64,000 nucleotides of DNA from Chitinispirillaceae bacterium. Its GTDB lineage: Bacteria > Fibrobacterota > Chitinivibrionia > Chitinivibrionales > Chitinispirillaceae. Below the pieces are notes generated by a model. The model did not search any database. It was given only the letters and a program-made list of their open reading frames with translations, and was not told the DNA's origin. Numbering within the stretch: the first letter of the stretch is position 1; every line of letters begins with the position of its first letter. Where the stretch lies: positions 953-64,952 of the forward strand of contig JAFGIW010000099.1 in NCBI GenBank assembly GCA_016929415.1. Direction: 5' to 3'. Shown piece after piece: positions 1 through 64,000 of the stretch. A program made the position numbers and the translations under genes.

Positions 1-783
1 CCGGAGCTGCATGCCTGAAAGGCGAGGTTTATCATTTCGAGACAGGGGTCCCGTTTCTTCCTGTTGTTACGTTCGAGAAAAAGACCGGCATTGGTCACGG
101 TAAGCTGTGTAATGGTGCCGTCGTCGGCAATGCTGGTCCCTTCCGGAACATCGTAATCCTGTGCACGTATCCGGCCGCCGTTGGACAGAAAGAACAACTT
201 GGCCGCTTTCAGGGATATGCTGATCGCATAGGCAAGCTCGTTGGATGAGAGGTTGTATGGTTTACCCTTTGCGTTCCAGCCGATATTGGGGAAAATGGGA
301 ATGAGCCCGTCGGCAAGGACATTTTCGACGATGTCCGACTGGAGCCGCTCGACAATGCCGGAATTCTGAAAATCGACGCCGTTGCGCACTCCGATGCTCC
401 GCGCCTTCACCCAGTTGCCGATCACCGCATTGGCCCCGCATTCAGCCAGAACAGTCATGATTTTATTGGAGACGTCGAATGCCGCCATCTTGATAAAAGG
501 GATCGATTCGGGCGGTGAAACCCGGACACCATTTACCCGTTTGCATTCCATGCCGTAGGTGGCGAGCACCTCGTCGATCCTGCTGCGCGCTCCCGGAACC
601 AGAATGATGCGGATGCCCATACGATGGAGCAGAACAAGATCCTTGATGAGAATGGGAATGAAGGGGCTGGCGATCAGCTCACTGGAGATCTTGATGACGA
701 AGGTCTCCCCCTTGAACTGGTCGATATAGCCGAAAGCCTGCCGGATGATTTCGACGTGTTCCTTGAGACTGGATTTATTCATG
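1..783 (-). CDS. argA: N-acetylglutamate synthase (amino-acid N-acetyltransferase), N-terminal amino-acid-kinase-fold part; gene runs off the window start
   Basis: Own reverse-strand translation from ATG 783-781 stays open to nt 1: MNKSSLKEHVEIIRQAFGYIDQFKGETFVIKISSELI..LLHRMGIRIILVPGARSRIDEVL..GVDFQNSGIVERL. It is colinear with E. coli ArgA (YINTHRGKTFVIMLGGEAI..LLHSLGIRLVVVYGARPQID..GVDYCHSGRIRRI). It is missing from the ORF track only because no stop lies inside the window. Confidence 0.7.
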
Positions 784-1106
784 GTCGCTCACTTTAAGGT
801 TGGTTTGATTAGGAAAATATACTATGGGGTTATCGGATGGGAGTAAGCGAGCGGTATGTCTGCGGGCAATAACTGCGTTTTAAGGGACGATTCGTCCCGG
901 TTGAAATCGGGCGGTCTTTTCGAACGTATTACTTTTCAACGCGCAGCCGTTCATCAGGAATTTTTCTTCTCCTTCTCTCCCATCTTCATATCCCAGCTGT
1001 ATTCCCTGCTCGTCACGACATCCTCCATGCGGCGCAGCCTGTCCGCCCTCTGAAACGCCTGCCTTCGCTATACAATCCTCCAACCGCATGATATACTCAA
1101 ACCGTT

Positions 1107-3680
1107 ATGAAATCAACCCAAGGCCTTCGGCTGCGCCACAATCTCTTTTTCCTGCTGATGCTCTGTTTCGCCGCCGCGATTTTAGGCGACAGTACGGCGG
1201 AGGCGCTGCTTCTTGCACGGTTCGGGCCCGCGTTGATCCCGCGAATGTTTTGTGTAAATGCGGCGGCGCTGTTCATTCTCTCCGCGGTGATGCTCCCGGT
1301 GGTCGACCGTCTTGACCGGAGGAAATTCTTCCTTGCTGCGCTGCTTCTTCATGGGGGGATCCTGTTTCTTTTGCGGCTGGCGTTTGCGGCAAACTGGGAT
1401 TTCCTGTATCTGCCGCTTTTCTCCTATGCCTATAGCAGCAAAATTCTCTTTTTTCTTCTTTTCTGGACAATAGCAAATGATTTGATCGATTCGCGACGCG
1501 CAGGAAAAGAATTCCCGGCGATCGCCGCCGGAGGGACGATCGGGGCGATCGCCGTTTCGTTCTCCATTCCCGGTTTGATGCGGTTCTTTGCAGTTGAAAA
1601 CCTTCTCATCGTATGGGCGCTGCTCGCAGTGGCGACCGGCATGATGCTTCTGCCGTTGCGCAAGCAATATCTGCAATGTGCATCGACTCAAAAAGAATAT
1701 CCGGACGATACTTACGCTTCATCGATGGGATTCTCGCAGTTATCGCTCCTTCGTAACGAACCGCTTCTGCGCAACATGGCGGTGCTCTATTTCCTTGTCT
1801 TTTTCCTGCTGCTCAATCAGCATGTCGTTTTTTATCGTGAGGTCAAGGATGCCTGTTCATCTGCAGGCGACATCGCGACGTTTTTGGGCGGTTTCAACGG
1901 ATTCAGCATGCTTTCGACCTGCCTGCTGCAGATAGGATTGGCCGGTCTGCTGATGCGGCGGCTCGGTTCAACACGGTCGATGCTGATCCTGCCCGCGGCG
2001 CTTCTCGGCGTTTTTGCCTCCATGACGGTGATGAGCGGGTTCCGAGATGTCGGACCTCGGTTATTGTACTGGGCCGTCATAACCGGCATGGGAATCCGGG
2101 TGGCCTTTTTCGACGCTTTTTTTTCACCCAATTTCCAGCTCTTTTTTTCAGGCCTTCCCCGGGAGATCCGTGGACGGGGCAAGCTGCTCATTGAAGGTGT
2201 TGTCAAGCCGGTGGCGATGGTCGTGGCGGGATGCTGGCTGCTATGGTGCGTTCCCCTTCTGGGTCCTCGCACCCATTTCGGATTAATGGCCGTCGCTGCC
2301 GCGGCGGCGCTCCTGTATGCAGTGCGTTTGAAACATGCCTATGCGATGACGCTCACCCGGTACCTGACCGGTTTTATTAAAAGTAAAAACACTGCGATCC
2401 TCGAACGGTTGGAGTTAACCGGGAGCGAGGATATCCTGCGGTTTCTTGCCGGCAAACTCGGTCATGAGGATTTCGAGGTGCAGAAATTTCTCATTGAAAT
2501 CATCGCCTCAACGGGCACCGAAGAAGCCGCCTTGCTCCTGCTGGAAAATCTGGAACACGCGGAAGGAAAGATCAGGGCGACGATCGTTTCCGCACTCGGG
2601 AATTTTCCGGAGTCGCTGGTTGCCGAACGATTGACGGAGTGTTTGAACGATCATGACCATCGCGTGGTGGCCAACGCGGTCGAAGCTCTTTTACAATGTA
2701 AAGAAGGCGGCCTTGACGAGTTGCTGGAACCTCTCCTTGCCCATCCGGACAGCCGTGTCCGTGTCAATACGATAGCGGCGCTCTGGCCTTCGAGCGATCA
2801 GGCCGAGAGGAAGCTCTTCGCGGGATTATTACGCGCCATGACTCTTGGCGATTCACCGGAGGATTGCGCCGGGGCGCTCTATGTAACGGGCGAAGTCCAC
2901 GATGAAATGGTGACCGTACTGCTTTATGATTTCTGCAGGTTGCATGCGGGCGGCGGTTTGCGGTCGGAGATGGTGCATCGCCAGGCGGTGATCGCATTGG
3001 GAAAGAAACGCAGCCCCGTGTCGCTGGAACTGCTGCTGCAGCTTGTCCGTTCATCTTCGCTTCGGCAGCGTAAATCGATCGTGGCGGTGCTCGGATCGAT
3101 TCTTCCCTTTATCGACGAAAACTGCTGGCGTGACACTATCGCTAAAGGAAACGCCCTCCATCGAAACTGTTTGTTGCAGGGGCTGCGCAAGGCGAAAGCG
3201 GCCGTATCACCGGAATCGGCGGCAGTGCTTAACCGGTTGGCGATCAGGGAGATCGAATCGATCGAGTGGGAAAGACTGTCGCTGCAGGTGTTGTCGTCAA
3301 GCGGTTCGGGCCGCATGGCGCTGCTTGCCTGTGCCATCCGTGAGGAACTCATCGCGATACGCCTTGATACGCTTCTGCATCTGGTGGCGCTGCTTGACCT
3401 TTCAGGCGTTATCGGCTCGGTCATTCCGCGCATCAACCATACCGATCTGCATGTACGTGCCCGCGCGCTGGAGGTCCTCGAGAACACCGGGGATGAAAAA
3501 ATTAATAGAGCGATCATCGCCTGTATCGAATGGCTCGACACCCTGCCGCCGCTTCCGCAGGAGAGCAACATGCCTGCACGGAACAAAGAGGTGTTGGTGG
3601 CGGGAACCTATTGTGCCAGCCATAACCAATGGGTCGCCACCTGTGCAGAGTATGCCTGTTCATCTTCACCTGCCGCTTGA
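1107..3680 (+). CDS. Fusion protein: NTT/TLC-like (ATP/ADP-translocase-type, MFS-like) membrane domain + C-terminal HEAT-repeat domain
   Basis: 857-aa ORF. The N-terminal ~420 aa are polytopic membrane sequence with the TLC-like stretch LFFLLFWTIANDLIDSRRAGKEFPAIAAGGTIGAI. The C-terminal ~400 aa carry repeated HEAT/PBS-lyase-like units (DHRVVANAVEALL, PDSRVRVNTIAALW, DLHVRARALEVLEN). Confidence 0.6.
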   Translation: MKSTQGLRLRHNLFFLLMLCFAAAILGDSTAEALLLARFGPALIPRMFCVNAAALFILSAVMLPVVDRLDRRKFFLAALLLHGGILFLLRLAFAANWDFLYLPLFSYAYSSKILFFLLFWTIANDLIDSRRAGKEFPAIAAGGTIGAIAVSFSIPGLMRFFAVENLLIVWALLAVATGMMLLPLRKQYLQCASTQKEYPDDTYASSMGFSQLSLLRNEPLLRNMAVLYFLVFFLLLNQHVVFYREVKDACSSAGDIATFLGGFNGFSMLSTCLLQIGLAGLLMRRLGSTRSMLILPAALLGVFASMTVMSGFRDVGPRLLYWAVITGMGIRVAFFDAFFSPNFQLFFSGLPREIRGRGKLLIEGVVKPVAMVVAGCWLLWCVPLLGPRTHFGLMAVAAAAALLYAVRLKHAYAMTLTRYLTGFIKSKNTAILERLELTGSEDILRFLAGKLGHEDFEVQKFLIEIIASTGTEEAALLLLENLEHAEGKIRATIVSALGNFPESLVAERLTECLNDHDHRVVANAVEALLQCKEGGLDELLEPLLAHPDSRVRVNTIAALWPSSDQAERKLFAGLLRAMTLGDSPEDCAGALYVTGEVHDEMVTVLLYDFCRLHAGGGLRSEMVHRQAVIALGKKRSPVSLELLLQLVRSSSLRQRKSIVAVLGSILPFIDENCWRDTIAKGNALHRNCLLQGLRKAKAAVSPESAAVLNRLAIREIESIEWERLSLQVLSSSGSGRMALLACAIREELIAIRLDTLLHLVALLDLSGVIGSVIPRINHTDLHVRARALEVLENTGDEKINRAIIACIEWLDTLPPLPQESNMPARNKEVLVAGTYCASHNQWVATCAEYACSSSPAA

Positions 3681-3761
3681 TAGGCAAAACCGCTGTTACC
3701 GACCGCCGGATAGAACTATTTTTCATTTGGACATATAGACGGATTACACTGCCGCAGCATT

Positions 3762-5780
3762 ATGGCAAACCACGAATACTTACAAGAACTCAACGATCAG
3801 CAGCGTGAGGCGGTCACCTATGGTGACGGACCGCTTCTGGTGGTGGCCGGCGCAGGAAGCGGAAAAACGCGCACGCTCGCCTACCGGGTCTGCTACCTGA
3901 TCGCGCAGGGGGTGGCGCCGGAGCGGATCATGCTGCTTACCTTCACCCGGCGTGCCGCCCGCGAAATGCTCAACCGTGCGGCAGCGGTCCTCGGCGACAA
4001 GGCGGCGATTGTATCCGAGGTTTGGGGCGGAACGTTTCATGCCACGGCCAACCGGCTGCTGCGGATCTACGGCAAGGCGCTCGATCTGGCGCCGGAGTTT
4101 ACCATCATGGACCAGTCGGATGCCGAAGACATGCTGCAGGTGATACGGCACAGGATGATCGGCAAGCAGGTAAAGGGGCGTTTCCCGCGCAAAGGGACGC
4201 TGCTTGCCATTTACTCACGCAGAATGAATTCGGGCGAGGAACTGGATTTGATCCTGCAGAACCGGTTTCCATGGTGCGAGCGGTGGATCGAGGAACTGAA
4301 AAATATTTACAAAGAGTATGTCTCCGCCAAGCAGCGGCGTAATGTACTCGACTACGACGACCTGTTGGCGTACTGGCGCTGCCTGCTGAGCGATACGGGG
4401 GCGGCAAAGCCGGTTGAGGAGCGGTTCGACCATATCCTCGTCGACGAATACCAGGACACCAACCGGCTTCAGGCCGAGATTCTGCTCGGCATGCGCCGGT
4501 CCAATCACAACATCATGGCGGTGGGCGACGACGCCCAGAGCATTTACAGCTTCAGGGCGGCTACGGTGCGCAACATGCTCGACTTCCACGCGCTTTTTCC
4601 CGATACGCACACGGTGCTGCTCGAACAGAATTACCGCTCCCGCGAGCCGATCCTCCGCACAACCAACCGGGTCATCGCCCAGGCAAGGGAGCGATTCTCG
4701 AAAACGCTTTTTTCCATCCGTGAAGGGTGCGACGCGCCGCAGCTTGTCACCTGCAGCGACGAGGAGCACGAGGCGGAAACAGTCGTGGGGAAGGTACTTT
4801 ACCATTACGAGCAGGGAATTGCGCTGCACGACCAGGCGGTGCTCTTCCGCGCCGGCTCCCACTCCGCGGCGCTCGAACTGGCGCTCATGAAAAAGGAGAT
4901 CCCGTTCCACAAATGGGGAGGGCTCAAGTTCCTCGAAGCCGCCCATATCAAGGATTTCATATCATTTATGAGGCTTCTCGAAAATCCGCGTGACGAGATC
5001 TCGTGGTTCCGCGTGCTGCAGCTTTACGAAGGCGTCGGCCCCAGCACCGCCGCGGCGGTGTACGAGTACCTGGCGTCGCAGCAGTTCAACGCGGCGCTCA
5101 TCGCTTCGGCGCCGGTTTCACCCAAGGTGCAGCGGGAGCTTGCCGCGCTCGGAAAGCTCTTTGGCGATCTGGCGGCGGAAGCGACAGAGCTGGCCGTCCA
5201 GCTCGACCGCGTCAGCCGCCTCTACCTGCCGCTTCTCGAAAGAAACTATGAGAACTCCCAACCGCGCCGCAACGATATCGAACACATCATCGAGCTTGCC
5301 GCCCCCTACCGGTCGCGCAGCCGCTTTCTCGCGGAAATAACCCTTGACCCCCCCAATTCCACGAGCGATTTCGCCGGCCCCCCTTCGCGCGACGAAGATT
5401 ATCTCATTCTCTCGACCATCCACTCCGCCAAGGGGTGCGAATGGGATGTGGTGTACCTCATCCATGCGGCCGACGGCTGCCTCCCCTCCGATATGGCAAC
5501 CGGCTCGGACGAGGAGATCGAGGAGGAGCTTCGCCTCGCCTACGTGGCCATGACCCGCGCCCGCGACCGGCTTTACGTCACCTGGCCCATGCGGTTCTAC
5601 TCCCATCCGATGGGATTCTCCGACGGTCATGTGTACGGACAGTGCAGCCGGTTCTTTACAAAGGATGTTCTTGCCACAATGGAATGCGTCGCCGCACCCG
5701 GACTGGAACTGCATGATGCGGTCGAGGATGTTGATTGCGGATCGGACGTGAAGGGAAAGATGCGGGGGTTGTGGGAGTGA
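3762..5780 (+). CDS. UvrD/Rep/PcrA-family ATP-dependent DNA helicase (SF1)
   Basis: SF1 motifs appear in order: Walker A VVAGAGSGKTRTL, LLTFTRRAA, ILVDEYQDTN, VGDDAQSIYSFRAA, LEQNYRS, TIHSAKGCEWDVVYL, LAYVAMTRARDRL. Confidence 0.85.
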   Translation: MANHEYLQELNDQQREAVTYGDGPLLVVAGAGSGKTRTLAYRVCYLIAQGVAPERIMLLTFTRRAAREMLNRAAAVLGDKAAIVSEVWGGTFHATANRLLRIYGKALDLAPEFTIMDQSDAEDMLQVIRHRMIGKQVKGRFPRKGTLLAIYSRRMNSGEELDLILQNRFPWCERWIEELKNIYKEYVSAKQRRNVLDYDDLLAYWRCLLSDTGAAKPVEERFDHILVDEYQDTNRLQAEILLGMRRSNHNIMAVGDDAQSIYSFRAATVRNMLDFHALFPDTHTVLLEQNYRSREPILRTTNRVIAQARERFSKTLFSIREGCDAPQLVTCSDEEHEAETVVGKVLYHYEQGIALHDQAVLFRAGSHSAALELALMKKEIPFHKWGGLKFLEAAHIKDFISFMRLLENPRDEISWFRVLQLYEGVGPSTAAAVYEYLASQQFNAALIASAPVSPKVQRELAALGKLFGDLAAEATELAVQLDRVSRLYLPLLERNYENSQPRRNDIEHIIELAAPYRSRSRFLAEITLDPPNSTSDFAGPPSRDEDYLILSTIHSAKGCEWDVVYLIHAADGCLPSDMATGSDEEIEEELRLAYVAMTRARDRLYVTWPMRFYSHPMGFSDGHVYGQCSRFFTKDVLATMECVAAPGLELHDAVEDVDCGSDVKGKMRGLWE

Positions 5781-5817
5781 GTGAGGGGGGAGACGTGAAG
5801 GATGAAGGCCAAATGCC

Positions 5818-6186
5818 CTATAATTCCGCCGACTGACTGAGAATTGATTCCACCATGGCAACGAGGTGTTCATAAGCATTCGGTTCCTTGAGTATCACCG
5901 GATATCTGCAGTTGCGCGGAAGCGCTTCAGGATGGCCGGTAAAGATTATTGCCGCGACGGCAGGGTGAAGGCGCATTACTTCGGCGAGAAAATCGATGCC
6001 GTTCATTCCCGGCAGATCGAGATCGGTGATGATCAGGTCGGGCAGTTCGAAGAGATGTATTCTCCGCAATGCTTGAAACGGATCGCTGAACGGGAGTATT
6101 TTCAGATGATTGATGCTTTCAAGATTGCATCTTGTCAATTCGAGGAGATCCTCGTCGTCGTCGAGAAGCAGGATCGAGTATTCCAT
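5818..6186 (-). CDS. Single-domain response-regulator receiver (CheY-like)
   Basis: MEYSILLLDDDEDLLEL..PDLIITDLDLPGMNGIDFL..AAIIFTGH. GGAGG lies 4 nt upstream of the ATG at 6186. The ORF-track start at 6288 adds 34 implausible residues. Confidence 0.75.
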   Translation of the reverse strand: MEYSILLLDDDEDLLELTRCNLESINHLKILPFSDPFQALRRIHLFELPDLIITDLDLPGMNGIDFLAEVMRLHPAVAAIIFTGHPEALPRNCRYPVILKEPNAYEHLVAMVESILSQSAEL

Positions 6187-6358
6187 AACACCTCCGTTGC
6201 AGGGTAATGTGGGATAACGGACGATAGGTAGTGTAAGTAAAACTGTTTCGAGACCGGTGAAGGCCTGGCAGGCCGTGAGAGGAAACATTCGTATCTCCTT
6301 TAAGGAGTAATATACTCCAAACAGGAGATGGTGTCAACACTTTTCTGGGGAAACGTCA

Positions 6359-6706
6359 TTGCGGCATCTTGATGATCTCGGCTATAAAATAAGAATCCTC
6401 CGGCAGCAGCGGGGGCTTTCGCAGGCGGCGCTCGGGCAGCGACTTAATATTTCTCAGAAGGAAATATCCCATTACGAGAATAATTACCGCAGACCGCCGG
6501 CTGAAATACTGTCGGGGATTGCCCGGGTGCTGGAGACCTCCATCGCCGAACTCTACGGCGAACCCGTAAAGCCGAACACCGGCACGGCATTGAAGAAATC
6601 GACCATCTGGCTGATAGCCGAGAAACTGGAACTAATTGACGAAACGGAACGATGCAGGGTACTCAGCTACCTCGAGAGGATGATTGCCGAAAAAAAAGAC
6701 GCCTGA
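6359..6706 (+). CDS. XRE/Cro-C1 family helix-turn-helix transcriptional regulator
   Basis: LRQQRGLSQAALGQRLNISQKEISHYENNYRRP is a canonical XRE HTH. The track start is a TTG at 6359, so the exact start is uncertain. Divergent from the receiver gene. Confidence 0.7.
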   Translation: MRHLDDLGYKIRILRQQRGLSQAALGQRLNISQKEISHYENNYRRPPAEILSGIARVLETSIAELYGEPVKPNTGTALKKSTIWLIAEKLELIDETERCRVLSYLERMIAEKKDA

Positions 6707-7052
6707 CAGGGAGAATAGCCTCCACCAGCACAACTGCCGAAACGCTCTTCCCTTGTATGGCGGATCAATTTCCGAAGATCTCTTCCACCCGTCCTTCGTC
6801 AACGTTCATGACACAACGGATGCCGGTGACCTTCGCCGCATCCGGTGTCAATGCGGCCACATCATCACGGGACAGATACTCCAGTGAAAATTTTCAGAAT
6901 CCTGCCATGAGTTGCCCAGGCCCTGGGCAAGCCGTTCGTAATAGGAAGACTCCGGCCGCTGCATTTATACGTAACAATCATCGGCGGTCGGGGAGGTAAT
7001 GCGGCGTGCAGACTGCACGCCAATATGCATGTTTACAGCCTACAGTTCGTCT

Positions 7053-7850
7053 CTATTCATTATCCGAGAAATCAGGACCGGATCGATACTTATAATCGGG
7101 AGCATTGTTGTTCCCACCCAAACCGTGCAGGACGCACCAGGCAAGAGAAAAGGATTCGGCGATCTTCCGCACCGGAGTACAGTATTTTTCACTCTGCCGT
7201 TGCAGCAGGACATCGGCGGTCTGAAGGCCTATTCCTTTTTTGGAGGCAAGAAGTCTTTTGGCGTGATCGATCATTTGGTCTTTCTCGATCTTCATCTCAT
7301 TTGCCGCCTTGATTAAGAGCAACTCTGTGTCCCTGATTACCGCCGCCGCTTTTTCCGCTATGCCGGCGAATGTCGTTATGTCGCGCTTTGAAAATGAGTA
7401 TCGTTCCGTGGTATACCAATGCGCCGCACCGATCACTTCACCATGACCGTGCATCGGAATGGACAATAATGAAACAATCCCCCCTTTTCCGCAGACGGCT
7501 ATCCGGGAATACCGGGAAATTTCCCCGATATCAATGATGGCGGCGGGAGCGTCCGCTGCTGCCACCTTCGCGGCCATTATTTTCCCGAATTTCAGAATAC
7601 GGGGTTTATTCATCAATCCGGATGCAGGATAAACAGCATGGAACCCCGGTTTATTGATCTTTTTGTCAATTATAAACACCGCGAGGAACTGCGCCCCGGT
7701 CGCCTGTGCCATGACGGTAAGAACAAAAGTAAAGAGATCCTTGAAGTATTTTTTCTCCAGGATTTTCCGGGTGATATCCGAAATCTGCTTCGCCTGAATG
7801 ACGTCAGCATCCGCAGCCTGAGCCAGGCGGGAATGTGTATCCGCCCGCAT
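7053..7850 (-). CDS. GAF-ANTAR RNA-binding antitermination-type regulator
   Basis: The C-terminus MIDHAKRLLASKKGIGLQTADVLLQRQSEKYCTPVRKIAESF fits the ANTAR helix pattern, and a ~150-aa GAF-like region precedes it. I prefer ATG 7850 (MRADTHS..), because the 77 extra residues from the track start at 8081 are Cys/Arg-rich and unprotein-like. Confidence 0.65.
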   Translation of the reverse strand: MRADTHSRLAQAADADVIQAKQISDITRKILEKKYFKDLFTFVLTVMAQATGAQFLAVFIIDKKINKPGFHAVYPASGLMNKPRILKFGKIMAAKVAAADAPAAIIDIGEISRYSRIAVCGKGGIVSLLSIPMHGHGEVIGAAHWYTTERYSFSKRDITTFAGIAEKAAAVIRDTELLLIKAANEMKIEKDQMIDHAKRLLASKKGIGLQTADVLLQRQSEKYCTPVRKIAESFSLAWCVLHGLGGNNNAPDYKYRSGPDFSDNE

Positions 7851-8099
7851 CGCGCACTTGTCAATAGTTGGATAGCTTCTCACCACCGCCTTCGCCCCTC
7901 TCCGTTGTTGTACCCGGTGTCGGCAATCCTCGTCGCTCCGGAGGTAGAAGCAGCCGGACCATCGCATGACGGGTATTCCCGATAGAACAATGTGCACCCC
8001 GCAGTCGACTGCCGGAGGCACCCGCATGATGCTTGTTGCCGCGATCGCCTGATAAATCGCCGCAACCCGGCCTGCTTTCAACCACCATTCCCTGATCGA

Positions 8100-11000
8100 C
8101 TATACCTTCCGGCTGATTGTCTCCGGTTTCTCAACCGCATCGTTTTCCGCACCCGCCAATGGAAGCAGGGTCGCGGGGTCCGTAACAGCGCCGATTTTTA
8201 TCGCATAACTGGTACGGGCCCTGATGTCCTCATCCGTTACAATATGAATATCCAACAAACCGTGGGTTGTATAACCGGTTCGCAGGTAATTCTGTTCCGA
8301 TAGACTCATACTCCAGCCTTCAAGCCAGAGCGCCAGCTCTTGCCGTTGTTGAGGTGTCCCCCGGAAGTGAACGAGAAGATCGATGTCGCTTCCCGGACCT
8401 GCGGTTGCATTGGCGGTGGACCCGAAGAGGTAGACCGCCTGCACGCCGAATCTGCCGGGATCAAGCTGGCGGGCGAGCCGTTCGGCCATCCGTGAACGCC
8501 ATCGCCAAAAATCTTCGGACTGGGGCTCGGCGGGCTTCACTAAAACGAGGGGTTCCTCGTTTACGGCGGAAGGTTCGGTAAAAAAACCGATCGCTTCGCA
8601 GAGCTCGGCATTCATCTGAATTTTCAATATTTTACCGTCCATTCTGTGCGGAACGTCGATTACACGAAGGACCCCATCCAGATGGGTATAGTCCGGCAAG
8701 ATCTCCGGCAATAGGTTGTGTGCGCTGTTGAGGAAGTGCTCGTTGAACACAACATTCTTTTCGCCCGGGTAAAGAGGGATATAGCGGATTCCCGCTTCAA
8801 CCATGTCCTGAAAAAAGTGCGTTCCAAATGAGAGTTCCGGTTCATATGCACCTTTTCTCATGGCTATCTCGATCAGCACCGCGGTATTGCAGATATCGGA
8901 ATAGGTGACCGCAACACCCTGCTTGATGTCGCCCCTGCTTCCCCACCGCCCGGGTCCCATCAGAATAAAGCGGCGTTTGGGCAGGATGGCATTCAGTCTG
9001 CCCACTGCCCGTCCGATATCCACCAGTGTGTCGCGACTGGTCTGCTCCGCATACTGTTGCGGCGACACATAGACAATGTGGGTAATGTCAGGAATGCGCC
9101 CGTTCGAGATGAAACGGTTCGCGGTAAAGAGTGTTTCCCTCTCGGGAATATCCCGTCGTATGGCGCTTGGCGCCACATTGCTCTCGGTATACTGCGGACG
9201 GCACTGGAGCAGGTAGAAGGAGACGCCGTCGGAGGCGAACTCGATGTCGACCGGTGTTCCCAACCTCTGCTGCAGCGTCAGCAGGATTGCGCGCAGCTGC
9301 TTGACAAAATCGGTGCCGTTGATGAGGCCGTCAAAAGTAAAAAGAAGTTCATCACGACGCACATCGAGCTCGATGGCGGAAGGCCGGCTGATATGCCCGT
9401 CCCGGTAGACTGAAACCATGTGATGCAGGTTGGGAAAATCATTGCCGTGTTCGCGCAGAAGACGGTCAATGGCCACGGTTTCGAATACCCCGGTTTCGAG
9501 ATTGATCACATCGACCTGCGACGGGGAGTAGTGGCGTATCTCGTCGGGGCTGGCGTTCACCCTGAGCGCCGGTTGCCCGGGTGACAGCAGTACCGGATAA
9601 TCATTGCCGATACGGTCAACCGCCCGCGTACCGAGACCCGGTACCAGCCGGACCAGACCGTCCTCACGCTTGAGCCGCGGCGACCAGCGGAATTCATTGC
9701 TGCTGAAAGCGACTCCGGCGAAGGCCGGCATAAGATTGGGGCCTACGCGCGTTCCGACGACCTCCTGGATCATGATCCCCATCTCTTCGTAGAAATCAAG
9801 CAGGCCGTGTTCGTAACGGTAAAGTATCGGGTCGGGCCCGAAGACCGAGGCATAAATCTCGGCGATTGCATCGAGCAGTGCATCGAGCCGCTCCTGCCGG
9901 TTCCCCTGATTGGACAGGAAAAGACTTTTGTACTTTCCGGAAAAAGCCGAGCCTGCACGGTCTTCGAGCAGGCTTGAACTGCGCACGATAATCGGCGAAT
10001 CGCCGAAATCATCCAGCGCCTGCGAGATTCTTGCGGAGATGTAAGCCGGAAAGCGGGCATGCTTGAAAAGCTGGATAATGTTGGGGTATTCGAAACGGAC
10101 CTGTTCAAGCTCTTTGTATTTCAGATCATGCACGTCTTCGAGTTCGTTGAAACGAAGGAATTCGGTAAGACAGTCGGCGGTCAGATACCATGTCTTCGGA
10201 GTTTTAATCCCGGCAAAGAGACCCTCCTTGTCCTCGGTACGGAGTAGGATGTGCCGGGCGAGAAACAGTCCTGTGCTTTTCCCCCCAAGACAACCGTTGC
10301 TGTCGGATGGAAAGATGATGCGGGTAACCAGGTCGAAAAAATCCGGCACTTCAAGGTGGCGTTTCGCGAGGTTGATAAAGTCGATATCGTTCGAAAAAAA
10401 CCGGCGTATAAGCGATACCCGGAGCCGCTTTTCCGTAGACGGCTCCAGCGCCGATTCGCTGTTGGAAAGGGCGCGATAACGCAGTATGGCATCGATGATC
10501 GTACCGAGCGACGCGTTGCCGGAATCCACGGCTTTGATAAGAAAGCTGAGCTTGTTTTCCTGAATCCATTTATGCAACAACGAAAGTGTTTCATCATCGC
10601 CCAGATGCTGTGCGGCGATCGAAAACACCCGGTCGCTGACGGAAAAAAAGCTCTCCCGCGATTGTTTCCGGCTGGGAGAGTTGGCATCTGACGATCCTTC
10701 GGCGTGATGTTCGACAAACTCATTTCCAAAAGCGTTCAACACCTGGCGCGCTTCCTTGATGCCGCTCCAGAAGAGATGGTAAAGCATTTTCCGGGAGATG
10801 TAAAGAAAGAGTTTCTCATCGGTATGGCGTAACAGGTTGACGATGGCCATCCATTCGTGATTACGTTTAGTGCCTGTTGCCCGGTCGGTCGCTTCCCGGT
10901 CACGCAACAACTGTTCCAACTTGCGGTGAAACGCGGTCTGACCGATACGATCGGCGATGGTGCGGAGAAGTTGGCGCTCTTTCCTGAGAAAGCAATCCTC

Positions 11001-11324
11001 ACCCGGGGCGGATACCTGACTTATATAGGAGACCTCAATGACTCCGGTGGTATGGTCCCCCTCTTTGATCGGGACGGTGTCCATCCATTCCGTTGCAACA
11101 TACCCGGCTGGTTCGTACGCCGTTTCTTCATAGACAATCCTCGCCTGACAGAGCTTAGGGTACTGCCAGCCGGAAGGGATCGCCGCGATGATGTCGCGGA
11201 AAATATCCGGCAAGGGACGGGAATTGCCGGAAAGCAGTTTTTCAATCTGGTAGAGGCAGTTAAGCTCTTTGGCCCTTTCGAGCAAAACCAGAACCCGTCC
11301 CGATGCCTGTTTTTTTTCACCCAT
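8100..11324 (-). CDS. Multidomain enzyme: N-terminal KELxCLY sensor-like module + PEP/pyruvate-binding (PPDK_N, ATP-grasp) domain + C-terminal Pol-beta-type nucleotidyltransferase domain
   Basis: PPDK_N-like strings: CLGGKSTGLFLA, IIVRSSSLLEDRAGSAFSGKYKSLFL, MGIMIQEVVG, LVPGLGTRAVD, DIEFASDGVSFYLLQCRP. The C-terminal AVYLFGSTANATAGPGSDIDLLVHF is the NTase GS..DxD signature. Preferred start is ATG 11324 (MGEKKQ) with GGAAGG upstream; the track start is 11363. Confidence 0.7.
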   Translation of the reverse strand: MGEKKQASGRVLVLLERAKELNCLYQIEKLLSGNSRPLPDIFRDIIAAIPSGWQYPKLCQARIVYEETAYEPAGYVATEWMDTVPIKEGDHTTGVIEVSYISQVSAPGEDCFLRKERQLLRTIADRIGQTAFHRKLEQLLRDREATDRATGTKRNHEWMAIVNLLRHTDEKLFLYISRKMLYHLFWSGIKEARQVLNAFGNEFVEHHAEGSSDANSPSRKQSRESFFSVSDRVFSIAAQHLGDDETLSLLHKWIQENKLSFLIKAVDSGNASLGTIIDAILRYRALSNSESALEPSTEKRLRVSLIRRFFSNDIDFINLAKRHLEVPDFFDLVTRIIFPSDSNGCLGGKSTGLFLARHILLRTEDKEGLFAGIKTPKTWYLTADCLTEFLRFNELEDVHDLKYKELEQVRFEYPNIIQLFKHARFPAYISARISQALDDFGDSPIIVRSSSLLEDRAGSAFSGKYKSLFLSNQGNRQERLDALLDAIAEIYASVFGPDPILYRYEHGLLDFYEEMGIMIQEVVGTRVGPNLMPAFAGVAFSSNEFRWSPRLKREDGLVRLVPGLGTRAVDRIGNDYPVLLSPGQPALRVNASPDEIRHYSPSQVDVINLETGVFETVAIDRLLREHGNDFPNLHHMVSVYRDGHISRPSAIELDVRRDELLFTFDGLINGTDFVKQLRAILLTLQQRLGTPVDIEFASDGVSFYLLQCRPQYTESNVAPSAIRRDIPERETLFTANRFISNGRIPDITHIVYVSPQQYAEQTSRDTLVDIGRAVGRLNAILPKRRFILMGPGRWGSRGDIKQGVAVTYSDICNTAVLIEIAMRKGAYEPELSFGTHFFQDMVEAGIRYIPLYPGEKNVVFNEHFLNSAHNLLPEILPDYTHLDGVLRVIDVPHRMDGKILKIQMNAELCEAIGFFTEPSAVNEEPLVLVKPAEPQSEDFWRWRSRMAERLARQLDPGRFGVQAVYLFGSTANATAGPGSDIDLLVHFRGTPQQRQELALWLEGWSMSLSEQNYLRTGYTTHGLLDIHIVTDEDIRARTSYAIKIGAVTDPATLLPLAGAENDAVEKPETISRKV

Positions 11325-11392
11325 CGCTATTTGCCTTCCATAATCTTTGCGGCAAATACACACCTATAAAGAGCTTCACACGCATGATAACC

Positions 11393-12679
11393 TTATGCCC
11401 ATCCGCGTAACGTTACGGCCTGCGCTACGCGATTGATGGCGATCACGTATGCCGCATCTCTCATGTAGAGCTTTTTCTGGCGTGCAAGTTCACTTACCGC
11501 CTTAAACGCGGAAGTCATCTTCACATCCAGTTTCTCCAGTACTTCATTCTTTTCCCAGAAATAATTCATGTTACACTGCACCTGCTCGAAATAACTGCAT
11601 GTTACTCCGCCGGCGTTGGTAAGGAAATCTGGCAGCAGCATGATGTTGCGCTGTTTGATGACCTCATCCGCTTCGGGTGTGGTTGGGCCGTTTGCGCCTT
11701 CGACGATCACCTTGATACTCTTGGCGATGTTCTGCACATTGCTGTTGTTGATCTGGTTTTCAAGGGCGGCGGGGATAAGAATATCGACTTCCTGTTCAAG
11801 CCATTTTTCACCCGGCAGCATCTCGTAGCCCAGTTCGCGGGCGCGGTTCTTGTCGATCCCGCCGAACTTGTCCGAAATACCAAGCAGCTCTTCAACGTTG
11901 ACACCGTTCTTTTTACAGTAGGTATAGGCTTTTTTATCGGCCTGATCCCAGCAGGAGATCGCGATCACCTTGCCACCGAGTTGTGTATACATCCTGATCG
12001 CATATTGCGCGACATTGCCGAATCCCTGCACGCTTGCAGTGGTTTTTTCAGGGGCAATACCCATTTCCTTGAGCGCTTCGCGTAAGACAAAGATCACGCC
12101 GAATCCCGTAGCCTCAGTCCGGCCCTGCGAACCGCCCATGCCGACCGGTTTACCGGTAATAAAACCCGGATAGCGGCCGCCGTGAATCGCCTCAAACTCG
12201 TCCAATATCCAGAGCATATGCTGTCCGTTGGTCATCACGTCCGGTGCAGGCACGTCACTGAAAGGACCGACGTTTCTTGCGATCTGGCGTACCCAGCCTC
12301 GACAGATCTGTTCCTGCTCCTTAAGACTGAGATGGTGCGGATCGCAGATAACTCCCCCCTTGGCTCCGCCCAGCGGGATATCGACCACCGAACATTTCCA
12401 GGTCATCCACATCGAAAGTGCGCGAACGGTGTCGATCGTCTCCATCGGATGAAAACGGATGCCGCCTTTTGCCGGACCGCGCGCGTCGTTATGCTGTACA
12501 CGAAAGCCCTTGAAGATTTTAATCTTCCCGTCATCCATGCGTACCGGAATGGTGAAATGATACTCACGCATCGGCTGGCGTAAAAGCTCCTTCACGCCAT
12601 CATCAAGCTCCAGGATGGCGGCGACCTTGTCGAATTGAGACTGTGCTACCTGATACGGGTTATACGAAGGTGTTTCCAT
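11393..12679 (-). CDS. gdhA: Glutamate dehydrogenase (NAD(P)-dependent, hexameric type)
   Basis: 428 aa with GPAKGGIRFHP, PLGGAKGGV and the dinucleotide-fold motif VQGFGNVAQY, at typical length. Confidence 0.9.
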   Translation of the reverse strand: METPSYNPYQVAQSQFDKVAAILELDDGVKELLRQPMREYHFTIPVRMDDGKIKIFKGFRVQHNDARGPAKGGIRFHPMETIDTVRALSMWMTWKCSVVDIPLGGAKGGVICDPHHLSLKEQEQICRGWVRQIARNVGPFSDVPAPDVMTNGQHMLWILDEFEAIHGGRYPGFITGKPVGMGGSQGRTEATGFGVIFVLREALKEMGIAPEKTTASVQGFGNVAQYAIRMYTQLGGKVIAISCWDQADKKAYTYCKKNGVNVEELLGISDKFGGIDKNRARELGYEMLPGEKWLEQEVDILIPAALENQINNSNVQNIAKSIKVIVEGANGPTTPEADEVIKQRNIMLLPDFLTNAGGVTCSYFEQVQCNMNYFWEKNEVLEKLDVKMTSAFKAVSELARQKKLYMRDAAYVIAINRVAQAVTLRGWA

Positions 12680-12814
12680 ACATTCATACCCTTTCTTATT
12701 GCGATAGAGACACTAGGTTTATTGGATGTAACCCTGACTGAGTGATTCCTCGATTCCTGCTGATTTTAGCGATGCACTCTGCCGCGGTTCTGTAACGATG
12801 GTCGCCGGAAGGCA

Positions 12815-13087
12815 TCACGCATACTCTTCACAATGCCAGATTCCACCCGGGGTTTTCGAATTCGCGCAGGTAGTTCTATTACCGCAGTCACAGCACAGGC
12901 CCAAGGCAATATCGATATGTTTCTCCGGTATGCTCGTGACGGTAGCAAGAACATTATGCGTCAGTGCCGATGCGTCGTCGAATTCTTCACAAAAAAAAAC
13001 ATGACGGGTATGACCCGGGAGGCGCTCGCATGCCTCGATATTGTTGCAGGTGGTACAGATGCCTGCCGTTTTTTTCACTTGTGTCAT
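12815..13087 (-). CDS. Small Cys-rich protein with an internal duplication (probable metal or Fe-S binding)
   Basis: MTQVKKTAGICTTCNNIEACERLPGHTRHVFFCEEF...GLCCDCGNRTTCANSKTPGGIWHCEEYA contains two copies of CX2CX5CX11-12CEE[FY]. GGGAGAAAGGG lies upstream of ATG 13087. Sits directly downstream of a sigma54-type promoter. Confidence 0.5.
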   Translation of the reverse strand: MTQVKKTAGICTTCNNIEACERLPGHTRHVFFCEEFDDASALTHNVLATVTSIPEKHIDIALGLCCDCGNRTTCANSKTPGGIWHCEEYA

Positions 13088-13149
13088 CAACACCCTTTCT
13101 CCCGTTTGGAAGTGCCATGATGCGGTATCTAATAAAAAATGAAGATAAC

Positions 13150-13165
13150 TGCAATCCCCGTACCA
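13150..13165 (-). promoter_or_regulatory. Sigma54 (RpoN) -24/-12 promoter
   Basis: The minus strand reads TGGTACGGGGATTGCA. Against the consensus TGGCACG-N4-TTGCW this is one mismatch with exact GG-to-GC spacing. It lies ~60 nt upstream of the Cys-rich ORF and immediately downstream of a sigma54-dependent activator gene. Confidence 0.55.
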
Positions 13166-13445
13166 GAAAAGAATGGCGGCGTATACCTTGCACTTAATTT
13201 AACCTAACACTATGATTTTTAAGGTGTAATGAAGCAACAATGCCCGATTGCCGGCACGGTAACGGTAGTATAACGCTTTTAGCGATCGTTCTGATAGGTG
13301 GGGAATATTGAACCAGTGGGGAGAAATTCATCAGTTCGGAGCATGCAGAATAAAGAACCAAAGCAATACAGACTGCGTGACCATTTTCCGACACACAGCC
13401 AGATAGGGCGTGGTCTTGCTTTTTGCGAAAGACTCCTGCGTATAA

Positions 13446-14792
13446 TCATTCCAGTTTGTATCGCTTCATTTTTTCGCGCAGGGTCTTGCGATCGATACCT
13501 AAACTCTCCGATGCGCGCGTCTTGTTGCCGCCAACATGCGCCAATACGTTCCGTATATGTGCGGCTTCAAGTTCGGCAAGCGTCCGGTTCACGCCGGCCA
13601 CGCGCGCGGCAGAATAGCGGGTGGGGGCGGGTAAATGCGGTACATCGACTGTCTCCGCGTCGTTCATCACGATGGTGCGCTGGATGGCGTTTTCCAGCTC
13701 CCGGACATTGCCGGGCCACGAGTATCGTTTCAGCGCGGCGATCGCCCTATCGGAAAAACGCGGTGTCGGTTTGCCGAGTTCCGCGGAGAATTTTTCGGTA
13801 AAGTGATTTGCTAAAAGTACTATATCGGTGCCTCGTTCGCGCAGGGGAGGTATGTCGATGGTGATCACGTTTATCCGGTAATACAGTTCTTCCCTGAACA
13901 TCCTGTTCTGGATGAGGCTGAGAAGGTCTTTATTGGTGGCTGCGATCACCCGTACGTCAATTTTTCTGGGCCTTGAATCACCCACCATTGAAACCTCTTT
14001 TTCCTGCAATACTCTTAAAAGTTTCACCTGCATGGCAAGAGATGTCTCGCCGATTTCATCCAGAAAGAGCGTTCCGCCATCGGCAGTCTGGAAAAAACCA
14101 GCACGGGACTCGTGGGCTCCCGTAAAAGAGCCTTTTACATGGCCGAAAAGTTCGCTCTCAAGCAGGGTTTCGGGAATGCTGCCGCAGTTGACGGGAATGA
14201 AAGGGGCGGTCGCCCGGGAGCTGCAGTAATGAATCGCGCGCGCCACAAGCTCCTTTCCGCTGCCGCTTTCGCCGGTTACCAGGACCGTCGCCGATGATGA
14301 CGATGCTTTTCGTATCGAGAAGAAAACCTTTCGCATGGCATCCGATTCTCCGATAAGACCGTAGCGGTTTTGAGTGCATGTCTTCTTGTTCTGCAATAAT
14401 GTCCGTCGTTGCGCGAGTTTTTCCAGGACGCGCCGCACCGTGCGGAAAAGCTCTTCATCGGTAAACGGCTTGGCCAGATACTCCTCCGCACCGCACTTGA
14501 CGGCTTCCACCGCGCTTTGAATGGTCGCGTATCCCGTAATCATCATCACTTCCGTATCAGCGTGGTTTTCACGTATGTGCCTGATAAGATCCATACCGCT
14601 GACTCTGGGCATTTTGAGATCGGTGATGACCAGATCGACCGGTGTCGATTCAAGAATATCCAGGGCCTCGGTCGCGCTGTAGGCGGTATAAACGGTATAT
14701 CCCTGGTCGTGCAGGTTTCTCTGAAGCACCTCCACCGTGCCGGGGGTGTCGTCGACGACAAGGATGCCATATTTTACAGCTGTTTGGCTCAT
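13446..14792 (-). CDS. Sigma54-dependent response regulator (NtrC family: REC + AAA+ + Fis-type HTH)
   Basis: REC: ILVVDDTPG..DLVITDLKMP. AAA+: GESGSGKE, ESELFGH, GSFTGA (GAFTGA variant), GGTLFLDEIGE. HTH: GGNKTRASESLGIDRKTLREKM. Start overlaps the kinase stop as ATGA (14789-14792). Confidence 0.9.
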   Translation of the reverse strand: MSQTAVKYGILVVDDTPGTVEVLQRNLHDQGYTVYTAYSATEALDILESTPVDLVITDLKMPRVSGMDLIRHIRENHADTEVMMITGYATIQSAVEAVKCGAEEYLAKPFTDEELFRTVRRVLEKLAQRRTLLQNKKTCTQNRYGLIGESDAMRKVFFSIRKASSSSATVLVTGESGSGKELVARAIHYCSSRATAPFIPVNCGSIPETLLESELFGHVKGSFTGAHESRAGFFQTADGGTLFLDEIGETSLAMQVKLLRVLQEKEVSMVGDSRPRKIDVRVIAATNKDLLSLIQNRMFREELYYRINVITIDIPPLRERGTDIVLLANHFTEKFSAELGKPTPRFSDRAIAALKRYSWPGNVRELENAIQRTIVMNDAETVDVPHLPAPTRYSAARVAGVNRTLAELEAAHIRNVLAHVGGNKTRASESLGIDRKTLREKMKRYKLE

Positions 14793-16087
14793 CCGCTTGC
14801 CCCTTGAAGCACGATATCGGTATCAACCGGCAGTCGTATGGTGAACATCGCACCGTTTCCGGGAGAGCTTTTTACCGAGATGGTTCCGCAGTGAGAAGTC
14901 ACAATGCCGTGTACCACGGGCAATCCCAGTCCGGTTCCCTGATCGACCTCCTTTGTTGTAAAAAAAGGAACGAATATCCGATCGAGAATTTCCCTGGTCA
15001 TGCCTTTTCCCGTATCCGCTATTGAACAGAGCAGGTGCATGCCTTCAACAGCCGTGTGTACCTTCAATATGCCCCCTGTGGGCATGGCCTGAATCGCATT
15101 CACGAGAAGGTTGACTATTACCTGCTTCAGTTGTCCGCCATCCGCGAAAATCAGCGGCAGTTGCGGGGAGAAATCCCTGACAAGCTCTATCCCCCCTTTC
15201 TTCAACCGATGCTCGAACAGCCCGAGCGCTTCGGACACCGTATCGTTGAAATTGACCCGGCCTTTGAAGGTCGGCGTCTGCCGCGCGAAGAGAAGAAGCT
15301 TTTTTATTATTTCCCGTGCATACAGGGAAGCTTCGATGATTTTATCAAGATCTTCAACTGCTTTCCAGGGCAACTCAGGATGTTTGCGCATGAGTTGGGC
15401 GAACCCGAGGATGCTGCTCAGCGGTTCATTCAGTTCATGCGCGACGCCTGCTGCCAGTTGTCCGATCGTGGCGAGACGATCGGCATGAATCAGCTGCTTC
15501 TGTAAATCCTCCTTTTCCGCTTCCGCCTGCCGGCGTTCGATGATGAACGCTATTTGCCGTGCAATCGCCCTGATGAGATGCAATTCCTCCCTAAGAAATT
15601 TTTTCCCTTCAACACCCGATCCGCGTTGAACATAAAATACTTCAACCCTCCCCCTGCATTTTTCTTCGGCAATAACCGGTGCGGATAGTTTTTTATGACT
15701 TTCCATGAAATTCGATGAGTGGAATGATTGACCGTCCACTTCAATGCGGGCCGCCGCCGCTTCCGGATATTGCCATGCGGGAGGGATTACCTCGACAATA
15801 TCCTGAAATACGCTGTCAGGGAGCGCAGCATTTTTTTCGGATATCCTGCTTATGCTGTAGAGACACGTCAGTTCCTTTATCCGTTCGTGCAATGCACGGG
15901 CAGTCTCCCGCTCCTTCGACACCTGTGGTCGTTTTGTTGATAAAACTGGTATTTTTGTCATAGAAGATCTTCCCGTTCGATTCATGGACGGAGTTTCGGT
16001 CTTATCGGTAGCAGGAGAGGATGCCTGCCAAACCAGCCGGTAATCGAAGCCGGAATGGAAAATAAATAACCGAAACAGTTCCATCAT
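14789..16087 (-). CDS. Sensor histidine kinase with N-terminal KELxCLY module (no obvious TM segment)
   Basis: H-box VAHELNEPLSSI, N-box LLVNAIQAM, G1 DTGKGM, G2 GTGLGLPVV. Start is ambiguous: ATGs at 16087, 15985 and 15961 are all in frame. Confidence 0.85.
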   Translation of the reverse strand: MMELFRLFIFHSGFDYRLVWQASSPATDKTETPSMNRTGRSSMTKIPVLSTKRPQVSKERETARALHERIKELTCLYSISRISEKNAALPDSVFQDIVEVIPPAWQYPEAAAARIEVDGQSFHSSNFMESHKKLSAPVIAEEKCRGRVEVFYVQRGSGVEGKKFLREELHLIRAIARQIAFIIERRQAEAEKEDLQKQLIHADRLATIGQLAAGVAHELNEPLSSILGFAQLMRKHPELPWKAVEDLDKIIEASLYAREIIKKLLLFARQTPTFKGRVNFNDTVSEALGLFEHRLKKGGIELVRDFSPQLPLIFADGGQLKQVIVNLLVNAIQAMPTGGILKVHTAVEGMHLLCSIADTGKGMTREILDRIFVPFFTTKEVDQGTGLGLPVVHGIVTSHCGTISVKSSPGNGAMFTIRLPVDTDIVLQGASG

Positions 16088-16179
16088 AGGGTTGAGTGTA
16101 GAAAGGGTGATTTCTCACCGGCGTGAAATGAAGATAGTATATTTGATGGTTTCCAAAACTATAATCGAGGAGAATAAGG

Positions 16180-17697
16180 ATGCGTACCAAGATCGGCTTT
16201 GATAATGAAAAATACCTGGCGGAACAATCCGCTGAAATTCTTCAGCGCATTGAGCAGTTCGGCGACAAGCTGTTTCTGGAGTTCGGCGGAAAGCTTCTCT
16301 ACGACTACCATGCAGCGAGGGTTCTATCCGGCTATGACCCCAATGTGAAAATGCGGCTTCTCCAGAAGCTCAAGGACAAGGTCGACATCATTCTGTGCAT
16401 TTATGCGGGGGATATCGAACACAAAAAAATGCGCGCCGATTTCGGGATCTCGTATGACGCCGACGCGCTCAAGCTCATCGACGATCTGCGCGAATGGGGG
16501 GTCGACGTGAGCGCGGTGGTGATCACCCGCTTTGAGGAGCAACCTGCCGCGATCCAGTTTAAGAACAAGCTGCAGCGTCGCGACATCACGGTGTACACCC
16601 ATCGGTTTACCAAAGGTTATCCGACCAATGTCGAGATGATCGTCAGCGAAGAAGGATACGGCGCCAACGACTATATCGAAACGACGAAACCGATCGTCGT
16701 CGTGACCGGGCCCGGACCGGGCAGCGGCAAGCTGGCAACCGCGCTCTCGCAGCTCTATCACGAGCGGAAGCGGGGGGTCGGCGCCGGCTACGCCAAGTTC
16801 GAGACGTTTCCGATATGGAACCTTCCGCTCAAGCATCCGGTGAATGTTGCCTATGAATCGGCAACAGCCGACCTGCGCGATTTCAATATGATCGACTCCC
16901 ACCACCTGGAGGCCTACAACGAAAAAACCGTCAATTACAACCGCGATGTCGAGGCATTCCCGCTGTTGCGCAGAATCATCGAAAAAATCACCGGCGAGCC
17001 CTGCGTCTACAAGTCACCCACCGATATGGGGGTCAACCGGGCCGGTTTCGGCATCGTCGATGATGAGGCGGTGCGGGAAGCATCCGTCCAGGAGATCATC
17101 AGACGGTACTTCCGCTACTCGTGCGAATACGCCATGGGACTTATTGACAAAGGAACCGTCGAGCGGGCGGAACTCATCATGAAAGACAGCGGCGCGAAGG
17201 CCGAAGACCGGCCGATGGTGCTCCCCGCGCGCAAAGCCGCCGAAGATGCACGCATTGCCGGCAAGGGCAATGAAGGCATTTTCTGCGGTGCGGCCATCGA
17301 ACTGCCCGACGGCATGGTCATCACCGGCAAGAACTCCCCGACCATGCATGCCGCCGCATGTCTTATCATCAACACCGCAAAACAATTGGCGGGCATCCCC
17401 CCCGCGCTCGACCTCCTCCCGAAAAGCATCATCGAATCCCTGAACCATTTCAAACGCGATGTGCTTGAAGGAAAGCGCTTGAGTCTTGACCTCGAAGAAA
17501 CGCTGATCGCGCTCAGCATCAGCGGCACCACAAACCCGGCCGCACAGTCGGCGGTGGAAAAGCTCAAGGAGATCCGAGGGTGCGACGTCCACATCACCCA
17601 CATTCCCACGCCGGGAGATGAGGCGGGACTGAGAAAACTCGGGCTGAACCTCACCAGCGATCCGGATTTCTCAACCCGATGCCTTTTTCTCAACTGA
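16180..17697 (+). CDS. DUF1846 / UPF0371 family protein
   Basis: 505 aa, colinear with the UPF0371 family as I recall it: GFDNEKYL..LFLEFGGKLLYDYHAARVLSGYDPN, VVVTGPGPGSGKLAT, GYAKFETFPIWNLPLKHPVNVAYESATADL. GAGGAG RBS. Confidence 0.7.
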   Translation: MRTKIGFDNEKYLAEQSAEILQRIEQFGDKLFLEFGGKLLYDYHAARVLSGYDPNVKMRLLQKLKDKVDIILCIYAGDIEHKKMRADFGISYDADALKLIDDLREWGVDVSAVVITRFEEQPAAIQFKNKLQRRDITVYTHRFTKGYPTNVEMIVSEEGYGANDYIETTKPIVVVTGPGPGSGKLATALSQLYHERKRGVGAGYAKFETFPIWNLPLKHPVNVAYESATADLRDFNMIDSHHLEAYNEKTVNYNRDVEAFPLLRRIIEKITGEPCVYKSPTDMGVNRAGFGIVDDEAVREASVQEIIRRYFRYSCEYAMGLIDKGTVERAELIMKDSGAKAEDRPMVLPARKAAEDARIAGKGNEGIFCGAAIELPDGMVITGKNSPTMHAAACLIINTAKQLAGIPPALDLLPKSIIESLNHFKRDVLEGKRLSLDLEETLIALSISGTTNPAAQSAVEKLKEIRGCDVHITHIPTPGDEAGLRKLGLNLTSDPDFSTRCLFLN

Positions 17698-17712
17698 AAT
17701 ACATGGTCAGGC

Positions 17713-17754
17713 AATAAACCACGGGGCGGTTGACTTCTCTGCGGTTTATTTCTT
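17713..17754 (+). terminator. Possible intrinsic terminator after the DUF1846 gene
   Basis: AATAAACC (17713-17720) pairs with GGTTTATT (17743-17750), with further imperfect inner pairs, followed by TCTT. The loop is long, so this is only moderately convincing. Confidence 0.4.
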
Positions 17755-17912
17755 GCCACTTCCGAGAGACCGGAACATAAGCACCCCGATGATATAAGGT
17801 TACAACCGGAAAAATGGCTTCTTTACGTACTTTCCGTCAGAATCCCCTCGCCGGCCTGTCGTTTCCCGCATCCCCCTGCGGGGGATTGTCATGGGACCGG
17901 TTGGTTGCCGGG

Positions 17913-18980
17913 TTACGGTTTTCCCAATATCCTTCCCGCCGCTTCCATCACCCGCTCGACCTCAATACCCTTAAGGCAGTCAAGCGATCGGCACGTTACC
18001 GGTTTGTAGGCATAGCAGGGCCGGCAGGCAACGGGCGCGGTTAGGATAACTGATCGATTGCCGAGCGGCGCTGTCTTGTAATCAAGCGTCGGCCCGAAGA
18101 TCGCCAGCACCGTCGCTCCGGCTGCGGCGGCGAGGTGCATGGGGCCGCTGTCGTTGCTGACGAAGAGGGATGCATGTTTCATGACCTCGAAGCTTTGCCG
18201 TATGGTAAGTTCTCCGGCGGACGAGATGGCGAAGTTTCCGATCCGCTGCGCGGCATTGGCCGCAGCCTCCGCTTCCTCCGGCCCGCCGAAAATGACTATG
18301 CGGCAGGCGAAGCGTTCGACAAGCCTGCGACCAACCTCGATGAACCGCTCGACAGGCCACCGTTTGTAGCTCATGGCAGGACCGCTGCCGAGGTGCAGGC
18401 CTGCCCAGCGGCTGTTGAGGCGGTTTGCCGAAAGGAATCGTTGCGCCGCGTCGCGATCTTTCGCATTTGTCCATACCGTTGGAGCTGGAGGTTCTACCTC
18501 CGGCGATAAGGCGCCGATCAGCCGAAAATTCACCGTGCTTTCGTGAAGCGTTTCATCAAAGGGGATGGTGATATTGTAAAGGAACCTCCCCGCGCCGAAC
18601 GACTCGCCGAGCCGCAGCCGGGCGCCGCAAAGCAGTCCGATCAGGCCGCATTTGAGCGGGTTGGTGCCGCTGGCCGCGACCACCAGACCGGGCTTTATGC
18701 GGCGCAGGCGTGCGACAAGCATCGGCAGTGAGTGGATTGATGCCGCAGTTTCGATAATTTCACCGCTACGCGGATGGCACTCCACCACTTGGCGGGAATT
18801 GTTTTTCGGGAGCAGGAAATGAAGGCGCGCACGGGGGGCGGCTTTTTCGAATGCCTGCAAAGCCGGGGTGAGCAGCACTAGATTGCCGATACCTCCCATG
18901 CTGATAAACAGGGCGTCATTAATGCCGGAGAGCGGTGGTAAGGGGGCGCCGTGAGGTTTACGGGGCAATGTAGGAAACAT
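17913..18980 (-). CDS. Glycosyltransferase family 9 (heptosyltransferase-like)
   Basis: ALFISMGGIGNLVLLTPAL N-terminus and FVSNDSGPMHLAAAAGATVLAIFGPT are typical of GT9. Confidence 0.8.
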   Translation of the reverse strand: MFPTLPRKPHGAPLPPLSGINDALFISMGGIGNLVLLTPALQAFEKAAPRARLHFLLPKNNSRQVVECHPRSGEIIETAASIHSLPMLVARLRRIKPGLVVAASGTNPLKCGLIGLLCGARLRLGESFGAGRFLYNITIPFDETLHESTVNFRLIGALSPEVEPPAPTVWTNAKDRDAAQRFLSANRLNSRWAGLHLGSGPAMSYKRWPVERFIEVGRRLVERFACRIVIFGGPEEAEAAANAAQRIGNFAISSAGELTIRQSFEVMKHASLFVSNDSGPMHLAAAAGATVLAIFGPTLDYKTAPLGNRSVILTAPVACRPCYAYKPVTCRSLDCLKGIEVERVMEAAGRILGKP

Positions 18981-19278
18981 ACGTATCCATATGTCCCAGT
19001 TTGACGAGCTCCATCATGTCGTCGGTCGCGCCGGCGAGGTGGAGCAATCCGCCGGCGGCCTTGATTTTTTTGATAATTTTAACAATGGTCGCAATCCCCG
19101 TTGAGGTGATATAGTGGGCTGCGGTAAGGTCGAGGACGAGGTTCATTAACCCTTTACTGATGATGTCGTCGACGAACGCGTCGATGTTCGCGTTCATGAA
19201 ATCGAACGGTCCCGTGATGATGATCGCAGGCATGCCGAGTACGTCACCGAATGTAAAATTGTCTGTGTCTTGTGTCAC
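18958..19278 (-). CDS. STAS-domain protein (anti-sigma-factor-antagonist-like)
   Basis: 106 aa. LDLTAAHYITSTGIATIVKIIKKIKAAGGLLHLAGATDDMMELVKL fits the SpoIIAA/STAS pattern. Overlaps the GT9 start by 23 nt. Confidence 0.6.
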   Translation of the reverse strand: MTQDTDNFTFGDVLGMPAIIITGPFDFMNANIDAFVDDIISKGLMNLVLDLTAAHYITSTGIATIVKIIKKIKAAGGLLHLAGATDDMMELVKLGHMDTYVSYIAP

Positions 19279-19341
19279 GTTGACGCTCCAATGTTGTTTA
19301 CTGTTCCTTATGACGCCGCTTTCCGCACCTATTCCCCTGCA

Positions 19342-20766
19342 TCAGGATGCCCCGGCCGGTGCGGTATCGGCGTGCGCTATCCCGGTTGCGGAAGGGCGTT
19401 CGATCCGCAACGGCTCATCGTTATTATAAATCAGCGACACAACCGTTATCAAGCCGGTGAAAAACCAGAATGGTTCGGCGATACGGATGATGATGAAGGT
19501 GTTTGCGGTGAGGGCGTGCATCATCACCCCCCAGAAGGCGGCCTGGAATCCGATGATCATTCCCCTGAGTGAATCGGGGATGGCGAGCGCTTTCGCTCTG
19601 AGAATGAGCCGGTACACCGAAGCGAGGAGCCAGATGAACACCCCCAGTCCGATGATGCCCGTTTCGCTGAGCAGCCGGAAGAACTGGCCGTCGATGAAGG
19701 CAAATCCGGTGATGCCGTAACCGAAAAAGAGGTGTTTGGGAACCTCCCTGAGAACGAGACCGTACGAGCGCAGGCGCGCGGAACTGGAGCCGTCGAGTTG
19801 TATGCCCAGCACCTTGACCTGCCGGCGGTGGGCTGCATACGATTCGGTAAAGGTGTACTCGAAACGCTCCCTTGCTTTTTCCGGAATGAGCAGCGGCGTA
19901 AGCGGCACCAGGAGCAGCAGGATGACGACGAACAATCTGAACCGCCGGGCAACGATGAAGAGCGCGGCGAATGAGACGAGCAGTCCCGACCAGCCGCTTC
20001 GCGAAAGTGAAAACAGCAGCGTTATGGTGATGGCGGTCAGCAGGATGACAAGATTGCGGCCGCCTTTCCCCCGGTCGCGGTAAAAGAGCATGCCGCCGGT
20101 GACGGATGCGATGAGCACGAGGTAGCCGCCGAGGGTGTTCCGTTCGCCGCGCGACCCCTCGAACGGAGCGGCGACATCGCCTCCCGTGGCGGCCTGGAAG
20201 AGCGCATAGGCGCAGACGATTGCGCAGACGGCAAGCAGCATGCGCATGAAGAGATAGATGTCCTCTTTCGTCTCGACGTAGTTAATCACCATGTAAAAGA
20301 GGAAAAAGTACTCGACGAGTTTGAGAACGAAAAACGCTCCCGACAGCAGGTTGACATCGCCCCGGTAGATGCCGAAAACGGTGGAGAGGGCCGCCAGCAG
20401 GCAGAAAGCGATGATCGGCCGGTTAAGCGGGTTTTTCCGCATGAATCCGATGTCCTTGAGCACCGCCATTCGCAGGAACCACGCTGCGGTAATCACCAGG
20501 AGCAGCAGATCGTCGAAGCGGATGGTGATTTCGCGCTTCGTCGTCGAGCCCACGCCGATTTCGGGGGAGAGCAGCATCGACATGACCAGGATGATGAGCG
20601 CGGTCTTGACGCTTAAAAAACAAACGACCAGCATGAGCACGCCGCCCAGCGCGGGCAGGATGTAGTTGTTTTTCCCCGCTACGGAGATCCAGGTGAGGAG
20701 AAGCGCCGCGACGATCGACCCGATGTAGGTCGCCGCCGTGGTGACCCGTTTATCGATGCGTATCAT
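19342..20766 (-). CDS. O-antigen ligase / Wzy-like polymerase family membrane protein
   Basis: 474 aa and at least 10 predicted TM segments. LFSLSRSGWSGLLVSFAALF plus a following extracytoplasmic loop is typical of Wzy_C-type proteins. ATGA overlap with the upstream Wzc-like gene (20763-20766). Confidence 0.7.
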   Translation of the reverse strand: MIRIDKRVTTAATYIGSIVAALLLTWISVAGKNNYILPALGGVLMLVVCFLSVKTALIILVMSMLLSPEIGVGSTTKREITIRFDDLLLLVITAAWFLRMAVLKDIGFMRKNPLNRPIIAFCLLAALSTVFGIYRGDVNLLSGAFFVLKLVEYFFLFYMVINYVETKEDIYLFMRMLLAVCAIVCAYALFQAATGGDVAAPFEGSRGERNTLGGYLVLIASVTGGMLFYRDRGKGGRNLVILLTAITITLLFSLSRSGWSGLLVSFAALFIVARRFRLFVVILLLLVPLTPLLIPEKARERFEYTFTESYAAHRRQVKVLGIQLDGSSSARLRSYGLVLREVPKHLFFGYGITGFAFIDGQFFRLLSETGIIGLGVFIWLLASVYRLILRAKALAIPDSLRGMIIGFQAAFWGVMMHALTANTFIIIRIAEPFWFFTGLITVVSLIYNNDEPLRIERPSATGIAHADTAPAGAS

Positions 20767-22976
20767 GTCGGTCCCGATTGCTGGCTGGCCGGTTTTTTGT
20801 GCCTCCCCTCCGCTTCCTTGTAGGCTTTGGCGGCGTATTTCGAATAGGAGGATCCGCCGGATTGCGGTTTGAGACCGTTCAGAACGACCCCTAGAATGTT
20901 CGCCTGCACCGCATCAAGCCGTTCTTTGCAGAGTAAAAAAGTCTTTTTGGGAACGGTGCCGACTTTATAGACAAGCACGACACTGTCGACGATTTTTGAA
21001 AGGACGATGGAATCGGCGACGGGAAGAACGGGGGGCGCATCGATGAAAATAATATCGAAATCCTCCTTGAGTGTTTTAAGCAACTGCTTCATTCGTGCCG
21101 AAGAGAGTAATTCGGTGGGATTGGTCGGTTTATGGCCGTGAGGAATGAAATAGAAGTTCTGCAGTCCCGGTGTGGAGAGAATGTCGCCTACCTGCATGGT
21201 GCCGAGTGCAAGATCGGTGACCGTCATGACGCAGCTCTCCCAGGTCACTTTTTCAATAAGAATGTCTGATATTCCCGCACCCCGGGAAATGCCGAAAATT
21301 TTTTCAAGAGACGGACGTCTGAGGTTGCATTCAAGCAGTAGGGTCTTCTTCCCCTGCTGGGCGAAGGCGATACTGAGGTTCGATATGGTGGTGCTTTTTC
21401 CTTCGCTCATTGTGGAAGAGGTGAAGAGGTAGGTCTGGTACTTGTTTTCCTGACAGTAAAAATCAATATTGGTCCGTAAAATCCTGAACGCTTCGGCGCT
21501 GAACTCCTTGGGGTTGAAATGGGTGACGAGCGAAGATTGCTTCGGTTCGTGATGCGATTCTTTTCTTAATGAGAATTTCTTTCGATCACGGGTGTGCTGT
21601 AGCTGCGGGATCACCGCAATGACCGGCAGTTTCATGGTCTGTTCGACGTCTTCGATCGTGCCGATGGAGGTATCGAGCAGTTCCTGGAGGATGACGATGA
21701 GAATGCCCACGATCAGGCCGATGAAGAGGCCGATGCCGATCGCCTTGAACAGGTCGTCGTTGACGGGGCGGCGGGGGATCTTTGCAAGTGCTATAATTTC
21801 CATGTCGTCGATGATGCCCGCTTCGGCGATGCTGGCCTCCTGGAGCCGCTTCGAAAACATGGTATAAATTTCCTCCTTGACCGTATGGCGCCGCTTGAGC
21901 CGCAGGTAGTCAATTTCGTTGCGCGGGATGTCGCGCAGCTCGTCGACGACCTGCCGCCGCTTTCCGGCGAGCGACTGCTTCCTCGCGCCGAGCGAAGCGG
22001 CTTTTTTGTCCAGTTCGCGGACAAGCCGCTGCACGGTTTCGTCGATGGAGGCATTAAGCGAGGTGATGACCGGATGGTCGGCCTTGTAGTACGCGAGCTG
22101 GTTGTCGCGTTCGATCTGTTGACTGATAAGACGATCGTTCAGCTGGGCGAGCCCCGGATCGTCGTCGATGAATTCGGACACCCAGGTGAAGTTCCTGCCT
22201 GCCGGTCCGGCCGATGAATCCGCCTGCCGGTCAGGGATTCGGGCGAGAAGCTGCCGGCGCTGCGCCGCGATGACGGCGAGGCGGTTATCGATCTCTTCGA
22301 TGTTCTCGTCAAGCCGGTCCGACCGGGAGATGATGCGGCTTGCATTCGCACCCATTGAGGGAAGGCGCTTGCTTTCCTCGAACTCGATCAACTCGGTTTC
22401 GACTTCAAAAAGTTCGTTCTGGATCCGTTCGAGCTGCTTCTGGATGAAACTTTTGGTTTTCAGGACCTGTATTTTTTTCCGTTCAAAGGAGAATTCCTTG
22501 AATGCATAGGCGACGGCATTCGCCAGGTCCCGCGCCTCGACCGGATTGCGGGCCGTGGCCGTGAGGGTGATCGTATTTGCCGATGCATTGGAGAGCGTCG
22601 TTATCCGGTCGGCAAGCGCCTGCACGATCGCCTGAATCGAATCGGTGGCGTTCCGTATGTCGTTACTGACCGTATCGGCGACCAGATCGAGCTTCTGTGC
22701 GGCCCGCAGCAGCACCGGATAGCCGGTGACGTCGTTGGCGACTTTTTCGATGTCGTCGAAGTAATCGTACGACATCAGGGCCGCCTCGTTGTCAAGCCCG
22801 CTCAGGACGTTTTTGCTGTCGTACTTGATGACGGTTGATGCACGGTAGTTCAGGGGCTGCAGCTTTACCAGAACGACGCTCATGGTCAGCGACGCGGCGA
22901 CCGTGGCGATGATGATGCGATACCCTTTACGGAATATACGCTCGAAATCGGTTATTTTAAAATCATACTGCGCCAT
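20763..22976 (-). CDS. Polysaccharide co-polymerase / BY-kinase (Wzc/GumC/EpsB-like tyrosine autokinase)
   Basis: Wzz-like N-terminal domain with 2 TM segments and a long coiled coil. C-terminal kinase has Walker A SSTMSEGKSTTISNLS, A' LLLECNLRRP and B DIIFIDAPPVLPVADS, plus a Tyr-containing tail SSYSKYAAKAYKE. Confidence 0.85.
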   Translation of the reverse strand: MAQYDFKITDFERIFRKGYRIIIATVAASLTMSVVLVKLQPLNYRASTVIKYDSKNVLSGLDNEAALMSYDYFDDIEKVANDVTGYPVLLRAAQKLDLVADTVSNDIRNATDSIQAIVQALADRITTLSNASANTITLTATARNPVEARDLANAVAYAFKEFSFERKKIQVLKTKSFIQKQLERIQNELFEVETELIEFEESKRLPSMGANASRIISRSDRLDENIEEIDNRLAVIAAQRRQLLARIPDRQADSSAGPAGRNFTWVSEFIDDDPGLAQLNDRLISQQIERDNQLAYYKADHPVITSLNASIDETVQRLVRELDKKAASLGARKQSLAGKRRQVVDELRDIPRNEIDYLRLKRRHTVKEEIYTMFSKRLQEASIAEAGIIDDMEIIALAKIPRRPVNDDLFKAIGIGLFIGLIVGILIVILQELLDTSIGTIEDVEQTMKLPVIAVIPQLQHTRDRKKFSLRKESHHEPKQSSLVTHFNPKEFSAEAFRILRTNIDFYCQENKYQTYLFTSSTMSEGKSTTISNLSIAFAQQGKKTLLLECNLRRPSLEKIFGISRGAGISDILIEKVTWESCVMTVTDLALGTMQVGDILSTPGLQNFYFIPHGHKPTNPTELLSSARMKQLLKTLKEDFDIIFIDAPPVLPVADSIVLSKIVDSVVLVYKVGTVPKKTFLLCKERLDAVQANILGVVLNGLKPQSGGSSYSKYAAKAYKEAEGRHKKPASQQSGPT

Positions 22977-23022
22977 GATCCGTCGTTTCCAATACGCCGG
23001 GAGCCGCTTCCGCGGGAGCCGG

Positions 23023-23844
23023 TCAGAAATTTTTCACGAAATAGTACCATGGTAACACGTCGGCAAGCGTTTTCAGCACCTCCGTGGCGCTGGAAAACAG
23101 GCGTGTCGGAATGAACACGATATCCTGATCCTGCATAGGCAGGTTGTTTTCGATATACCCCCGTTTCAGCAGGTCGTTCAGGTCGATCGACATGACGCCG
23201 ACACTGTCGCCGTAGAGACGCACCAGTTTTACCGAGGCCTTGTACGCCCGCTGGGTGGGGCCTCCGGCGAACGAGAGGATGTCGAGCAGCCGTTCACCGC
23301 CGCTTAAGGGAAAGGTGCCGGGCTTCACCGCTTCACCGAAAACGAACACCTTCGGCTCATAGGCTTTTTTCACGATGGTTAATTCACATAAGGGAGAGAC
23401 GATGTAATTCCCCATTTTTTGTTCGATGAGCGTCCGGGCCTGTGAAAGGGTCGTTCCGGCAATGGTCAGCCTGCCGAGCGGATAGAGTACGATGGTGCCG
23501 TCATCGTCGATCCGTTTGATTTCGATCCGTTTTTCCTGGCTGACCGGCAGTTTCTCCAAAAGCGTGATCTCCAGTTGATCACCCGGCATGATGATCTCGG
23601 CCCGTTTTTTCACCGGAATACCGATGAGCTGCTGCTCTTCTCCCTGCAGTTTGGCAAGATCGACGAACCGTCTCTTTTCAACGATATCAGGGGCGGGCTT
23701 GCTTTTGTCGTTGCGCTTCGCAGGGGGAGATTGATCGGTTGATGCTGTCTGCGGCGAGGCAGCCGATCGCGCAGGCATACAGTGCAGCATGCCGATCAGA
23801 CATAATGCGGAAAGCATGCTCAGCGTTTTTGACCAATGACGCAT
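23023..23844 (-). CDS. Polysaccharide export protein (Wza-like: Poly_export + SLBB)
   Basis: Signal peptide MRHWSKTLSMLSALCLIGML, MPGDQLEITLLEKLP, and the SLBB-like GEAVKPGTFPLSGGERLLDILSFAGGPT. Preferred start is ATG 23844 (track start 23901). Confidence 0.75.
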   Translation of the reverse strand: MRHWSKTLSMLSALCLIGMLHCMPARSAASPQTASTDQSPPAKRNDKSKPAPDIVEKRRFVDLAKLQGEEQQLIGIPVKKRAEIIMPGDQLEITLLEKLPVSQEKRIEIKRIDDDGTIVLYPLGRLTIAGTTLSQARTLIEQKMGNYIVSPLCELTIVKKAYEPKVFVFGEAVKPGTFPLSGGERLLDILSFAGGPTQRAYKASVKLVRLYGDSVGVMSIDLNDLLKRGYIENNLPMQDQDIVFIPTRLFSSATEVLKTLADVLPWYYFVKNF

Positions 23845-24068
23845 AACAGTGACCGTCTCACTTTGAGAGTAACCATCAATGCCGATACATCTGCCGCTCA
23901 CCCCCGCCGCACCCTTGCCGTGGGTTGCGGGCGGGCCGGTTGATTCTTCTTCCTATTATATAACTGCAGGTGGGGGAATTGTATAAGAAAATCGGTTCGA
24001 AAATAAGAGTCTTTTGGGATATAATAGATGCGGGCGCGATATTTTTATCTTGGGGAGATGTAGTGTGT

Positions 24069-26252
24069 ATGCCATCGAGTGAATTTCATCCCTCCGATTA
24101 CCGGATTATCATTGTCCGGCAATTTCGGTTTATTTTCATGGTTACGGCAATAGTGACGGTCGCCGGCTTTTTTGTGGGGCGCAGCCTGCCGCGAAAGTAT
24201 TTGGCAACCGCGGTAGTTCAGCTCGACTTCGATCGTTATTTCGAGGGCGCGCACATCGATCCGTCATTGATGAGCGGTACGCAGGAGAATCTCTCCGCCA
24301 TGATGGTCGATATGACCGGCCAGGAGGTGTTGCTGCGTGCGGCACGGAGGATGGGACGGGTCGTCGATACAACGGTAACGTCAGATGTCGGCCGGGAGAT
24401 GCTTGAAACCGTCGAGGCGTACCGGGAAAAAATCAGACTGCATCCGCTTGTTGATTCGAAACGGATCGAAATAACGGTCGTTTCCAATAATCAATCCGAA
24501 GCGGCCGCACTCGCCAATGCCGTAGGTGAAGCCTATCAGACCTGTTCGTACGAAAGGAAAAAGGAGCGGTTCGACCGCCGTGAGCGGAAGATGCGCGAAA
24601 CGCTGGAGAAATGCACCGATGAATTATCAGCCATAGCGCAGCGGATGATCGATGTGCGAAAACCGCGGCACGGCCTTATTGATATAAAGTACCGGAATAA
24701 ACGGCAGGAGCAGACGGCAATGCTCGAGCGCCGGCTGCAGGAGACGGAGTATTTACTTGAGACAATTTTCGCGCTGCGCGGGGAGTTGCATGACCTTCGC
24801 GGACGGCTGGAACAATCGAAGCAACAGCCATCCGGCGGTCCGGATGATTCGATCGGGTGGTTATCCGATTTCGACCGGATGAGCGAACTTCTGTGCCGTG
24901 ATCCGGGTCTGGAATCATTGAACCGGCGGCGTATCGAGCTTCGCAACGAGCGGGCGGAGTATCTGAGGTATTACCGGCCTTCGCATCCGAAAATAGCGGA
25001 TATCAACGATAAACTGGTGCGGACCATTGATGAAATCCATCGGGCGCTCGATCGGAACGAGGCATCGTTGCAGCTGAAGCGCCGGGAGGCCGCCGCCCGT
25101 CAGGACCTGATCGCGGACGAACTCGGCGCTCAGCCTACCGATGAAAACACGCTTTACCGGCTGCAGGTCAGGTATGCTTCGCAGGAGGAGTGGTGTGAAT
25201 CGATGGAGGCAGACCTGACGGACTTGCAGGCTGCGGCGGCGGGACTTGTCCCCTTTGTCTACACCGCCGTCAAAGCGGAGCGTCCGCGGTCTCCCCGGGG
25301 TTTCGGCATGGGGAAAATGATCGCATTGAGCCTTGCGATCGGGCTGGCGCTGGGGGTATTCCTGTCGATCGTGCGTGAAATGGCCGATACATCGCTTAGT
25401 ACGATTGAAGATGTCCGGCGGGTGCTCCCCGGCTGTGTGATACTGGCCGTCCTGCCGCGGATCACCGCAATAAAGGAGGGTGTGCAGCCGGCCGGTCAAT
25501 CGAGTGCGGTGTTTGAAAAACATTTCAGGAAGCTTCTGCCGGTGCTCTTCGATCCGGCGGCGCCGGCCGCCGACAGCTTCCGTCTCCTCGGCGCGCAGCT
25601 CAGCCCGGCGAAGGTAAACCGTGAACTGAAGACCATGCTGGTCGCCTCCTCGATCAATCAGGAGGGAAAAACCATTGTTGCCGCCAACCTTGCGCTGGCG
25701 CTGGCGCTTCAGGGAAAGCAGGTGGCGCTTGTCGAGGCCGATTTCAGGCGGCCCTCGATGGCGTCGCTCTTCGGTCTTCCGGCTTTGCCGGGGCTTATGC
25801 AGATACTGATCGAGGAAAAAAAAGTGCATGAATGCAGCTTGACCGTCGGTGATCTGGTGACGGGAGCGTTCCCCATGGAGGATGTTGTCAAGGCACACGG
25901 CATCGATAATTTCACGCTTATTCCATTCGGGTCGTTTCCGCCCAACCCGGTGGAACTCATCGCCTCGCCCGCCATGCATCGCCTCCTGCGTGAGCTTGCC
26001 GGCGATTACGACGCTGTCATCCTCGATTCTCCGCCGGTAATGCCGGTAGCCGATCCGGTGCTGCTGGCGCGTCGGAGCGACGGCGTGATTATGGTGTACC
26101 GGTCCGACAGAGCGCCGCGTGACGTGCTTAAAACCGCCCTCCGGCGTCTGGAGGACGCCGGCGCTTCCCTGCTGGGCCTGGTGCTGAACGGGTGGCGGGT
26201 ATCCGCCGCGGACGCCGATAGCGGCGCCGGTGCGCCGGGCGCCCCGGTATAG
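24069..26252 (+). CDS. Second Wzc-like co-polymerase / P-loop protein lacking a C-terminal tyrosine cluster
   Basis: Same architecture as 20763..22976: Walker A SSINQEGKTIVAANLA, A' ALVEADFRRP, B DAVILDSPPVMPVADP. The tail NGWRVSAADADSGAGAPGAPV has no Tyr. Preferred start is ATG 24069 (MPSSEF) with GGGGAG upstream. Confidence 0.8.
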   Translation: MPSSEFHPSDYRIIIVRQFRFIFMVTAIVTVAGFFVGRSLPRKYLATAVVQLDFDRYFEGAHIDPSLMSGTQENLSAMMVDMTGQEVLLRAARRMGRVVDTTVTSDVGREMLETVEAYREKIRLHPLVDSKRIEITVVSNNQSEAAALANAVGEAYQTCSYERKKERFDRRERKMRETLEKCTDELSAIAQRMIDVRKPRHGLIDIKYRNKRQEQTAMLERRLQETEYLLETIFALRGELHDLRGRLEQSKQQPSGGPDDSIGWLSDFDRMSELLCRDPGLESLNRRRIELRNERAEYLRYYRPSHPKIADINDKLVRTIDEIHRALDRNEASLQLKRREAAARQDLIADELGAQPTDENTLYRLQVRYASQEEWCESMEADLTDLQAAAAGLVPFVYTAVKAERPRSPRGFGMGKMIALSLAIGLALGVFLSIVREMADTSLSTIEDVRRVLPGCVILAVLPRITAIKEGVQPAGQSSAVFEKHFRKLLPVLFDPAAPAADSFRLLGAQLSPAKVNRELKTMLVASSINQEGKTIVAANLALALALQGKQVALVEADFRRPSMASLFGLPALPGLMQILIEEKKVHECSLTVGDLVTGAFPMEDVVKAHGIDNFTLIPFGSFPPNPVELIASPAMHRLLRELAGDYDAVILDSPPVMPVADPVLLARRSDGVIMVYRSDRAPRDVLKTALRRLEDAGASLLGLVLNGWRVSAADADSGAGAPGAPV

Positions 26253-26265
26253 ACGGCCGGCGCCG

Positions 26266-27321
26266 TCACTTCGGCCGGCCGTAGTGGCTGTTGTAAACCA
26301 GTCCGTCAATGAAGACGGTCGGCTTCTGGGAGAGGTCGATTATTTCCCCGGTCAATTCCGGTTCGTCGGGCAGCGGGTCGCCGCCGTCGGCGATGACGGC
26401 GACGATCGGCGAGAGCGGGCAGCCTTCGACTATATCGATGACGCGGCCGATGCGGTTGTTGTTGAGCCGGACGAGGCTGGTGATCGGATAGAGCGTTATC
26501 GATTCGATGATGGCCCGGATGAATTTCCGGTCGTAGCTCCGCTTGCACTCCTCAACGAACATGCGCATGGCGTCGGCCGGGTGGAAAGCTTTACGGAACG
26601 GACGATCGTGGCAAAGCGCCTCAAAGGTGTTGCACCCGTTCACGATTTCGGCGTACGTGTGCCATTTTATCGATTCGGAAACCTCGGGATCGGCTTCGTC
26701 GGTGGTTCCGCCGCGACGGTGTTTCAGGCGGTTGTCCTCCTCGCCGATGACCTTGAGCAGGAAGGGCAGGTCCTTTTCGAGGTTTTTGAAAAAACGGAAA
26801 GTTTCTTCGAAATGGTGGTCGATTTCGGCACGTTGACTTTCAGAAAGTTCGCCGGCATGCTCAAACGAATCCTGGTTGATGAATTTCATGCCGATATCGT
26901 GCAGCAGGGCGACGACGCATACATGGAGCAACTCTTTGTACGGCAGGCCCAGCCCGATAGCGGCCTGGCAGCTCAGGAAAGCGACATTGAGCGTATGAAA
27001 CAGGAAGTAGTCGCCCAGATAGGTCGGCCGCATGACTTCGGCGAGGATGTCCTTGCTGTTGACCAGACTGAAAAGGATCATCTCCGCCAGAGAGAAAATA
27101 CGGGAAAAAGGGAGATCGCGTATGGTTTTCGGCGCTGCGTTAAGATCGGTATACAGTATACGGTCGAGATCGCCGAGCAGCGAGGAATACCGCGTTTTCG
27201 CCGGGGCGGATTTAAAGATACTCGCGTCGGGATTCTGATAATAGAGTGAGTCAAGGACGACGAATATCGGATCCGACCTTAGGGAATTGAGATAATTCGA
27301 AAATATTTTTGTTTTTTTCAT
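26266..27321 (-). CDS. HD-domain metal-dependent phosphohydrolase (degenerate HD-GYP-like)
   Basis: VVALLHDIGMKF and EIDHHFEETFRFF give an HD plus HHxE arrangement, but no GYP motif is present. The opposite-strand ORF 26230..27249 has no recognisable motifs. Confidence 0.6.
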   Translation of the reverse strand: MKKTKIFSNYLNSLRSDPIFVVLDSLYYQNPDASIFKSAPAKTRYSSLLGDLDRILYTDLNAAPKTIRDLPFSRIFSLAEMILFSLVNSKDILAEVMRPTYLGDYFLFHTLNVAFLSCQAAIGLGLPYKELLHVCVVALLHDIGMKFINQDSFEHAGELSESQRAEIDHHFEETFRFFKNLEKDLPFLLKVIGEEDNRLKHRRGGTTDEADPEVSESIKWHTYAEIVNGCNTFEALCHDRPFRKAFHPADAMRMFVEECKRSYDRKFIRAIIESITLYPITSLVRLNNNRIGRVIDIVEGCPLSPIVAVIADGGDPLPDEPELTGEIIDLSQKPTVFIDGLVYNSHYGRPK

Positions 27322-28507
27322 AGTCGATTCTTTTTTTGTTGAAGGGCACGAGATTGTTGATGAATTTTATATAGGTTGTATCGGTCGTCCTGAAGAGAAT
27401 GATCCCGAGGGTGATGAGCAGGAGACCGGATTGCAGCAGGGCGATCAGCGACACGACCCAGGTCGACCGCACGATTATCAGGGAGGTGAGGCCGAACCCC
27501 AGGGCGATGCAATAGTAAAGATAGACGGCTTTCCGCTTCCCCAGCCCGATCATGCCGAGGCGGTGGTGAACGTGGTCCCTGCCGGTATAGGCAAGCCAGG
27601 TTTTGATCGAGGTGACCTCTCCTTTGGCGACGCGGACGACCGTCGTGAGGAACATATCGAAAATAAGCATGCTCATGATGATCACCGGCACGCAGAGATC
27701 AACGATGGTCGTCCCCCATTCACCGATGATTGCCGAAGCCGCGAGGGTAAAACCGATGAACGTACTTCCCGCATCCCCCAGAAAAATCCGTGCGGGCCTG
27801 TCGCGGCGGAAATTGTAGGGAAGAAATCCGAGGCTTGCACCGGCAAGCGCCAGAGCGAGATACAAGAAATAGTACTGCTGCGTCGAGAAGGAGATGAGCG
27901 CGAAGAAGGTCGAAAAAATAACGCTCATGCCGCCGGCCAGTCCGTCCATGCCGTCGATGAAATTCATGGCATTGGTAATGCCGATAACCCAGAGCAGGGT
28001 AATGACGGTTTCCGTCACGATGCCGCCGAGCCATAGGGGGATGAAGGTTATGCGGATTCCCATTGCGATGAGGAACAGCGTCGTACAGAGCTGAACCACA
28101 ATACGGGTGATTGAAGAGAGGCCTCTGCAATCGTCAATGACTCCGGTAATGAAAATGACCGAGGCGGCGGCAAGTACGGTTTTCATTTCCTGCGAAAAGT
28201 GGCCGCAGAGGACCATGGCCGCGATAAATCCGAGGTAAACGGCCATGCCTCCGGTCCGGGGCGTCGCGTGTGCGTGCACCTTCCGCCCGTTGTCCGGCCG
28301 ATCGACCAGGCCCGTTTTATGGCCGAGGATAATCATAAACGGCATTAACAAGTATGAAATCAGAAAAGCCGCCACGAAAAGCGAGGCTGAAAAGAGCAGT
28401 ATGCGTGTTTCGGGCGGCTCCTGAATCCGGAGCAGCAGAATGAGTATCGCAGCGAAGAGCCAGGGCAATTTCTTCACAACACGGTTGACGGTGAGCGGTT
28501 GTTCCAT
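27251..28507 (-). CDS. Polyprenyl-phosphate sugar-1-phosphate transferase (WecA/MraY family)
   Basis: Polytopic membrane protein with GVIDDCRGL, NAMNFIDGMDGLAGG and FLGDAGSTFIGF motifs. Confidence 0.85.
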   Translation of the reverse strand: MEQPLTVNRVVKKLPWLFAAILILLLRIQEPPETRILLFSASLFVAAFLISYLLMPFMIILGHKTGLVDRPDNGRKVHAHATPRTGGMAVYLGFIAAMVLCGHFSQEMKTVLAAASVIFITGVIDDCRGLSSITRIVVQLCTTLFLIAMGIRITFIPLWLGGIVTETVITLLWVIGITNAMNFIDGMDGLAGGMSVIFSTFFALISFSTQQYYFLYLALALAGASLGFLPYNFRRDRPARIFLGDAGSTFIGFTLAASAIIGEWGTTIVDLCVPVIIMSMLIFDMFLTTVVRVAKGEVTSIKTWLAYTGRDHVHHRLGMIGLGKRKAVYLYYCIALGFGLTSLIIVRSTWVVSLIALLQSGLLLITLGIILFRTTDTTYIKFINNLVPFNKKRIDYEKNKNIFELSQFPKVGSDIRRP

Positions 28508-28519
28508 GGAGGGCCCCGT

Positions 28520-29161
28520 TTATGGAAGGAGGAACATCATACGCAGCGATTTGAAGGCTTCCGCGTATTTCTGATGACAGTATTCGCCGCGGAAGATCGC
28601 CGTGGCCTTCGCCAGATCGAGGATCGACTGGTTGTAGATGTTGGTGCGCATCACCTGCGACCGGTGGGCGCGCAGACAGCGGAACTTGGTGTTCAAACGG
28701 TCGTAGATGTTGACAAATACATTAGGGCCGAAATGGACGGTCGTCGGTCCTTCATAAAAAAGCACGTTGGGGATGAAGCGGGTGGCTGAAACGGCGCAGT
28801 CGCAGGCATAACGGTGGTCCTGATGCGTATCGTTCGCATCGTGGATAAAAACGAATACCGGCTTGACCGTATCGACGACCTTCTGGATATCGGCAATGAC
28901 CGTATCGTGGAACGGAAGCTTGGTATCCTCATAATTGCTCCAGAATACCTCGCTGACACCCATAATGGCTGCCGATTTCTCCTGTTCCTTTTTGCGCCTT
29001 GCGGCGGGAGCGCCTCCCTTCCTGCCGTCGGTGAGGATATGCAGGTAGACATTATCCCCTTTTTCGGCAAACCGGGAGAGCGTTGCCGCGCAGCCGTATT
29101 CGATGTCGTCGGGGTGGGCGCCGATCGCAAGTATATTGATTTTATCGACGGTAGGACGCAT
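28520..29161 (-). CDS. PIG-L/LmbE family N-acetylglucosaminyl deacetylase
   Basis: ILAIGAHPDDIEYGCAATL and THQDHR motifs, 213 aa. Confidence 0.8.
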   Translation of the reverse strand: MRPTVDKINILAIGAHPDDIEYGCAATLSRFAEKGDNVYLHILTDGRKGGAPAARRKKEQEKSAAIMGVSEVFWSNYEDTKLPFHDTVIADIQKVVDTVKPVFVFIHDANDTHQDHRYACDCAVSATRFIPNVLFYEGPTTVHFGPNVFVNIYDRLNTKFRCLRAHRSQVMRTNIYNQSILDLAKATAIFRGEYCHQKYAEAFKSLRMMFLLP

Positions 29162-29301
29162 GGTACGTAGTTCCTGGATGTTTGATACCGATGGGATGTG
29201 TAAAAAATTATACCCCGGTCGCCTGAAAACATCAATGGTAAAATAGATTGCACGGTGAGAATCCCTACGGCATACTAGTATACTAAAGGAACGGTTTCGT
29301 C

Positions 29302-30348
29302 ATGAACATGCAACGGACGGAAGCCGGTGACGGCGTGGACTCGCTGCCGAAAGTATCGGTGGTCATCATTTCAAAAGGGAACCGTGGAATGCTTGAACGG
29401 GTCCTTGCATCAATCAGCCGAACCGATTATCCGCAATCGAAATTGCAATGCGTCGTTTTGGAGGAGACCGACGATCCGCAGCCGCCTCAGCCCTGGGTGG
29501 AGTATTACACCATCGCGGTGAAGCACCGGGGCTTCGGTTTTGCCCGTAACCGCGCTCTTTCCTATGCGCGGAATCCAATCGTCCTGTTCACTGATGATGA
29601 TTGCACGGTTGCGCCGGACTGGATCAGGGAACTGGTAGGTCCGCTCATGGACTCGCAGCAGACCGTCGCTGTGGGCGGCGCCGTATTCGTGCCTCCGTGC
29701 GGGGTTGTCGGTCAATGTGAAAATATCATAGGATTCCCGGGCGGCGGAGTGAAGTACGTTCATGCCGCCGGAGGAAAGACCGTTCGACGGGAGACGTTTT
29801 CCACGTGCAACTGCGCGATCAGGCGATCGGCGATCGATGGCGCCGGCGGGTTTGACGAATCGATGAAGTATGGAGGGGAGGACGAACGGATCAGCCGCCA
29901 TATTGCTGGACAGGGGAATATCCTCTATCATCCCAAAGCGATAGTCCATCATCAGCCGCGAGATTCCCTGTGCGCCGTTTTTGCATGGTTCGTCCGGCGG
30001 GGCTTTGCCGAGGTTCACCATGCGATGACCGCCCGGCGATCATCCCGTTCGATCGCCGCAGGATTTATTCAAAATGCGGTGGTCGTCCGTCTGGCGGTCG
30101 TCGCCCTGTTCGCCGCGGTTTCCGGACTGGACGCGCCGCTGTTCTTTCCCGTCATCGTCATCTATTACGGCGTACTGCTCTGGAAGTTCCGCTGGGCGCG
30201 CCGTTATTATCCGTCATTCGCCACGCTGCTCATGGTTCCCGTCGTACGAACGGTCATGGATATCGGACGGGATTGCGGTATCGTCAAGGGGCTGCTTGCA
30301 GCAAAGGCATCCCGGCCGAAGCTGAAGGAAACAGGGGCATGGCAATGA
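29302..30348 (+). CDS. Glycosyltransferase family 2 with C-terminal membrane segments
   Basis: VSVVIISKGNRGMLERVLASI, LFTDDDC (DxD), FSTCNCAIRR, and hydrophobic C-terminal helices. Confidence 0.8.
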   Translation: MNMQRTEAGDGVDSLPKVSVVIISKGNRGMLERVLASISRTDYPQSKLQCVVLEETDDPQPPQPWVEYYTIAVKHRGFGFARNRALSYARNPIVLFTDDDCTVAPDWIRELVGPLMDSQQTVAVGGAVFVPPCGVVGQCENIIGFPGGGVKYVHAAGGKTVRRETFSTCNCAIRRSAIDGAGGFDESMKYGGEDERISRHIAGQGNILYHPKAIVHHQPRDSLCAVFAWFVRRGFAEVHHAMTARRSSRSIAAGFIQNAVVVRLAVVALFAAVSGLDAPLFFPVIVIYYGVLLWKFRWARRYYPSFATLLMVPVVRTVMDIGRDCGIVKGLLAAKASRPKLKETGAWQ

Positions 30349-31514
30349 CGGCTTCGAGGCGGCGCGTCGGATTTTTCTTCAACCATGCGGCCATCATCGG
30401 CGGCGGGGAGATAAGCTTCATCGATCTGGCCGATACTATTCGAGGATACGGGGTAACGCCGGTGGTCTTCGTTCCCGGCAGGGGGGAAGTTTACGAGCGG
30501 TTATCCGCGCGCGGCATGCGGCCGCATAGGTTTTTTCTGCCGCGGATCCGCTGGTACACCCTGCCGCTGCTTCCGCTGGCGACGGCATCGATCGTCTGGG
30601 CGCTCATGCGGCATGGGGTGACAATCCTTCATGCCAACGGCGCCCGGTGCATGCTTCTTGCAGGCGCCGCAGCCTTATTCTGCAGAATCCCCGTGGTATG
30701 GCATGTCCGGGTCATGGGGCGTGAGGCGGCGCTCGATCGTTTACGGTCGCGGCTGGCGAAGGTCATCATTGCCAATTCCCGTGCGGTTGCACAGACACTG
30801 CAGCCGATAACCGATGTGGATGCTGCGGTGCGTGTCGTCCATAACGGCATCGATTACCGTGAGTTCGCGGCAACGCCGCCGATTGATCTGTACCGTGAGT
30901 TTTCGCTGCCGAACATCCCGGTGGTTCTTGCGGTAGGCAGGTTGTGCGCGTGTAAAGGATTGCATGTCCTGATCGAAGCATGCGGCATTCTGAAAGGAGT
31001 CGGCCCTGCCTTTACCTGTCTTATTATCGGACAGGATGCGCTATACGAGCGGGAATACGGCAGGCGGCTGCGGGAGATGCCCGTGCGTTCCGGACTTGAC
31101 AACGTCGTGTTCGGCTCCTGGAGGAACGACGTTCCGTCAATCATGAAATCCGCCGCGGTGCTTGCGCTTCCATCGGATTCTGAATCCTTCGGCAGGGTGG
31201 TTATCGAAGCATGGGCCTGCGGACTGCCGGTCGTCGCGACCGAATCGGGGGGGCCCGCTGAAATCATCGACGAGGGGGAAACCGGCCTTTTCGTTCCCGT
31301 CAATGCGCCACAGCCGCTGGCCCTGAAAATCGCACTGCTCCTGACCGACAGGAAACTGCACGACCGGCTTGCCGCGAACGGACTCCTCCGGGTGAAGGAT
31401 TTTTCACTCGATGCGCATGCCCGCAACATTGCCGCCGTGTATCAGGAACTCATGGAGCATGTGACCCGGGCATACAAGGATGACGGGCAAGTAAAAAAGC
31501 GCGGGACCGCATAA
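30339..31514 (+). CDS. Glycosyltransferase family 1 (GT-B, GT4-type)
   Basis: ESFGRVVIEAWACGLPVVATESGGPAEII is the EX7E motif. Preferred start is ATG 30339 (MAMTASRRRVGFFFNH), overlapping the GT2 stop by 10 nt. The track start at 29970 lies inside the GT2 gene. Confidence 0.8.
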   Translation: MAMTASRRRVGFFFNHAAIIGGGEISFIDLADTIRGYGVTPVVFVPGRGEVYERLSARGMRPHRFFLPRIRWYTLPLLPLATASIVWALMRHGVTILHANGARCMLLAGAAALFCRIPVVWHVRVMGREAALDRLRSRLAKVIIANSRAVAQTLQPITDVDAAVRVVHNGIDYREFAATPPIDLYREFSLPNIPVVLAVGRLCACKGLHVLIEACGILKGVGPAFTCLIIGQDALYEREYGRRLREMPVRSGLDNVVFGSWRNDVPSIMKSAAVLALPSDSESFGRVVIEAWACGLPVVATESGGPAEIIDEGETGLFVPVNAPQPLALKIALLLTDRKLHDRLAANGLLRVKDFSLDAHARNIAAVYQELMEHVTRAYKDDGQVKKRGTA

Positions 31515-31594
31515 CGCTTCGTCAATCGGACCAGACGAACAACAGCGGCGGCCGGCGGGCGTGGAGGCACAACAATGCCGCACCACCCGATGCT

Positions 31595-32530
31595 TCAGAG
31601 CTGCAGATTGAGAATGATGCTCTCCATCGCCTTCGCATACGGGCTGTCCGGAAATTGCATGATGAAAGGAGTGCGGGCGATGATGCTTTTGTCCATGTCC
31701 GGTTCGAACGGCAGAAATCCCCCGAAGCGCAGGTTCAGCATAAGATAGCGTTTGACGACGCGAGCAAAACGGTCGATGATTTCCTCCTGCTCCTTTGAAC
31801 GCACCCTGTTGATCACCACATAAATATGGTTGAGCGAAGCGATGAACGAAGAGAACGTTTCGGTTTTTTCATGCGACCGCCGGTCGAGGACGGCGAGGAG
31901 CGCTTCAACCGATTGACCGGCGCGGCTGCTCTTTTCTCCGAGCACGTCGAGAATCATCCGGTGGGTCGGTTTGTCGGTGTAAAAAATGCGCAGCAGATGG
32001 CGGTACAGCAGGTTTTTAAGGAAACCGTAAGCGTTTTCGAGCGCTGTCGGAATCGGTTCGAGTATGATGACCATGATCGGCGCGATCGAGAAGTAATCGA
32101 TGACGCGCATGCGGGCGCCGGCCGCCACATCGAAAATGATCGTATCGGCGTCAAGACCCATGACCGCCCTGAAAAAACGTTGACGCTGGGGATAGTTGGG
32201 CCCGGAAAGTGAAAGGCCGCTGCCGGCGGAACTGATCAGCCGGAGGCGGGGAACCGGCGTGGGCAGGACGATTTCCTCGATGCCCATCACCATGGAATTG
32301 AGGTAATCGTCAAGCGTCCGCTGCGGGTAGGTGATGCCGACGAAGGTATGCAGATTGGGTGCTTCGATATCCGTATCGACCAGCACGACCCGTCTGCCCT
32401 GCCGCGACAACGCTATTCCTATATTGGCGGAAAAACAGGATTTTCCGATTCCTCCTTTGCCGCCGCCCACCGAGAGCGCCCGCTTACCCTGGTGCACCAT
32501 AGTTCCTTTCAATAGACGCCGCTTGCCCAA
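31595..32530 (-). CDS. MinD/ParA-family P-loop ATPase (BcsQ/FlhG-like)
   Basis: Deviant Walker A ALSVGGGKGGIGKSCFSANIG, followed by VVLVDTDIEAPNL. The start could instead be the internal ATG at 32500. Confidence 0.75.
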   Translation of the reverse strand: MGKRRLLKGTMVHQGKRALSVGGGKGGIGKSCFSANIGIALSRQGRRVVLVDTDIEAPNLHTFVGITYPQRTLDDYLNSMVMGIEEIVLPTPVPRLRLISSAGSGLSLSGPNYPQRQRFFRAVMGLDADTIIFDVAAGARMRVIDYFSIAPIMVIILEPIPTALENAYGFLKNLLYRHLLRIFYTDKPTHRMILDVLGEKSSRAGQSVEALLAVLDRRSHEKTETFSSFIASLNHIYVVINRVRSKEQEEIIDRFARVVKRYLMLNLRFGGFLPFEPDMDKSIIARTPFIMQFPDSPYAKAMESIILNLQL

Positions 32531-32611
32531 CCGCCTGATACAACGATGAAAAAAAATACTTCAAGCCGCCGGCCGCTTCCACCGCACGGGGACGTACGAT
32601 CAATGCGTATG

Positions 32612-33427
32612 TCAAAAGAGGTCGAAGAGCAGCGAAAAACCGGTCGATGATGAAACGCACTCCCGGTTCTCGCATTGATCGACGATATCTCCTTTACAGA
32701 ACATACGCGTTGCACCGCAGGCGTCGCAGCGGTATTCTCCGGCGATTTCGATAACGGCGCCCCGCGGCACATGCACGCCGTTTTTCGCAGCCCGGCCATA
32801 ACCGATCCCCTCTGCGCCGCGACCGGCGGGAGCTTCGACGACGCCGATTTCGGCGTCGTTATCGGACGCCGCCCCGTTTTCTTGAGACGAAGACTCCGTT
32901 GCCGCAACCGATGCATCGACCGGCTGGCCGACTGGTAACGGATCTCTTTTCGTCCGTTCCGATGTCACACCGGCGCCTGCAGGAACAACGGGTGCTTCTT
33001 CATCCGCCGCAGCAGGGGGTTGCTGCATTGCCGTCCGCCCCTTTTCCGGTGAGGAATCCTGCGGTGTCAAGTTGAGCAGCATTTTCGGAATAGTATTGAT
33101 TGACGAACAATAGGTCAGTTCCATGTCCGGATGCGACAGTTCGAGGCATTGCAGCTGAACGGGATCCTCGGCGATGCTGATCAGGGTCTTTCGCTGGTGT
33201 TTGAACCGCAGGTTCCACCCCTCGAGCCATCGTATAAGTTCCAGACCATGGCCCATTTCACCGCGCAGCTTGATCGATGCCGCAATTTCGGCGGTATTGA
33301 GCGCCTCTTCAAGCTTACGGTCGAACGCCGCCCAGACGGTATCGCCCGGATCGATACTTTCCGTAATGGCAATCAGTTGATGAACCACTTCCTGTCCCCT
33401 CCGCCCCGTTGCCGCGCGCGGGAACAT
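32612..33427 (-). CDS. Hypothetical protein: N-terminal globular domain, Pro/Ala/Glu-rich linker, C-terminal zinc-ribbon
   Basis: The C-terminus YRCDACGATRMFCKGDIVDQCENRECV is a CxxC..CxxxxC arrangement. The low-complexity middle is QQPPAAADEEAPVVPAGAG. No family recognised. Lies just upstream of the MinD-like gene. Confidence 0.4.
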   Translation of the reverse strand: MFPRAATGRRGQEVVHQLIAITESIDPGDTVWAAFDRKLEEALNTAEIAASIKLRGEMGHGLELIRWLEGWNLRFKHQRKTLISIAEDPVQLQCLELSHPDMELTYCSSINTIPKMLLNLTPQDSSPEKGRTAMQQPPAAADEEAPVVPAGAGVTSERTKRDPLPVGQPVDASVAATESSSQENGAASDNDAEIGVVEAPAGRGAEGIGYGRAAKNGVHVPRGAVIEIAGEYRCDACGATRMFCKGDIVDQCENRECVSSSTGFSLLFDLF

Positions 33428-34015
33428 CCCCGCTCATCGGCAGGACGATAATTGTCAAAATACCATATGGTTTATACGGCAGGTGACCGCCGCAACGCGC
33501 TCCATCAGGATTGTCGTGCGCAGAATTGCCGTGGTACCATCGATTATATGATGAAGGACAGGCGGTTACAATGATAAGATGGTGTTGCGCTTTGTCCCGA
33601 ACGGAGCTGTCGGCGGCAGAAGCTCCGCCGGGGTACTCTACCAGGTGCATCTTTTCGCGCCGCGTTCACGGTTGTTTCTGTTTACGGGGGCCCATGGAGC
33701 GCCGGAGAAGTAACGACATCTGCTGCGTCAACGTACCGGCATGTCCCGAATCGCATGAAGATCGGACGGATGGCGTATACTTAGGCAGAGGTAGTGGAAT
33801 CAACGATTTATTGCAGTCAAATCATTGACGCTGAGGAGGTGAAATGATACCATAACCATCTATGCCGGACAAAGCGGCCTCGAACGGCGGTGGACCGCAC
33901 AGGGCAAGTCTGTATTGTCCGGACGGAAAAACGACGGTTGGATCCGGCCGGGAAGAATTGACCATTTGCAAACAACCGTTCATTCGTCATACAACTCATC
34001 ACCAAGGAGATTCGT

Positions 34016-36115
34016 ATGAATCATTACCGTAAATGGCAAGGCGTCACCGTTGTCGGTACCATATTGCTGCTGTCCTCCGCGGGGCCGCTCCCCGGAGAAA
34101 CCGACTTGTCCGATGAAGGAACCGACATGAGTCTCGAGGACCTTGTCAACGTCACAATCACCGTGGCTTCAAAATCCGAGGAGAGCATCGCCGATGCACC
34201 GGGCGTCATTTCGGTAATTAATCAGGACGAGCTGAGACGGTTCGGCGGCACCACGCTTGGCGACATCCTCAAACGGGTCCCGAGCTTTATGGGAACCACG
34301 GTTTACATGACCGACCGCTCGGTCATTGCCTCCCGCGGCGACCAGATCATGGCCTCGTCGAGCCATGTGTTGCTGCTGATAAACGGCCGGCCTATGCGCG
34401 AAGTGCTTGAGGGCGGCATTAAAAGCGAGGTATACGAATCCTTTCCGGTAAGCGTCATCGAGCGGATCGAAGTGATCCGCGGCCCGGGATCGGTACTGTA
34501 CGGATCGCAGGCATTTTCGGCGGTCATCAACGTCGTCACCAAGAGTCCGGAAAACAGTGCGATATCGGTTTCAGGATCGCTGGGAGAGGGGCTGCATAAC
34601 AACGTCATGGCGGATTTTCAATATAGAATAGGTGATTTCGGTATCGTACTTGCCGGACGGTATGCGGACAAGGGGGGGTGGGAAATGGACTGGGAGGCGC
34701 CCGGACTTTTGCCGGACAGTGTGCATCACATCGACATCTCCATTCCCGATTACGGGCCCGGCGCTTACGGGGAACTGAGTTTCAAGGATTTCCGCCTCAT
34801 GTGCGCCTATTATCAATGGACCAATCAACAGTATATTCCCGATTTCGAGTTTTTACACGATCTTCCCGACACAGTCCCCGGGAGTATAAAAGGCCATACC
34901 ACCGGATCGGCAATATGGAAAAAACTCTTCGGCGACCTTGGATACAGCCATACATTCGCCGATTGGTATACCACGAGCATGAATTTCACCTATACGCGAT
35001 CCTTGTTCGAAACGATTGAATGGCCGACGACCTTCAGGGATGCTTTCGAAATCATCGGTGAGTGGACAAACTTCTTTACTCCCATTGAAAATTTCAATAT
35101 CACGTTCGGCGGCGTCTGGGGATTCATGACCGGTACCGAACGGAATGCGAAAATAAAAACGGTTATTTTCAATGAGGGTCATAAACAGAACAACTTCTCC
35201 GGATACGGCCAAATCGATTACCGGTGGGGATGGTGCAAGGTTATCGGCGGCATACAGGCCAACAAGGTGAGAGTCAAGGACAGCACGGGCAATGTCGATA
35301 ATTTCAAAGCCGATTTCAACCCCCGCGGCGGACTGATTTTATATCCATTTGAACATGTCAATATCAAGGCCCTGTACAGCACGGCATACAGGGCGCCGAG
35401 CATCAATGAATTGTACCTGGATCATCCCGAAATGAAAGGGAAGACTATGGGTGTCATAAGCGATATGTGGACCGGGGACAAAACGAACAACGGCACCCTT
35501 AAGCCGGAAAAAGTGCATACGTTTGATGTGGGCGCCAACTATCAGGATGACAAGGTCCAGTTCGGCGTCAACGGATTCCACAGCCGTATGAAAAATCTTA
35601 TTTTTCAGGAACGAACCGGCAGATGGGTGAAACCTACGTATGAAAACATCAGCGAGGTTTCCATTTTCGGTCTTGAATGTGAAGGAAAATACTACCTCAC
35701 CAGGGAGTTTCTGTTCGAAGGCTCAATGCTTTATCAGCAAAGCAATGACGAGAACACCGGCGAAGACAATGTGACCCCTCTTCCCAATTTCAGCGCGAAG
35801 GGCGGCTTGAGTTACCAGGCGGACTTCGGCTTCACCATAAGCGCCTTCAACACCTTCCGGCAGGCGCTTGACCCGAAATACGATTCGGAACTGAATACAA
35901 CGACGAAGCATTTCAACATGACGAACCTGCACTGCAGCTATGATCTGAACAAGCTTTTCAAATGGCGGGCGGCCCAGGAACTCTCTCTTGTCCTGAATAT
36001 CGACAACCTTCTCGACGAGGAGGTCTGGCTTCCGGCTTGGGGGCTCGAGCGCGGGAGCACGATACCGTACAACCAGGGCAGGACGATTTACGGCGGTTTC
36101 AAGGTTGCGTTCTGA
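34016..36115 (+). CDS. TonB-dependent outer-membrane receptor (copy 1)
   Basis: Signal peptide; plug motifs DAPGVISVINQDELRRFGGTTLGDILKRVP and IERIEVIRGPGSVLYGSQA; barrel ending in a terminal aromatic (..YGGFKVAF). AAGGAG RBS. Confidence 0.9.
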   Translation: MNHYRKWQGVTVVGTILLLSSAGPLPGETDLSDEGTDMSLEDLVNVTITVASKSEESIADAPGVISVINQDELRRFGGTTLGDILKRVPSFMGTTVYMTDRSVIASRGDQIMASSSHVLLLINGRPMREVLEGGIKSEVYESFPVSVIERIEVIRGPGSVLYGSQAFSAVINVVTKSPENSAISVSGSLGEGLHNNVMADFQYRIGDFGIVLAGRYADKGGWEMDWEAPGLLPDSVHHIDISIPDYGPGAYGELSFKDFRLMCAYYQWTNQQYIPDFEFLHDLPDTVPGSIKGHTTGSAIWKKLFGDLGYSHTFADWYTTSMNFTYTRSLFETIEWPTTFRDAFEIIGEWTNFFTPIENFNITFGGVWGFMTGTERNAKIKTVIFNEGHKQNNFSGYGQIDYRWGWCKVIGGIQANKVRVKDSTGNVDNFKADFNPRGGLILYPFEHVNIKALYSTAYRAPSINELYLDHPEMKGKTMGVISDMWTGDKTNNGTLKPEKVHTFDVGANYQDDKVQFGVNGFHSRMKNLIFQERTGRWVKPTYENISEVSIFGLECEGKYYLTREFLFEGSMLYQQSNDENTGEDNVTPLPNFSAKGGLSYQADFGFTISAFNTFRQALDPKYDSELNTTTKHFNMTNLHCSYDLNKLFKWRAAQELSLVLNIDNLLDEEVWLPAWGLERGSTIPYNQGRTIYGGFKVAF

Positions 36116-36194
36116 AATGCGGCACGACGGTATGAATGACAATGTAAAGTCAAAGACGCGATACGGTTCGGCGATGGCAGGGGAGGCTTTTCTC

Positions 36195-37190
36195 ATGAGG
36201 CTTCGACGCGGTTTCCTCATGTGCGTATACCTTCTTGCCGTTTCAATCATTACGTATCCTGCTGCTCAGACTCTTTATCCGCTCCTGATCCTGTTACCGG
36301 ACGGCGAACTCTTCGAAGCGGCGAAAACCGGTCTGGAAAAGGAACTCAGAAGTGAATTCGCCATTTCGACAATGGAAGTCAACGATGCGACGAGGGTCGC
36401 CGATATCGATAAAAAAATCGCGTCGGTTGCGCCCCGTGCGGTTGTCCTCATGGGCAACAGTTCGATCCGTCTGTATGCCGGGTACGCCCATGACCACAGG
36501 GACGAGACCGCCTCCCTGCCGGTCGTTGCGATCCTTGCGCTTGACATCAAACGGGCGGTAGCCGACATCGGCGACGTCCACGCCATAGCCTATGAAACGC
36601 CGATGGTTACGGCGCTTGTCAATTTTCGCCGCGTCATCAACAAGCCGGTTGCGACCGTCGGAGTCGTCTATCGTGAAGCGTTCGAGGAGTTCGTGACGCA
36701 ACATACCGAGTATTGCAAAAAGGAAAAAATAGCCGTAAAAAGCATTTTGATCGGTGATGACGCCTCCTCGCACCAAAAAGAGATTTCCAAAGCGCTGAAA
36801 CAGCTGGTGAAAAAGGAGCGCGTCCAGGCTTTTTGGGTGCCCAACGACAATATTCTCCTCAAGCCGGAACTGCTCATGGAGGTGTGGCTTCCCCTCTTTT
36901 CTGCGCAGAAAGTGTCGGTCATCGTGGGGGTGGAGTCGCTGGTAAAACCGGAGCTGAATTTCGGGACCTTTGCCGTGATACCCGATCCTGTGGCCATGGG
37001 CGAGCAGGCTGCCGGCATGATTGCCGATCTGAAGGATGAAGACTGGAAGTTCGACAGCACCGTCGTCTACCCGGCGATTTCGATGTATTCGGTGCTCAAC
37101 CTGAAAAAAGCCGTTAGTGTTGCAGATGTTAAAAGCATTAACGTGAACGAGGTGACCCGGGTGCTTTCGGAGAAGAAGAAACAGCGGTAG
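36195..37190 (+). CDS. Periplasmic substrate-binding protein, ABC_sub_bind (PF04392)-like, with no adjacent permease or ATPase
   Basis: Signal peptide MRLRRGFLMCVYLLAVSIITYPAAQ, with GGGGAGG upstream of ATG 36195. Pattern VGVVYREAFEEF..QAFWVPNDNILL..VIVGVESLV..NFGTFAVIPDPVAMGEQAAGMI matches my recollection of that family and needs HMM confirmation. Confidence 0.6.
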   Translation: MRLRRGFLMCVYLLAVSIITYPAAQTLYPLLILLPDGELFEAAKTGLEKELRSEFAISTMEVNDATRVADIDKKIASVAPRAVVLMGNSSIRLYAGYAHDHRDETASLPVVAILALDIKRAVADIGDVHAIAYETPMVTALVNFRRVINKPVATVGVVYREAFEEFVTQHTEYCKKEKIAVKSILIGDDASSHQKEISKALKQLVKKERVQAFWVPNDNILLKPELLMEVWLPLFSAQKVSVIVGVESLVKPELNFGTFAVIPDPVAMGEQAAGMIADLKDEDWKFDSTVVYPAISMYSVLNLKKAVSVADVKSINVNEVTRVLSEKKKQR

Positions 37191-37229
37191 AGGCTTCCGG
37201 CGGTTGCCCCTTGTAATCATGGAGGTTGT

Positions 37230-39347
37230 ATGACCCGCCATCCAGGGAATCAATGGATCAACGTCGCATGTCTGGCGCTTGCCCTGCCTTTCGGCGCAGC
37301 GGTTCTTGCCGAAAACAAGCTTCCGGACGAGACCGCCTATCTGAGCATCGACAGCAGCGTCGCTGTAGTTCTCACCTCCATCGCCTCCAAGAAAGAAGAG
37401 AAAATATCCGACGCGCCGGGAGTCATTTCGGTGGTCACGCAGGATGAACTGAAACGGTTCGGCGGCACCACGCTCGCCGACGTCCTCAAACGGGTTCCGA
37501 GTTTGCTGGGAACCACCGTCTATATGACCGACCGTTCGATGGTCGCCTCCCGCGGCGACCAGATATTGCCCTCGTCAAGCCATATACTGCTTCTGCTCAA
37601 CGGACGACCCATGCGTGAGGTGCTTGAAGGCGGTATTAAAAGCGAGGTATACGAATCCTTTCCGGTGAGCGTCATCGAACGGATCGAAGTCATCCGGGGG
37701 CCGGGATCGGTGCTCTACGGATCGCAGGCCATCTCCGCGGTCATCAATGTCATCACTAAAAGGCCGGAGAACAATACGGTATCGGTTTCCGGAGCACTGG
37801 GGGAGATGCTTCACAATTACATCATGGCGGACCTTCAATATAAATTCGGCGATTTCGGCGTGGTGCTCGCGGGGCGGTATGCGGACAAGGGAGGGTGGAA
37901 GATGGATTGGGAAGCGTTGTCAATTCCACCCTGGGCGCCGGACAACATTACCTTAGAAAAAACGGCCATTTCCATTCCTGATGACGGGCCCGGCGCCTAT
38001 GCGGAATTGAGCTTTAAAGATCTGCGCCTCATGTGTTCCTACAACCAGTGGGATAATCAGTCCTTTGTCCCGGATTATCAATGGTTCAGATATGATTCGA
38101 CGAAAGGAATTCACGACGTCACCGGCCGGGCCACCTGGAAAAAGCTTTTCGGTGATCTGGGGTACACGCTCAAGCCCGTTGAATGGTATAACACAAGCGT
38201 AAATGCAACCTATACGCACTCCTGGTTCGAGACGCAGGAGTATCCGCTGACTTTAAGAGATGCATTTGAAATAATCGGCGAATGGACGAATTTCTTCTCT
38301 CCGATGGAAAATTTCAACATTACACTGGGCGGCGTATGTGGATTCATGGCCGGATCTGAAGGAGACCCGCACAATGATACGATTGCCTATAACAGAGGTC
38401 GATACAATAAAGGCCATACACAGATCAACTTCTCCGGCTATACCCAGATCGATTACCGGTGGAAGTGGTGCAAGGTCATTGGCGGCATACAGGCCAATAA
38501 AGTGAGATGTAAAGACAGTTTGGACCATGTCGATAATTTCGACGTCGATTTCAATCCGCGCGTCGGCCTGATTTTCTATCCCTTGGAACATATAAATATC
38601 AAAACGCTCTTCAGCACCGCATACCGAGCACCGAGTATCAATGAACTTTATATGGATTTCATGACAATCAGCGGTAAAATGGTACACCGTGACGATCCGC
38701 ACTGGGGTTCGTGGCACGAATACAATCTCGATCCTGAAAAAGTCTATACCTTCGACGCGGGCGTTAATTATCAGGACGACAAGGCCCTGTTCGGTGTCAA
38801 CGGCTTCCACAGCCTAATGAAAAATCTCATCTATCAGTCGACCGATACGACCCGTTATACGATTTCGACCTGGGACAACCTCGGCGATATCAACATATTC
38901 GGCCTTGAGTGCGAAGGTAAATACTACCTTACGAAGGCGCTTCTCTTTGAAGGTTCCTTTCTCTACCAGCAGAGCGTGGACGAAAACACCGGCGAAAACA
39001 ACGTGACCCCGCTGTCCAATTTCAGTGCGAAGGGGGGCCTGAGTTATCGCTCGGAGTTCGGTCTCACGGTGAGCGCCTTTAACACCTTCCAGCAAGCGCT
39101 CGATCCGAAATACGGCTCGGATCTCAACAAAACGACCGGGTATTTCAACATAACGAATGTGCACTGCAGTTATGATTTGAACAGGTTCTTTAAGTTTACA
39201 GCGGCAAAGGAGCTCTCTCTTGTCCTGAACATCGACAACCTGCTCGACGAGGAGGTCTGGCTTCCGGCCTGGGGACTCAGACGAGGCAGCACGATCCCTT
39301 ACAACGAAGGTCGCACGATCTACGGCGGTTTCAAGGTGGCGTTCTGA
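37230..39347 (+). CDS. TonB-dependent outer-membrane receptor (copy 2, close paralog of copy 1)
   Basis: Shares long identical runs with 34016..36115 (GRPMREVLEGGIKSEVYESFPVSVIERIEVIRGPGSVLYGSQA; LSLVLNIDNLLDEEVWLPAWGL) and the same ..YGGFKVAF end. Confidence 0.9.
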   Translation: MTRHPGNQWINVACLALALPFGAAVLAENKLPDETAYLSIDSSVAVVLTSIASKKEEKISDAPGVISVVTQDELKRFGGTTLADVLKRVPSLLGTTVYMTDRSMVASRGDQILPSSSHILLLLNGRPMREVLEGGIKSEVYESFPVSVIERIEVIRGPGSVLYGSQAISAVINVITKRPENNTVSVSGALGEMLHNYIMADLQYKFGDFGVVLAGRYADKGGWKMDWEALSIPPWAPDNITLEKTAISIPDDGPGAYAELSFKDLRLMCSYNQWDNQSFVPDYQWFRYDSTKGIHDVTGRATWKKLFGDLGYTLKPVEWYNTSVNATYTHSWFETQEYPLTLRDAFEIIGEWTNFFSPMENFNITLGGVCGFMAGSEGDPHNDTIAYNRGRYNKGHTQINFSGYTQIDYRWKWCKVIGGIQANKVRCKDSLDHVDNFDVDFNPRVGLIFYPLEHINIKTLFSTAYRAPSINELYMDFMTISGKMVHRDDPHWGSWHEYNLDPEKVYTFDAGVNYQDDKALFGVNGFHSLMKNLIYQSTDTTRYTISTWDNLGDINIFGLECEGKYYLTKALLFEGSFLYQQSVDENTGENNVTPLSNFSAKGGLSYRSEFGLTVSAFNTFQQALDPKYGSDLNKTTGYFNITNVHCSYDLNRFFKFTAAKELSLVLNIDNLLDEEVWLPAWGLRRGSTIPYNEGRTIYGGFKVAF

Positions 39348-39599
39348 GGGATACCCGACGAATGAGCCGGTAAGGGAGCCTGTTTTTTCCCGCTTGCGTA
39401 AGTAATGCAGAAATCATATACTTAGTATACGACGGCCCGGACTATTTTCGATCATATTTTCAGACCATCCGCGACCTGACGGAGGCGGTGGTGTTTTCTG
39501 CATCCGGGTCGATCGGAACGATGCGGCAATAATCGTAAGAAGGCTAAAGGACGCTTTCTCGATATTGTAAAGGGAACATGCTTTTGAAAGAGGCTTTCC

Positions 39600-40478
39600 A
39601 TGAAAGAATGCACTGCGCAATTCGACTCGGTCGTGACGGAGAATGAATCGCTCAGGGGGATGGTGCACCACCTGAAGGAAACGCAGGGACAGTTGCTGCG
39701 AAGCGAGAAACTGGCCTCGATCGGAAGGCTCTCGGCCGGCATCGCCCATGAAATCAACAACCCTGTCGGATTCGTTTCCAGCAACAGCACGACGCTTCTC
39801 GGCTATATCAGCCGCATCAAGGAAATCCTGAAAATGTACCGGACGGGAATCAGGAAAGAAATTATTGAAAAAAGGGAAAAACAACTGAAAATCGAATTTA
39901 TCCTCGACGATATCGACAAGCTGATCATGGAGAACATCGAGGGACTCGCCCGGATCACCACCATCGTCAACAATCTCAAGAAATTTGCACATGACAGTCA
40001 ATCCGGGGAGTTCATCAATGCGGACATCAACGAGGGTATCCGCAGCGTGCTTGTACTCGTTAAGAACGAATCGAAGTACTATGCGGATATCATCACCGAT
40101 TTCGGGGATATCGGCCAGATACCCTGCACGATCAGCGAACTCAACCAGACGTTTCTCAACATCATCATGAATGCCATTCAGGCCATCAAAGAGCAGGAAA
40201 GGAAGGAAAAGGGGCTGATCACCATAAAAACATGGAAAGATGATGCATGGGCATACGTTGCCGTTACCGACGACGGCCCCGGCATTCCCGGGGAGATCCG
40301 CAAAAAAATCTTCAGTCCGTTTTTCACCACGAAACCTGAGGGTACCGGAACCGGTCTGGGTCTGAACATCTGCTACGAAATTGTCGTCGACAAACACGGC
40401 GGCGATATTCAGATTGACAGCCGTCCCGGCGCCGGGACGACCTTTACCGTCAAGTTGCCGCGTACCAGGGGCGAATAA
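39600..40478 (+). CDS. Cytoplasmic histidine kinase without recognisable input domain
   Basis: H-box [15 protein letters not shown]-box [10 protein letters not shown]1 DDGPGIP, G2 GTGTGLGL. Only ~40 aa of coiled coil precede the H-box, and there is no TM segment. Confidence 0.85.
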
Positions 40479-40479
40479 A

Positions 40480-41676
40480 ATGGCTGAAGCGATACTTTTT
40501 GTCGATGACGACCGGATGGTGCTCAATGCGCTTGAGCGCACCTTTTTCGAAACCGATTACCGTACGTTCTTTGCGCTCAATGCACATGATGCGTTCACGC
40601 TGCTCGAATCCGAAAAAACAGACATGGTCGTTTCGGATATCCGTATGTGGCCGGTATCGGGCTACGATTTTCTCAAGGAAGTGCGTGCGCGCTATCCGGC
40701 AATCATACGTCTGGTGCTCAGCGCCTATGGCGACCGGCAGATGATGACAAAAGTTATCTGCGAAGGAATCGCCAAGATTTTCATTCTCAAACCCTGGGAC
40801 AACCGGACATTCACCGGCCAGATCGACCACCTTTTCACCATGTACCGCTCGCTGGCGGATCTGCAGTCAAGCGGCATCATCTCCGCGGAAAAACAGCTGC
40901 CCGTACTTCCCGAACTCTATATCCGCATGGTGCGCATGATCGAGGAGGAACGAAGTCTGAAAGAGATTGCCGCCCTTATCGAAACCGATCCGTCCTGTAC
41001 GGTGAATGTTCTTAAACTTGTCAACTCGGCGTTCTACGGCCTGACCGTGGGCTCCGTGCACCAGGCGCTGGTCTATCTCGGCGTAGACTGCATAAAGGAT
41101 ATCGTGCTGGTTTCCGAACTCTTCAAGGCTGCGGCCGGATTGCCGCCCGAAGATGCGCGTGTACAGCTCAACCGGCATATGGTCGTCTCCAGCACGCTTC
41201 TGCACGGCCTTCATCAGCGCCTTCTCGCCGAACGCATTCCCGAAGAGTATTCGGCGACCGGACTGCTCGCCGATATCGGGAGGCTTATTCTGCTCGACCA
41301 GCGGCCGGAGATATACCGATCCATTATCGAACGGTATGTCAAGGAGCCGGCGCGCTCGCTTACCGAACTGGAGATGAACGCCGTCGGTTACTCGCACGCA
41401 CAGCTCGGCGCGCTCCTGCTCGATTGGTGGAACCTGCCGGCGTATCTGGTCGAGGCGTGCCTTTATCATCACGTGATTTCCTTCGCGGGGCGCACCCTGC
41501 CCCGGGAGATTATTGCCCTTATTCATATCGCCGACTGTTACGCATGGCGGATAGCGGAGGGTGTCGGTACCATGGCCATCGACAAGGAGGCCGTCGGCAG
41601 GTTCCCGATTACGGAAAAAGAACTCGACGACCACGTCGCATCGATTATAAACCGCGCCGATTCACCCAACCGATAA
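40480..41676 (+). CDS. Response regulator: REC + HDOD domain
   Basis: REC: AILFVDDDRMVLNAL..DMVVSDIRMWPVSGYDFL..LVLSAY..IFILKPWD. HDOD: LPVLPELYIRMVRMIEEERSLKEIAALIETDPSCTVNVLKLVNSAFYGL. The ATG at 40480 is 2 nt after the kinase stop; the track start at 40381 lies inside the kinase gene. Confidence 0.8.
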   Translation: MAEAILFVDDDRMVLNALERTFFETDYRTFFALNAHDAFTLLESEKTDMVVSDIRMWPVSGYDFLKEVRARYPAIIRLVLSAYGDRQMMTKVICEGIAKIFILKPWDNRTFTGQIDHLFTMYRSLADLQSSGIISAEKQLPVLPELYIRMVRMIEEERSLKEIAALIETDPSCTVNVLKLVNSAFYGLTVGSVHQALVYLGVDCIKDIVLVSELFKAAAGLPPEDARVQLNRHMVVSSTLLHGLHQRLLAERIPEEYSATGLLADIGRLILLDQRPEIYRSIIERYVKEPARSLTELEMNAVGYSHAQLGALLLDWWNLPAYLVEACLYHHVISFAGRTLPREIIALIHIADCYAWRIAEGVGTMAIDKEAVGRFPITEKELDDHVASIINRADSPNR

Positions 41677-41757
41677 TTGATGCGCGCAGCGGCCGTGGGT
41701 TAATTAACCGACAGTAAAAAACGTTGAAAATAATACGCAGCGGCAGGGAGGGTCCGG

Positions 41758-42669
41758 ATGGAGGAAAAAATATTATTCGTCGACGACGAGCAGAACGTGC
41801 TGACGGCAATAAAGCGGATGCTCTTCGATGAACCCTACGAACAGCTTTACGCATCGAGCGGCGAAGAAGCGCTTGCACTGATCGCCAGGCATCCCGTCGG
41901 TGTGATCATTTCGGATATGCGTATGCCGGTCATGGACGGCGTTTCCCTTCTGGAAAAATCATGCGAAATCCTCCCCGATGCCGTCCGTATAATCCTGTCC
42001 GGCCAATCCGACATGTTCTCGGTAATGCAGGCAATCAACCGCGGCGGCATCTGGCGCTTCATCAGCAAGCCCTGGAACGATGACGACATGAAATGCACCA
42101 TCCGTAACGCCCTCGACCTCTACGCAGTACGCCGGGAACGGCTGCGCCTGCTCGAAGAACTCGCGCAGAAGAACAGACAGCTCGAATCGGTCAACAGTGA
42201 ACTTGAACGCCGCGTGCTGCAGCGTACCGCCCTTATCGAGGCCCAGAAACGGCTTCTGCATCAGATGATCGACGGGATGGACCTGCCGTCGTTCGCTCTC
42301 GCTTCGTGCAAGGTGATCGCCGAATTGACGGAATCACGCCAGGTCGCCATGCTGCACGCCGTCGGTGAACAGACGCATGTCCATGCACACGAACCGCCGT
42401 CGGATGCACAGCGTACCCTCCTGATCCGGGTTCTCTCGGACGGCAGGGAAACGAATGAGAACGGCTATGTCGCCGTTCCGGTCATCCACAGCGCCGCGGT
42501 GCTTGGTGCACTCGGCGTCGGGAGCACTTCCGCCGTCTCCGCCGAACGGGTCAATGAAACATTAACCAGCATCCTGCCGGTTGTCGCACTTGCGCTCGGT
42601 CAATTTAAAATGATCATGGAGGCGCCGAATCTGATGCGTACGCTGGACGATATTATCGATAAATTGTGA
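41758..42669 (+). CDS. Response regulator: REC + coiled coil + small C-terminal (GAF-like?) domain
   Basis: KILFVDDEQNVL..GVIISDMRMPVMDG..IILSGQ..WRFISKPW is a KPW-type receiver, followed by the coiled coil LEELAQKNRQLESVNSELERRVLQRT. The C-terminal ~130 aa are unassigned. Confidence 0.75.
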   Translation: MEEKILFVDDEQNVLTAIKRMLFDEPYEQLYASSGEEALALIARHPVGVIISDMRMPVMDGVSLLEKSCEILPDAVRIILSGQSDMFSVMQAINRGGIWRFISKPWNDDDMKCTIRNALDLYAVRRERLRLLEELAQKNRQLESVNSELERRVLQRTALIEAQKRLLHQMIDGMDLPSFALASCKVIAELTESRQVAMLHAVGEQTHVHAHEPPSDAQRTLLIRVLSDGRETNENGYVAVPVIHSAAVLGALGVGSTSAVSAERVNETLTSILPVVALALGQFKMIMEAPNLMRTLDDIIDKL

Positions 42670-42684
42670 GGAACAAGTCTCTCT

Positions 42685-44688
42685 ATGGAACCATCGATCA
42701 CTGTGCAGGTATTCGACCATGAAATGAAGGCCGCCGTCAAAGAACTTCCTCCCGGCTGTTCGATCGAGGCGGTGCGCCGTGCCCTCGCGCAGGAAAAAAT
42801 CACCTGCGGAATCCGTTGGGAGGCAATCAAGGACGCCATCGCCGGAGCCGATAAAAGCGGCCTCGTACTTACCAATGTCACCGTCGCTGTTGCCGAACAG
42901 ACGGCGCTGTCGGTCATGTACGGAAAAACGGGGCCGTGTTTTTCGGGTGAAGAGGTCGAACGGCAACGACACAACCTCACTGCCATCGGAAAAGCCATCC
43001 GCAATGGTGATGCCTCCGTTGCGCTTGCCGGCGGTGTATTCGTCAAAGCGGATGAAAATGCATTGACCGTCCGCATCGGCGGCCGGCGACGGAATGTTTA
43101 TGGCGAGGAAATCACCGTGTCCTTCAGCGAGGAGCCGTTTCCGCACGAACGGTGCCTGACGCAGAAATTACTTCCCGACGGGTATGACTTCATCGCAAAG
43201 GCCGCCGGATATCTGGTGATCAACGAGTCGGGCGCCTTCGATATCATCGACCCCTTCTTCACCTCCGCCGACCGTTTGACGCTTTTCTGCCTGATACTCC
43301 CGCTCATTTACGGCAAGGAATCGTTCATCGAAAAGGTCGCGCGCACCGTCTCCGAGGCGCCGCCCGACGGCGCTTTCCTCAAAGCAATCATGGCTGAAAA
43401 CCGTCTGCAGAGACTCGAACTGCGCAGGGGTCGTCCTCCCGTTGCCGGACGTCCCGGATCGGTTGTCTTTTTAATCGCGCCGAACCCCGAATTGCCGGTG
43501 CAGACCCTTGACCGGATAGATTACCGCGATATCGGCCGGTTCCGTGAAGTCAACGAAGGCACGGTAATTGCCGAACAGGTTCCCATGATCCAGTCCGTCC
43601 CGGGAGTCGACGTCTTCGGCGAACCGATCAATATTGACAAAATGGAAGAAATCAATTTTACCTGCGGTGAGGGGATCGTCAAACAGTGCACGCCCGACCT
43701 GATACGGTACATCGCCCGGGAACGGGGCGTTCTGGAGCTCGACGACCACTACGTGAACGTGGCGCCGCAACTCACCATAAGCGGCGATGTCTGCAGCGAA
43801 ACCGGAAATATCGCCTACAGCCGCACGGTGGTCGTCAACGGCACGGTCTGCGCCGGTTTCCGTGTCGTCTGCGGGAATCTTACGGTGCGGGAAAGCATCG
43901 AAGACGGTGCGGAGATAGTCTGCAGCGGTCAATTGGTGGTGGGGAAAGGCATTTTCGGGGAGAGGACCAGGGTGACCGTTGCGGGTGACGCGAACATCGG
44001 GTTTATTCAGGGCGCCTCCCTGCGTGTTCAGGGCAATTGTACCATCGAAGAATACGCATACCATGCCCGGATCTTCTGCGGGGGAGTATTGCGCGTCAAT
44101 GGAAAGGGGCTGACGGGCAGGGAGAAAGGCTGCGTGATCGGCGGTGACCTAAGCAGCATGAAAACGCTTGACCTGCACTCCGCCGGTTCGACGGCGACGC
44201 TCACCACCCTGAGCTGCGGCTTCGATCCGGAAGGCTTCGAGACGTACAAGGAAACCGTCAACCTTGAAAAAACGCTCAAGAAAAAGGTCATTCAGTTGCA
44301 GAAACGGATTCATCTGAATCCGAATGAAAAACCGCTTTTACTTCAGCGGATTCAGAATGCGGGCGCCGAGCAGAAGGAGGCATTCAAGCAGACGCTTCAG
44401 GAATTGCGCGCCACCATCGCCCTTGCCGAAAAAGCCGGTGCGTCGGTTGCGCTCCTCGCCCGTAAAACAGTAGCCGTCGATATCACCCGGTCCAGAATCC
44501 TGATACGCAATCAGTTGATACCGCCGACGTTGATCGTATTTGTAAATATAAAGAAGAAAATCTACCGGGAATCCTTCGGCGTCCGGTTCGCCATGGGCGC
44601 CGATGAAATCATCATGCATGAAGGGCTTACCGCAATCAGCGACGATTGCGGCAATGCCACCGTACCCGAAGCGTCGGGACGGTCATGA
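42685..44688 (+). CDS. FapA / DUF342 family protein
   Basis: 667 aa. The central repetitive beta-helix-like stretch VVNGTVCAGFRVVCGNLTVRESIEDGAEIVCSGQLVVGKGIFGERTRVTVAGDANIGFIQGASLRVQGNCTI, followed by a coiled coil, matches my recollection of DUF342. Needs HMM confirmation. Confidence 0.6.
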   Translation: MEPSITVQVFDHEMKAAVKELPPGCSIEAVRRALAQEKITCGIRWEAIKDAIAGADKSGLVLTNVTVAVAEQTALSVMYGKTGPCFSGEEVERQRHNLTAIGKAIRNGDASVALAGGVFVKADENALTVRIGGRRRNVYGEEITVSFSEEPFPHERCLTQKLLPDGYDFIAKAAGYLVINESGAFDIIDPFFTSADRLTLFCLILPLIYGKESFIEKVARTVSEAPPDGAFLKAIMAENRLQRLELRRGRPPVAGRPGSVVFLIAPNPELPVQTLDRIDYRDIGRFREVNEGTVIAEQVPMIQSVPGVDVFGEPINIDKMEEINFTCGEGIVKQCTPDLIRYIARERGVLELDDHYVNVAPQLTISGDVCSETGNIAYSRTVVVNGTVCAGFRVVCGNLTVRESIEDGAEIVCSGQLVVGKGIFGERTRVTVAGDANIGFIQGASLRVQGNCTIEEYAYHARIFCGGVLRVNGKGLTGREKGCVIGGDLSSMKTLDLHSAGSTATLTTLSCGFDPEGFETYKETVNLEKTLKKKVIQLQKRIHLNPNEKPLLLQRIQNAGAEQKEAFKQTLQELRATIALAEKAGASVALLARKTVAVDITRSRILIRNQLIPPTLIVFVNIKKKIYRESFGVRFAMGADEIIMHEGLTAISDDCGNATVPEASGRS

Positions 44689-44764
44689 TGAACCGCTCCA
44701 CGGCGGCGTATTGCAGGTGTGCCTTCGCGCTGATGTGCTTTTCCGCCGGAAGGGGGGTACGGCA

Positions 44765-45271
44765 GTGATCACCGATGCATCTTCCAGCTATCTTAAGGCA
44801 TTTACACTGGTGTTCGCACAGAAAATGTGTCAGGCGCTCCTCGACATGTGCGGAGCGCATTTTTTAATCAATAAAGAATCGCTTCGGGAAGGAACCTTCT
44901 CGACACCCTATCGTATTACCCTGTTTGCCGGTTTTTCCGGCGCCATTCAGGGCAATTATATCGTATCGCTCGACGATACGGTTGCGTTGAAACTCATCGG
45001 TGCCGGCGATGAAACCGTATCACCCGGAAAGGCGCTTGATTTTCGTAAAGAATACGGCGGTTTTCTCAAGGAAGCGCTCAATATTGCCGTCGGTCAGGCA
45101 ATCGAAGCGCCGGGGAAAAGCTACGGCGACCTTGCCTATTCACCGGGTACGGCCGTATTCGGCGAAATTGAATTTCCTGATATCATGAGCGCAAGCATTG
45201 TGATCGAAGGCAGGGAGGGAAAGATACTGTGCGGTTTTTTCCTCAATCTGGCGAACCTTAAAACTTCATAA
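44765..45271 (+). CDS. CheX-like (CheC/CheX/FliY superfamily) putative CheY-P phosphatase
   Basis: ITLFAGFSGAIQGNYIVSLDD, and FLKEALNIAVGQA carrying the ExxNxxxG signature. Preferred start is GTG 44765, preceded by GGAAGGGGGG. The track start at 44603 lies inside the FapA gene. Confidence 0.55.
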   Translation: MITDASSSYLKAFTLVFAQKMCQALLDMCGAHFLINKESLREGTFSTPYRITLFAGFSGAIQGNYIVSLDDTVALKLIGAGDETVSPGKALDFRKEYGGFLKEALNIAVGQAIEAPGKSYGDLAYSPGTAVFGEIEFPDIMSASIVIEGREGKILCGFFLNLANLKTS

Positions 45272-45349
45272 TAGTATTGCCGCACACCGGTTAACGATAG
45301 TAAAATATGACATCCGCACGCTGTGCCTTTGTACCGGACGGGGAGTGAC

Positions 45350-47737
45350 ATGAAACGGTTCGTCAGTATACGAACAAAACTCATCTTCAACACCATGCTG
45401 CTGATTACGGCGGCATTCTCGATACTTCTTTCGGTCATCATTGTTTCAAACATCATTACCGTCCGTAAAAACAGCGAAAAATCAAAAACAAATATCCGCA
45501 CTTCTCTTTTGGCAAAAGGCAGAACACTCGCCCAAAACAACAGCATTGCGATGAGGGGAATGGCCGAAGATAATGCTTTCACCGCCATTCGCGATCTCGT
45601 TTCATCGACCGTTGCCGACGATGAGGACGTGGCGTATGGAATCTATATGGACCGGCAGATTATACCGTGGGTATATGCCACCCCGGATAACCCGAAAGGA
45701 ATTCCCCGGTCGAACAACCCCTTGGACGACTCGATTTCCCGATGGGCGGGATCGCTCGAACGACCCGCATTTATAGAGTATGCCGGCGGAAGGACCGCCA
45801 TTATCGAATTTGCAGCTCCGGTTTTTATCGATGATAAAATTCTCGGTCATATCCGTTACGGCATAAGTACCAATTCGATGGAACGATCGATTCGCGAAGT
45901 ACAGGCGGACGGGCGTGCGACACTCAAGCTGCTCATCCTGATCATCCTCTCGACAGGGCTTTTTTCCCTGATCGTGGGTTATGCGGTTGTCAGGCAGCTG
46001 TCGGCGCGGATCACCAGCCCCATCGGTTCCCTGGTAAGCTCGACGAAATCGATTGCCGAAGGCAACTATGACTTGGCCGTCAAACAGGAGAGCAATGATG
46101 AAATAGGCGACCTCGCCGGCCGCTTCGAGACGATGCGCCTAACCATCAAACAGTATACCGATCACCTGCAGGACCTCATCGATGAAAAGATGCGGCAGGT
46201 CAACGACATTCTCAACAATATCGAGCAAGGGCTCTTTACCATCAATCTCGACGGCTCCGTCAACAAAGAATACAGTGCACGCGCCAACTTGATCCTCAAG
46301 GTAAAGGATGTCGCCGCATGTTCCATCAGGGAGCTGTTGCGGTTCGATATGAAACAGGGGGCGGCCTTCCTTCTCTGGCTCGATCTCGTCCGGAAGTTGC
46401 ATAAACAGCAACGGTGGATCAAACTCGCGAAACTGGCACCGGTTCAGCAGATAGAACTGTTTGCCGCACCCGATACATTGGAGAAGAAGTATATCGCCGT
46501 TTCATACCAGCCCATCTGCGACAAGAAGGGCGACCTCGTAAAAGTCATGGTGCTTGCACTGGACGAAACCGAAAAACGGATGAAAGACCAGCAGATGGCC
46601 GCCGAGCGAATGCAACATGAGAGCGAGGTCAAGGCCATACTCAACATCGCCAATACGCCCGCCGAGGAGATCGCCGAATTTACCGAAGATACCTCAAGCC
46701 GCCTCCACGGACTTCGGGCCGAAATCGCGGGCCATCTTTACTGCGTGCGGCGACAGCGCGACAGTCATCCCGCCACACCCCTCTATAGCATCACCAAGGA
46801 GCACGTCGACCGGCTCTTTCGCGATCTGCACACCATCAAAGGCAACAGCGGATCGTACGGATTTGAAATGCTGTCATATTTCGCCCACGAGGCTGAGGAT
46901 CTGCTCGAAAAACTCCGGGAACCGATTCAGGAGCGCCGTGACAACATACTTCACGATATCAACGGACTGCTGGACAGCATGGACCAGTCGCTCGATGATA
47001 TCCACCGGAAGATCAAACTCATTTTCGGCAAGGATGAAGAGATCACGGTGCGCATCCCGGATGCACGAATCAACAACATCGTCGAACTGTGTAAACGCAT
47101 CGAATCGAAGGCGGATGATCCGGAGGTGAGGTCCCTTATCACCGAATGCATTATGCTTTCATGGAAACCGCTCAAGACACTTTTCAGAAAATACCAGAAA
47201 CTCGCCCATAAAACGGCGCGCAAGGTTAACAAGAACATAAATTTCATCATCAATAACGAGACAATGAGTTACCCGAACGACATTCTCGCGGGTCTGGACG
47301 ATGTGCTCATCCATCTGATCCGCAACGCGGTCGATCACGGCATCGAAGAGCCTGGCGTACGTGAAGAGGTGGGAAAAAGCGTCGGGCGGATACAGGTCTC
47401 CCTTGAATGCGGGGACGGAAACCGTATCATCTCCGTCGCCGACGACGGATGCGGTATCGATACCGACCGGGTGGTTGAACGTTGTATCGAAAAAAACATC
47501 ATTACCCGTGAGCAGGCAGGGCGACTTACCCGGGAAGAAAAAATAGGTCTTCTCTTCAAGGGGGGTATTTCAACCGCCGCAACAGTAACCGATATTTCGG
47601 GAAGAGGAATGGGGATGCAGATCATCCATAACAAGGTCGTTGAGCTGAAGGGGACCCTCTCCATCGATTCGCAACTCGGTAAAGGTACGACTTGTACCAT
47701 TTCGGTTCCTGTCGACAAAGAGAAACCACTTTTATGA
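45350..47737 (+). CDS. Sensor-fused CheA-like kinase: TM - periplasmic Cache-like domain - TM - HAMP - PAS-like - HPt(P1) - P3 - P4(HATPase); no P5/CheW domain
   Basis: TM1 LIFNTMLLITAAFSILLSVIIV; TM2 LKLLILIILSTGLFSLIVGYAVV; HAMP ITSPIGSLVSSTKSIAEGNYDLAV..NDEIGDLAGRFETM; HPt DLHTIKGNSGSYGFEML. The CheA-type P4 is LIHLIRNAVDHGIEEP..VADDGCGID..VTDISGRGMGMQII..GKGTTCTISVP. The protein ends 10 aa after the P4 motif. Confidence 0.75.
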   Translation: MKRFVSIRTKLIFNTMLLITAAFSILLSVIIVSNIITVRKNSEKSKTNIRTSLLAKGRTLAQNNSIAMRGMAEDNAFTAIRDLVSSTVADDEDVAYGIYMDRQIIPWVYATPDNPKGIPRSNNPLDDSISRWAGSLERPAFIEYAGGRTAIIEFAAPVFIDDKILGHIRYGISTNSMERSIREVQADGRATLKLLILIILSTGLFSLIVGYAVVRQLSARITSPIGSLVSSTKSIAEGNYDLAVKQESNDEIGDLAGRFETMRLTIKQYTDHLQDLIDEKMRQVNDILNNIEQGLFTINLDGSVNKEYSARANLILKVKDVAACSIRELLRFDMKQGAAFLLWLDLVRKLHKQQRWIKLAKLAPVQQIELFAAPDTLEKKYIAVSYQPICDKKGDLVKVMVLALDETEKRMKDQQMAAERMQHESEVKAILNIANTPAEEIAEFTEDTSSRLHGLRAEIAGHLYCVRRQRDSHPATPLYSITKEHVDRLFRDLHTIKGNSGSYGFEMLSYFAHEAEDLLEKLREPIQERRDNILHDINGLLDSMDQSLDDIHRKIKLIFGKDEEITVRIPDARINNIVELCKRIESKADDPEVRSLITECIMLSWKPLKTLFRKYQKLAHKTARKVNKNINFIINNETMSYPNDILAGLDDVLIHLIRNAVDHGIEEPGVREEVGKSVGRIQVSLECGDGNRIISVADDGCGIDTDRVVERCIEKNIITREQAGRLTREEKIGLLFKGGISTAATVTDISGRGMGMQIIHNKVVELKGTLSIDSQLGKGTTCTISVPVDKEKPLL

Positions 47738-47790
47738 GCAATCCATCAATTTCCTATAAACAGAGAGTACGGCAAAAAGGAGCGGTAGGT

Positions 47791-48171
47791 ATGGGAAGAA
47801 CCGTCGTGATTGTCGATGATTCAAAATTCCTCAGCAAGCAGGTTGTTGAATTTTTTGAAGAGCAACTAGGGTTTACCGTGTGCGCGACCGGTTACGACGG
47901 CAATGAAGCGATTGCCTTGTATCGCAGGCATCAGCCTGATCTTATCACGCTCGACATCACCATGCCGAATAAAACGGGCGCCGAGGCAATGAAGGAGATT
48001 CTTCGAGAATTTCCCGATGCAAACATTCTGATGATCTCGGCGGTACGGGGAGAGGCGATGCTTGAATGCATGAACCGCGGAGCGAAGGGATATATTGAGA
48101 AACCTCTAAAATTCAACGATTCCGCCTTTATCGACGATTTCAAGGAGACGATCCGCGAGATTTTCGGATGA
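47791..48171 (+). CDS. Single-domain CheY-like response regulator
   Basis: MGRTVVIVDDSKFL..PDLITLDITMPNKTG..ILMISAVRG..GAKGYIEKPL. AAAGGAG RBS upstream of ATG 47791. Confidence 0.85.
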   Translation: MGRTVVIVDDSKFLSKQVVEFFEEQLGFTVCATGYDGNEAIALYRRHQPDLITLDITMPNKTGAEAMKEILREFPDANILMISAVRGEAMLECMNRGAKGYIEKPLKFNDSAFIDDFKETIREIFG

Positions 48172-48188
48172 TCGTCCCGGTGACGCAG

Positions 48189-48590
48189 TTACTTCGGCGG
48201 TTCGCGGACGCCGACCGCTTCATTGACCGTTTCAATAAAATCGGCCACGAAATCACCATTGGAAAGCCGGAGCGGCTTTTCAATATATCCTTTGGCACCC
48301 ATCGACAGGCATTGCAGTATGGCGTCGCCGCGTATCGCGGAAATGATGAGCACATTGGCATCCGGGAACTCGTCCAGCAGCTCCTTGAGTACATCCTGGC
48401 CGTTTTTGTTCGGCATTGATAGATCGAGCGTGAGCAGGTCGGGCTTGAATTTACGGTAAAGGTTGAGCGCATCGGTTCCGTCCAGAGCCGTTGCAATGAT
48501 CTTGAAATGGAGCCGGTCGATGAAAAAACGCTCAAGCAGGCCGATGATGTATTTCGAATCGTCGATAATGATAACACTTTTTTCACTCAT
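48189..48590 (-). CDS. Single-domain CheY-like response regulator (paralog of 47791..48171)
   Basis: SVIIIDDSKYI..PDLLTLDLSMPNKNG..VLIISAIRG..GAKGYIEKPL. Confidence 0.85.
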   Translation of the reverse strand: MSEKSVIIIDDSKYIIGLLERFFIDRLHFKIIATALDGTDALNLYRKFKPDLLTLDLSMPNKNGQDVLKELLDEFPDANVLIISAIRGDAILQCLSMGAKGYIEKPLRLSNGDFVADFIETVNEAVGVREPPK

Positions 48591-48629
48591 GGTCGCCTCT
48601 GATCTGGTGATAAGGCATGGTATGCCGGG

Positions 48630-49136
48630 TTATTGCTTTTCAGGAAATTCCTGGAGGTTTTTACGAATGGTGTAGCCGATATAGATCCAGTGCTTCTCGA
48701 CATAGATGTAGCCCTGTATTCCCCAGATGAACGGCAAATAGGACTGGCCGTCGGTGTACAGCACCGGCACCGCCTGGGTCAGTATGCCGAACTCATCCGT
48801 GAATTCCCTTTTATCGGCGATCATCCCCGAATAGGTATTGACGAATTCACCGAGAATGTCCGCCGCCTCTTCGGAACTGATGTCGTCCCTGCCGGTGAAC
48901 GCCGCGAGCGACTCGTGCTGAATGCCGGCGTACATCAATGCGCTGTGCTGCATGTTCGAGCTTCCGATGGTCAGGATCAGATCGAATTTGCTCTGCAACT
49001 GCTCCACCACCTCCCACGGCATGTGCAACGTGCTCTTTTTCGAAAAAAAGACATCAACGCATTCGATGGCCGTTCTGGAGAAGGTATCGGATAACTTGAT
49101 CAGCGTAGTTCGATAGTACTCGGTTCCGTTCATCAA
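48630..49136 (-). CDS. CheX-like domain protein (divergent)
   Basis: 168 aa. ADILGEFVNTYSGMI carries ExxNxxxG, and DLILTIGSSNMQHSALMYAG resembles the CheX beta-strand region. Immediately upstream of a CheY gene. Confidence 0.45.
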   Translation of the reverse strand: MMNGTEYYRTTLIKLSDTFSRTAIECVDVFFSKKSTLHMPWEVVEQLQSKFDLILTIGSSNMQHSALMYAGIQHESLAAFTGRDDISSEEAADILGEFVNTYSGMIADKREFTDEFGILTQAVPVLYTDGQSYLPFIWGIQGYIYVEKHWIYIGYTIRKNLQEFPEKQ

Positions 49137-49256
49137 TGCTCCTTTCCCGAAAGATAGGGTCCAGTGTGTGTAGAGGAATGAAATAAATTACTCAATATAT
49201 AATTCATTTGATTGGTTAAATATTTTCCCCGCATGAAATATACTTTACGTTGCAGG

Positions 49257-49287
49257 AAAAAACAAAGGGCGGGAAATCCCCCGCCCC
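49257..49287 (-). terminator. Rho-independent terminator downstream of the third TonB-dependent receptor
   Basis: The minus strand reads GGGCGGG-GGATTT-CCCGCCC-TTTGTTTTTT. That is a 7-bp all-GC stem, a 6-nt loop and a T-tract, beginning 29 nt after the receptor stop. Confidence 0.8.
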
Positions 49288-49315
49288 GGGTCTTTGTGAC
49301 GATCGGACCGGTGCA

Positions 49316-51889
49316 TTAAAAACTTTTAGTAAACGTAATGCCAAACGTCCGCTGGTCTGTGGAGTAAAGGTCGCGGTTCCCGTAATCGTACATCTGCTCG
49401 GCCCGTAATGTATTGACTGTGTTGCGGTCGGCCTCTATATTCGTAAAATCGTGACGGTCGGTGCCGAGGATGTTGTAAATGTAAAATGATGCCTCAATGT
49501 TTGCCGGTAAAAAGAAACTAAGGCTGGCGTTCCACTTTTTCGACACTTGTGTCATGAAGTAGTCCTTAAAATTCGCTGCATCTTTTTCGTCGTAATAGCC
49601 AAAATAATTACCGGTATCGGCAATGTTATTTGAATTGACACCATTCTCGGTGCTCTGGATTACGGGGCCTCTTCCCGGAAGTCCCCAGATCAGCCGCAGG
49701 TTGGCGTTGATTGAAACCCAGTCGAACGGGGTGATCATAAGGAACAGTTTCGTCATGTTGGTCGGTAGGTTCAGGAAGCTCAACCCGTCATAGGTAACTG
49801 CTCTTTTGACAAGGTTAACCTCATAGTTTAAAGTTTTTTCGGCGATGGGTGACCACATGGTGTCGCCGTTGGAATTAATGCTGCCTACGGTGCCGTAAAT
49901 GGTGTCACCGTTAACGACGGAGTCTTTTTTGAGCTGGTAAAGCTTGAAGGTTATATTTTGTTCGTCAATATTGGTTCTCACCGGTCGTTGGAAGGTATGG
50001 TTGATTCCGGCCTTAAAGTATTTATTCGTATAATTAACGGCAAGATCTGCATTGGCAAACTGATACTGCCCGCAATTGACCACTCTAAAGAGTGTCTGAT
50101 CCCATACATGGAGGTTGCTGACGAGGTTCCACGATAGGGACGGCTCAATAGTGAGTCCTTCGAGTAGCTTTCCTACATAAGTACCTTCTACTGAATGGAC
50201 CCGTTCAGGTTTGAGGCTGTGCATTTCACTTAATTCGGCAGGCTGGACCAGAGAGGAGGTGTCGGTCGGTCTGTCGATCCACGAAACAAATGTTGGCTTG
50301 GTTAAGATGTCTCCCTGGTCGTTGACATGTTTCCGGTTGTATTCATAATTGTCGGCGGAACCGTTGTTCGCGGCCGACTGGTAGATAAGTTTGATCGAAT
50401 GGTTCTCGTTGGGACGATACACGGCCGCCAGTTTCGGGCTGGCAAACGTCGCGCGGGTATGGATGTCGAGGCGTACTCCAGCTTGAGCGCTAATATACTC
50501 GTTGATGTCATAGAAGCCTTCTCCGAAAAGTGAAAAGGTATTATAGTTGATTTTAGAAACGATATAGTGCTTGGCGACCCATAACTGTTCATCCTTGCCG
50601 TTCATACTGTAGCCAATTTCGTCGATGCGGTCCTCGATGCCGAACGCCGCCTGCAGGTTGGTTATTGACTTAAGAAGGAATGTGGCGTTCGCCAGATACC
50701 GTTTTTCGCCGAATGTTTCGATCACACGGCCGTTTGGGTATTGGCGATCGGTATAGTAATGTTCGAGCTGTTCTTCAAGGATACTGGTGGTATTGAGATC
50801 GTAGCTGAGCTTTGTCTTGAGTTCGTTGTCGCCGAGGGGGAAGTTATAGCTTGCTTCCGACATGAAGTTGTCGGATAAATAGAGTTTCATCGAATTTCTC
50901 CAGTTGTTTCTCCCCCCCCAGAACGGATCGGTTGGCGAAACATACCTATTGCCATCGATTTCACGACTTCGCCAGTACTTTGCGGAGTCAACCGGAAGTG
51001 TTGGAAAAACCAGTTCCGCCCATGGCGCTAGGCAAAAGTAGCTAGCGGTAGTCTCCTTCTGCCGCGTACCACGCATGTAGAAATTGAATCTGTTGGCCGT
51101 GACATCGGCGGCAAGTTTCCAGTTGCCGTCGGTGGAGCCATAGCGGCCGTCGGAGGGAACGCCAAGGCTGTTGGGGGTGGTACCGGCACGGGAGTATACT
51201 CGTGTCGCACTCAAAGGGAAACCATCGCTTTGTTTGTAACCGCCCGTAGCGGCAAATGAAATTCCTTCAACCGGATTACCGTACAGATTGCCCTCAATTG
51301 ACTTCGAACCGTCACCACCTGCCGTAACGGTTGCCGTACTCTTGTTGCCTTCACCCTTACGGGTGACGACATTGATGATGCCGGCGATCGCACCGCTGCC
51401 GTAGACGAGGCCTGCGGGACCGCGCAGCACCTCGACACGTTCAATATCGCCAAGAAGTCCGAGTACTGTTTCACCCTGAAACCCGTCACGCGCCTGGGTG
51501 TTCATTTTATGGCCATTGACGCAATAGATGACTTTCGTGTTGCGGTCGTTGGCCACTCCGCGCATGGCCCAGACGGTGCCGTAATATTTGTTCATATTGT
51601 AAATAAATCCCGGCACATAGATCTCGAGCAGCTCCGACATGTGCCGCGCCCCCGACGCCCGCACCATCTCCCTGGTGATGATCGTCATGCTCAGCGGCGA
51701 CTTCATTAGATCGAGTTCCAGAAACGATCCGGTGGTGATCTCCATGGTGAGCAGATCGCCGAGCGAGAGCTCGTCAAGCAGGGCCGGTTCAGCTTCCACC
51801 GACTCATCCGCCGCCAATACGACGTTGTGCCACGGCAGGCCTGAGGACAACACGGTTAACAATGCAGTGACGAAAATAGTACGAACCAT
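49316..51889 (-). CDS. TonB-dependent outer-membrane receptor (copy 3, distinct subfamily, 857 aa)
   Basis: Signal peptide; plug motifs LSMTIITREMVRASGARHMSELLEIYVPG and IERVEVLRGPAGLVYGSGAIAGIINVVT; C-terminal ..GITFTKSF. Confidence 0.85.
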   Translation of the reverse strand: MVRTIFVTALLTVLSSGLPWHNVVLAADESVEAEPALLDELSLGDLLTMEITTGSFLELDLMKSPLSMTIITREMVRASGARHMSELLEIYVPGFIYNMNKYYGTVWAMRGVANDRNTKVIYCVNGHKMNTQARDGFQGETVLGLLGDIERVEVLRGPAGLVYGSGAIAGIINVVTRKGEGNKSTATVTAGGDGSKSIEGNLYGNPVEGISFAATGGYKQSDGFPLSATRVYSRAGTTPNSLGVPSDGRYGSTDGNWKLAADVTANRFNFYMRGTRQKETTASYFCLAPWAELVFPTLPVDSAKYWRSREIDGNRYVSPTDPFWGGRNNWRNSMKLYLSDNFMSEASYNFPLGDNELKTKLSYDLNTTSILEEQLEHYYTDRQYPNGRVIETFGEKRYLANATFLLKSITNLQAAFGIEDRIDEIGYSMNGKDEQLWVAKHYIVSKINYNTFSLFGEGFYDINEYISAQAGVRLDIHTRATFASPKLAAVYRPNENHSIKLIYQSAANNGSADNYEYNRKHVNDQGDILTKPTFVSWIDRPTDTSSLVQPAELSEMHSLKPERVHSVEGTYVGKLLEGLTIEPSLSWNLVSNLHVWDQTLFRVVNCGQYQFANADLAVNYTNKYFKAGINHTFQRPVRTNIDEQNITFKLYQLKKDSVVNGDTIYGTVGSINSNGDTMWSPIAEKTLNYEVNLVKRAVTYDGLSFLNLPTNMTKLFLMITPFDWVSINANLRLIWGLPGRGPVIQSTENGVNSNNIADTGNYFGYYDEKDAANFKDYFMTQVSKKWNASLSFFLPANIEASFYIYNILGTDRHDFTNIEADRNTVNTLRAEQMYDYGNRDLYSTDQRTFGITFTKSF

Positions 51890-51987
51890 GATTCGCGCTC
51901 CTTTGTTGAAGGGGTATAAGGTATCGTTATCGTCTATTGCCCAACCGGTTTTCCGGCTGTATTCGTAGCATGAACGATATTATCCGA

Positions 51988-52983
51988 TTATTTCAATTTT
52001 TTGTCAATGCTCTTGAGTTTCTCGTCGGAAACAGTAAATCTCTTTTTCGCCTGCAAGAGGTTGATTATTTTGTAGACCGCAAGCGGCGGGTCGACGCGAT
52101 GTTCTTCACACACCCAGTTGTTGTCCTTTATTTCATAGACCATTCCCGCAGCCTGGCTTCCCAGCGCGACATGGTCGGGGAGCACGGCGAAAGTACCGAA
52201 ATTCAGTTTCGGATTTACCAGCACTTCAACGCCGACAATCACCGGCACCTTATATTTCTGGGTTGCGGGCATCCAAACCCTCCTGATGATGTTCGCTTGC
52301 AGGAGTGCGTTGTCGTTGGGCACCCAGAGTGCATCGATCCCGCGGCTATCGAGTCCCTTGAGGGCGTTCTTGATCAGCGGTCCGTATGCATTGCTTTTAT
52401 CCGGTAAAGCCTTATTGACGATTTCGATTCCTTCGCGTTTACAGAATTGACTGTTTTTTTCCACAAAATCCATTAAAAACTCCCGGTGAACGACGCCGAC
52501 CTTTTTTATCGGTATCCCCAGGACGGAACGCAGGCTGACGACGCTGGTGACGATGGGCACCTCATAGGAGATTCCGCAGGCGTTTTTCAAATCGGCGATG
52601 GCCTCTTTGATCATTACTCCCATGATCGCGATCGAAGGAATCATCGTTGCCGTTTCAGGGAGTGTCGATTGATACTTTCTGAACAGAGCGATCGCAGCGT
52701 TATCCATAAGGACCACAAGCTTCGGTTGATGCGAATGGATCAATTCGGTAAACTCATTGACAGAGCATTTCTTGTCGATGATACGCTCCCTCACTTCAAA
52801 GTCACCGCGCAGTTCATCCTTTAAACCGCGGAACGCATCTTCGAAATCCTTCCCCTCCTGTCGGAAGGTCAAAATGACCTCGGCGGCGACAGCCGTACCA
52901 ATGTTCATGAAGATCATGAATAAAGCAATTACTTGGACTTTAATCGTTCCCGGTTGACGTCCCGTACGTTTGATTACTTCCAT
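51988..52983 (-). CDS. Periplasmic substrate-binding protein, PF04392-like (paralog of 36195..37190)
   Basis: VGVVHREFLMDF..DALWVPNDNALL..VIVGVEVLV..NFGTFAVLPDHVALGSQAAGMV parallels the other copy. The hydrophobic N-terminus is IKVQVIALFMIFMNIGTAVAA. Start taken at ATG 52983. Confidence 0.6.
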   Translation of the reverse strand: MEVIKRTGRQPGTIKVQVIALFMIFMNIGTAVAAEVILTFRQEGKDFEDAFRGLKDELRGDFEVRERIIDKKCSVNEFTELIHSHQPKLVVLMDNAAIALFRKYQSTLPETATMIPSIAIMGVMIKEAIADLKNACGISYEVPIVTSVVSLRSVLGIPIKKVGVVHREFLMDFVEKNSQFCKREGIEIVNKALPDKSNAYGPLIKNALKGLDSRGIDALWVPNDNALLQANIIRRVWMPATQKYKVPVIVGVEVLVNPKLNFGTFAVLPDHVALGSQAAGMVYEIKDNNWVCEEHRVDPPLAVYKIINLLQAKKRFTVSDEKLKSIDKKLK

Positions 52984-53669
52984 TGGTCCACCTCGAACAG
53001 CGCACAAAGTTTCTTGTCGGCTTTTTTAAGCGCGCCGACCGTTTTATCGGCATTTCCGTTGTTTTTCACGCCAAGTGCGATAATGCCTGTTGTAGCCCCG
53101 GAAAGGGGTTTAACGGTGAATTCCAGGTTTGACGTTGACCTGAAATAGTTGACAAACACATCTTCAACAAGAATAGCGTCGGCCATATTGAAGGTCAGCA
53201 GCGGCAACAGGTCTTCTATTTTGGTAACCCGCTTGAGTTTCGGCTCCGCGGGGAAAAAATGACCGATAAACGACTTCATTCCGGTCCTGCCCAGTACGTC
53301 GATCGCCCCTATCGTTGTCTGGGCGTTGACGGCTTTCGGATCGATCGGGGCGTTGATCGACATGATCACGTATGTTGCCCCGGTCTTTCCTTTCCTCACG
53401 CCGTTAAGTACAATGGTATAGTTGCCCATCTGCTCGATAAGCGCGGGTTTGCTCAGTACCGCGTCGGGAGGTTCAGCCGCGACCTTTTCACTCATATCGA
53501 TGCAACGGCCGAAGACGGTCACCGAAACGCCGTTGAAATGTTCCTGCATTTTCTCCTGAACCGTCTGTGGCCGTGCGGTGGTGGGATAAAAAACATAGAG
53601 CTTTTCCTGTGCGAACGTACTGCTTGCTGCAAAGATAAACCCCATGAATGCCGTTATTACGTATTTCAT
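52974..53669 (-). CDS. Secreted/periplasmic protein of unknown family (possibly a type-2 binding-protein fold)
   Basis: Signal peptide MKYVITAFMGFIFAASSTFAQE, followed by alternating beta/alpha-like sequence (LYVFYPTTARPQTVQEKMQEHFNGVSVTVFG..PDAVL). No motif I can name. Confidence 0.4.
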   Translation of the reverse strand: MKYVITAFMGFIFAASSTFAQEKLYVFYPTTARPQTVQEKMQEHFNGVSVTVFGRCIDMSEKVAAEPPDAVLSKPALIEQMGNYTIVLNGVRKGKTGATYVIMSINAPIDPKAVNAQTTIGAIDVLGRTGMKSFIGHFFPAEPKLKRVTKIEDLLPLLTFNMADAILVEDVFVNYFRSTSNLEFTVKPLSGATTGIIALGVKNNGNADKTVGALKKADKKLCALFEVDQWK

Positions 53670-53770
53670 TGCCGATACGCTGCCCATTCTTTACACAGAA
53701 CACATACTGATCGTTACCGCGTGCCGATCCGCGCTCCGTAAAACGGTTTGAGTATATAATCTCTTATCGT

Positions 53771-55888
53771 TTACTGCGCCATCGCGCCAACCGTTTTTTT
53801 CAGCGCCGTTTCTCTCCCGGCGATATTCTTCTCGCACTGTGACAGTTCATATCTCAAATACGACCTGCGGTAATATTCGGCGGCGAGGGCGATCATGGCG
53901 GATGCGGCGGCATAATCGTTCTTTTGCTCTTCGAGCCGTGCCTTTTCGGCATACGATTCGGCGGCGATATGGTCGTCGGAAACGATATGCAGCTCCGCAC
54001 ACCGTTCCTTGTAGTGCCGCATGATATGATACGCCGGCTGCATTTCTCCGCGCATCCCGTCCATTTCAGCCGTTACCGGTTTGGGCGGTTTCAGGATCGA
54101 TTCCCACGGCAGACTCTTTACGGACCTTCCGTGGACAACGGCATCGATATGCACGTCAAGCATCCGGAGATCGATCGCCGCGGACAGCAGCGAGATGCCG
54201 GCAATATTGACGGCTGCGGTACAGGGCGATTGCTTATTGATAAATACGATTATGGGAACGGTTTCCGCTTCCGTTGCCGACGGGGTCGCTTCCGGTAACG
54301 CCGGCCGGCGACGGATGCGCTTGAGCGTCTCAACGGCATCACGCCGCGTTGCGGCATCGGTAAAAACGAATACGATATCACACCTGCAATGATAGGTATC
54401 ATACGACTCCTCCGGCACGGCGATCGAAACGGTCATATGGCCGCTCTGCCGCAGATAGTTCTTGATCGGATTGAAAACGGCGGCGGTAAAATCCGCCATG
54501 CCGATCGTAAAAACCGGTGCGGTACCCTTATGGGGCGGCAGGCGCTTTTCGAACGCATCCTCATCGATTTTCAAGAGTTGTTTGTAAGCGGCAAGGTGAT
54601 CCACGATGTCGCGATAAAAGTTATCAGGAAGTCCGAACGTTGCATGCGTCATTGAAAAAAAACGGTTATCAAGCGGAACGACGAACTGATCGCACGAAGC
54701 CCCCAGGAGGTATGCCTTCGCAAGAATGTTCGCCATGGAGACGACGACCGCCATCACCTCTTTTTCCGATTGCGGCTCCACGGCGGATTCCATCGCCGTG
54801 TAATGGTTTACAACTGCATGGTTGATCCGTTCGGGTATTTTCCACAGTTCAAAAAGCCGCCCGACGAGATCGTTATGGGTAACCGAAAGGATCTCCCCTT
54901 CCGCCTCGTAAAAGCGCATGCCGAAATCGGTTGAAATCTGGAGGATACGTTCGAAAATCCGGGGGAAAAATTCATCGAGCAGAATAATGCCGAAATCGTG
55001 CAGGATGCCCGCAAGAAAAGCCTCGTCCGGGCTTACCATCCGGGTCATACGGGCGAGTTGTTCGGCTATTTTTGCTGTGGCGAGACAATGGAACCAGAAC
55101 TCAATCCGATTGAATCCCGGGCTGTAGCGGCGCGTATCAAATAACTGCATTACCGCCATGCCGGTAATGATCCTGCGTGTTTCAGTGAATCCGATGCGTA
55201 CGATCGCATCCTTCATGGTCACCGTGCGGGTATTCTTCCCGGCAAAATAGACCGAATTCGCCTTTTTCAGGAAATTCGCCGAGATCGTCGGATCGGTCTC
55301 GATTATTTTTGCAAGATCATTCGCCCCGGATTTATCGCTGTTGAGCAACTGAAGCGCCATTGAAACCGTGAAGGGGAATGCCATGATATCGCTGACATGC
55401 TTCACCATCAGATCGATTTTACGTTGCCGGGAGGTATGCACGGAGAGTATCTGGGAAACGTCAATCTCCTTTTCCTTCTCAGGATCGTCGTTTTTTGCGC
55501 TGAGTACGATTCCCCTTCTTCTGATCCGGTCGATGGCCTTTGCCGCCAGTCGTTTCATATCGAAGGGCCGGCTGAAATACTCTTCGATACCGACGTTTTT
55601 CATTCCCTTTTCGATACTTCCGTCGATCCTGTCGCCGAAACAAATGATCGGTATGTCGCCCGCACGGCTGTTCTGTTTCACCATCTGCACGAAATGCAAC
55701 TGGTCGTGGAATTGTGGCGGCAGTTCCATGATGATGGCGGCCGGAAGATACTGGAGCGTTTTAAGATAATTGGCATAACTGGGTTTCGATTTCAGGTAGG
55801 TGATCTGCACCGGGCCGAATGCATTAACAATCGCATCGGTTGAGTCATCATTGAGCGCCATCAATAGAATTGAAACGGTCCGTTTCAT
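53771..55888 (-). CDS. HDOD-domain protein flanked by receiver-like (pseudo-receiver) domains
   Basis: HDOD: IMAFPFTVSMALQLLNSDKSGANDLAKIIETDPTISANFLKKANSVYF..ILHDFG. The N-terminal REC-like fold has Glu at the phospho-acceptor position (AAIIMELP). A second REC-like segment is VFTIGMAD..DIVFVFTD. ATG 55888 overlaps the upstream stop as ATGA. Confidence 0.7.
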   Translation of the reverse strand: MKRTVSILLMALNDDSTDAIVNAFGPVQITYLKSKPSYANYLKTLQYLPAAIIMELPPQFHDQLHFVQMVKQNSRAGDIPIICFGDRIDGSIEKGMKNVGIEEYFSRPFDMKRLAAKAIDRIRRRGIVLSAKNDDPEKEKEIDVSQILSVHTSRQRKIDLMVKHVSDIMAFPFTVSMALQLLNSDKSGANDLAKIIETDPTISANFLKKANSVYFAGKNTRTVTMKDAIVRIGFTETRRIITGMAVMQLFDTRRYSPGFNRIEFWFHCLATAKIAEQLARMTRMVSPDEAFLAGILHDFGIILLDEFFPRIFERILQISTDFGMRFYEAEGEILSVTHNDLVGRLFELWKIPERINHAVVNHYTAMESAVEPQSEKEVMAVVVSMANILAKAYLLGASCDQFVVPLDNRFFSMTHATFGLPDNFYRDIVDHLAAYKQLLKIDEDAFEKRLPPHKGTAPVFTIGMADFTAAVFNPIKNYLRQSGHMTVSIAVPEESYDTYHCRCDIVFVFTDAATRRDAVETLKRIRRRPALPEATPSATEAETVPIIVFINKQSPCTAAVNIAGISLLSAAIDLRMLDVHIDAVVHGRSVKSLPWESILKPPKPVTAEMDGMRGEMQPAYHIMRHYKERCAELHIVSDDHIAAESYAEKARLEEQKNDYAAASAMIALAAEYYRRSYLRYELSQCEKNIAGRETALKKTVGAMAQ

Positions 55889-56421
55889 CGTTGCTGCCGC
55901 GCTTGTTCCGTTTTTTTCCCAATCTGCAGGCCGACCAGATTCAGGCACAGGCTGCATACTACCATGCCGCATTTTCCACTGATGAAACCGATACCCGAGA
56001 TATAGTCGGCGGAATGATACTCGCCGTAGATCCATGCCGGCGGCAGGAGCGTTAAAGCGCCGAAATTTCTCTCCAAATCTTCCAGTGAATGATGTGCACT
56101 GATGTTCATGGCTTCGCACATAAGACCGGAATAGGTGCCCCGATGGACAATAACGGCCGCGAGCGCAGCGCCATGAGGATAGACGGCGGCAATTTTCGAC
56201 GCGGTAATCTCATCGGTCGAAAAAATGAAATCGCCCTGAATCCGGCCGCTGAAATGGGATATGACCGTCAGGCCGTTCCGGAATGTCGGAGGGGTATTCA
56301 CCGGGCTCTTTTTGTCAATCATAAAATCGGCGTTTGCCATATCCTTTAATGTATGGCAAACGTTACGAATGAAGAGCGCCGTATTGGTTCGCAGAATCGT
56401 GTCCTGTTGTTCTTTCGTCAT
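55885..56421 (-). CDS. CheX-like domain protein (paralog of 44765..45271)
   Basis: LTVISHFSGRIQGDFIFSTDE and LMCEAMNISAHH (ExxN retained, Gly replaced by His). Ends ..CSLCLNL, like its paralog's ..CGFFLNL. Confidence 0.5.
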   Translation of the reverse strand: MTKEQQDTILRTNTALFIRNVCHTLKDMANADFMIDKKSPVNTPPTFRNGLTVISHFSGRIQGDFIFSTDEITASKIAAVYPHGAALAAVIVHRGTYSGLMCEAMNISAHHSLEDLERNFGALTLLPPAWIYGEYHSADYISGIGFISGKCGMVVCSLCLNLVGLQIGKKTEQARQQR

Positions 56422-57007
56422 TTCACGACACCTGATAGATGTGCATTATTCCGGGACTACCGATAAGAAACCTCCAACAAAGCGGCGAAAGGAACCGGCA
56501 GAAAGAACCGGATCCCCTTGCGTGTAAAACGGCGGCGCTATCTCCGGCGGCGTCAAGCGATGTGACGGCCGCAGCCCCGCTGCAGGCAATTACCGCACCC
56601 TTCGCCTGCAGTACGAGTCGGCCCTGCCGCAGTCGGAGACGGATAAATTATTTTACACTTCTACCCGGCGAGATGCAAGCGAATAGAAGGGAGGGATTGT
56701 TTGAAAATATATTCGATTGCCCCCGGCGCTCATAGAGGATACAATTCATCCATGGACCTGATAACCGTTAAAACCACCCGGTTTTTATTTGATTTTATAA
56801 AATAATAATACTACAATCTTCTTGTTATTTCTCTTTATCTGCAAAAATGGTCCTCATTGTTGAAAGGAGTCACCCACATCATGCCGTAACACCACCCGTC
56901 AATGTTCCCCGATTCCAGCAATGATCATTTCATTCCCAAAAACCTTGAAGAGAAGAGGTTGTATATGCAAAATTCGATTCCCGATATTTTCCGTAAAGGA
57001 GGCAGCC

Positions 57008-58522
57008 GTGAAATACCGCAAGGCGATTGTTTGCTACAGCATGCTGCTGCTCACGTACACCACGCTTCCCGCCGCCACCTATCTTGTCGGTTCAGGCAAA
57101 ACCTATGCAAAGCTCCAGGATGTGGCGGACCTCCTGCAACCCGGGGATGCGGTGCAGGTGGACGGTAATGCGACCTATCCTTCCGGCGCACAGTTTTCGC
57201 GCAACGGAACGGCCGATCAATGGATCACCGTGAGCGGGATGCGTCCCGCGGGCGTCACCCGCCCGCTCATTACGGGCAGCACGATGTACGGTATCGATAT
57301 TTCGGCGGATTACATCGTCCTTGAGGGATTCGAGGTGCGCGGCAGGCCCAAGGGAATCGGCGTGTTCGGGAACAATATCCTGGTACGGGACTGCATAATT
57401 GACAGCTGCAATCACGGCCTCATCGGCTACGGGACCGGCACCGGCAACGTGACCGTGGAGTATTGTGAATTCTACGGTAACGGCGTTTCCACCGGGAGAG
57501 CGACGCAGCATCAGATCTATATGGCGACCGACGAACACTCCCATCCCGGGTCGATTTTCCGGCTGCAGTTCTGCTACCTCCACGACGGGGTCGAGGGCGA
57601 CAACGTGAAATCCCGTTCGCAACGCAGCGAGATCTATTACAACTGGATTGAAAATGCGGGCAGCAGCGGTCACGGCATGGGGCTGTTCGCGCCCGACCCC
57701 GAGGACAACGAAAATGTCGAGATCGCCACCGCGCGGGAGGATGCCGACGTGGTGGGAAATGTTGTCATCCAGCAGCGCAACGCATGCGCCAGAATCGGCG
57801 GCGATGCGCCCGGCTACCCGACCAACGGGCGATACCGTTTTGTCAATAACACCTTCATTTGTAACGGCAGCAGAGGCGATGCCATAAGGACATTCAATAC
57901 CATCGAAACCCTGGAAATGTACAACAACGTCATCTTCGGCACGCAATCCGGAAGCGACATCCGAATCATCAACGATGCCGACGGGGAGTGGGTGCACTCC
58001 CCCCGTTCGCTCATTGGCGGCAACAACTGGGTGATCACCGGGGCGACCCGTGTGCCTTCGGCGGATGAATGGAGCGGGACCGTCAGGGGGGCGACCTCAC
58101 CTTTTGTTAATGCAGGGACGAAGGATTTCCGTCCGGCCCCGGGCGGTCCGCTCGTCGGTAACGGCGCCGCTGCAACGCCGACCATCACCGACTATCCGTT
58201 TCCCGATCCGTGTTTCCCTCCGGCGTACCATCCCCCGCAGGCGGCGCTCATCGATACCGGCACGGCGCCAAAGCGCCCGTCGGACGGCGGCATCGATGTC
58301 GGAGCTTACGAGGCTGCTTCACAGGCGGTCGGCCGTACACAACCGGAGATGCGGTGCCGGACCGCGGCGATCCGCTACGGCGCCAACGGGCGGGTGGTCG
58401 GCCTTGACGGGAGGGCAGCCGGACCGTTTCTCCATCAGGCGCCGGCGCTGCGGATTCGCGGAAAGGGGGAAGCGGCGCGGAAAACGGTGGATGTCAACTA
58501 TCGGGATGCGTTGACACGGTAA
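57008..58522 (+). CDS. Secreted right-handed parallel beta-helix protein (pectate-lyase-fold, possible polysaccharide lyase/hydrolase)
   Basis: GTG 57008 is preceded by AAGGAGG. The signal-like N-terminus is KYRKAIVCYSMLLLTYTTLPAA. Repeated Gly/Asn/Ile-rich turns are typical of PbH1 repeats (GIGVFGNNILVRDCIIDSCNHGLIGYGTGTGNVTVEYCEFYGNG). Confidence 0.55.
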   Translation: MKYRKAIVCYSMLLLTYTTLPAATYLVGSGKTYAKLQDVADLLQPGDAVQVDGNATYPSGAQFSRNGTADQWITVSGMRPAGVTRPLITGSTMYGIDISADYIVLEGFEVRGRPKGIGVFGNNILVRDCIIDSCNHGLIGYGTGTGNVTVEYCEFYGNGVSTGRATQHQIYMATDEHSHPGSIFRLQFCYLHDGVEGDNVKSRSQRSEIYYNWIENAGSSGHGMGLFAPDPEDNENVEIATAREDADVVGNVVIQQRNACARIGGDAPGYPTNGRYRFVNNTFICNGSRGDAIRTFNTIETLEMYNNVIFGTQSGSDIRIINDADGEWVHSPRSLIGGNNWVITGATRVPSADEWSGTVRGATSPFVNAGTKDFRPAPGGPLVGNGAAATPTITDYPFPDPCFPPAYHPPQAALIDTGTAPKRPSDGGIDVGAYEAASQAVGRTQPEMRCRTAAIRYGANGRVVGLDGRAAGPFLHQAPALRIRGKGEAARKTVDVNYRDALTR

Positions 58523-58547
58523 TTTTCTATAGACCGGGATGCACGTA

Positions 58548-59879
58548 TTATCGTGATCTGTCAACCAGCGAGAGCGCCAGCCTGACGGCGAACGCATCCC
58601 TCACCATATCCGGATAATACCCGTTCTCGCCGGAGATACCGAGCGCAGTGCACCCGAGATCAACGATCAGCTTTTTCCGGAAGGAGACCCTGACGCCTCC
58701 CCACGCATCCGCCGAATAGGTGAGGTTCCTGTCGTCGTTTGTCCAGTCGGCGGCCAGCCTGCCGGAGGCCCCCACGTAGAACCGGCGCAGGAAATAACCT
58801 GTAAGGTCGATCTGCCCTCCCGCAGAGCCGAGAATAGTCCGGGAGGTACGGGAGGTGGTTCCGTATTCATGGCGTCCCCCGCGCGTCCAGCGATTGACAT
58901 AGGTTGAAACGCTGTGAGTCGAGGAATGGGATACGAACAGCTTCAGTTGATTCACGACAAGCAGCGGTTCGCTCAATAACGGATCTTGAACCCACGAAAG
59001 AAACAATCGATCCGGATTAAATTCAGCCGCCGCGTATTCCAGGCGAATGAGGTGGGAAGGGCTTTTCTCCCCGGCATATTGAATGGTTGTATCCGGACCT
59101 GAGTATCCGTAGGCGGTGATTACGCTGTCTACGACAGGCTCCGATTTTTTATAATTGGAATTCCAGCGGGCCAGTAAAAGGGTCGACCAGCGCCGGCGGA
59201 AACGGACCGCTTCCCGCCACAACCCCGCTGCCGCCGCAACGCCCGCCCCCCACGCGCCTTCATCGTAACGGTGGTATCGCAGCAGAAGCCGTTGATAATC
59301 ATCGATGTATTCCTCTTCGTAGGAAAACCCGCGTTGCGGCGTGAAGGAAACTTCGAGACCGGCGAGGAGCGCGTTGCGGGAGGAAAGAAAAACAAGTCCT
59401 TGCATTGCCGCGAAAAACGACTGGTTGCGGCGCCACCGTACCATGAATTCCCTTTCCGAAACGGTATCGAGACATTCAAACGGCTCAATTTCCGGTCCGG
59501 TGCAGGTGACCCGTGCGCCCGAACTGCTTGTCTTTTCCTCATCGAAACCGTACCCCGCCCCGGCCGAGATGACGGTTCGCTTCACTTCACGCGTCAGAAA
59601 CAGGTAGGACGGATCAAGGGAAGAACGGCCCTGTCCGCCGCTTTTCCACGATCCCGCCGCGGAGAGCAGGTACTTTCCAAGCGGTACGGCAATGGCGTCG
59701 CTTCCATACAGGTTCCACCCGTCACCGGGGTGTGCATTGATTGACAGGAACGACGAGTTACCGAAACGCTTCCGTTCCAGCGCGGGGAACGACGACAGCT
59801 CCGCGCGCAGCGGCGGAAAGCATGATGCCGCCAAGAGCATGACCGCGGCGACCCTCAGGAAGAGCGGTCGCATCATCAT
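58548..59879 (-). CDS. Secreted hypothetical protein, possibly an outer-membrane beta-barrel
   Basis: Signal peptide MMMRPLFLRVAAVMLLAASCFPPLRA. Alternating aromatic/Gly-rich strands run to the C-terminus. The start overlaps the upstream ORF stop as ATGA (59876-59879). No family recognised. Confidence 0.4.
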   Translation of the reverse strand: MMMRPLFLRVAAVMLLAASCFPPLRAELSSFPALERKRFGNSSFLSINAHPGDGWNLYGSDAIAVPLGKYLLSAAGSWKSGGQGRSSLDPSYLFLTREVKRTVISAGAGYGFDEEKTSSSGARVTCTGPEIEPFECLDTVSEREFMVRWRRNQSFFAAMQGLVFLSSRNALLAGLEVSFTPQRGFSYEEEYIDDYQRLLLRYHRYDEGAWGAGVAAAAGLWREAVRFRRRWSTLLLARWNSNYKKSEPVVDSVITAYGYSGPDTTIQYAGEKSPSHLIRLEYAAAEFNPDRLFLSWVQDPLLSEPLLVVNQLKLFVSHSSTHSVSTYVNRWTRGGRHEYGTTSRTSRTILGSAGGQIDLTGYFLRRFYVGASGRLAADWTNDDRNLTYSADAWGGVRVSFRKKLIVDLGCTALGISGENGYYPDMVRDAFAVRLALSLVDRSR

Positions 59880-61137
59880 TTTTCCGTTCCGAACCGGAGG
59901 GTGAAAGCCCGTCCCATCGGTTCACCATAAATGTCGGTGACGGCGCCTCCCAGCGTGATCGTGTACAGCGTATCCCCGATGAAAGGGGCATGGCGGATGG
60001 CGCAGGCGGTTCCTCCCGTCTGCGTTGCGGCGGCGGTGAGCACGATGCTGTCGACCGGCGGATCGAAGGTGACATGGGTGAGGAGCGCTGCGGTATCGAT
60101 CCGTGCGTTGAAGGTAACCTCGACCGGCGCGTCCCGGCTGACGTTTACCTGGCCGTCGAACGGCCCGGTTGAAGAGACCATGAGCGGCTGCGTTTTAAAC
60201 TGAAAGGAGAAATTCCCCCCGACAGCCCCCCGCGCCGCGCAGTATCCGCTGTCGATGGTCACGGTGTAGCGCCTGTTCGACCGCAGCGGCTGCAGCGGGA
60301 CAAGCGTCAGCCGGCGGCCGCTGCAGCAATCACATATAAAAGAGCCCTGCTTTGATTCATCGTCTCATCTCCGTTCCACCCATAGGCTGTCGATCGCATC
60401 AGCCCAAAGGGAAAAGTATTTCAGGTAAAAAGCATGTTCAGACTCCTCGACCGGGGAGCCGAATATCCTTTCGAAATCACCGGAGAACTTCTGCCCCGTG
60501 TCGGCAGTGCTCGCCGAATAAAGCTCTTTGGTCTTCGCTATGCCGTATTTGTCGGCAAGGTACCTCACGAAAGCTCCCGCCCTGCTGTAGCTGAAGCTGG
60601 AATAGTCGAACCCGTTCCTGATCAATTGATCGGCAATCGATGTTGAGTAGCGGAGATCGTAGGGCGACCTGCACTCATCGACGAACTCATCGATCGGGTT
60701 GCGGAAATCAAACTCAAATGCTTTTGCCAGGCCTTCAATCAGAAATTTGTTCCTCGATCTCCCCAACTCCTCATTGGCGACCACATGGATGATTTCATGC
60801 CCGTTGTCGGACAGTACATACTCCCTCGACTCGCAGGTGGTCCCGAAATGGCTCGCCCATGCCCTTCCGATGGGCTCAACGAAAAGCCAGGCATCGATGA
60901 CGCCGTCGAATGAAAGATCGAGCGTATCGTTGATGTACCCCAGCAGGCGCTTTTTTTCCCGGCAATCGCGGCGGCTTCGTACGCCGTAAACTCGCTTTCG
61001 AGATAGTACACGCGGAAGTGCGTTGATTCATGGCAGGCGTAGCGGGGAGCCCGGATCGGCGCTTCACAATTGATAAAAAACGCGGCGGCAAATGCCGTCA
61101 GAAAAAGATGAGTCAATCGATTGCGGTGCATGACCAT
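59876..61137 (-). pseudogene. Disrupted gene: secreted HExxH zinc metallopeptidase fused to Big_5/SbsA-type Ig-like domains (frameshift plus in-frame stop)
   Basis: Three collinear reading segments. (1) 61137..~60955 encodes MVMHRNRLTHLFLTAFAAAFFINC..HFRVYYLESEFTAYEAAAIAGKK. (2) From the A7 run (plus-strand T7 at 60951-60957) a different frame reads ..KRLLGYINDTLDL..SDNGHEIIHVVANEELG..FLIEGLAKAF... (3) TGA at 60365-60367 is in frame with the downstream ..GRRLTLVPLQPLRSNRRYTVTIDSGY.. and a second Ig-like repeat. Confidence 0.55.
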
Positions 61138-61352
61138 GTTTCCACTCGTGAGGCGCTTCCAACCGACTCCGGGATGAAACGGATTTTGACCGGGCCTTCG
61201 CTTAAAATATAGTTGCTGAACAGGCTGAAATAACAAAGGCTGCTCATGCATGCGTCCTGCCGCATCAAACGATTGTTGATTCACCTGCCGCCGGATCATA
61301 TTTTTCGACATGAGCGCACAGGGTCGTAAATTTTATACTTGGGAGATGCATC

Positions 61353-61865
61353 ATGGCTGCAATTACGTTGCATGGTCAGCATATTTCCACTATCGGCTCC
61401 CTGCCGCCAGTCGGGTTGAAAATACCCGAATTCCTTCTCACAAAAACCGACCTGAGCGATGTCGGTCTGCATGATTTCGCAGGGAAACGGATGGTGTTCA
61501 ATATTTTTCCCTCGATCGATACCGCGGTCTGCTCCGCGTCGGTCCGCAGGTTCAATAAGGACGCATCCTCGCCGGCAGACTCCGTCGTTCTCTGCGTTTC
61601 GCAGGATCTGCCCTTTGCGCATTCACGGTTCTGCGGGGCTGAGGGAATAGACAAAGTAATCCCGTTGTCGGCCTTCCGCTCGAAATCCTTCGGTGCATCC
61701 TACGGTGTCATGATGGTCGACGGTCCGATGGCAGGCCTGTTCTCACGGGCGGTGATCATCACCGATGCCGACGGCTGGGTGCTTTACACCGAACAGGTCC
61801 CGGAGATCGCCCAGGAACCGGATTATAAAACGGCGTTTACGGTCTTGAAAAAAAGAAGATTATAG
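61353..61865 (+). CDS. tpx: Thiol peroxidase (atypical 2-Cys peroxiredoxin)
   Basis: FAGKRMVFNIFPSIDTAVCSASVRRFN, VVLCVSQDLPFAHSRFCGAEG and EPDYKTAFTVLKK are colinear with E. coli Tpx. Confidence 0.85.
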   Translation: MAAITLHGQHISTIGSLPPVGLKIPEFLLTKTDLSDVGLHDFAGKRMVFNIFPSIDTAVCSASVRRFNKDASSPADSVVLCVSQDLPFAHSRFCGAEGIDKVIPLSAFRSKSFGASYGVMMVDGPMAGLFSRAVIITDADGWVLYTEQVPEIAQEPDYKTAFTVLKKRRL

Positions 61866-61892
61866 CTTCCCCGTTCAGGCACAACGATAATT

Positions 61893-61933
61893 GCGGGCGC
61901 CTCGGTACGCTTCGCACTCGATGCCCGTTTTTA
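61893..61933 (+). terminator. Possible intrinsic terminator after tpx
   Basis: CGGGC (61894-61898) pairs with GCCCG (61923-61927), followed by TTTTTA. The interior is long and only partly paired. Confidence 0.35.
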
Positions 61934-62080
61934 TTGCTCGCCGAGTGTCGCGATGGAACATCGGGATGTATCGAGGCGGGCAATGAAGAAGTACCGAATG
62001 GTAATACGCAGGGTACCAACGAAAAAGGGCGGATCGCATTCCGCCCATCGTTAATTTCACCGTAATGCCGGAATTACCTG

Positions 62081-63298
62081 CTATTCGATCTTGTTGAGGT
62101 CCTTAAGTTTCCGGATCACCAGCAGCGCGTCGGGGCCGCTTACCGGATTGTCGAGGCCGAACTCGCCGTTCATGGCAGCGTCCATGACCCCCTTGTCCAC
62201 GGCATTGCACACGGCGTTGTAGGCCGGGTGCGACGGGTTGACGTCGGGAAAACGGCTTTCGGTGCCGATATGTTTGGTGGCGAGGGTTTTATCGCCAGTG
62301 ATGGCGATGAGGACGTCTTCGACCATGAGCGCATACTCGCCACGGTTGACAAGCTGGTCGGGATGAAAGGTATGGTCGGGATAGGGTTCAAGCCCGCGTA
62401 TGCCGCGCTCGACAACGTCCATGATGAAATTTTTGGCCCAGTGGCCGTCGATATCGGTCACCGCGGCCATTGAGACGATACTGTCCGCTTTCATTTCGCG
62501 CGAATCGTCGGGCGCCTGAAACTCGGTATTGTAGTTTTTCGGCGCTTTTTTATCGATAAGTTTATCGATTTGCAGCTCCGAAACGAAGAGCGCCGCGATG
62601 TCGGCTCTGCCGATTTTTTCAACAAGGGCTATTTTCTTGCCCACATCAGTACCGGGAGCGGCCCGTTCGATCTTCTGTACGATCTCCCACTGTTCATTCG
62701 CCTGGGTCGTGAATTCCTTTTTCAGGTCGAGCACTTTTCTGAAATCATCGGCTGCTTTCGAGAATTCGTAAGCTTTTTTATAACAATACCCGCGGCGATA
62801 GAGCGCTTCGGAATTTTCGGGATCGATTTTAAGGGCTTTATTGTACTCCTTCTCGACATCGTCCAGCCAGGTTTTCGTATCCTTGCCTTCATTCTTGATG
62901 GTAATGACGATCGCCTTGGCAATAAACACATCGGGGTTTTTACTGTCGAGACTCTGCGCCTTGTCGGCAAGTTTGAGCGCCTCTTTGAAACCTTTCTCGG
63001 CGGTTTCGACATCGGCGGCGCTTTTAGCCGCCTGCGCGGTGGTCATGGCGAGTCCGGCGTAGGCGGGAGCATACTTCAAATCGAGCGTCTGGGCGAGTTT
63101 GAACTCCTCCTCGGCCTGCGCGTACTTGCCGTCGTCCCAGTACTTCATGCCCTGTTTATAATGGGTAGGCGGATCGTCCATCTGCCCGCCCGCCTTGCGC
63201 GCCTTGGGGGCGCATCCTGCAATAAGCAGTGCGGCGCACACCGCACCGGTGATCAGGTGTAGATATCGGCTGTTCTGCATAGTTCTGCTCCTTAACAT
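62081..63298 (-). CDS. Lipoprotein with TPR repeats and a C-terminal SLH-like domain
   Basis: Lipobox LLIAGC. TPR-like repeats: GMKYWDDGKYAQAEEEFKLAQTLD, ALKIDPENSEALYRRGYCY. SLH-like: DIDGHWAKNFIMDVVERGIRGLEPYPDHTFHPDQLVNRGEYALMV. The start may be the internal ATG at 63280. Confidence 0.6.
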   Translation of the reverse strand: MLRSRTMQNSRYLHLITGAVCAALLIAGCAPKARKAGGQMDDPPTHYKQGMKYWDDGKYAQAEEEFKLAQTLDLKYAPAYAGLAMTTAQAAKSAADVETAEKGFKEALKLADKAQSLDSKNPDVFIAKAIVITIKNEGKDTKTWLDDVEKEYNKALKIDPENSEALYRRGYCYKKAYEFSKAADDFRKVLDLKKEFTTQANEQWEIVQKIERAAPGTDVGKKIALVEKIGRADIAALFVSELQIDKLIDKKAPKNYNTEFQAPDDSREMKADSIVSMAAVTDIDGHWAKNFIMDVVERGIRGLEPYPDHTFHPDQLVNRGEYALMVEDVLIAITGDKTLATKHIGTESRFPDVNPSHPAYNAVCNAVDKGVMDAAMNGEFGLDNPVSGPDALLVIRKLKDLNKIE

Positions 63299-63302
63299 GG
63301 GG

Positions 63303-64000
63303 TTAATCGACCACGAAAATAACGCGGCATTCCGAGAGAAATTTCAGGTTTTTGGCCGCGCTGCGGATATCGGCGGCATCGTCATTATTGATCACGACAT
63401 CGGTTGCGTTGTCGCCATGGGCCTTCTGACCTTTGACCTGGCCTGGATTCTTTCCGAGGCGATCGACAAGTTTCGCGGCGGCCTCGACCTCTTTCGCATA
63501 ACCGACCACGCCGTATTTGATGGCCCACTCGCGTGCAACGTAGGCGCTGCCGTAGACCTCACGCCCCGACTCATCGAGTACGCGCGGGGAGAGCGCCGGC
63601 TTGATCGAAAGACCCTTGCAATTGATGATGAGACCGGTGAATATATGCTCGGTTTTCGCTTTTTTGCCCTCGAATTTGGAGATCGCCGGCTGATCGGTTA
63701 TGCTCGTTCCCAGAAGCATTTCACCAAGACCGCCGACACCGTCGAGAGGAACCTTCATACTGATTTCAACCGATCCGTCGCTCATATATTTTTCGCGGCC
63801 CTCCTGTTCGAATCCTTTGAGGTAGCCGCTGACACTGGAGGAAACCACGTCATTCGCGACCATGAAATTCTGAACAGTGGTACTTGAATTGAGAAAAATT
63901 CCCTTGATGGTTTCGAGCGCGTTACGCAATGCGATTTGTTGTGCCGCCCTTAAGGCGGCCGGACGCTGGGCAGCTTCGGGCAGGTCCGGATTGGGTGCGC
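63303..64000 (-). CDS. LPP20-family lipoprotein-like protein; 5' end beyond window
   Basis: The frame stays open upstream of the track start (a TTG at 63929) to nt 64000: ..APNPDLPEAAQRPAALRAAQQIALRNALETIKGIFLNSSTTVQNFMV.., which fits the LPP20 pattern. The C-terminal half is unassigned. Confidence 0.5.
   Translation of the reverse strand, partial: APNPDLPEAAQRPAALRAAQQIALRNALETIKGIFLNSSTTVQNFMVANDVVSSSVSGYLKGFEQEGREKYMSDGSVEISMKVPLDGVGGLGEMLLGTSITDQPAISKFEGKKAKTEHIFTGLIINCKGLSIKPALSPRVLDESGREVYGSAYVAREWAIKYGVVGYAKEVEAAAKLVDRLGKNPGQVKGQKAHGDNATDVVINNDDAADIRSAAKNLKFLSECRVIFVVD

What the first reader, a model, noticed from the sequence alone, without database searches (positions are those of the whole stretch)
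8100..11324. Unusual domain fusion: KELxCLY sensor module + PPDK_N-type ATP-grasp + Pol-beta nucleotidyltransferase
The central region has the hallmark strings of the PEP/pyruvate-binding (ATP-grasp) domain of PEP synthase, PPDK and rifampicin phosphotransferase: VRSSSLLEDRAGSAFSGKY, MGIMIQEVVG, GLGTRAVD, DIEFA..YLLQCRP. I see no swivelling phospho-histidine domain after it. Instead there is a ~200-aa unassigned segment (..LMGPGRWGSRGDIKQGVAVTYSDI..ELSFGTHFFQDMVEAGIRYIPLYPGE..) and a terminal MNT-like NTase (LFGS..GPGSDIDLLVHF).

This is a kinase-type ATP-grasp and a nucleotidyltransferase in one chain, preceded by a putative sensor. It suggests a regulated protein- or small-molecule-modifying enzyme of unknown specificity.
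Basis: partly seen in the sequence, partly recalled or inferred. Interest (0 to 1): 0.6.

Follow-up and report, generated by a model that had tools for sequence, protein, structure and literature searches.

The report
Glutamate-dehydrogenase-linked sensor ATP-grasp/nucleotidyltransferase enzyme
This is a real 1074-residue enzyme from a widespread but uncharacterised family whose gene almost always sits directly behind a special glutamate dehydrogenase gene, so it is probably an undescribed signal-controlled switch for that nitrogen enzyme.

Summary
Window 8100-11324 (minus strand) encodes one 1074-aa protein with five parts:
- a GAF-like sensor (1-150);
- a helical domain (151-345);
- an intact PPDK_N ATP-grasp (346-724, Pfam E 2e-56);
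- a new alpha/beta "X" domain (725-925) with an invariant His836;
- an MNT-type nucleotidyltransferase (938-1056) with invariant GS...DxD...D.

There is no swivel phosphohistidine domain and no PEP-utilizer C domain.

The fusion is not rare. I found over 6000 homologues in at least 584 species, at 50-83% identity across phyla. None is described in the papers searched.

In 92 of 100 loci with enough flank, a distinct GDH subfamily lies directly upstream. In half of these a short PPDK_N-X paralogue lies in between, and the two are sometimes fused. A metallophosphoesterase often follows. In 121 genomes of the own phylum, this GDH type and the enzyme co-occur 7 of 7 and 0 of 114.

A second paralogue in this genome precedes gltBD.

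Best reading (about 0.45): a sensor-controlled covalent modifier of the linked GDH. The target and the chemistry are inferred, not shown.

The scan found this family before on other DNA (e1-3104742, e1-4939905, e1-1421572).

The parts
8100..11324 (-). Coding sequence of the 1074-aa enzyme (ENZ), stop codon included. ATG 11324 is the preferred start; GTG 11363 is the alternative.
10875..11324 (-). Residues 1-150: the KELxCLY module. It has a GAF-like fold with invariant Cys23 and Cys59.
   Evidence: AlphaFold model with pLDDT about 90 here. Foldseek hits to GAF domains of NifA, Nlh1 and sensor kinases: prob 1.0, E 0.013-0.1, TM 0.5-0.6 on the target. Invariant residues. No Pfam GAF hit.
10290..10874 (-). 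Residues 151-345: all-helical domain of unknown function. It holds a disordered loop (203-217) with an invariant N215-x-P217-S218 motif.
9153..10289 (-). Residues 346-724: PPDK_N-type ATP-grasp nucleotide-binding domain. The GGK349, VR448SSS, DIE695F and LQ707xR709P motifs are invariant.
   Evidence: Pfam E 2.4e-56; invariant columns; residues checked
8550..9152 (-). Residues 725-925: the 'X' domain, a new alpha/beta domain that follows this kind of ATP-grasp in every full-length form listed. Its invariant motifs are GNG, GxGRWG[ST], E819, SxG[ST]-H836-FF and Y848.
   Evidence: Model pLDDT is mostly 85-95. Alignment of long, short and gltB-linked paralogues. No PDB sequence match and no similarity to the swivel domain profile. 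Found in 2415 representative clusters.
8817..8819 (-). Codon of His836, the only histidine invariant in all three paralogue classes. It is predicted to lie at the N-terminus of a helix and is the candidate phospho-carrier residue (inference).
8157..8513 (-). Residues 938-1056: minimal (MNT-type, Pol-beta superfamily) nucleotidyltransferase domain with G968-S969, D980-x-D982 and D1025.
   Evidence: Pfam. Foldseek hits to 2rff, MntA (8xeo, 7ae9, 7bxo) and AadA/ANT enzymes. Invariant columns.
11393..12679 (-). Glutamate dehydrogenase of the ENZ-linked subfamily (428 aa), 68 nt upstream of ENZ on the same strand.
   Evidence: Pfam; NCBIfam and PDB best matches are the ~420-aa archaeal/Thermotoga/RocG type; linkage
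11924..11953 (-). GDH residues 243-252: a subfamily-specific 6-residue insertion (CWDQxD) plus conserved Tyr252, after the second strand of the dinucleotide-binding fold. It is absent from all 13 unlinked GDHs compared (12 from the phylum sample plus this genome's second GDH).
   Evidence: the gap is also visible against 1gtm
7053..8081 (-). GAF-ANTAR protein gene, 18 nt downstream of ENZ. It is probably co-transcribed here but is not a conserved part of the module.
   Evidence: Pfam. Absent downstream of ENZ in 80 + 79 related loci. No relatives found in the metagenome scan.
12815..13093 (-). Small Cys-rich ORF (92 aa), the first gene after the sigma54-like site. Weak homologues sit in the same position in L025, L059 and L165.
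13151..13165 (-). Sigma54-like -24/-12 element (TGGTAC-N5-TTGC, one mismatch), 58 nt before the Cys-rich ORF. Only the position is suggestive, because such matches occur in the window at chance rate.
13446..14792 (-). NtrC-type sigma54 activator (receiver, AAA+ and Fis HTH domains).
   Evidence: the same arrangement occurs in L025, L078 and L165
14789..16087 (-). Histidine kinase. Its residues 66-180 (nt 15548-15892) are the same GAF-like KELxCLY module as in ENZ.

Best explanation
ENZ is the sensor-bearing catalytic component of a dedicated post-translational control system for the glutamate dehydrogenase encoded directly upstream.

Shown:
- The architecture is a GAF-like sensor, a helical domain, an intact PPDK_N ATP-grasp, a new domain X with an invariant histidine, and an MNT-type nucleotidyltransferase with an intact catalytic motif.
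- Its gene is linked almost without exception to one GDH subfamily.
- A short PPDK_N-X paralogue is a frequent partner and is sometimes fused to it.
- A metallophosphoesterase gene often follows.

Inferred mechanism:
- A metabolite reporting nitrogen/carbon status binds the GAF-like module. The same module sits on the histidine kinase that, through the NtrC-type activator and a sigma54 promoter, would drive transcription of the operon.
- Binding switches the catalytic part on or off.
- The ATP-grasp splits ATP as in PEP synthase or PPDK and loads a phosphoryl group on His836 of domain X, which replaces the missing swivel domain.
- The phosphoryl group is then passed to the target.
- Where present, the C-terminal NTase adds a nucleotidyl group, as MntA, GlnE and GlnD do to proteins.
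- The target is most likely the linked GDH. A candidate site is its subfamily-specific loop with Tyr252 next to the coenzyme pocket.
- Where present, the metallophosphoesterase would reverse the mark.
For: Architecture and intact catalytic motifs.

Linkage to GDH:
- GDH at >=55% identity lies upstream on the same strand in 58 of 62 genome loci and 34 of 38 metagenome loci with enough flank (raw data).
- Co-occurrence in 121 genomes of the own phylum: the linked GDH type (67-85% identity) is in 7 genomes. Each has ENZ, or its start at a contig end, directly downstream. All other GDHs are <=44% identical, and no ENZ orthologue was found in the other 114 genomes.
- Pairwise divergence of GDH and ENZ is correlated (Spearman 0.59, 50 loci), which fits joint inheritance.

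The linked GDH is a distinct subfamily, with a 6-residue insertion and Tyr252 at the coenzyme-binding fold and three subfamily-specific cysteines.

Other evidence:
- Partner genes: a short PPDK_N-X paralogue lies between GDH and ENZ in 45 of 92 loci and is fused to ENZ in 1631-aa proteins with two PPDK_N domains. A calcineurin-like metallophosphoesterase follows in 34 of 80 loci.
- Sensor logic: the GAF-like module is shared with the adjacent kinase, and the HK-NtrC-Cys-GDH-ENZ order recurs in L025, L078 and L165.
- Link to glutamate metabolism: a paralogue (PPDK_N-X, no NTase) sits directly before gltB-gltD near amtB and asnB in this genome. The same pairing occurs in 11-12 of about 16 orthologous loci.

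Precedents:
- MntA, an MNT protein, AMPylates a protein (PMC7641770, listed).
- A truncated PPDK acts as a regulatory autophosphorylating kinase (VadK preprint).
- GDH is RpoN-dependent in Geobacter sulfurreducens (PMC2725144), and Geobacter has a family member.
Against: - No biochemical datum exists for any member. Target, chemistry and ligand are all inferred from context.
- Gene adjacency fits a metabolic partnership as well as a regulatory one.
- The NTase domain is missing from Geobacter-type and other ~920-aa members, and no separate NTase gene lies nearby. Nucleotidylylation therefore cannot be the core activity.
- The metallophosphoesterase is present in fewer than half of the loci and was not found in this genome with the query used.
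- His836 as phospho-carrier rests only on invariance and helix-N-terminal position. Domain X shows no detectable similarity to the swivel domain (hhalign probability 0.2%).
- The GAF-like assignment rests on Foldseek E-values of only 0.013-0.1.
- The sigma54 site match is at chance frequency.
Confidence: 0.45

Rival explanations
1. ENZ is a metabolic enzyme acting on a small molecule of the glutamate/2-oxoglutarate/ammonia node. The ATP-grasp/X module would phosphorylate a metabolite made or used by the linked GDH, and the NTase would convert the phospho-compound into an NDP-linked product. This would resemble the glutamine kinase Cj1418 and cytidylyltransferase Cj1416 of the Campylobacter phosphoramidate pathway (recalled from the literature, not tested here). 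A sub-variant is that the product is an unusual nucleotide cofactor used by the linked GDH, whose coenzyme loop is altered.
For: Tight operon linkage with an enzyme rather than a regulator. A kinase-type and a nucleotidyltransferase-type activity lie in one chain. The linked GDH carries an insertion exactly at the dinucleotide-binding fold. Other PPDK_N enzymes phosphorylate small molecules: NCBIfam matches to RPH and PigC/RedH.
Against: A GAF-like sensor shared with a histidine kinase is typical of signalling proteins. No further pathway enzymes are conserved in the neighbourhood. The NTase is dispensable in several lineages. A paralogue is linked to a different enzyme, GOGAT, which suits a family of enzyme regulators better than one pathway. 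A phosphoesterase neighbour would create a futile cycle.
Confidence: 0.2
2. ENZ regulates the GDH without covalently modifying it. It would be a nucleotide- or energy-charge- and metabolite-sensing partner that binds the GDH hexamer allosterically, or a maker of a signalling nucleotide. Its ATP-grasp and NTase sites would serve mainly as ligand-binding or autoregulatory (auto-modifying) sites.
For: Same linkage data. The sensor domain. An invariant N-x-P-S motif in a disordered loop of ENZ itself could be an auto-modification site. Known precedent, from memory only: Thermus GDH is controlled by binding of an adenine-phosphoribosyltransferase homologue.
Against: All residues expected for catalysis in the ATP-grasp and the NTase are invariant over wide phylogenetic distances. 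That argues for turnover rather than mere binding. A neighbouring metallophosphoesterase suggests a removable phospho(di)ester mark.
Confidence: 0.12
3. It is an ordinary PEP synthase, pyruvate phosphate dikinase or rifampin phosphotransferase that is mis-split or divergent.
For: Public annotations call homologues 'phosphoenolpyruvate synthase' or 'pyruvate, phosphate dikinase'. NCBIfam gives weak partial hits.
Against: No PF00391 or PEP-utilizers_C hit. NCBIfam scores are 10-65 bits against cut-offs of 600-1000. Domain X is unrelated to the swivel profile. The genome has its own canonical PEP-utilizer proteins.
Confidence: 0.01
4. The MNT-like domain marks a toxin-antitoxin or phage-defence module.
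For: PADLOC candidate family PDC-S09 and the MntA model hit the ~40-residue NTase core.
Against: No HEPN partner. The hits are confined to the generic GS...DxD core. The conserved partner is a housekeeping-type enzyme gene across phyla. The domain is the tail of a 1074-aa protein.
Confidence: 0.02

Closest known systems
PEP-utilising dikinases: PEP synthase (PpsA), pyruvate phosphate dikinase (PPDK) and rifampin phosphotransferase (RPH)
   Same: Homologous PPDK_N ATP-grasp domain with all nucleotide-binding motifs intact. ATP is probably split with transfer through a histidine.
   Different: No swivel phosphohistidine domain (PF00391) and no PEP/pyruvate or rifampin-binding domain. Instead there is a new domain X, plus a sensor and an NTase. 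Linked to GDH rather than to carbon metabolism or antibiotic resistance.
VadK (Rv1127c) of Mycobacterium tuberculosis, a truncated PPDK reported as an autophosphorylating regulatory kinase (bioRxiv 10.1101/2025.10.30.685616)
   Same: A PPDK-derived protein that has lost the PEP/pyruvate domain and is proposed to regulate metabolic enzymes rather than make PEP (abstract).
   Different: By its authors' description VadK evolved from PPDK and autophosphorylates on a catalytic histidine. ENZ has domain X in place of the PPDK phosphohistidine domain, a GAF-like sensor and an NTase. VadK's partners are methylcitrate-cycle enzymes, not GDH. I did not compare the sequences directly.
GlnE (glutamine synthetase adenylyltransferase) and GlnD (PII uridylyltransferase)
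   Same: Pol-beta-superfamily nucleotidyltransferases that reversibly nucleotidylylate a tyrosine of a nitrogen-assimilation protein in response to 2-oxoglutarate/glutamine status (established knowledge). This is the functional analogy proposed here for GDH.
   Different: No GlnE or GlnD family HMM matched. ENZ has a single minimal MNT-type domain, an ATP-grasp module those enzymes lack and its own sensor. The target would be GDH.
MntA/MNT minimal nucleotidyltransferases of HEPN-MNT toxin-antitoxin pairs
   Same: Best structural and HMM matches of the C-terminal domain. MntA AMPylates a protein (PMC7641770).
   Different: No HEPN partner. The domain is fused to a large enzyme, and the scores are below the MntA family cut-off (28.6 against 60 bits).
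GAF sensor domains (for example NifA and Nlh1 of sigma54 activators)
   Same: The fold of residues 1-150, and the setting in a nitrogen-related, sigma54-linked context.
   Different: No Pfam GAF hit. The module is shorter, with its own invariant KELxCLY and Cys motifs. Its ligand is unknown.

Membership tests
PEP-utilising dikinases (PpsA/PPDK/RPH) | N-terminal ATP-grasp nucleotide-binding domain (PF01326) | tested here: met
   E 2.4e-56, profile positions 4-322 of 328; the motif residues are invariant
PEP-utilising dikinases (PpsA/PPDK/RPH) | Swivel phosphohistidine domain (PF00391, GG-x-TSH-AA motif) | tested here: not met
   No hit at E<=1. Profile-profile comparison of domain X with 20 swivel domains from related genomes gives probability 0.2%.
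PEP-utilising dikinases (PpsA/PPDK/RPH) | Third, substrate-binding domain (PEP-utilizers_C TIM barrel or rifampin-binding domain) | tested here: not met
   No Pfam hit. Foldseek on the C-terminal model finds only NTase folds. NCBIfam scores are far below every equivalog cut-off.
Minimal nucleotidyltransferases (MNT, Pol-beta superfamily, PF01909/PF18765) | HMM match over the curated cut-off | tested here: met
   35.9 bits against 21, and 31.3 against 26.9
Minimal nucleotidyltransferases (MNT, Pol-beta superfamily, PF01909/PF18765) | Catalytic G[SG]-x(9-13)-DxD plus a third acidic residue | tested here: met
   G968-S969, D980, D982 and D1025 are invariant in 31 NTase-bearing homologues
Minimal nucleotidyltransferases (MNT, Pol-beta superfamily, PF01909/PF18765) | MNT fold | tested here: met
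   Foldseek hits 2rff at E 1e-3 and MntA structures at E 5e-3 to 1.5e-2, prob 0.93-1.0, target TM 0.36-0.54; model pLDDT is about 90 in this domain
HEPN-MNT toxin-antitoxin (MntA equivalog) | Adjacent HEPN toxin gene and a score over the MntA cut-off | tested here: not met
   28.6 bits against a cut-off of 60; the neighbours are GDH and GAF-ANTAR
GlnE/GlnD nitrogen-signal nucleotidyltransferases | GlnE or GlnD family domains | tested here: not met
   No such Pfam or NCBIfam family is listed at E<=1
GlnE/GlnD nitrogen-signal nucleotidyltransferases | Reversible nucleotidylylation of a nitrogen-assimilation protein | not testable with these tools
   Needs biochemistry; only gene context points this way
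GAF domain | GAF fold | tested here: inconclusive
   Foldseek prob 1.0 and target TM 0.5-0.6, but E only 0.013-0.1; no Pfam GAF hit

The most novel reading that the evidence does not exclude
PPDK_N-X proteins are a previously unrecognised family of signal-controlled covalent regulators of the glutamate-forming enzymes. The GDH-linked long and short forms would switch a special GDH on and off by phosphoryl and/or nucleotidyl transfer through a new histidine-bearing domain. The gltB-linked paralogue would do the same for glutamate synthase. Together they would be a counterpart, in many mostly anaerobic phyla, of the GlnE/GlnD control of glutamine synthetase.
Probability: 0.3. Interest if true: 0.85.

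Novelty: new variant of a known kind. Interest (0 to 1): 0.68.

Why it matters
Glutamate dehydrogenase sits at the junction of carbon and nitrogen metabolism. A dedicated covalent control system like the one known for glutamine synthetase has not, to my knowledge, been described for bacterial GDH.

This family has three notable properties:
- It is large: over 6000 proteins, and at least 2400 50%-identity clusters carry the new domain.
- It is conserved at 50-80% identity across phyla.
- It is welded to one GDH subfamily.

If it modifies that GDH, it would add a new branch to bacterial nitrogen regulation. It would also define the chemistry of a new histidine-bearing domain that replaces the swivel domain of dikinases. 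Finally, it would correct thousands of 'PEP synthase' and 'pyruvate phosphate dikinase' annotations.

A family member is recorded under a Geobacter multispecies accession. I recall that genus as genetically tractable, so the idea is directly testable.

Tried and rejected
I took context from the search for related loci and the genome search instead.
- **Structure searches for domain X.** The VIA-align libraries (pdb_via, pdb_via_wide) were not on the machine, and the ESM Atlas could not read the sequence. The fold of domain X could therefore only be searched with Foldseek inside a two-domain model, where all listed hits were to the NTase.
- **Domain X against known sequences.** Domain X against PDB sequences gave only chance-level hits to longin domains, E 0.09-0.2. 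Domain X against a swivel-domain profile gave no similarity.
- **Expression.** No RNA holder was listed for the operon. This says nothing about expression.
- **GAF-ANTAR as part of the module: rejected.** It is absent downstream of ENZ in 159 related loci, and no relatives were retrieved from metagenome contigs.
- **Metallophosphoesterase in this genome.** It was not found with the L076 query. The genome is 91% complete, so this does not show absence.
- **Separate NTase gene beside NTase-less members.** None was seen within 3.5 kb downstream in six loci.
- **Defence system.** Only generic MNT-core hits appeared in PADLOC.
- **Literature.** Four full-text searches found no description of the family or of a GDH-modifying enzyme of this kind.
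- **Sigma54 site.** The match count in the window equals chance, so I give it little weight.


Full report
**1.

Window 8100-11363 is a single open frame on the minus strand. ATG 11324 is the likely start. It has a GGAAGG about 9 nt upstream, and the homologues begin at the same methionine. That gives a protein of 1074 residues, called ENZ below.

- Pfam places PPDK_N at residues 346-724 (E 2.4e-56). It places NTP_transf_2/Polbeta at 959-1002, over the curated cut-offs.
- Nothing matches PEP-utilizers or PEP-utilizers_C even at E<=1.
- NCBIfam models for PEP synthase, RPH and PigC/RedH match only the first part of the ATP-grasp, at a tenth or less of their cut-offs.
- The genome has canonical PEP-utilizer proteins elsewhere. 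ENZ is therefore not the cell's PEP synthase or PPDK.

**2. Anatomy**

I folded the two unassigned ends using alignments of 31 homologues each.

N-terminal model (pLDDT 80):
- Residues 1-150 form a long helix, a five-strand sheet and a long helix.
- Foldseek matches this part to GAF domains, including those of the sigma54 activators NifA and Nlh1. Probability is 1.0 and target TM 0.5-0.6, but E is only 0.013-0.1.
- I therefore call the KELxCLY module GAF-like, with moderate confidence.
- Cys23 and Cys59 are invariant.
- Residues 151-345 are all-helical with no match. A disordered loop there carries an invariant N-x-P-S motif.

C-terminal model (pLDDT 82):
- An alpha/beta domain (residues 725-925, "X") is joined by a disordered linker to a compact NTase domain.
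- The NTase matches minimal nucleotidyltransferases: 2rff at E 1e-3, plus MntA and the AadA/ANT enzymes.
- G968-S969, D980-x-D982 and D1025 are invariant.

In the ATP-grasp, the GGK, VRSSS, DIEF and LQxRP motifs are invariant. From my knowledge of PPDK, these hold the ATP/Mg ligands.

**3. Domain X**

- X has no Pfam hit and no PDB sequence relative by profile search.
- It shows no similarity to a profile of 20 swivel phosphohistidine domains taken from related genomes: hhalign probability 0.2%.
- It is nevertheless conserved in three paralogous classes: the long ENZ type, a short ~585-aa PPDK_N-X type and a gltB-linked type.
- The invariant motifs are GNG, GxGRWG[ST], a Glu, SxG[ST]HFF and a Tyr.
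- His836 is the only histidine invariant in all three classes. In the model it opens a helix, as the catalytic His does in swivel domains. Its role as phospho-carrier is my inference.
- A profile search of 1.84 billion representatives finds X in 2415 clusters (832 at E<=1e-30). In every listed protein over 560 aa, X starts at or after about residue 360, which leaves room for a PPDK_N before it.
- The VIA structural libraries and the ESM Atlas were unavailable, so the fold class of X remains open.

**4. The family is large and conserved, not an odd local fusion**

- The word-indexed search gave 6274 hits. Full-length proteins of ~1060 aa show 54-83% identity in Chitinispirillaceae, Phycisphaerae, Kiritimatiellae, Spirochaetota, Planctomycetes, Aminicenantes and others.
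- In one-genome-per-species contigs, 584 stretches encode a relative, in more than a dozen phyla.
- Variants are NTase-less ~915-930-aa forms (Geobacter and others) and ~1630-aa forms with two PPDK_N domains, which are the short paralogue fused to the long one.
- Public names are 'PEP/pyruvate-binding domain-containing protein', 'nucleotidyltransferase domain-containing protein', 'phosphoenolpyruvate synthase' or 'hypothetical'.
- Four full-text literature searches found no description.

**5. Gene context is the main new evidence**

In the window, ENZ lies 68 nt behind a 428-aa glutamate dehydrogenase and 18 nt before a GAF-ANTAR gene. Further upstream are a small Cys-rich ORF, a sigma54-like site, an NtrC-type activator and a histidine kinase.

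- The kinase carries the same GAF-like module as ENZ: 35% identity, E 6e-21.
- Across 159 related loci, GDH at >=55% identity lies upstream on the same strand in 92 of the 100 with enough flank. In 47 it is directly adjacent. In 45 there is a gap of 400 nt or more, which the gene maps show to hold the short PPDK_N-X paralogue.
- A calcineurin-like metallophosphoesterase follows ENZ in 34 of 80 genome loci.
- The HK-NtrC-Cys-GDH-ENZ order recurs in three other lineages (L025, L078, L165). The ANTAR gene recurs nowhere, so I do not count it as part of the module.

**6. Co-occurrence test**

I sampled 121 genomes of the window's own phylum.
- GDHs of the linked type (67-85% identity) occur in seven genomes. 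In all seven, ENZ follows directly; in one, a contig end cuts ENZ after its N-terminal module.
- All other GDHs are at most 44% identical, and no ENZ orthologue was found in the other 114 genomes.
- Linked GDHs are 61-99% identical to one another across phyla, and their divergence tracks that of ENZ: Spearman 0.59 over 1225 pairs that are not independent.
- The pair therefore behaves as one inherited, probably horizontally mobile, unit.
- This genome also has a second, ordinary GdhA-type GDH elsewhere.

**7. The linked GDH is a distinct subfamily**

- It belongs to the ~420-aa archaeal/Thermotoga/RocG type. Its best solved relative is 1gtm.
- All 57 linked sequences carry a six-residue insertion (CWDQxD) followed by a conserved Tyr, directly after the second strand of the dinucleotide-binding fold.
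- They also carry three subfamily-specific cysteines.
- All 13 unlinked GDHs compared lack both features: 12 from the phylum sample plus this genome's second GDH.
- This loop next to the coenzyme pocket is a natural candidate for a docking or modification site. That is inference only.

**8. A second link to glutamate synthesis**

- The only paralogue in this genome is 900 aa. It has PPDK_N plus X, an unrelated N-terminus and no NTase, and is 34% identical to ENZ over 600 residues.
- It sits directly before gltB-gltD, in a contig that also carries amtB and asnB.
- The paralogue-gltB pairing is kept in 11-12 of about 16 orthologous loci in the phylum.
- Two branches of the PPDK_N-X family are thus each tied to one of the two glutamate-forming enzymes.

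**9. Interpretation**

The best reading (about 0.45) is a signal-controlled covalent modifier of the linked GDH, working as follows:
- the GAF-like module senses a metabolite;
- the ATP-grasp loads His836 of X from ATP;
- the phosphoryl group goes to the target;
- the NTase, where present, adds a nucleotidyl group;
- the metallophosphoesterase, where present, removes the mark.

The sensor shared with the adjacent kinase would couple transcriptional and post-translational control, as NtrB/NtrC and GlnE/GlnD do for glutamine synthetase.

Precedents:
- protein AMPylation by MntA (PMC7641770);
- a truncated PPDK acting as a regulatory kinase (VadK preprint);
- RpoN-dependence of GDH in Geobacter (PMC2725144).

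Weak points:
- There is no biochemistry for any member.
- The NTase is dispensable in some lineages.
- The phosphoesterase is absent from many loci and was not found here.
- Adjacency equally suits a metabolic partnership.

Rivals:
- a small-molecule enzyme of the glutamate node (0.2);
- a non-covalent or auto-modifying allosteric partner (0.12);
- an ordinary dikinase (0.01);
- a toxin-antitoxin or defence module (0.02).

**10. Relation to earlier notes of this scan**

The same family was noted on other genomes. Three follow-ups reached the same GDH-linked reading: e1-3104742, e1-4939905 and e1-1421572. They are not independent evidence.

I re-derived the linkage here and added five things, as far as the summaries shown to me go:
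- the strict co-occurrence count within one phylum;
- the GDH subfamily signature;
- the gltBD-linked paralogue;
- the negative swivel-profile test;
- the finding that the ANTAR gene is not part of the module.

**11. Verdict**

The feature is real. It is an uncharacterised variant of the dikinase/nucleotidyltransferase enzyme kinds, with a well-supported functional association and an untested mechanism.

Noticed in passing
G000:C139 (L084) 10987-19829, outside the window: A 900-aa paralogue (PPDK_N plus domain X, different N-terminus, no NTase) lies directly upstream of gltB-gltD. amtB, asnB, a radical-SAM/SPASM gene and a methyltransferase lie nearby. The paralogue-gltB pairing is kept in 11-12 of about 16 orthologous loci in the phylum.
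   Followed up: partly
window 11924-11953 (-), GDH residues 243-252: The ENZ-linked GDH subfamily has a six-residue insertion (CWDQxD) and a conserved Tyr at the dinucleotide-binding fold, plus three subfamily-specific Cys (112, 126, 361). All 13 unlinked GDHs compared lack them.
   Followed up: partly
window 7053-8081 (-): A GAF-ANTAR RNA-binding regulator gene lies 18 nt after ENZ. It is found in none of 159 related loci, and no relatives came back from the metagenome scan. Its RNA target is unknown.
   Followed up: partly
window 10671-10682 (-), ENZ residues 215-218: An invariant N-x-P-S motif lies inside a disordered loop (pLDDT below 50) of the helical domain. It could be a docking or auto-modification site.
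   Followed up: no
L069:4689-7703 and proteins of ~990-1008 aa: Further PPDK_N-X architectures exist, including one with an N-terminal response-regulator receiver domain directly upstream of a long ENZ. This suggests that two-component input can replace the GAF-like sensor.
   Followed up: no
window 12815-13093 (-): A 92-aa Cys-rich ORF with no Pfam hit lies between the sigma54-like site and GDH. Weak homologues sit in the same position in L025, L059 and L165.
   Followed up: partly
G000:C132:13602-14333 (L144), outside the window: The genome has a second, ~449-aa GDH, so the ENZ-linked GDH is an extra, specialised copy.
   Followed up: partly
window 1107-3680 (+): An 857-aa protein has a weak TLC ATP/ADP-transporter-like N-terminal half (E 0.001, below cut-off) and HEAT repeats.
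   Followed up: no
window 5818-6288 (-) and 6359-6706 (+): A 156-aa stand-alone receiver-domain protein and a 115-aa HTH_3 (Cro/C1-type) protein lie between the UvrD-like helicase gene and the operon.
   Followed up: no

Follow-up and report, generated by a model that had tools for sequence, protein, structure and literature searches.

Positions 34016-56421 of the window (the whole 64,000-nucleotide stretch of Chitinispirillaceae DNA that was analyzed) hold a conserved signalling module together with a duplicated front end and several accessory regulators. The conserved unit consists of a 795-aa membrane sensor kinase and, from the opposite arm of the cluster, a CheX-like protein, a CheY, the 231-aa periplasmic protein PERI, a PF04392-like periplasmic binding protein (PBP) and an 857-aa TonB-dependent receptor (TBDR). 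Based on gene linkage and protein fold, we consider it probable (roughly 0.6) that this module senses via binding proteins located behind an outer-membrane gate and signals into a CheA-type relay that is independent of receptor arrays. The initial annotation had proposed that the TBDR and PBP pairs are the sensory front end of a CheA-type phosphorelay. The linkage on which that proposal depends is conserved, but the partners have to be reassigned and neither the mirror-image arrangement nor the CheA label holds. In particular, the kinase is not paired with the receptor-PBP-receptor set on its own arm, as its conserved partners are the minus-arm genes.

All 17 open reading frames of the cluster were located at the coordinates claimed for them, and the two arms run convergently and meet at 48171/48189 as described (Table 1). 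The gene starts of the REC-HDOD regulator, the kinase and CheY126 were corrected to 40480, 45350 and 47791, respectively, and that of the minus-arm HDOD protein to the ATG at 55885, resulting in 704 rather than 782 aa; the 78 codons upstream of this ATG are interrupted by a stop in the ortholog at locus L092. For PBP_A, the TTG at 36105 probably lies upstream of the true start. No main ORF within the 64 kb window matched the MCP, CheW, CheB or CheR families, or the ABC permease/ATPase and TonB/ExbBD families, which agrees with the absences reported initially. Most of the proposed domain calls are above the Pfam thresholds, including REC, FapA/DUF342 and both CheYs, while PF04392 and the three CheX-like calls are below them.

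Table 1. Genes of the cluster and the intervening hairpin, with positions in the window and the evidence for each call
Feature	Position	Strand	Evidence
TBDR_A, TonB-dependent receptor, 699 aa	34016..36115	+	Pfam Plug 5e-18, TonB_dep_Rec_b-barrel 3e-33
PBP_A, PF04392-like periplasmic binding protein	36105..37190	+	NCBIfam TrpX 2.3e-6, residues 159-337
TBDR_B, tandem duplicate of TBDR_A, 705 aa	37230..39347	+	Pfam Plug and barrel
Soluble classical histidine kinase, 292 aa	39600..40478	+	HATPase_c 1e-27; HisKA 0.0012, below threshold
REC-HDOD response regulator	40480..41676	+	Response_reg 1e-16, HDOD 2e-39
REC303, REC and ~180-aa uncharacterised C-terminal region, 303 aa	41758..42669	+	Response_reg 2e-19
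FapA/DUF342 protein, 667 aa	42685..44688	+	FapA 1e-33, FapA_N 1e-22
CheX222, CheX-like type 2, approximate start	44603..45271	+	Pfam CheX 0.002; domain about the last 168 aa
Membrane sensor kinase, 795 aa	45350..47737	+	Pfam HAMP, Hpt, HATPase_c
CheY126, CheY-type single-domain response regulator, 126 aa	47791..48171	+	Response_reg 5e-22
CheY133, second CheY paralog, 133 aa	48189..48590	-	Response_reg 1e-19; 52% identical to CheY126
CheX168, CheX-like type 1, ~167 aa	48630..49136	-	Pfam CheX 0.08; hhalign vs type 2 profile
Terminator-like hairpin between TBDR_C and the CheX168-CheY133 pair	49266..49287	-	9-bp stem, 7 GC pairs, then T-run: TTGTTTTTTC
TBDR_C, TonB-dependent receptor, divergent barrel, 857 aa	49316..51889	-	Pfam Plug 3e-16 only
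PBP_C, PF04392-like periplasmic binding protein, signal peptide, 331 aa	51988..52983	-	NCBIfam TrpX 1.1e-7
PERI, periplasmic type II binding-protein-fold protein, 231 aa	52974..53669	-	AF2 and Foldseek
Pseudo-receiver, HDOD and uncharacterised C-terminal half, 704 aa	53771..55885	-	HDOD 4e-43
CheX178, CheX-like type 2, 178 aa	55885..56421	-	Pfam CheX 0.011; stop overlaps HDOD start

The arms had been described as mirror images made of pairwise paralogs. This is correct for the gene content: the motifs said to be shared by the PBPs, the CheYs and the CheX-like proteins are found in the sequences, and BLASTP identities between the arms range from 26 to 52% (PBP_A/PBP_C 38%, CheY/CheY 52%, CheX222/CheX178 30%, HDOD/HDOD 26%). 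At the DNA level it is not, since the sole inverted repeat that joins paralogous genes of both arms is 138 nt at 70% identity, inside the binding-protein genes, and in relatives (L094, L087 and L171) these genes are collinear and share a single strand. A second inverted-repeat pair (33 nt at 73%) is confined to the minus arm. Locally, a collinear operon has been rearranged into the mirror layout and has gained a paralogous set of receptor, binding protein and receptor. The strong terminator assigned to the minus arm is borne out by the hairpin at 49287-49266.

The conserved unit recurs, mostly on one strand, in Fibrobacter, Chitinivibrio, other Chitinispirillaceae and Ca. Parabeggiatoa. Kinase orthologs adjoin binding proteins in these four lineages and a TonB-dependent receptor as well in three of them. 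The gene order is kinase, 158 aa, REC, 232 aa, 322 aa in Chitinivibrio (L001); kinase, REC, 239 aa, PF04392 (weak), TonB-dependent receptor in Ca. Parabeggiatoa (L003/L004); receptor, 173 aa, REC, 235 aa, 324 aa, kinase in Fibrobacter (L086); and soluble Hpt kinase, kinase, two CheX-like, REC, PERI, PBP, receptor in the Chitinispirillaceae relatives (L087, L171). A Desulfococcaceae locus (L085) contains CheX, kinase and CheY only, and the module has no adjoining receptor in Chitinivibrio (L001), Thalassomonas (L168) or Pleionea (L169).

The linkage was also surveyed from the side of the binding proteins in 80 metagenome loci, 24 of which are well flanked (3 kb or more on each side). PERI adjoins the PF04392-like PBP in 41 of the 47 loci where this could be assessed. 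A TonB-dependent receptor is present in 19/24 well-flanked loci, an enrichment with a binomial P<1e-6 even assuming a 30% chance rate per window, and the N-terminal sensor region of the kinase (residues 1 to ~285) is present in 14/24; one or both are found in 21/24. The gene for the sensor region often lies 28-62 nt past the binding-protein gene, and the region is joined either to a CheA-like core or to HisKA-HATPase. Additionally, kinase homologs and binding-protein homologs lie on contigs of equal size in at least 13 cases. ABC ATPases, searched for with a pattern validated on NosF as a positive control, occur in just 2/80 loci and at least 4 kb away in both, so the claim that these PBPs are without an ABC partner stands. 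The linkage of TBDR and PBP genes with kinase, CheY and CheX genes is conserved across phyla.

The two soluble binding proteins are encoded by overlapping genes. The start of PBP_C overlaps the stop of PERI by 10 nt, as in L001, L086 and L087, and the overlap is 4-22 nt in every locus for which gene calls were given. The minus-arm "periplasmic protein" of the initial annotation is indeed periplasmic, and its identity can be refined. PERI matches nothing in Pfam or NCBIfam, but its AF2 model (pLDDT 92.2) gives Foldseek matches at probability 1.0 and E 1.6e-10 to 1.7e-7 to 7T1M, BvgS VFT2, PtxB, PhnD, AioX, ArrX and XAC2383. By its predicted PhnD/AioX/BvgS-like fold, PERI is a second binding protein, and it is the obligate partner of the PF04392-like protein. 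The name PF04392-like is accurate only in the sense of a distant relationship: PBP_A and PBP_C do not match the Pfam PF04392 model even at E<=10, but their C-terminal halves match TrpX (2e-6 and 1e-7, respectively), some of the 409 homologs of PBP_C have PF04392 on record, and a PBP_C profile weakly matches 3LFT. The window PBPs thus distantly resemble the PF04392/COG2984 proteins (TrpX, 3LFT) over the C-terminal lobe, and some of their homologs pass PF04392, but they differ from this "ABC-type uncharacterized transport system" in failing the model and in having no ABC permease/ATPase partner. An A-type PBP (PBP_A-like) was found in 11/80 of the metagenome loci.

All three receptors called as TBDRs have a Plug domain above threshold, and the beta-barrel is matched in TBDR_A and TBDR_B and not in TBDR_C, where NCBIfam receptor models match the plug region and nothing beyond it. 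None of the three has an N-terminal signalling extension (Pfam detects Plug and barrel only). TBDR_C is the receptor of the conserved module, as full-length orthologs (39-65% identical) adjoin the module in L086, L087, L089, L091, L094 and L171. TBDR_A opens a paralogous A-type front end; it is 68% identical to TBDR_B, whose gene forms direct DNA repeats with 34161-35941 (72-81% identity), and its orthologs (59-63%) lie upstream of PBP_A orthologs in L133-L143. Within the window, the plus-arm set lacks both a PERI and a transducer dedicated to it. At other loci, the A-type set is accompanied by a 231-aa-type protein of its own and by a different protein, a DUF4388 protein of ~800 aa.

The kinase, which is 100% identical to a Chitinispirillaceae MAG protein, consists of a transmembrane segment, a single-Cache periplasmic domain, a second transmembrane segment, HAMP, a PAS-like region, Hpt (P1) and P4. 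It matches NCBIfam CheA_Halo at 3.5e-58, and H494 (HTIKG), the N box, G1 and G2 are invariant in its alignment. The profile aligns to residues 36-107 and 311-507 of E. coli CheA and the protein ends there, where P5 would begin; neither P2 nor P5 is present in this alignment. The reported lack of P5 is therefore correct, and the call "CheA kinase" holds for the P1/P4 core, Cache, HAMP and Hpt but not for family membership: the 795-aa kinase is CheA-like and outside the CheA family. The AF2 model of residues 30-200 (pLDDT 92.6) has a single-Cache/PDC fold for which WalK is the best match, with CitA and DcuS also among the top matches.

CheY126 is the conserved partner of the kinase. It has the acidic pocket, D54 and GAKGYIEKP, and the kinase loci of other phyla encode orthologs with 56-73% identity, mostly with 0-2 CheX-like genes lying between kinase and CheY. 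CheY133 keeps its position after CheX168 in L089. The three CheX-like proteins do not reach the Pfam gathering score (E 0.002, 0.011 and 0.08), but the call is upheld by profile evidence and the catalytic E-x2-N is kept in all three. The CheX222-type profile matches T. maritima CheX 1XKO at 7.6e-7 with E-x2-N aligned, E102 and N105 are invariant in the type 2 alignment, and CheX178 belongs to an alignment that matches the T. maritima and B. burgdorferi CheX structures (1XKO and 3HZH), in which the catalytic Glu and Asn line up. Type 1 is more remote: hhalign against the type 2 profile gives a probability of 83.5% (E 8e-6) with the E-x2-N motifs aligned, and within the motif D-x3-E-x2-N-x23-P, G96, E97 and N100 are invariant and D93 and P124 are kept in at least 90% of sequences. 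Type 1 proteins lie between kinase and CheY in L001, L087, L091, L093, L094, L103, L110 and L171 and between receptor and CheY in L086, and are fused to the kinase C-terminus in L085. In L092, an ortholog of CheX178 (61%) precedes the HDOD gene. The type 2 domains also differ from the CheX/CheC/FliY CheY~P phosphatases in being N-terminal modules of other proteins. At the CheX222 position in relatives, the domain is on the N-terminus of a soluble PAS-Hpt-HATPase kinase, and across other genomes its fusion partners comprise a second CheA-like kinase, PP2C phosphatases, a GGDEF protein and a classical kinase. The survey of CheA architectures in PMC10782961 reports CheA-CheC/CheX fusions only.

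The remaining genes encode regulators of which several are conserved in position. The 292-aa kinase consists of a coiled coil, a HisKA-like region with the H-box AHEINNP, and HATPase_c, and as no sensor domain was found, its description as input-less is apt. The REC-HDOD gene begins 2 nt past its stop; the ortholog in L094 lies upstream of REC303 (44% identical over its full length), FapA (37%, same position) and the kinase. An HDOD protein is present in each arm as noted previously. The minus-arm protein has an ortholog (56%) in L092, where the gene order is kept. Its HDOD domain is above threshold, and the pseudo-receiver part is suggested by weak matches to REC in which Glu occupies the phospho-acceptor site.

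In the mechanism that we favor, a ligand would be admitted or bound at the outer membrane by the 857-aa receptor. PERI and the PF04392-like PBP, a predicted secreted pair without an ABC transporter, would then report ligand occupancy to the single-Cache domain of the kinase, as their gene linkage suggests. The domain content indicates that the signal would pass through HAMP and the PAS-like region to the P1/P4 core, whose conserved catalytic motifs point to phosphorylation of its own Hpt histidine, H494. Because the kinase has no P5, an MCP/CheW array would not take part in this pathway. The phosphoryl group would be transferred to the highly conserved CheY-type regulator, and the CheX-like proteins with E-x2-N may take it off. 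The type 2 CheX domain is probably also a CheY~P docking module, given its fusions, and the HDOD, REC and FapA proteins are likely to act downstream or in parallel.

It is unlikely that the module works by trans-envelope partner switching without import, like YfiB-YfiR-YfiN or Fec-type systems, where the binding-protein-fold proteins would hold the kinase on or off, an occupied receptor would capture or release them, and the ligand need not enter the periplasm. Three tiers (outer-membrane, soluble periplasmic and inner-membrane transducer) suit sequestration equally well, NCBIfam models NF053590 and NF053592 from an analogous receptor/YfiR-like/kinase set match partially here, and WalK, the best fold match of the sensor, is controlled by accessory extracytoplasmic proteins and not by a small ligand. 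However, the receptors do not have signalling extensions, the two soluble proteins each have the fold or the length of a complete two-lobe binding protein, as is typical of ligand binders, and the module is present without an adjoining receptor in several genomes.

We find it quite unlikely that the Cache domain senses the ligand directly, with the receptor and the two PBPs as a co-regulated or target uptake and scavenging route that neighbors the kinase through handling the same compound and gives it no input. Single-Cache domains such as those of CitA and DcuS, both among the fold matches, bind small ligands directly, and the sensor domain may sense alone as it is found without the binding-protein pair in L085 and, on a SpoIIE phosphatase, in L170. 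Such a route would be incomplete, however, since 78/80 loci have no inner-membrane transporter by the binding proteins, and there is no obvious transcriptional arm for the uptake genes because Pfam detected no DNA-binding output domain in the response regulators of the module (the two CheYs are single-domain). PERI, the PBP and the sensor transducer remain adjacent while the output varies between CheA-like and HisKA, which therefore suggests that the partner is the sensor domain. A chance juxtaposition of nutrient-uptake genes and unrelated two-component or chemotaxis-like genes in a MAG is very improbable. The region does look like a patchwork, with convergent arms, duplicated genes and a terminator inside the minus arm, and the A-type set is linked to other genes elsewhere, but the conserved linkage contradicts this explanation: the gene set recurs in at least four distant lineages and dozens of metagenome contigs with order and overlaps kept.

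Sensing through binding proteins has precedents in LuxP-LuxQ, TorT-TorS, ChvE-VirA, AioX-AioS, CBP-ChiS and XAC2383-XAC2382. These share with the module a soluble binding-protein-fold gene beside a membrane transducer, no tie to an ABC importer, and a PAS/Cache-type periplasmic domain in the transducer. AioX, ArrX and XAC2383 are also among the fold matches of PERI. The module differs in having two distinct PBPs (type II and PF04392-like) with overlapping genes, a frequently linked TonB-dependent receptor, a kinase core that in this subfamily is CheA-type (Hpt and P4) instead of HisKA/DHp, and CheY and CheX partners instead of a DNA-binding regulator. TonB-dependent receptors are also genetically coupled to cytoplasmic-membrane signalling proteins in FecA-FecR-FecI and in the pairing of SusC with hybrid two-component systems, but here the receptors have no N-terminal signalling domain, there is no sigma/anti-sigma pair, and soluble binding proteins stand between receptor and sensor. 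The kinase resembles CheA in its Hpt with a phospho-histidine motif, in a catalytic domain whose alignment with P4 of E. coli and T. maritima CheA reaches E 1e-60, and in its CheY-type receiver and CheX-type phosphatase partners; CheC/CheX-CheA fusions are known in Leptospira (PMC10782961). In contrast to CheA, it lacks P2 and the CheW-like P5, which is found in 100% of surveyed CheAs and is a defining feature (PMC10782961), it brings its own TM-Cache-TM-HAMP-PAS input where CheA has no sensor domain, and MCP, CheW, CheB and CheR are not nearby in the window. The region contains an undescribed envelope-to-cytoplasm signalling module that is conserved across several phyla.

The 795-aa membrane kinase of the plus arm is built from parts of CheA. 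P1 was recognized by the Pfam Hpt model (1.8e-9), and the kinase profile covers residues 36-107 of E. coli CheA with their H-[ST]-I-K-G motif. Across 25 orthologs neither the Hpt histidine (H494) nor the N, G1, and G2 boxes vary. P4 is matched by NCBIfam CheA models (3.5e-58 and 4.7e-39) and by CheA P4 chains in the PDB at an E of 1e-60, and a second part of the profile alignment spans residues 311-507 of E. coli CheA, which comprise the end of P3 and then P4. There is no Pfam H-kinase_dim match for P3, and the alignment to T. maritima CheA begins ~25 residues upstream of P4 (query position 581 vs 605). P5, the CheW-like domain, is absent: the kinase ends 7-8 residues past the P4 match, Pfam gives no CheW match, and the alignments to 1B3Q and 6S1K halt at the P4/P5 boundary. 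A CheW-like domain is present in 100% of surveyed CheAs and is used as the defining domain of CheA, which is described as being without a sensor domain (PMC10782961). The kinase, having CheA-type P1 and P4, no P5, and a sensor of its own, uses CheA parts but is not a CheA. The initial annotation's "CheA kinase" holds for the P1/P4 core and its catalytic motifs, but the protein is CheA-like and not CheA. No MCP, CheW, CheB, CheR, ABC component, or TonB/ExbBD protein was found among all main ORFs of the 64 kb, as had been claimed, and no MCP or CheW is encoded beside the kinase orthologs in L001, L003, L085, L086, L087, or L171. The CheY encoded next to the kinase shows 56-73% identity across phyla, and its acidic pocket, its phospho-acceptor Asp, and the switch region GYIEKP are all retained.

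The kinase has full-length orthologs (36-81% identity) in Chitinispirillaceae, Chitinivibrio, Fibrobacter, Desulfobacterales, and Ca. Parabeggiatoa, and a protein of a Chitinispirillaceae MAG, phylum Fibrobacterota, matches it with 100% identity. Loci L005-L084 were retrieved through RNAVDHGIE, a motif generic to CheA; they hold ordinary CheAs and were left out. The ortholog neighbourhoods hold one recurring gene set, mostly on a single strand, and tblastn with the window proteins as queries determined that its members are orthologs of the kinase, CheX168, the kinase-adjacent CheY, the 231-aa periplasmic protein PERI, the binding protein PBP_C, and the 857-aa receptor TBDR_C. As CheX168, PERI, PBP_C, and TBDR_C are all encoded in the minus arm, the conserved partners of the plus-arm kinase are minus-arm genes. 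The earlier proposal that TonB-dependent receptors and binding proteins form the sensory front end of a CheA-type relay is partly upheld, in that the linkage is conserved across phyla, but the partners are those of the opposite arm. The HDOD, REC, and FapA proteins are conserved solely among close relatives (L092 and L094).

Features of the window and of related loci, with positions where available
Locus	Positions	Feature
Window	7053-8081	GAF-ANTAR regulator
Window	8100-11363	PPDK_N + nucleotidyltransferase fusion, 1087 aa
Window	13446-14792	NtrC-type regulator of sigma-54 two-component pair
Window	14789-16087	Kinase of sigma-54 two-component pair
Window	17913-33427	EPS/polysaccharide synthesis and export cluster
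Window	34161-35941; 37378-39173	Duplicated stretches of TBDR_A and TBDR_B
Window	44603-45271	CheX222 (type 2)
Window	45350-47737	795-aa membrane kinase
Window	48630-49136	CheX168 (type 1)
Window	55885-56421	CheX178 (type 2)
L003; L086; L087; L110	7014-8300; 3657-4682; 7885-9999; ~7405-8800	Type 2 CheX fusions to SpoIIE, GGDEF, PAS-Hpt-HATPase, and HisKA-type modules
L085	10001-12880	Kinase ortholog of Desulfococcaceae HSG8, 959 aa
L138; L142	11745-14135; 11867-14278	~800-aa protein: weakly binding-protein-like N-terminal region, SH3_3-like segment, C-terminal DUF4388
L169	10001-13952	Pleionea PERI/binding-protein locus
L170	8001-9965	Cache sensor on HAMP-PAS-SpoIIE phosphatase
L001		Chitinivibrio: kinase, 158 aa, REC, 232 aa, 322 aa
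L003/L004		Ca. Parabeggiatoa: kinase, REC, 239 aa, PF04392 (weak), receptor
L086		Fibrobacter: receptor, 173 aa, REC, 235 aa, 324 aa, kinase
L087, L171		Chitinispirillaceae relatives: soluble Hpt kinase, kinase, two ~160-aa proteins, REC, PERI, binding protein, 855-aa receptor
L089		Metagenome contig, matches minus-arm order: PERI, binding protein, receptor, CheX, CheY
L092		Metagenome contig, matches part of minus arm: CheX178, HDOD, PERI, binding protein
L094		Metagenome contig, whole set on one strand: REC-HDOD, REC303, FapA, CheX-kinase fusion, kinase, two CheX168, CheY, PERI, binding protein, receptor

The pairwise paralogy that had been noted is real (68% for TBDR_A/TBDR_B, 38% for the binding proteins, 52% for the CheYs, and 30% for CheX222/CheX178), but the description of the arms as mirror images does not extend to the DNA. 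Paralogous genes of the two arms share a single inverted repeat, which measures 138 nt and falls within the binding-protein genes, and a second inverted pair of 33 nt lies entirely inside the minus arm. An inverted duplication at the DNA level was rejected as an explanation of the mirror. TBDR_B is a tandem duplicate of TBDR_A in direct orientation, and the two bracket PBP_A, with 72-81% nucleotide identity over six blocks. The window is a rearranged form of the collinear layout of L094.

The plus arm has relatives of its own. In other metagenomes, TBDR_A, PBP_A, and a PERI-like gene form an A-type set facing an ~800-aa DUF4388 protein, which may be an alternative transducer. The PERI-like gene of these loci occupies the place that TBDR_B has in the window, and the plus-arm set is a putative paralogous front end. 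PERI and the Cache-type sensor each occur just once in the window.

The 17 ORFs of the initial annotation and the convergence of the arms at 48171/48189 were reproduced, and most domain assignments agree with Pfam: Plug and barrel in the 699- and 705-aa receptors, HATPase_c in the soluble 292-aa kinase described as input-less (with a weak HisKA match), REC with HDOD, REC, FapA_N with FapA, HAMP with Hpt and HATPase_c in the large kinase, REC in each of the two small regulators, and HDOD in the large protein of the minus arm. TBDR_C matches Plug only; the barrel model fails (Pfam, NCBIfam) though the length is compatible with a barrel, and the window receptors were scored as TonB-dependent receptors (Plug plus 22-strand barrel). 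The hairpin 3' of the TBDR_C gene is a good terminator-like site. The PF04392-like assignments fared less well as neither protein has a Pfam match even at E<=10, but their C-terminal halves match NCBIfam TrpX (1e-7 and 2e-6), the model of a PF04392-type binding protein. PF04392 is recorded for a minority of their homologs. A 782-aa reading frame for the HDOD protein was rejected because, in the ortholog at L092, a stop falls within the 78 upstream codons. The start is most likely the ATG at 55885, which would share one base with the CheX178 stop codon (55883-55887). The HDOD protein would thus be ~704 aa and translationally coupled to CheX178.

Directly upstream of the signalling region lies a large polysaccharide cluster that encodes a heptosyltransferase, a Wzy_C ligase-like protein, two GNVR/AAA_31 tyrosine-kinase-like proteins, Poly_export/SLBB, GT4, GT2, and PIG-L proteins, and a MinD/ParA-like ATPase. 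In L087 and L171 the module lacks this flank, and its position next to the module in the window may therefore be a coincidence.

The CheX-like proteins fall into two types. As single sequences all three stay under the Pfam gathering score (0.002, 0.011, and 0.08), but their assignment is supported by profile similarity to CheX. The type 2 profile matches T. maritima 1XKO (7.6e-7) and B. burgdorferi 3HZH (2.5e-4), and the catalytic Glu and Asn (E102 and N105 in the type 2 alignment) are invariant and aligned to the ELGN motif of CheX. Type 1 gave chance matches only when its profile was compared with PDB sequences, and its identification comes from an hhalign link to type 2 that is remote (E 8e-6, probability 83.5%). 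It keeps D-x3-E-x2-N and then Pro, with E97 and N100 invariant and P124 nearly invariant in the type 1 alignment. With their similarity to CheX/CheC/FliY and their catalytic motifs, the window proteins are predicted phosphatases. The type 1 gene mostly lies between the kinase and CheY. In the HSG8 kinase ortholog a type 1 domain is fused C-terminally, at the place of P5 in CheA, and no PERI, binding protein, or receptor is within reach at that locus. Elsewhere, the type 2 domain is N-terminal on soluble PAS-Hpt-HATPase kinases, encoded exactly at the position of CheX222, as well as on SpoIIE (PP2C) phosphatases, a GGDEF protein, and a classical HisKA-type kinase. These fusions suggest that the type 2 domain may be an input domain that reads CheY~P.

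A metagenome scan with the binding-protein alignment gave 80 loci, each of which was searched with all 17 window proteins. PERI adjoins the binding protein in 41 of the 47 loci having enough flank. Counting only the 24 loci flanked on each side by 3 kb or more, a TonB-dependent receptor is present in 19, often less than 200 bp away, proteins with the N-terminal 285 residues of the kinase (TM, periplasmic domain, TM, HAMP) in 14, and one or the other in 21. The sensor region is fused to either a CheA-like core or a classical HisKA-HATPase core, and its gene often begins 28-62 nt 3' of the binding-protein gene. This adjacency of binding-protein and transducer genes (14/24 loci) is shared with LuxPQ/TorTS/AioXS-type sensor kinases. 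That the binding proteins are without ABC partners was confirmed beyond the window, as an ABC ATPase was found in only 2/80 loci, separated from the binding protein by 4 kb or more; the first ATPase pattern missed the positive control NosF, and a looser pattern that detects NosF returned the same two loci. At every locus with gene calls, the PERI gene overlaps that of the binding protein by 4-22 nt, which suggests coupled translation and possibly a complex of the two proteins.

Among cultured gammaproteobacteria, the pair adjoins a membrane kinase with HATPase_c in Thalassomonas and a HAMP-GAF-Hpt-HATPase membrane kinase in Pleionea sp. (L169). The Pleionea pair lies beside the gene of an LPMO_10/GbpA chitin-binding protein and near flagellar export genes. 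This neighbour, together with the chitin- and cellulose-degrading hosts, hints that the ligand of the module may be polysaccharide-derived.

PERI has no sequence match in Pfam, NCBIfam, or the PDB, where its profile gave chance matches only; its identity comes from fold prediction. The AF2 model (pLDDT 92.2, pTM 0.85) has a two-lobe alpha/beta type II binding-protein fold with 800 PDB matches at E<=1e-3 and TMq values of 0.55-0.71 to 7T1M, 3MPL, 5O2J, 6ESK, and 5UB7. Among the nearest structures are the sterol-binding protein 7T1M, BvgS VFT2, PtxB, and PhnD, as well as the signalling binding proteins AioX, ArrX, and XAC2383. The periplasmic domain of the kinase (AF2 pLDDT 92.6) is predicted to be a single-Cache/PDC domain, with a long N-terminal helix and a PAS-like sheet between two TM helices; Foldseek matches it to WalK, CitA, DcuS, KinD, and DctB, and Pfam sCache_3_2 reaches just 0.007. 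A search of 1.8 billion representative proteins found this domain in 287. In the 68 that were scanned with Pfam it is accompanied by HAMP (67), HATPase_c (60), Hpt (27), HisKA (17), REC (10), SpoIIE (5), and MCPsignal (1), which makes it a portable input module. At L170, the same sensor is found on a phosphatase encoded beside an MCP gene. No PERI or binding protein is nearby, and thus the sensor does not always accompany the pair.

The gene content, conserved linkage, folds, and catalytic motifs, and the absence of P5, MCP, CheW, and ABC components, were established by the analysis, and we infer the mechanism from linkage and fold. The reading that we favor, with a probability of roughly 60%, is that a signal passes from the receptor to the PERI/binding-protein pair, then to a Cache kinase with a CheA-type core, and on to CheY, which is reset by the CheX-like proteins. 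The receptor would admit a ligand into the periplasm, where the pair would bind it and dock on the Cache domain. HAMP and the PAS-like region would relay the signal to the core, which would phosphorylate H494 and then CheY. The CheX-like proteins would reset CheY, and the type 2 domain may also couple CheY~P to further outputs. The HDOD, REC, and FapA proteins may form a local output layer. A chance juxtaposition of the genes is effectively excluded as the comparative data, with their recurring gene set, speak against it. It is unlikely that the module is a trans-envelope switch of the sequestration type that involves no import. Slightly less probable still is that the Cache domain senses the ligand directly and the receptor and binding proteins are a co-located uptake route, an explanation sustained by L085 and L170, where the sensor occurs without binding proteins.

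Binding-protein-mediated sensing, TonB-dependent receptors linked to regulators, and CheA-CheY-CheX phosphotransfer are each known separately. Full-text literature searches, in which coverage of subscription journals is thin, returned no description of the module, and the combination of two binding proteins, a receptor, a sensor-fused P5-less CheA-type kinase, and CheX modules on other outputs appears to be undescribed. All named homologs are labelled "hypothetical protein", "HAMP domain-containing protein", or generic kinase. A wider reading, which we put forward tentatively and consider rather doubtful, is that the module is a chemosensory pathway independent of receptor arrays, in which a CheA core, detached from MCP/CheW arrays, has become part of a transmembrane sensor, with an outer-membrane receptor and a heterodimeric binding-protein pair as its gate, and CheY~P is read by a new class of effector module, CheX-fold domains on diguanylate cyclases, PP2C phosphatases, and further kinases. 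If this is true, CheY~P would be converted to second-messenger or partner-switch outputs in bacteria that include the non-flagellated Fibrobacter.

The CheA catalytic core is not known to work outside MCP/CheW arrays. A conserved multi-phylum family in which a Cache-HAMP input replaces P5 would mean a second evolutionary route for CheA-type kinases, and such a kinase would be a simpler object of study than an array. From the fusions of CheX domains, CheY~P would seem to have outputs besides the flagellar motor. Additionally, several hundred unnamed or "hypothetical" homologs of the 231-aa and PF04392-like families gain a testable function. The module suggests that compounds too large or too scarce for porin diffusion may be sensed by way of an outer-membrane receptor, two binding proteins, and a sensor, which is relevant to substrate detection in polymer-degrading and sediment bacteria (Fibrobacterota, Desulfobacterales, and relatives of Beggiatoa).

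What the first reader, a model, noticed from the sequence alone, without database searches (positions are those of the whole stretch)
45350..47737. CheA-like kinase carrying its own transmembrane sensor (Cache-like + HAMP + PAS-like) and lacking the CheW-binding P5 domain
Seen directly in the sequence:
- Two TM helices bracket ~170 periplasmic residues.
- A canonical HAMP follows (..NDEIGDLAGRFETM..), then a PAS-sized region.
- An HPt follows with the CheA P1 signature HTIKGNSG.
- A P3-like segment (TVRIPDARINNIVELCKRI) comes next.
- The CheA-type ATP-binding P4 reads HLIRNAVDHGIE..DDGCGID..GRGMGMQ..GKGTTCTISVP.
- The ORF stops 10 residues later, so no P5 domain is present. I also see no classical DHp H-box.

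Canonical CheA is soluble and receives input only through MCP/CheW arrays via P5. Here the receptor function appears to be fused in cis, which would make the protein a one-piece chemosensory kinase.
Basis: partly seen in the sequence, partly recalled or inferred. Interest (0 to 1): 0.7.

Follow-up and report, generated by a model that had tools for sequence, protein, structure and literature searches.

The report
Sensor-fused CheA-type kinase without P5
This is a real, conserved membrane sensor kinase built from the catalytic core of the chemotaxis kinase CheA with its own sensor attached and no receptor-coupling domain; it fits a little-studied class described in 2017 (class III histidine kinases), so it is an interesting member rather than a new invention.

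Summary
ORF 45350-47737 (+, 795 aa) reads TM1, periplasmic PDC/sCache-like domain, TM2, HAMP, PAS-like domain, Hpt/P1 (His494), shortened P3 hairpin, CheA-type P4, then stop. There is no P5/CheW domain and no HisKA/DHp.

It is not a truncation. More than 100 homologues of about 790 aa share this architecture, in Fibrobacterota, Desulfobacterales and Beggiatoaceae. A CheY gene starts 53 bp after the stop.

The P4 domain matches Thermotoga CheA (E 6e-36) far better than classical kinases (E about 1e-4). It groups with other P5-less kinases that carry different sensors (dCache, periplasmic-binding, CheX-like).

Conserved partners are a single-domain CheY and CheX-fold proteins. Some orthologous loci also encode an MCP-like protein directly downstream.

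These features match my recollection of class III histidine kinases (HKIII; Adebali et al. 2017, paper not readable here).

Most likely mechanism: periplasmic ligand, then HAMP/PAS, then control of P1 phosphorylation by P4, then CheY~P, reset by CheX. This would work without chemoreceptor arrays. The output is unknown.

Verdict: new member of a known kind, interest about 0.35.

The parts
45350..47737 (+). Whole gene: sensor-fused, P5-less CheA-type (HKIII-like) histidine kinase, 795 aa
   Evidence: ORF and translation. Pfam finds HAMP, Hpt and HATPase_c only. 191 homologues of the same length and domain set. AF2 mean pLDDT 83.
45377..45454 (+). TM1 (residues ~10-35)
   Evidence: Kyte-Doolittle 19-residue windows above 1.6. 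Helix 7-73 in the AF2 model.
45455..45916 (+). Periplasmic PDC/sCache-like sensor domain (residues ~36-189)
   Evidence: AF2 shows a long N-terminal helix plus a five-stranded sheet. Weak Pfam sCache_3_2 hit, E 0.007. NCBIfam WalK-like N-terminal half, E 1e-18. Top Foldseek hit is a WalK model. Many invariant residues: N63, N64, D127, E153, G166, Y170.
45917..45994 (+). TM2 (residues ~190-215)
   Evidence: Hydropathy. Continuous helix 175-236.
46001..46150 (+). HAMP domain (residues 218-267), followed by an S-helix to ~290
   Evidence: Pfam PF00672, E 4e-10. Helix 251-290.
46223..46564 (+). Cytoplasmic PAS-like domain (residues 292-405), conserved across the P5-less lineage
   Evidence: AF2 topology is 2 strands, 4 helices, 3 strands. 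Invariant W343, W356, K358, P364, Y386. Alignable in the dCache, Peripla_BP, CheX-fused and Myxococcota versions. No Pfam PAS hit.
46568..46654 (+). Linker helix (residues 407-435) carrying family-invariant His423 (RHENEVK)
   Evidence: AF2 helix 407-435. H423 is present in 48/48 family members but is absent in Myxococcota and some soluble relatives.
46661..47026 (+). P1/Hpt four-helix bundle (residues 438-559); phospho-acceptor His494 at nt 46829-46831
   Evidence: Pfam Hpt, E 1.7e-9. CheA P1 chains in the PDB, E 2e-4. hhalign aligns it to CheA P1. H494, K497 and E516 are invariant; H513 is present in 43/48.
47060..47161 (+). Truncated P3-like helical hairpin (residues 571-604)
   Evidence: hhalign against 60 canonical CheAs aligns both helix bases of P3, with a gap in the query at the hairpin tip. 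Foldseek aligns 249 columns to the T. maritima P3P4 structure 4xiv. Helices 571-585 and 591-604. Pfam H-kinase_dim is not detected.
47162..47713 (+). P4, CheA-type ATP-binding kinase domain (residues 605-788)
   Evidence: phmmer to T. maritima CheA P4, E 6e-36. Foldseek TM 0.85-0.89. NCBIfam CheA models are the top hits. N, G1 and G2 boxes are invariant.
47791..48171 (+). Single-domain CheY-like response regulator, likely cognate phospho-acceptor
   Evidence: Pfam Response_reg, E 2.7e-22. Best NCBIfam hits are CheY and the CheB receiver. An orthologue lies within 6 kb of the kinase in 27 of 29 loci that have full flanks.
48189..48590 (-). Second single-domain CheY-like response regulator (convergent)
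   Evidence: Pfam Response_reg, E 1e-19. NCBIfam CheB-receiver and CheY hits. Orthologue found in L001.
48630..49136 (-). CheX-fold protein (putative CheY~P phosphatase), unannotated family
   Evidence: No Pfam or NCBIfam hit. AF2 pLDDT 83.6. The top 22 Foldseek PDB hits are all CheX, CheC or FliM. Invariant D92, E96, N99 and P123 give D-x3-E-x2-N...P. hhalign to the other CheX-like family gives 84% probability. Present near the kinase in 22/29 loci.
44603..45271 (+). CheX-like domain protein directly upstream (domain ~44780-45268; true start probably downstream of 44603)
   Evidence: Weak Pfam CheX hit, E 0.002. The family profile hits T. maritima CheX 1XKO at E 7e-7. Invariant E..N motif. 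A domain homologue lies near the kinase in 17/29 loci.

Best explanation
The gene encodes a dimeric inner-membrane sensor kinase. In it, the P1-P3-P4 phosphorylation core of CheA has lost P2, the tip of P3 and all of P5. That core is fused behind a WalK-like input module: TM, periplasmic PDC/sCache domain, TM, HAMP, PAS-like domain.

Shown here: the domain order, the CheA affinity of P1, P3' and P4, intact catalytic and phospho-acceptor residues, the absence of P5, DHp, CheW and MCP, and conserved linkage to a single-domain CheY and to CheX-fold proteins.

Inferred mechanism:
1. A periplasmic ligand changes the TM2/HAMP/S-helix conformation.
2. The signal passes through the PAS-like domain and the 407-435 helix directly into P1.
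3. P1 is tethered at both ends, with only about 10 disordered residues before P3'. The signal would therefore set how well His494 is presented to the ATP site of P4. It would not act through a receptor/CheW/P5 lattice.
4. His494~P is passed to the adjacent CheY (47791-48171), and probably also to the second CheY.
5. The CheX-fold proteins (48630-49136 and 44780-45268) dephosphorylate or read CheY~P.

The system matches class III histidine kinases (HKIII), which are a receptor-array-independent offshoot of the chemosensory kinase. Its cellular output is not determined. Candidates are surface or pilus motility, the flagellar apparatus, or an envelope/TonB-linked process.
For: Architecture.

CheA homology across P1, P3' and P4: NCBIfam CheA models are the top hits. 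PDB CheA P4 gives E 6e-36. hhalign against 60 canonical CheAs gives probability 100%, E 1e-79, over 341 columns, and the alignment ends exactly where P5 would begin.

Catalytic and acceptor residues are invariant.

Not a truncation: 191 homologues share the length and domain set, 50 GTDB loci carry relatives, and CheY starts 53 bp after the stop.

Lineage: the best P3'-P4 relatives all end at P4, and canonical CheAs follow at 38-42% identity. In a neighbour-joining tree of 168 P4 domains the target sits in a P5-less group. That group has 44 members, with a median size of 43 over 100 bootstraps. It includes dCache-HAMP, Peripla_BP, Myxococcota and Planctomycetota versions.

Partners: CheY is near the kinase in 27/29 loci, one CheX-fold protein in 22/29 and the other in 17/29. 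Their CheX identity is supported.

No CheW/P5 or MCPsignal is found anywhere in the 64-kb window, using probes that do detect both in canonical che loci.

In some orthologous loci an MCPsignal protein of about 430 aa follows the kinase. This fits the 'unorthodox chemoreceptor' of HKIII systems.

HKIII definition: my own recollection of Adebali et al. 2017 (J Bacteriol 199:e00218-17). Its title is confirmed and a second-hand paraphrase.
Against: - No biochemical data exist for this family.
- The HKIII paper could not be read, and no reference HKIII sequence was compared directly. Class membership therefore rests on matching features.
- As I recall it, HKIII is defined as lacking a dimerisation domain, whereas a P3 remnant is detectable here.
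- The signal route 'into P1' comes from domain order and a monomer model only. No dimer model, PAE or coordinates were available.
- The exact 44-member P5-less split has only 12% bootstrap support. The tree uses crude distances and a sample biased toward the target's nearest relatives.
- The output is unknown, and the window contains no pilus or flagellar genes.
- Upstream HK292, RR-HDOD and RR303 could feed His494 by phosphorelay.
Confidence: 0.7

Rival explanations
1. The family is an independent, so far undescribed lineage. It would have lost P5 and gained sensors on its own, or descend from a pre-CheA intermediate. It would then resemble HKIII only by convergence.
For: No published HKIII sequence could be compared, because the paper is not held. 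A P3 remnant is retained, while HKIII is recalled as lacking a dimerisation domain. The main hosts (Fibrobacterota, Beggiatoaceae, Desulfobacterales) are not the opportunistic pathogens that I recall the HKIII abstract emphasising. No Pfam or NCBIfam model exists for the whole protein.
Against: Every recalled defining feature of HKIII systems that could be tested is met: sensor domain, Hpt, CheA-type HATPase_c, no CheW, no Pfam-detectable dimerisation domain, a single-domain RR, CheX, and an MCP-like partner in some loci. The P5-less group spans several phyla and sensor types.
Confidence: 0.15
2. The protein works mainly as a phosphorelay node. His494 would receive phosphate from the upstream classical kinase and receiver proteins (HK 39600-40478, RR 41758-42669), or act as a phosphate sink. 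P4 would be regulatory rather than the primary autokinase.
For: A same-strand cluster of HK292, RR-HDOD, RR303, FapA, a CheX-like protein and the kinase is present. Hpt domains commonly act as relay modules.
Against: All ATP-binding and catalytic motifs of P4 are invariant. The HK292-RR303-FapA trio accompanies the kinase in only 2 related loci, whereas CheY and CheX are near-universal. The P1 catalytic set K497/H513/E516 is typical of CheA autophosphorylation (the E. coli numbering is from memory).
Confidence: 0.07
3. The kinase is still receptor-controlled. An MCP-like protein or another adaptor encoded elsewhere would regulate it, and the N-terminal sensor would be secondary.
For: An MCPsignal protein of about 430 aa lies immediately downstream in L025, L027, L032 and L042, and canonical CheAs lie nearby in some Fibrobacteria loci.
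Against: The 64-kb window has no MCPsignal or CheW/P5. No P5 is available to bind CheW or receptors. The periplasmic domain and HAMP are strongly conserved, which argues that they are the input.
Confidence: 0.06
4. The gene is an artefact: either a canonical CheA truncated by frameshift or misassembly, or an ordinary HisKA-type kinase that has been misread.
For: None found.
Against: 191 homologues and about 50 genomic loci share the same end point and length. CheY follows after 53 bp, and no frame downstream encodes P5. There is no HisKA domain. P4 gives E 6e-36 to CheA against about 1e-4 to classical kinases.
Confidence: 0.02

Closest known systems
Class III histidine kinases (HKIII; Adebali, Petukh, Reznik, Tishkov, Upadhyay, Zhulin 2017, J Bacteriol 199:e00218-17; recalled from memory, paper not readable here)
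   Same: N-terminal sensory domains are fused to Hpt and a CheA-related HATPase_c. There is no CheW domain and no Pfam-detectable dimerisation domain. The operon partners are a single-domain response regulator and CheX, and some loci add an MCP-like protein. The system occurs without che array genes nearby.
   Different: A truncated P3 hairpin is still detectable by profile-profile and structure comparison. The sensor module is specific: TM, sCache, TM, HAMP, PAS-like. The hosts are Fibrobacterota, Desulfobacterales and Beggiatoaceae. TonB-dependent receptors recur nearby, and FapA is adjacent in this window. Two CheX-fold proteins and two CheYs are present. The link to type IV pili proposed for HKIII could not be examined.
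Canonical CheA (class II kinase), e.g. Thermotoga maritima CheA (PDB 1B3Q, 4XIV, 1I58) and E. coli CheA
   Same: P1 has His, Lys, His and Glu with the same spacing. The base of P3 is retained. P4 is 34-42% identical, with the same N, G1 and G2 boxes.
   Different: There is no P5/CheW domain and no P2, and the P3 tip is deleted. The protein is membrane-anchored and carries its own periplasmic sensor, HAMP and PAS-like domain. The CheA survey of 13,673 sequences found CheW in 100% of CheAs and describes CheA as lacking a sensor domain (PMC10782961).
WalK/VicK-type class I sensor kinases (TM, extracytoplasmic PAS/sCache, TM, HAMP, PAS, DHp, CA)
   Same: The N-terminal half has the same order of modules. 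NCBIfam HK_WalK matches residues 4-336 at E 1e-18. The top Foldseek hit is a full-length WalK model.
   Different: The DHp-CA transmitter is replaced by the CheA-type P1-P3'-P4. The phospho-acceptor His sits on a monomeric four-helix Hpt bundle, not on a dimeric DHp helix continuous with the signalling helix.
Split or atypical CheAs of Rhodobacter sphaeroides (CheA3, CheA4; cited in PMC10782961; details from memory)
   Same: They deviate from the five-domain CheA plan, with some domains missing from each polypeptide.
   Different: Those proteins keep P5 and work in chemoreceptor clusters, and they have no fused sensor domains.

Membership tests
Canonical CheA (HKII) | P1 Hpt domain with a phospho-acceptor histidine | tested here: met
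   Pfam Hpt, E 1.7e-9. Aligned to CheA P1. His494 is invariant.
Canonical CheA (HKII) | P3 H-kinase_dim dimerisation domain | tested here: inconclusive
   Pfam PF02895 is not detected, although it is detected in control CheAs. hhalign and Foldseek align a shortened hairpin, 571-604, to the base of P3.
Canonical CheA (HKII) | P4 CheA-type HATPase_c | tested here: met
   E 6e-36 to T. maritima P4. TM 0.85-0.89. Canonical CheAs are the nearest relatives outside the P5-less group.
Canonical CheA (HKII) | P5 CheW-like domain, present in 100% of surveyed CheAs (PMC10782961) | tested here: not met
   No Pfam CheW hit. The ORF ends 8 residues after P4. The P5 probe finds nothing in the window but does find the controls.
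Canonical CheA (HKII) | No sensor domain of its own; input arrives through MCP/CheW | tested here: not met
   Two TM segments, a periplasmic PDC-like domain, HAMP and a PAS-like domain are present. The window has no CheW or MCP.
Class III histidine kinases (HKIII) | Sensory domain(s) N-terminal to the kinase core | tested here: met
   Relatives carry dCache_1, Peripla_BP or CheX-like modules instead.
Class III histidine kinases (HKIII) | Hpt plus a CheA-related HATPase_c, with no CheW domain | tested here: met
Class III histidine kinases (HKIII) | Lack of a recognisable dimerisation domain | tested here: inconclusive
   Neither HisKA nor H-kinase_dim is found by Pfam. A truncated P3 remnant is visible with more sensitive methods.
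Class III histidine kinases (HKIII) | Genomic association with a single-domain response regulator and CheX | tested here: met
   CheY is near the kinase in 27/29 loci and CheX-fold proteins in 22/29 and 17/29. CheX identity.
Class III histidine kinases (HKIII) | Often an unorthodox MCP-like partner | tested here: inconclusive
   Absent from the window. Present immediately downstream in L025, L027, L032 and L042.
Class III histidine kinases (HKIII) | pilT / type IV pilus genes in the same genome | not testable with these tools
   Only a 64-kb window is available. The ORFs scanned contain no pilT.
Class III histidine kinases (HKIII) | Kinase domain clusters with published HKIII members | not tested
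   The paper and its sequence set are not held. No reference HKIII sequence was available.
Class I (HisKA-type) sensor kinases | DHp domain with an H-box, followed by a class I CA domain | tested here: not met
   No HisKA hit, whereas the window's own classical kinases give one. The CA domain is CheA-type. His423 in the linker helix is not universal in relatives.

The most novel reading that the evidence does not exclude
The whole P5-less lineage may share a PAS-like domain, linker helix and P1 unit in which P1 is tethered at both ends. If so, these kinases would be regulated by gating access of the substrate domain (P1) to P4. That would be a control principle different from both DHp-helix rotation in classical kinases and P5/CheW lattice control in CheA.

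The CheX fold may also be reused as a CheY~P-reading input domain. In related loci it is fused to a second Hpt-P4 kinase, to a PP2C phosphatase and to hybrid kinases. That would give a multi-tier, array-free chemosensory cascade, possibly tied to TonB-dependent uptake in Fibrobacterota.
Probability: 0.2. Interest if true: 0.6.

Novelty: new member of a known kind. Interest (0 to 1): 0.35.

Why it matters
CheA is usually taught as the one histidine kinase that cannot sense anything itself. Sensor-fused, P5-less relatives show that its catalytic core can be driven without receptor arrays.

To my knowledge, HKIII systems have had almost no biochemical study. This family offers a clean and well-conserved example:
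- a confidently modelled periplasmic domain, HAMP and PAS input;
- a P3 remnant that documents descent from, or kinship with, CheA;
- compact CheY and CheX partners;
- cultured hosts, since Chitinivibrio alkaliphilus and Chitinispirillum alkaliphilum carry homologues.

Such a system could be used to test how a CheA-type P4 is switched on and off in the absence of P5 and CheW. It could also help identify what these pathways control in non-model phyla. It also shows that two conserved partner proteins, currently annotated 'hypothetical', have the CheX fold.

Tried and rejected
Tool and literature failures:
- The look-up of encoding contigs, both for the window protein and for P0001, returned nothing. 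I therefore built the gene map from ORFs and Pfam/NCBIfam scans.
- I could not retrieve the HKIII paper or any open description of it. I obtained only its citation and a loose paraphrase. The class definition is therefore from memory.
I redid it after a homologue search.
- The promoter/terminator scan of 39-49.5 kb gave promoter counts at chance level and did not settle the operon boundaries.

Hypotheses considered and rejected:
- Truncated CheA: rejected.
- HisKA-type kinase with a hidden H-box: rejected.
- His423 as the real phospho-site: it is invariant in the family but missing in Myxococcota and some soluble relatives, whereas His494 is present in nearly all aligned relatives.
- FapA/DUF342 as a core partner: it is adjacent in only 1 of 29 loci with full flanks, plus L001.

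The literature search for 'transmembrane CheA' and for CheA with DUF342 found nothing relevant.
Full report
**1. Observation**

The ORF 45350-47737 (+) encodes 795 aa. It starts at an ATG preceded by GGGGAG. A GTG 27 nt upstream is possible, but homologues begin MxKFVSI.

Pfam detects HAMP (218-267), Hpt (443-539) and HATPase_c (652-789). It detects no CheW, HisKA or H-kinase_dim. Canonical CheAs fetched later and scanned in the same way do give H-kinase_dim and CheW, so the absence is not a sensitivity problem.

Hydropathy gives two membrane segments, at about 10-35 and 190-215.

An AlphaFold2 model built on 48 homologues has mean pLDDT 83 and shows, in order:
- a long helix plus five-stranded PDC/sCache-like periplasmic domain;
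- TM2 running into HAMP and an S-helix;
- a PAS-like alpha/beta domain (292-405);
- a linker helix (407-435);
- a four-helix Hpt (438-559);
- about 10 disordered residues;
- a short helical hairpin (571-604);
- a CheA-like P4 (608-787).

The stop comes 8 residues after P4. A CheY-like ORF starts 53 bp later, and no downstream frame encodes a CheW-like domain. The periplasmic stretch is about 155 residues rather than 170. HxxKG is a general Hpt motif. The P3-like piece is truncated.

**2. Is the core really CheA-type?**

- The best NCBIfam models are the CheA equivalogs, at 198 and 135 bits, far below their full-length cut-offs.
- Against PDB sequences, P4 matches T. maritima and E. coli CheA at E 1e-29 to 6e-36. 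Classical kinases reach only about 1e-4, and P1 matches CheA P1 at about 2e-4.
- Foldseek aligns P4 to CheA P4 with TM 0.85-0.89, and aligns 249 columns to the P3P4 structure 4xiv.
- A profile-profile comparison of the family's cytoplasmic part with 60 canonical CheAs gives probability 100%, E 1e-79, over 341 columns. P1 aligns to P1. P2 is absent. Both helix bases of P3 align, with a gap in the query where the canonical P3 hairpin tip lies. P4 aligns in full, and the alignment ends exactly where P5 starts.
- His494, Lys497 and Glu516 are invariant in 48 homologues, as are the N, G1 and G2 boxes. His513 is present in 43 of 48. The spacing H, H+3, H+19, H+22 matches E. coli CheA His48/Lys51/His67/Glu70 (E. 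coli numbering from memory).

**3. Not an artefact**

191 proteins share the length (about 790 aa) and the HAMP+Hpt+HATPase_c domain set. An identical copy comes from a Chitinispirillaceae MAG. Others come from Chitinivibrionales, Fibrobacteria, Desulfobacterales and Candidatus Parabeggiatoa/Halobeggiatoa.

**4. The wider lineage**

Searching 1.84 billion representatives with P3'-P4 returns first about 28 proteins that end at P4. It then returns canonical CheAs at 38-42% identity that continue into P5.

Relatives in GTDB genomes keep the PAS-like-Hpt-P3'-P4 core but carry other inputs: dCache_1+HAMP, a periplasmic-binding-protein domain, or an N-terminal CheX-like domain. Versions with unknown N-termini occur in Myxococcota and Planctomycetota. 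None has CheW or H-kinase_dim.

In a neighbour-joining tree of 168 P4 domains the target lies in a purely P5-less group of 44. The group's median size is 43 over 100 bootstraps, but the exact split is recovered in only 12% of them. The method is crude and the sampling is biased.

**5. Context**

Directly upstream lies a CheX-like domain protein. Its family profile hits T. maritima CheX at E 7e-7.

Downstream are two single-domain CheY-like regulators and a 168-aa protein with no database annotation. That protein models confidently as a CheX/CheC fold. It keeps an invariant D-x3-E-x2-N...P motif, which I recall as the CheC/CheX/FliY active-site pattern.

Among 29 related loci with full flanks:

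| Partner near the kinase | Loci |
|---|---|
| CheY orthologue | 27 |
| 168-aa CheX type | 22 |
| Other CheX-like domain | 17 |
| TonB-dependent receptor | 12 |
| FapA | 1 |

The 64-kb window contains no CheW/P5 or MCP signalling domain. The probes used do find both in canonical che loci. In several Fibrobacteria orthologous loci an MCPsignal protein of about 430 aa follows the kinase immediately. No flagellar or pilus genes were seen in the window.

**6. Mechanism**

What is shown is the anatomy above. The inferred mechanism is as follows.
- The protein is a HAMP-mediated dimer.
- Ligand binding in the periplasm is transmitted through TM2, HAMP, S-helix, the PAS-like domain and the 407-435 helix into P1.
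- P1 is attached to P3'-P4 by only about 10 flexible residues.
- The signal therefore most plausibly controls how His494 is presented to P4. This replaces the P5/CheW/receptor control of CheA.
- His494~P then serves the adjacent CheY proteins, and the CheX-fold proteins terminate or read the signal.

The rival explanations (an independent lineage, a phosphorelay node, residual receptor control, an artefact) are weighed in their own section.

**7. Comparison with what is known**

A survey of 13,673 CheAs found the CheW domain in 100% of them. It states that H-kinase_dim always co-occurs with HATPase_c and CheW, and that CheA lacks a sensor domain (PMC10782961). This protein is therefore not a CheA in that sense.

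It does match what I recall of class III histidine kinases (Adebali et al. 2017). As I recall them, they have:
- sensory domains plus Hpt plus a CheA-like kinase domain;
- no dimerisation or CheW domain;
- a single-domain RR and CheX as partners;
- often an unorthodox chemoreceptor;
- occurrence in genomes without che genes;
- a proposed role in type IV pilus motility.

I could not read that paper. Only its citation and a paraphrase were available. Membership is therefore feature-based, with two points left open: the P3 remnant, and the lack of any direct sequence comparison with published HKIII members.

**8. Verdict**

The finding is real and correctly read, but it is not a new kind of system. 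It is a well-conserved, unannotated subfamily of sensor-fused, P5-less CheA-type kinases (HKIII-like) from Fibrobacterota and a few other lineages. Interest is about 0.35. The more novel possibilities are regulation by gating of P1 and use of the CheX fold as a CheY~P reader. Neither is excluded, and neither is shown.

Noticed in passing
L004:5819-7999, L005:3175-5268 and 5887-7980, L028:4860-6977, L013:87-1370, L014:10431-12599, L017:4503-7889 (domain type of window 44780-45268): The CheX-like domain found upstream of the kinase also occurs as an N-terminal module. It is fused to a second P5-less Hpt-HATPase_c kinase, to a SpoIIE/PP2C phosphatase, and to HisKA-HATPase-REC hybrid kinases. This suggests it may act as a CheY~P-reading input domain rather than only as a phosphatase.
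   Followed up: partly
window 48630-49136 (-): A conserved 168-aa protein is annotated 'hypothetical' everywhere and has no Pfam or NCBIfam hit. It has a CheX/CheC fold and an invariant D-x3-E-x2-N...P motif, so it is probably an unrecognised CheX subfamily.
   Followed up: yes
window 46616-46618 (His423, in linker helix 46568-46654): A second histidine (RHENEVK) is invariant in all 48 family members. It is also kept in the dCache, Peripla_BP and CheX-fused relatives, but is absent in Myxococcota and some soluble versions. Its role is unknown.
   Followed up: partly
window 34016-39347 (+) and 49316-53007 (-); L004, L007, L008, L019 downstream of the kinase: TonB-dependent receptors and weakly TrpX-like periplasmic binding proteins flank the signalling genes on both sides. 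The 857-aa receptor has high-scoring orthologues (926-957 bits) a few kb downstream of the kinase-CheX-CheY unit in four other Fibrobacterota loci. This hints at a functional link to outer-membrane uptake.
   Followed up: partly
L025:3382-4680, L027:10399-11697, L032:8170-9525, L042:1864-3126: In the more divergent Fibrobacteria orthologues (about 36-38% identity) an MCPsignal protein of about 430 aa starts right at the kinase stop codon. This happens even though the kinase has no P5 and no CheW gene is adjacent. How the two would couple is unclear.
   Followed up: partly
window 39600-44688 (+); L001, L028: Upstream on the same strand lie a short soluble classical kinase (best NCBIfam model 'T2SS_HK'), an RR-HDOD protein, a 303-aa RR and a FapA/DUF342 protein. 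The kinase-RR-FapA trio recurs only in the two closest loci.
   Followed up: no
window 53771-56119 (-): A 782-aa protein has an HDOD/HD domain and a weak receiver-like N-terminal region. It heads the minus-strand cluster that contains the TonB-dependent receptor. It is the second HDOD protein within 15 kb.
   Followed up: no
P0115, P0118, P0124, P0129, P0131, P0134, P0139 (about 520-540 aa): Soluble versions of the same core exist, with PAS-like, Hpt, P3' and P4 but no TM or HAMP. In P0129 the acceptor His is replaced (YTIKS).
   Followed up: no
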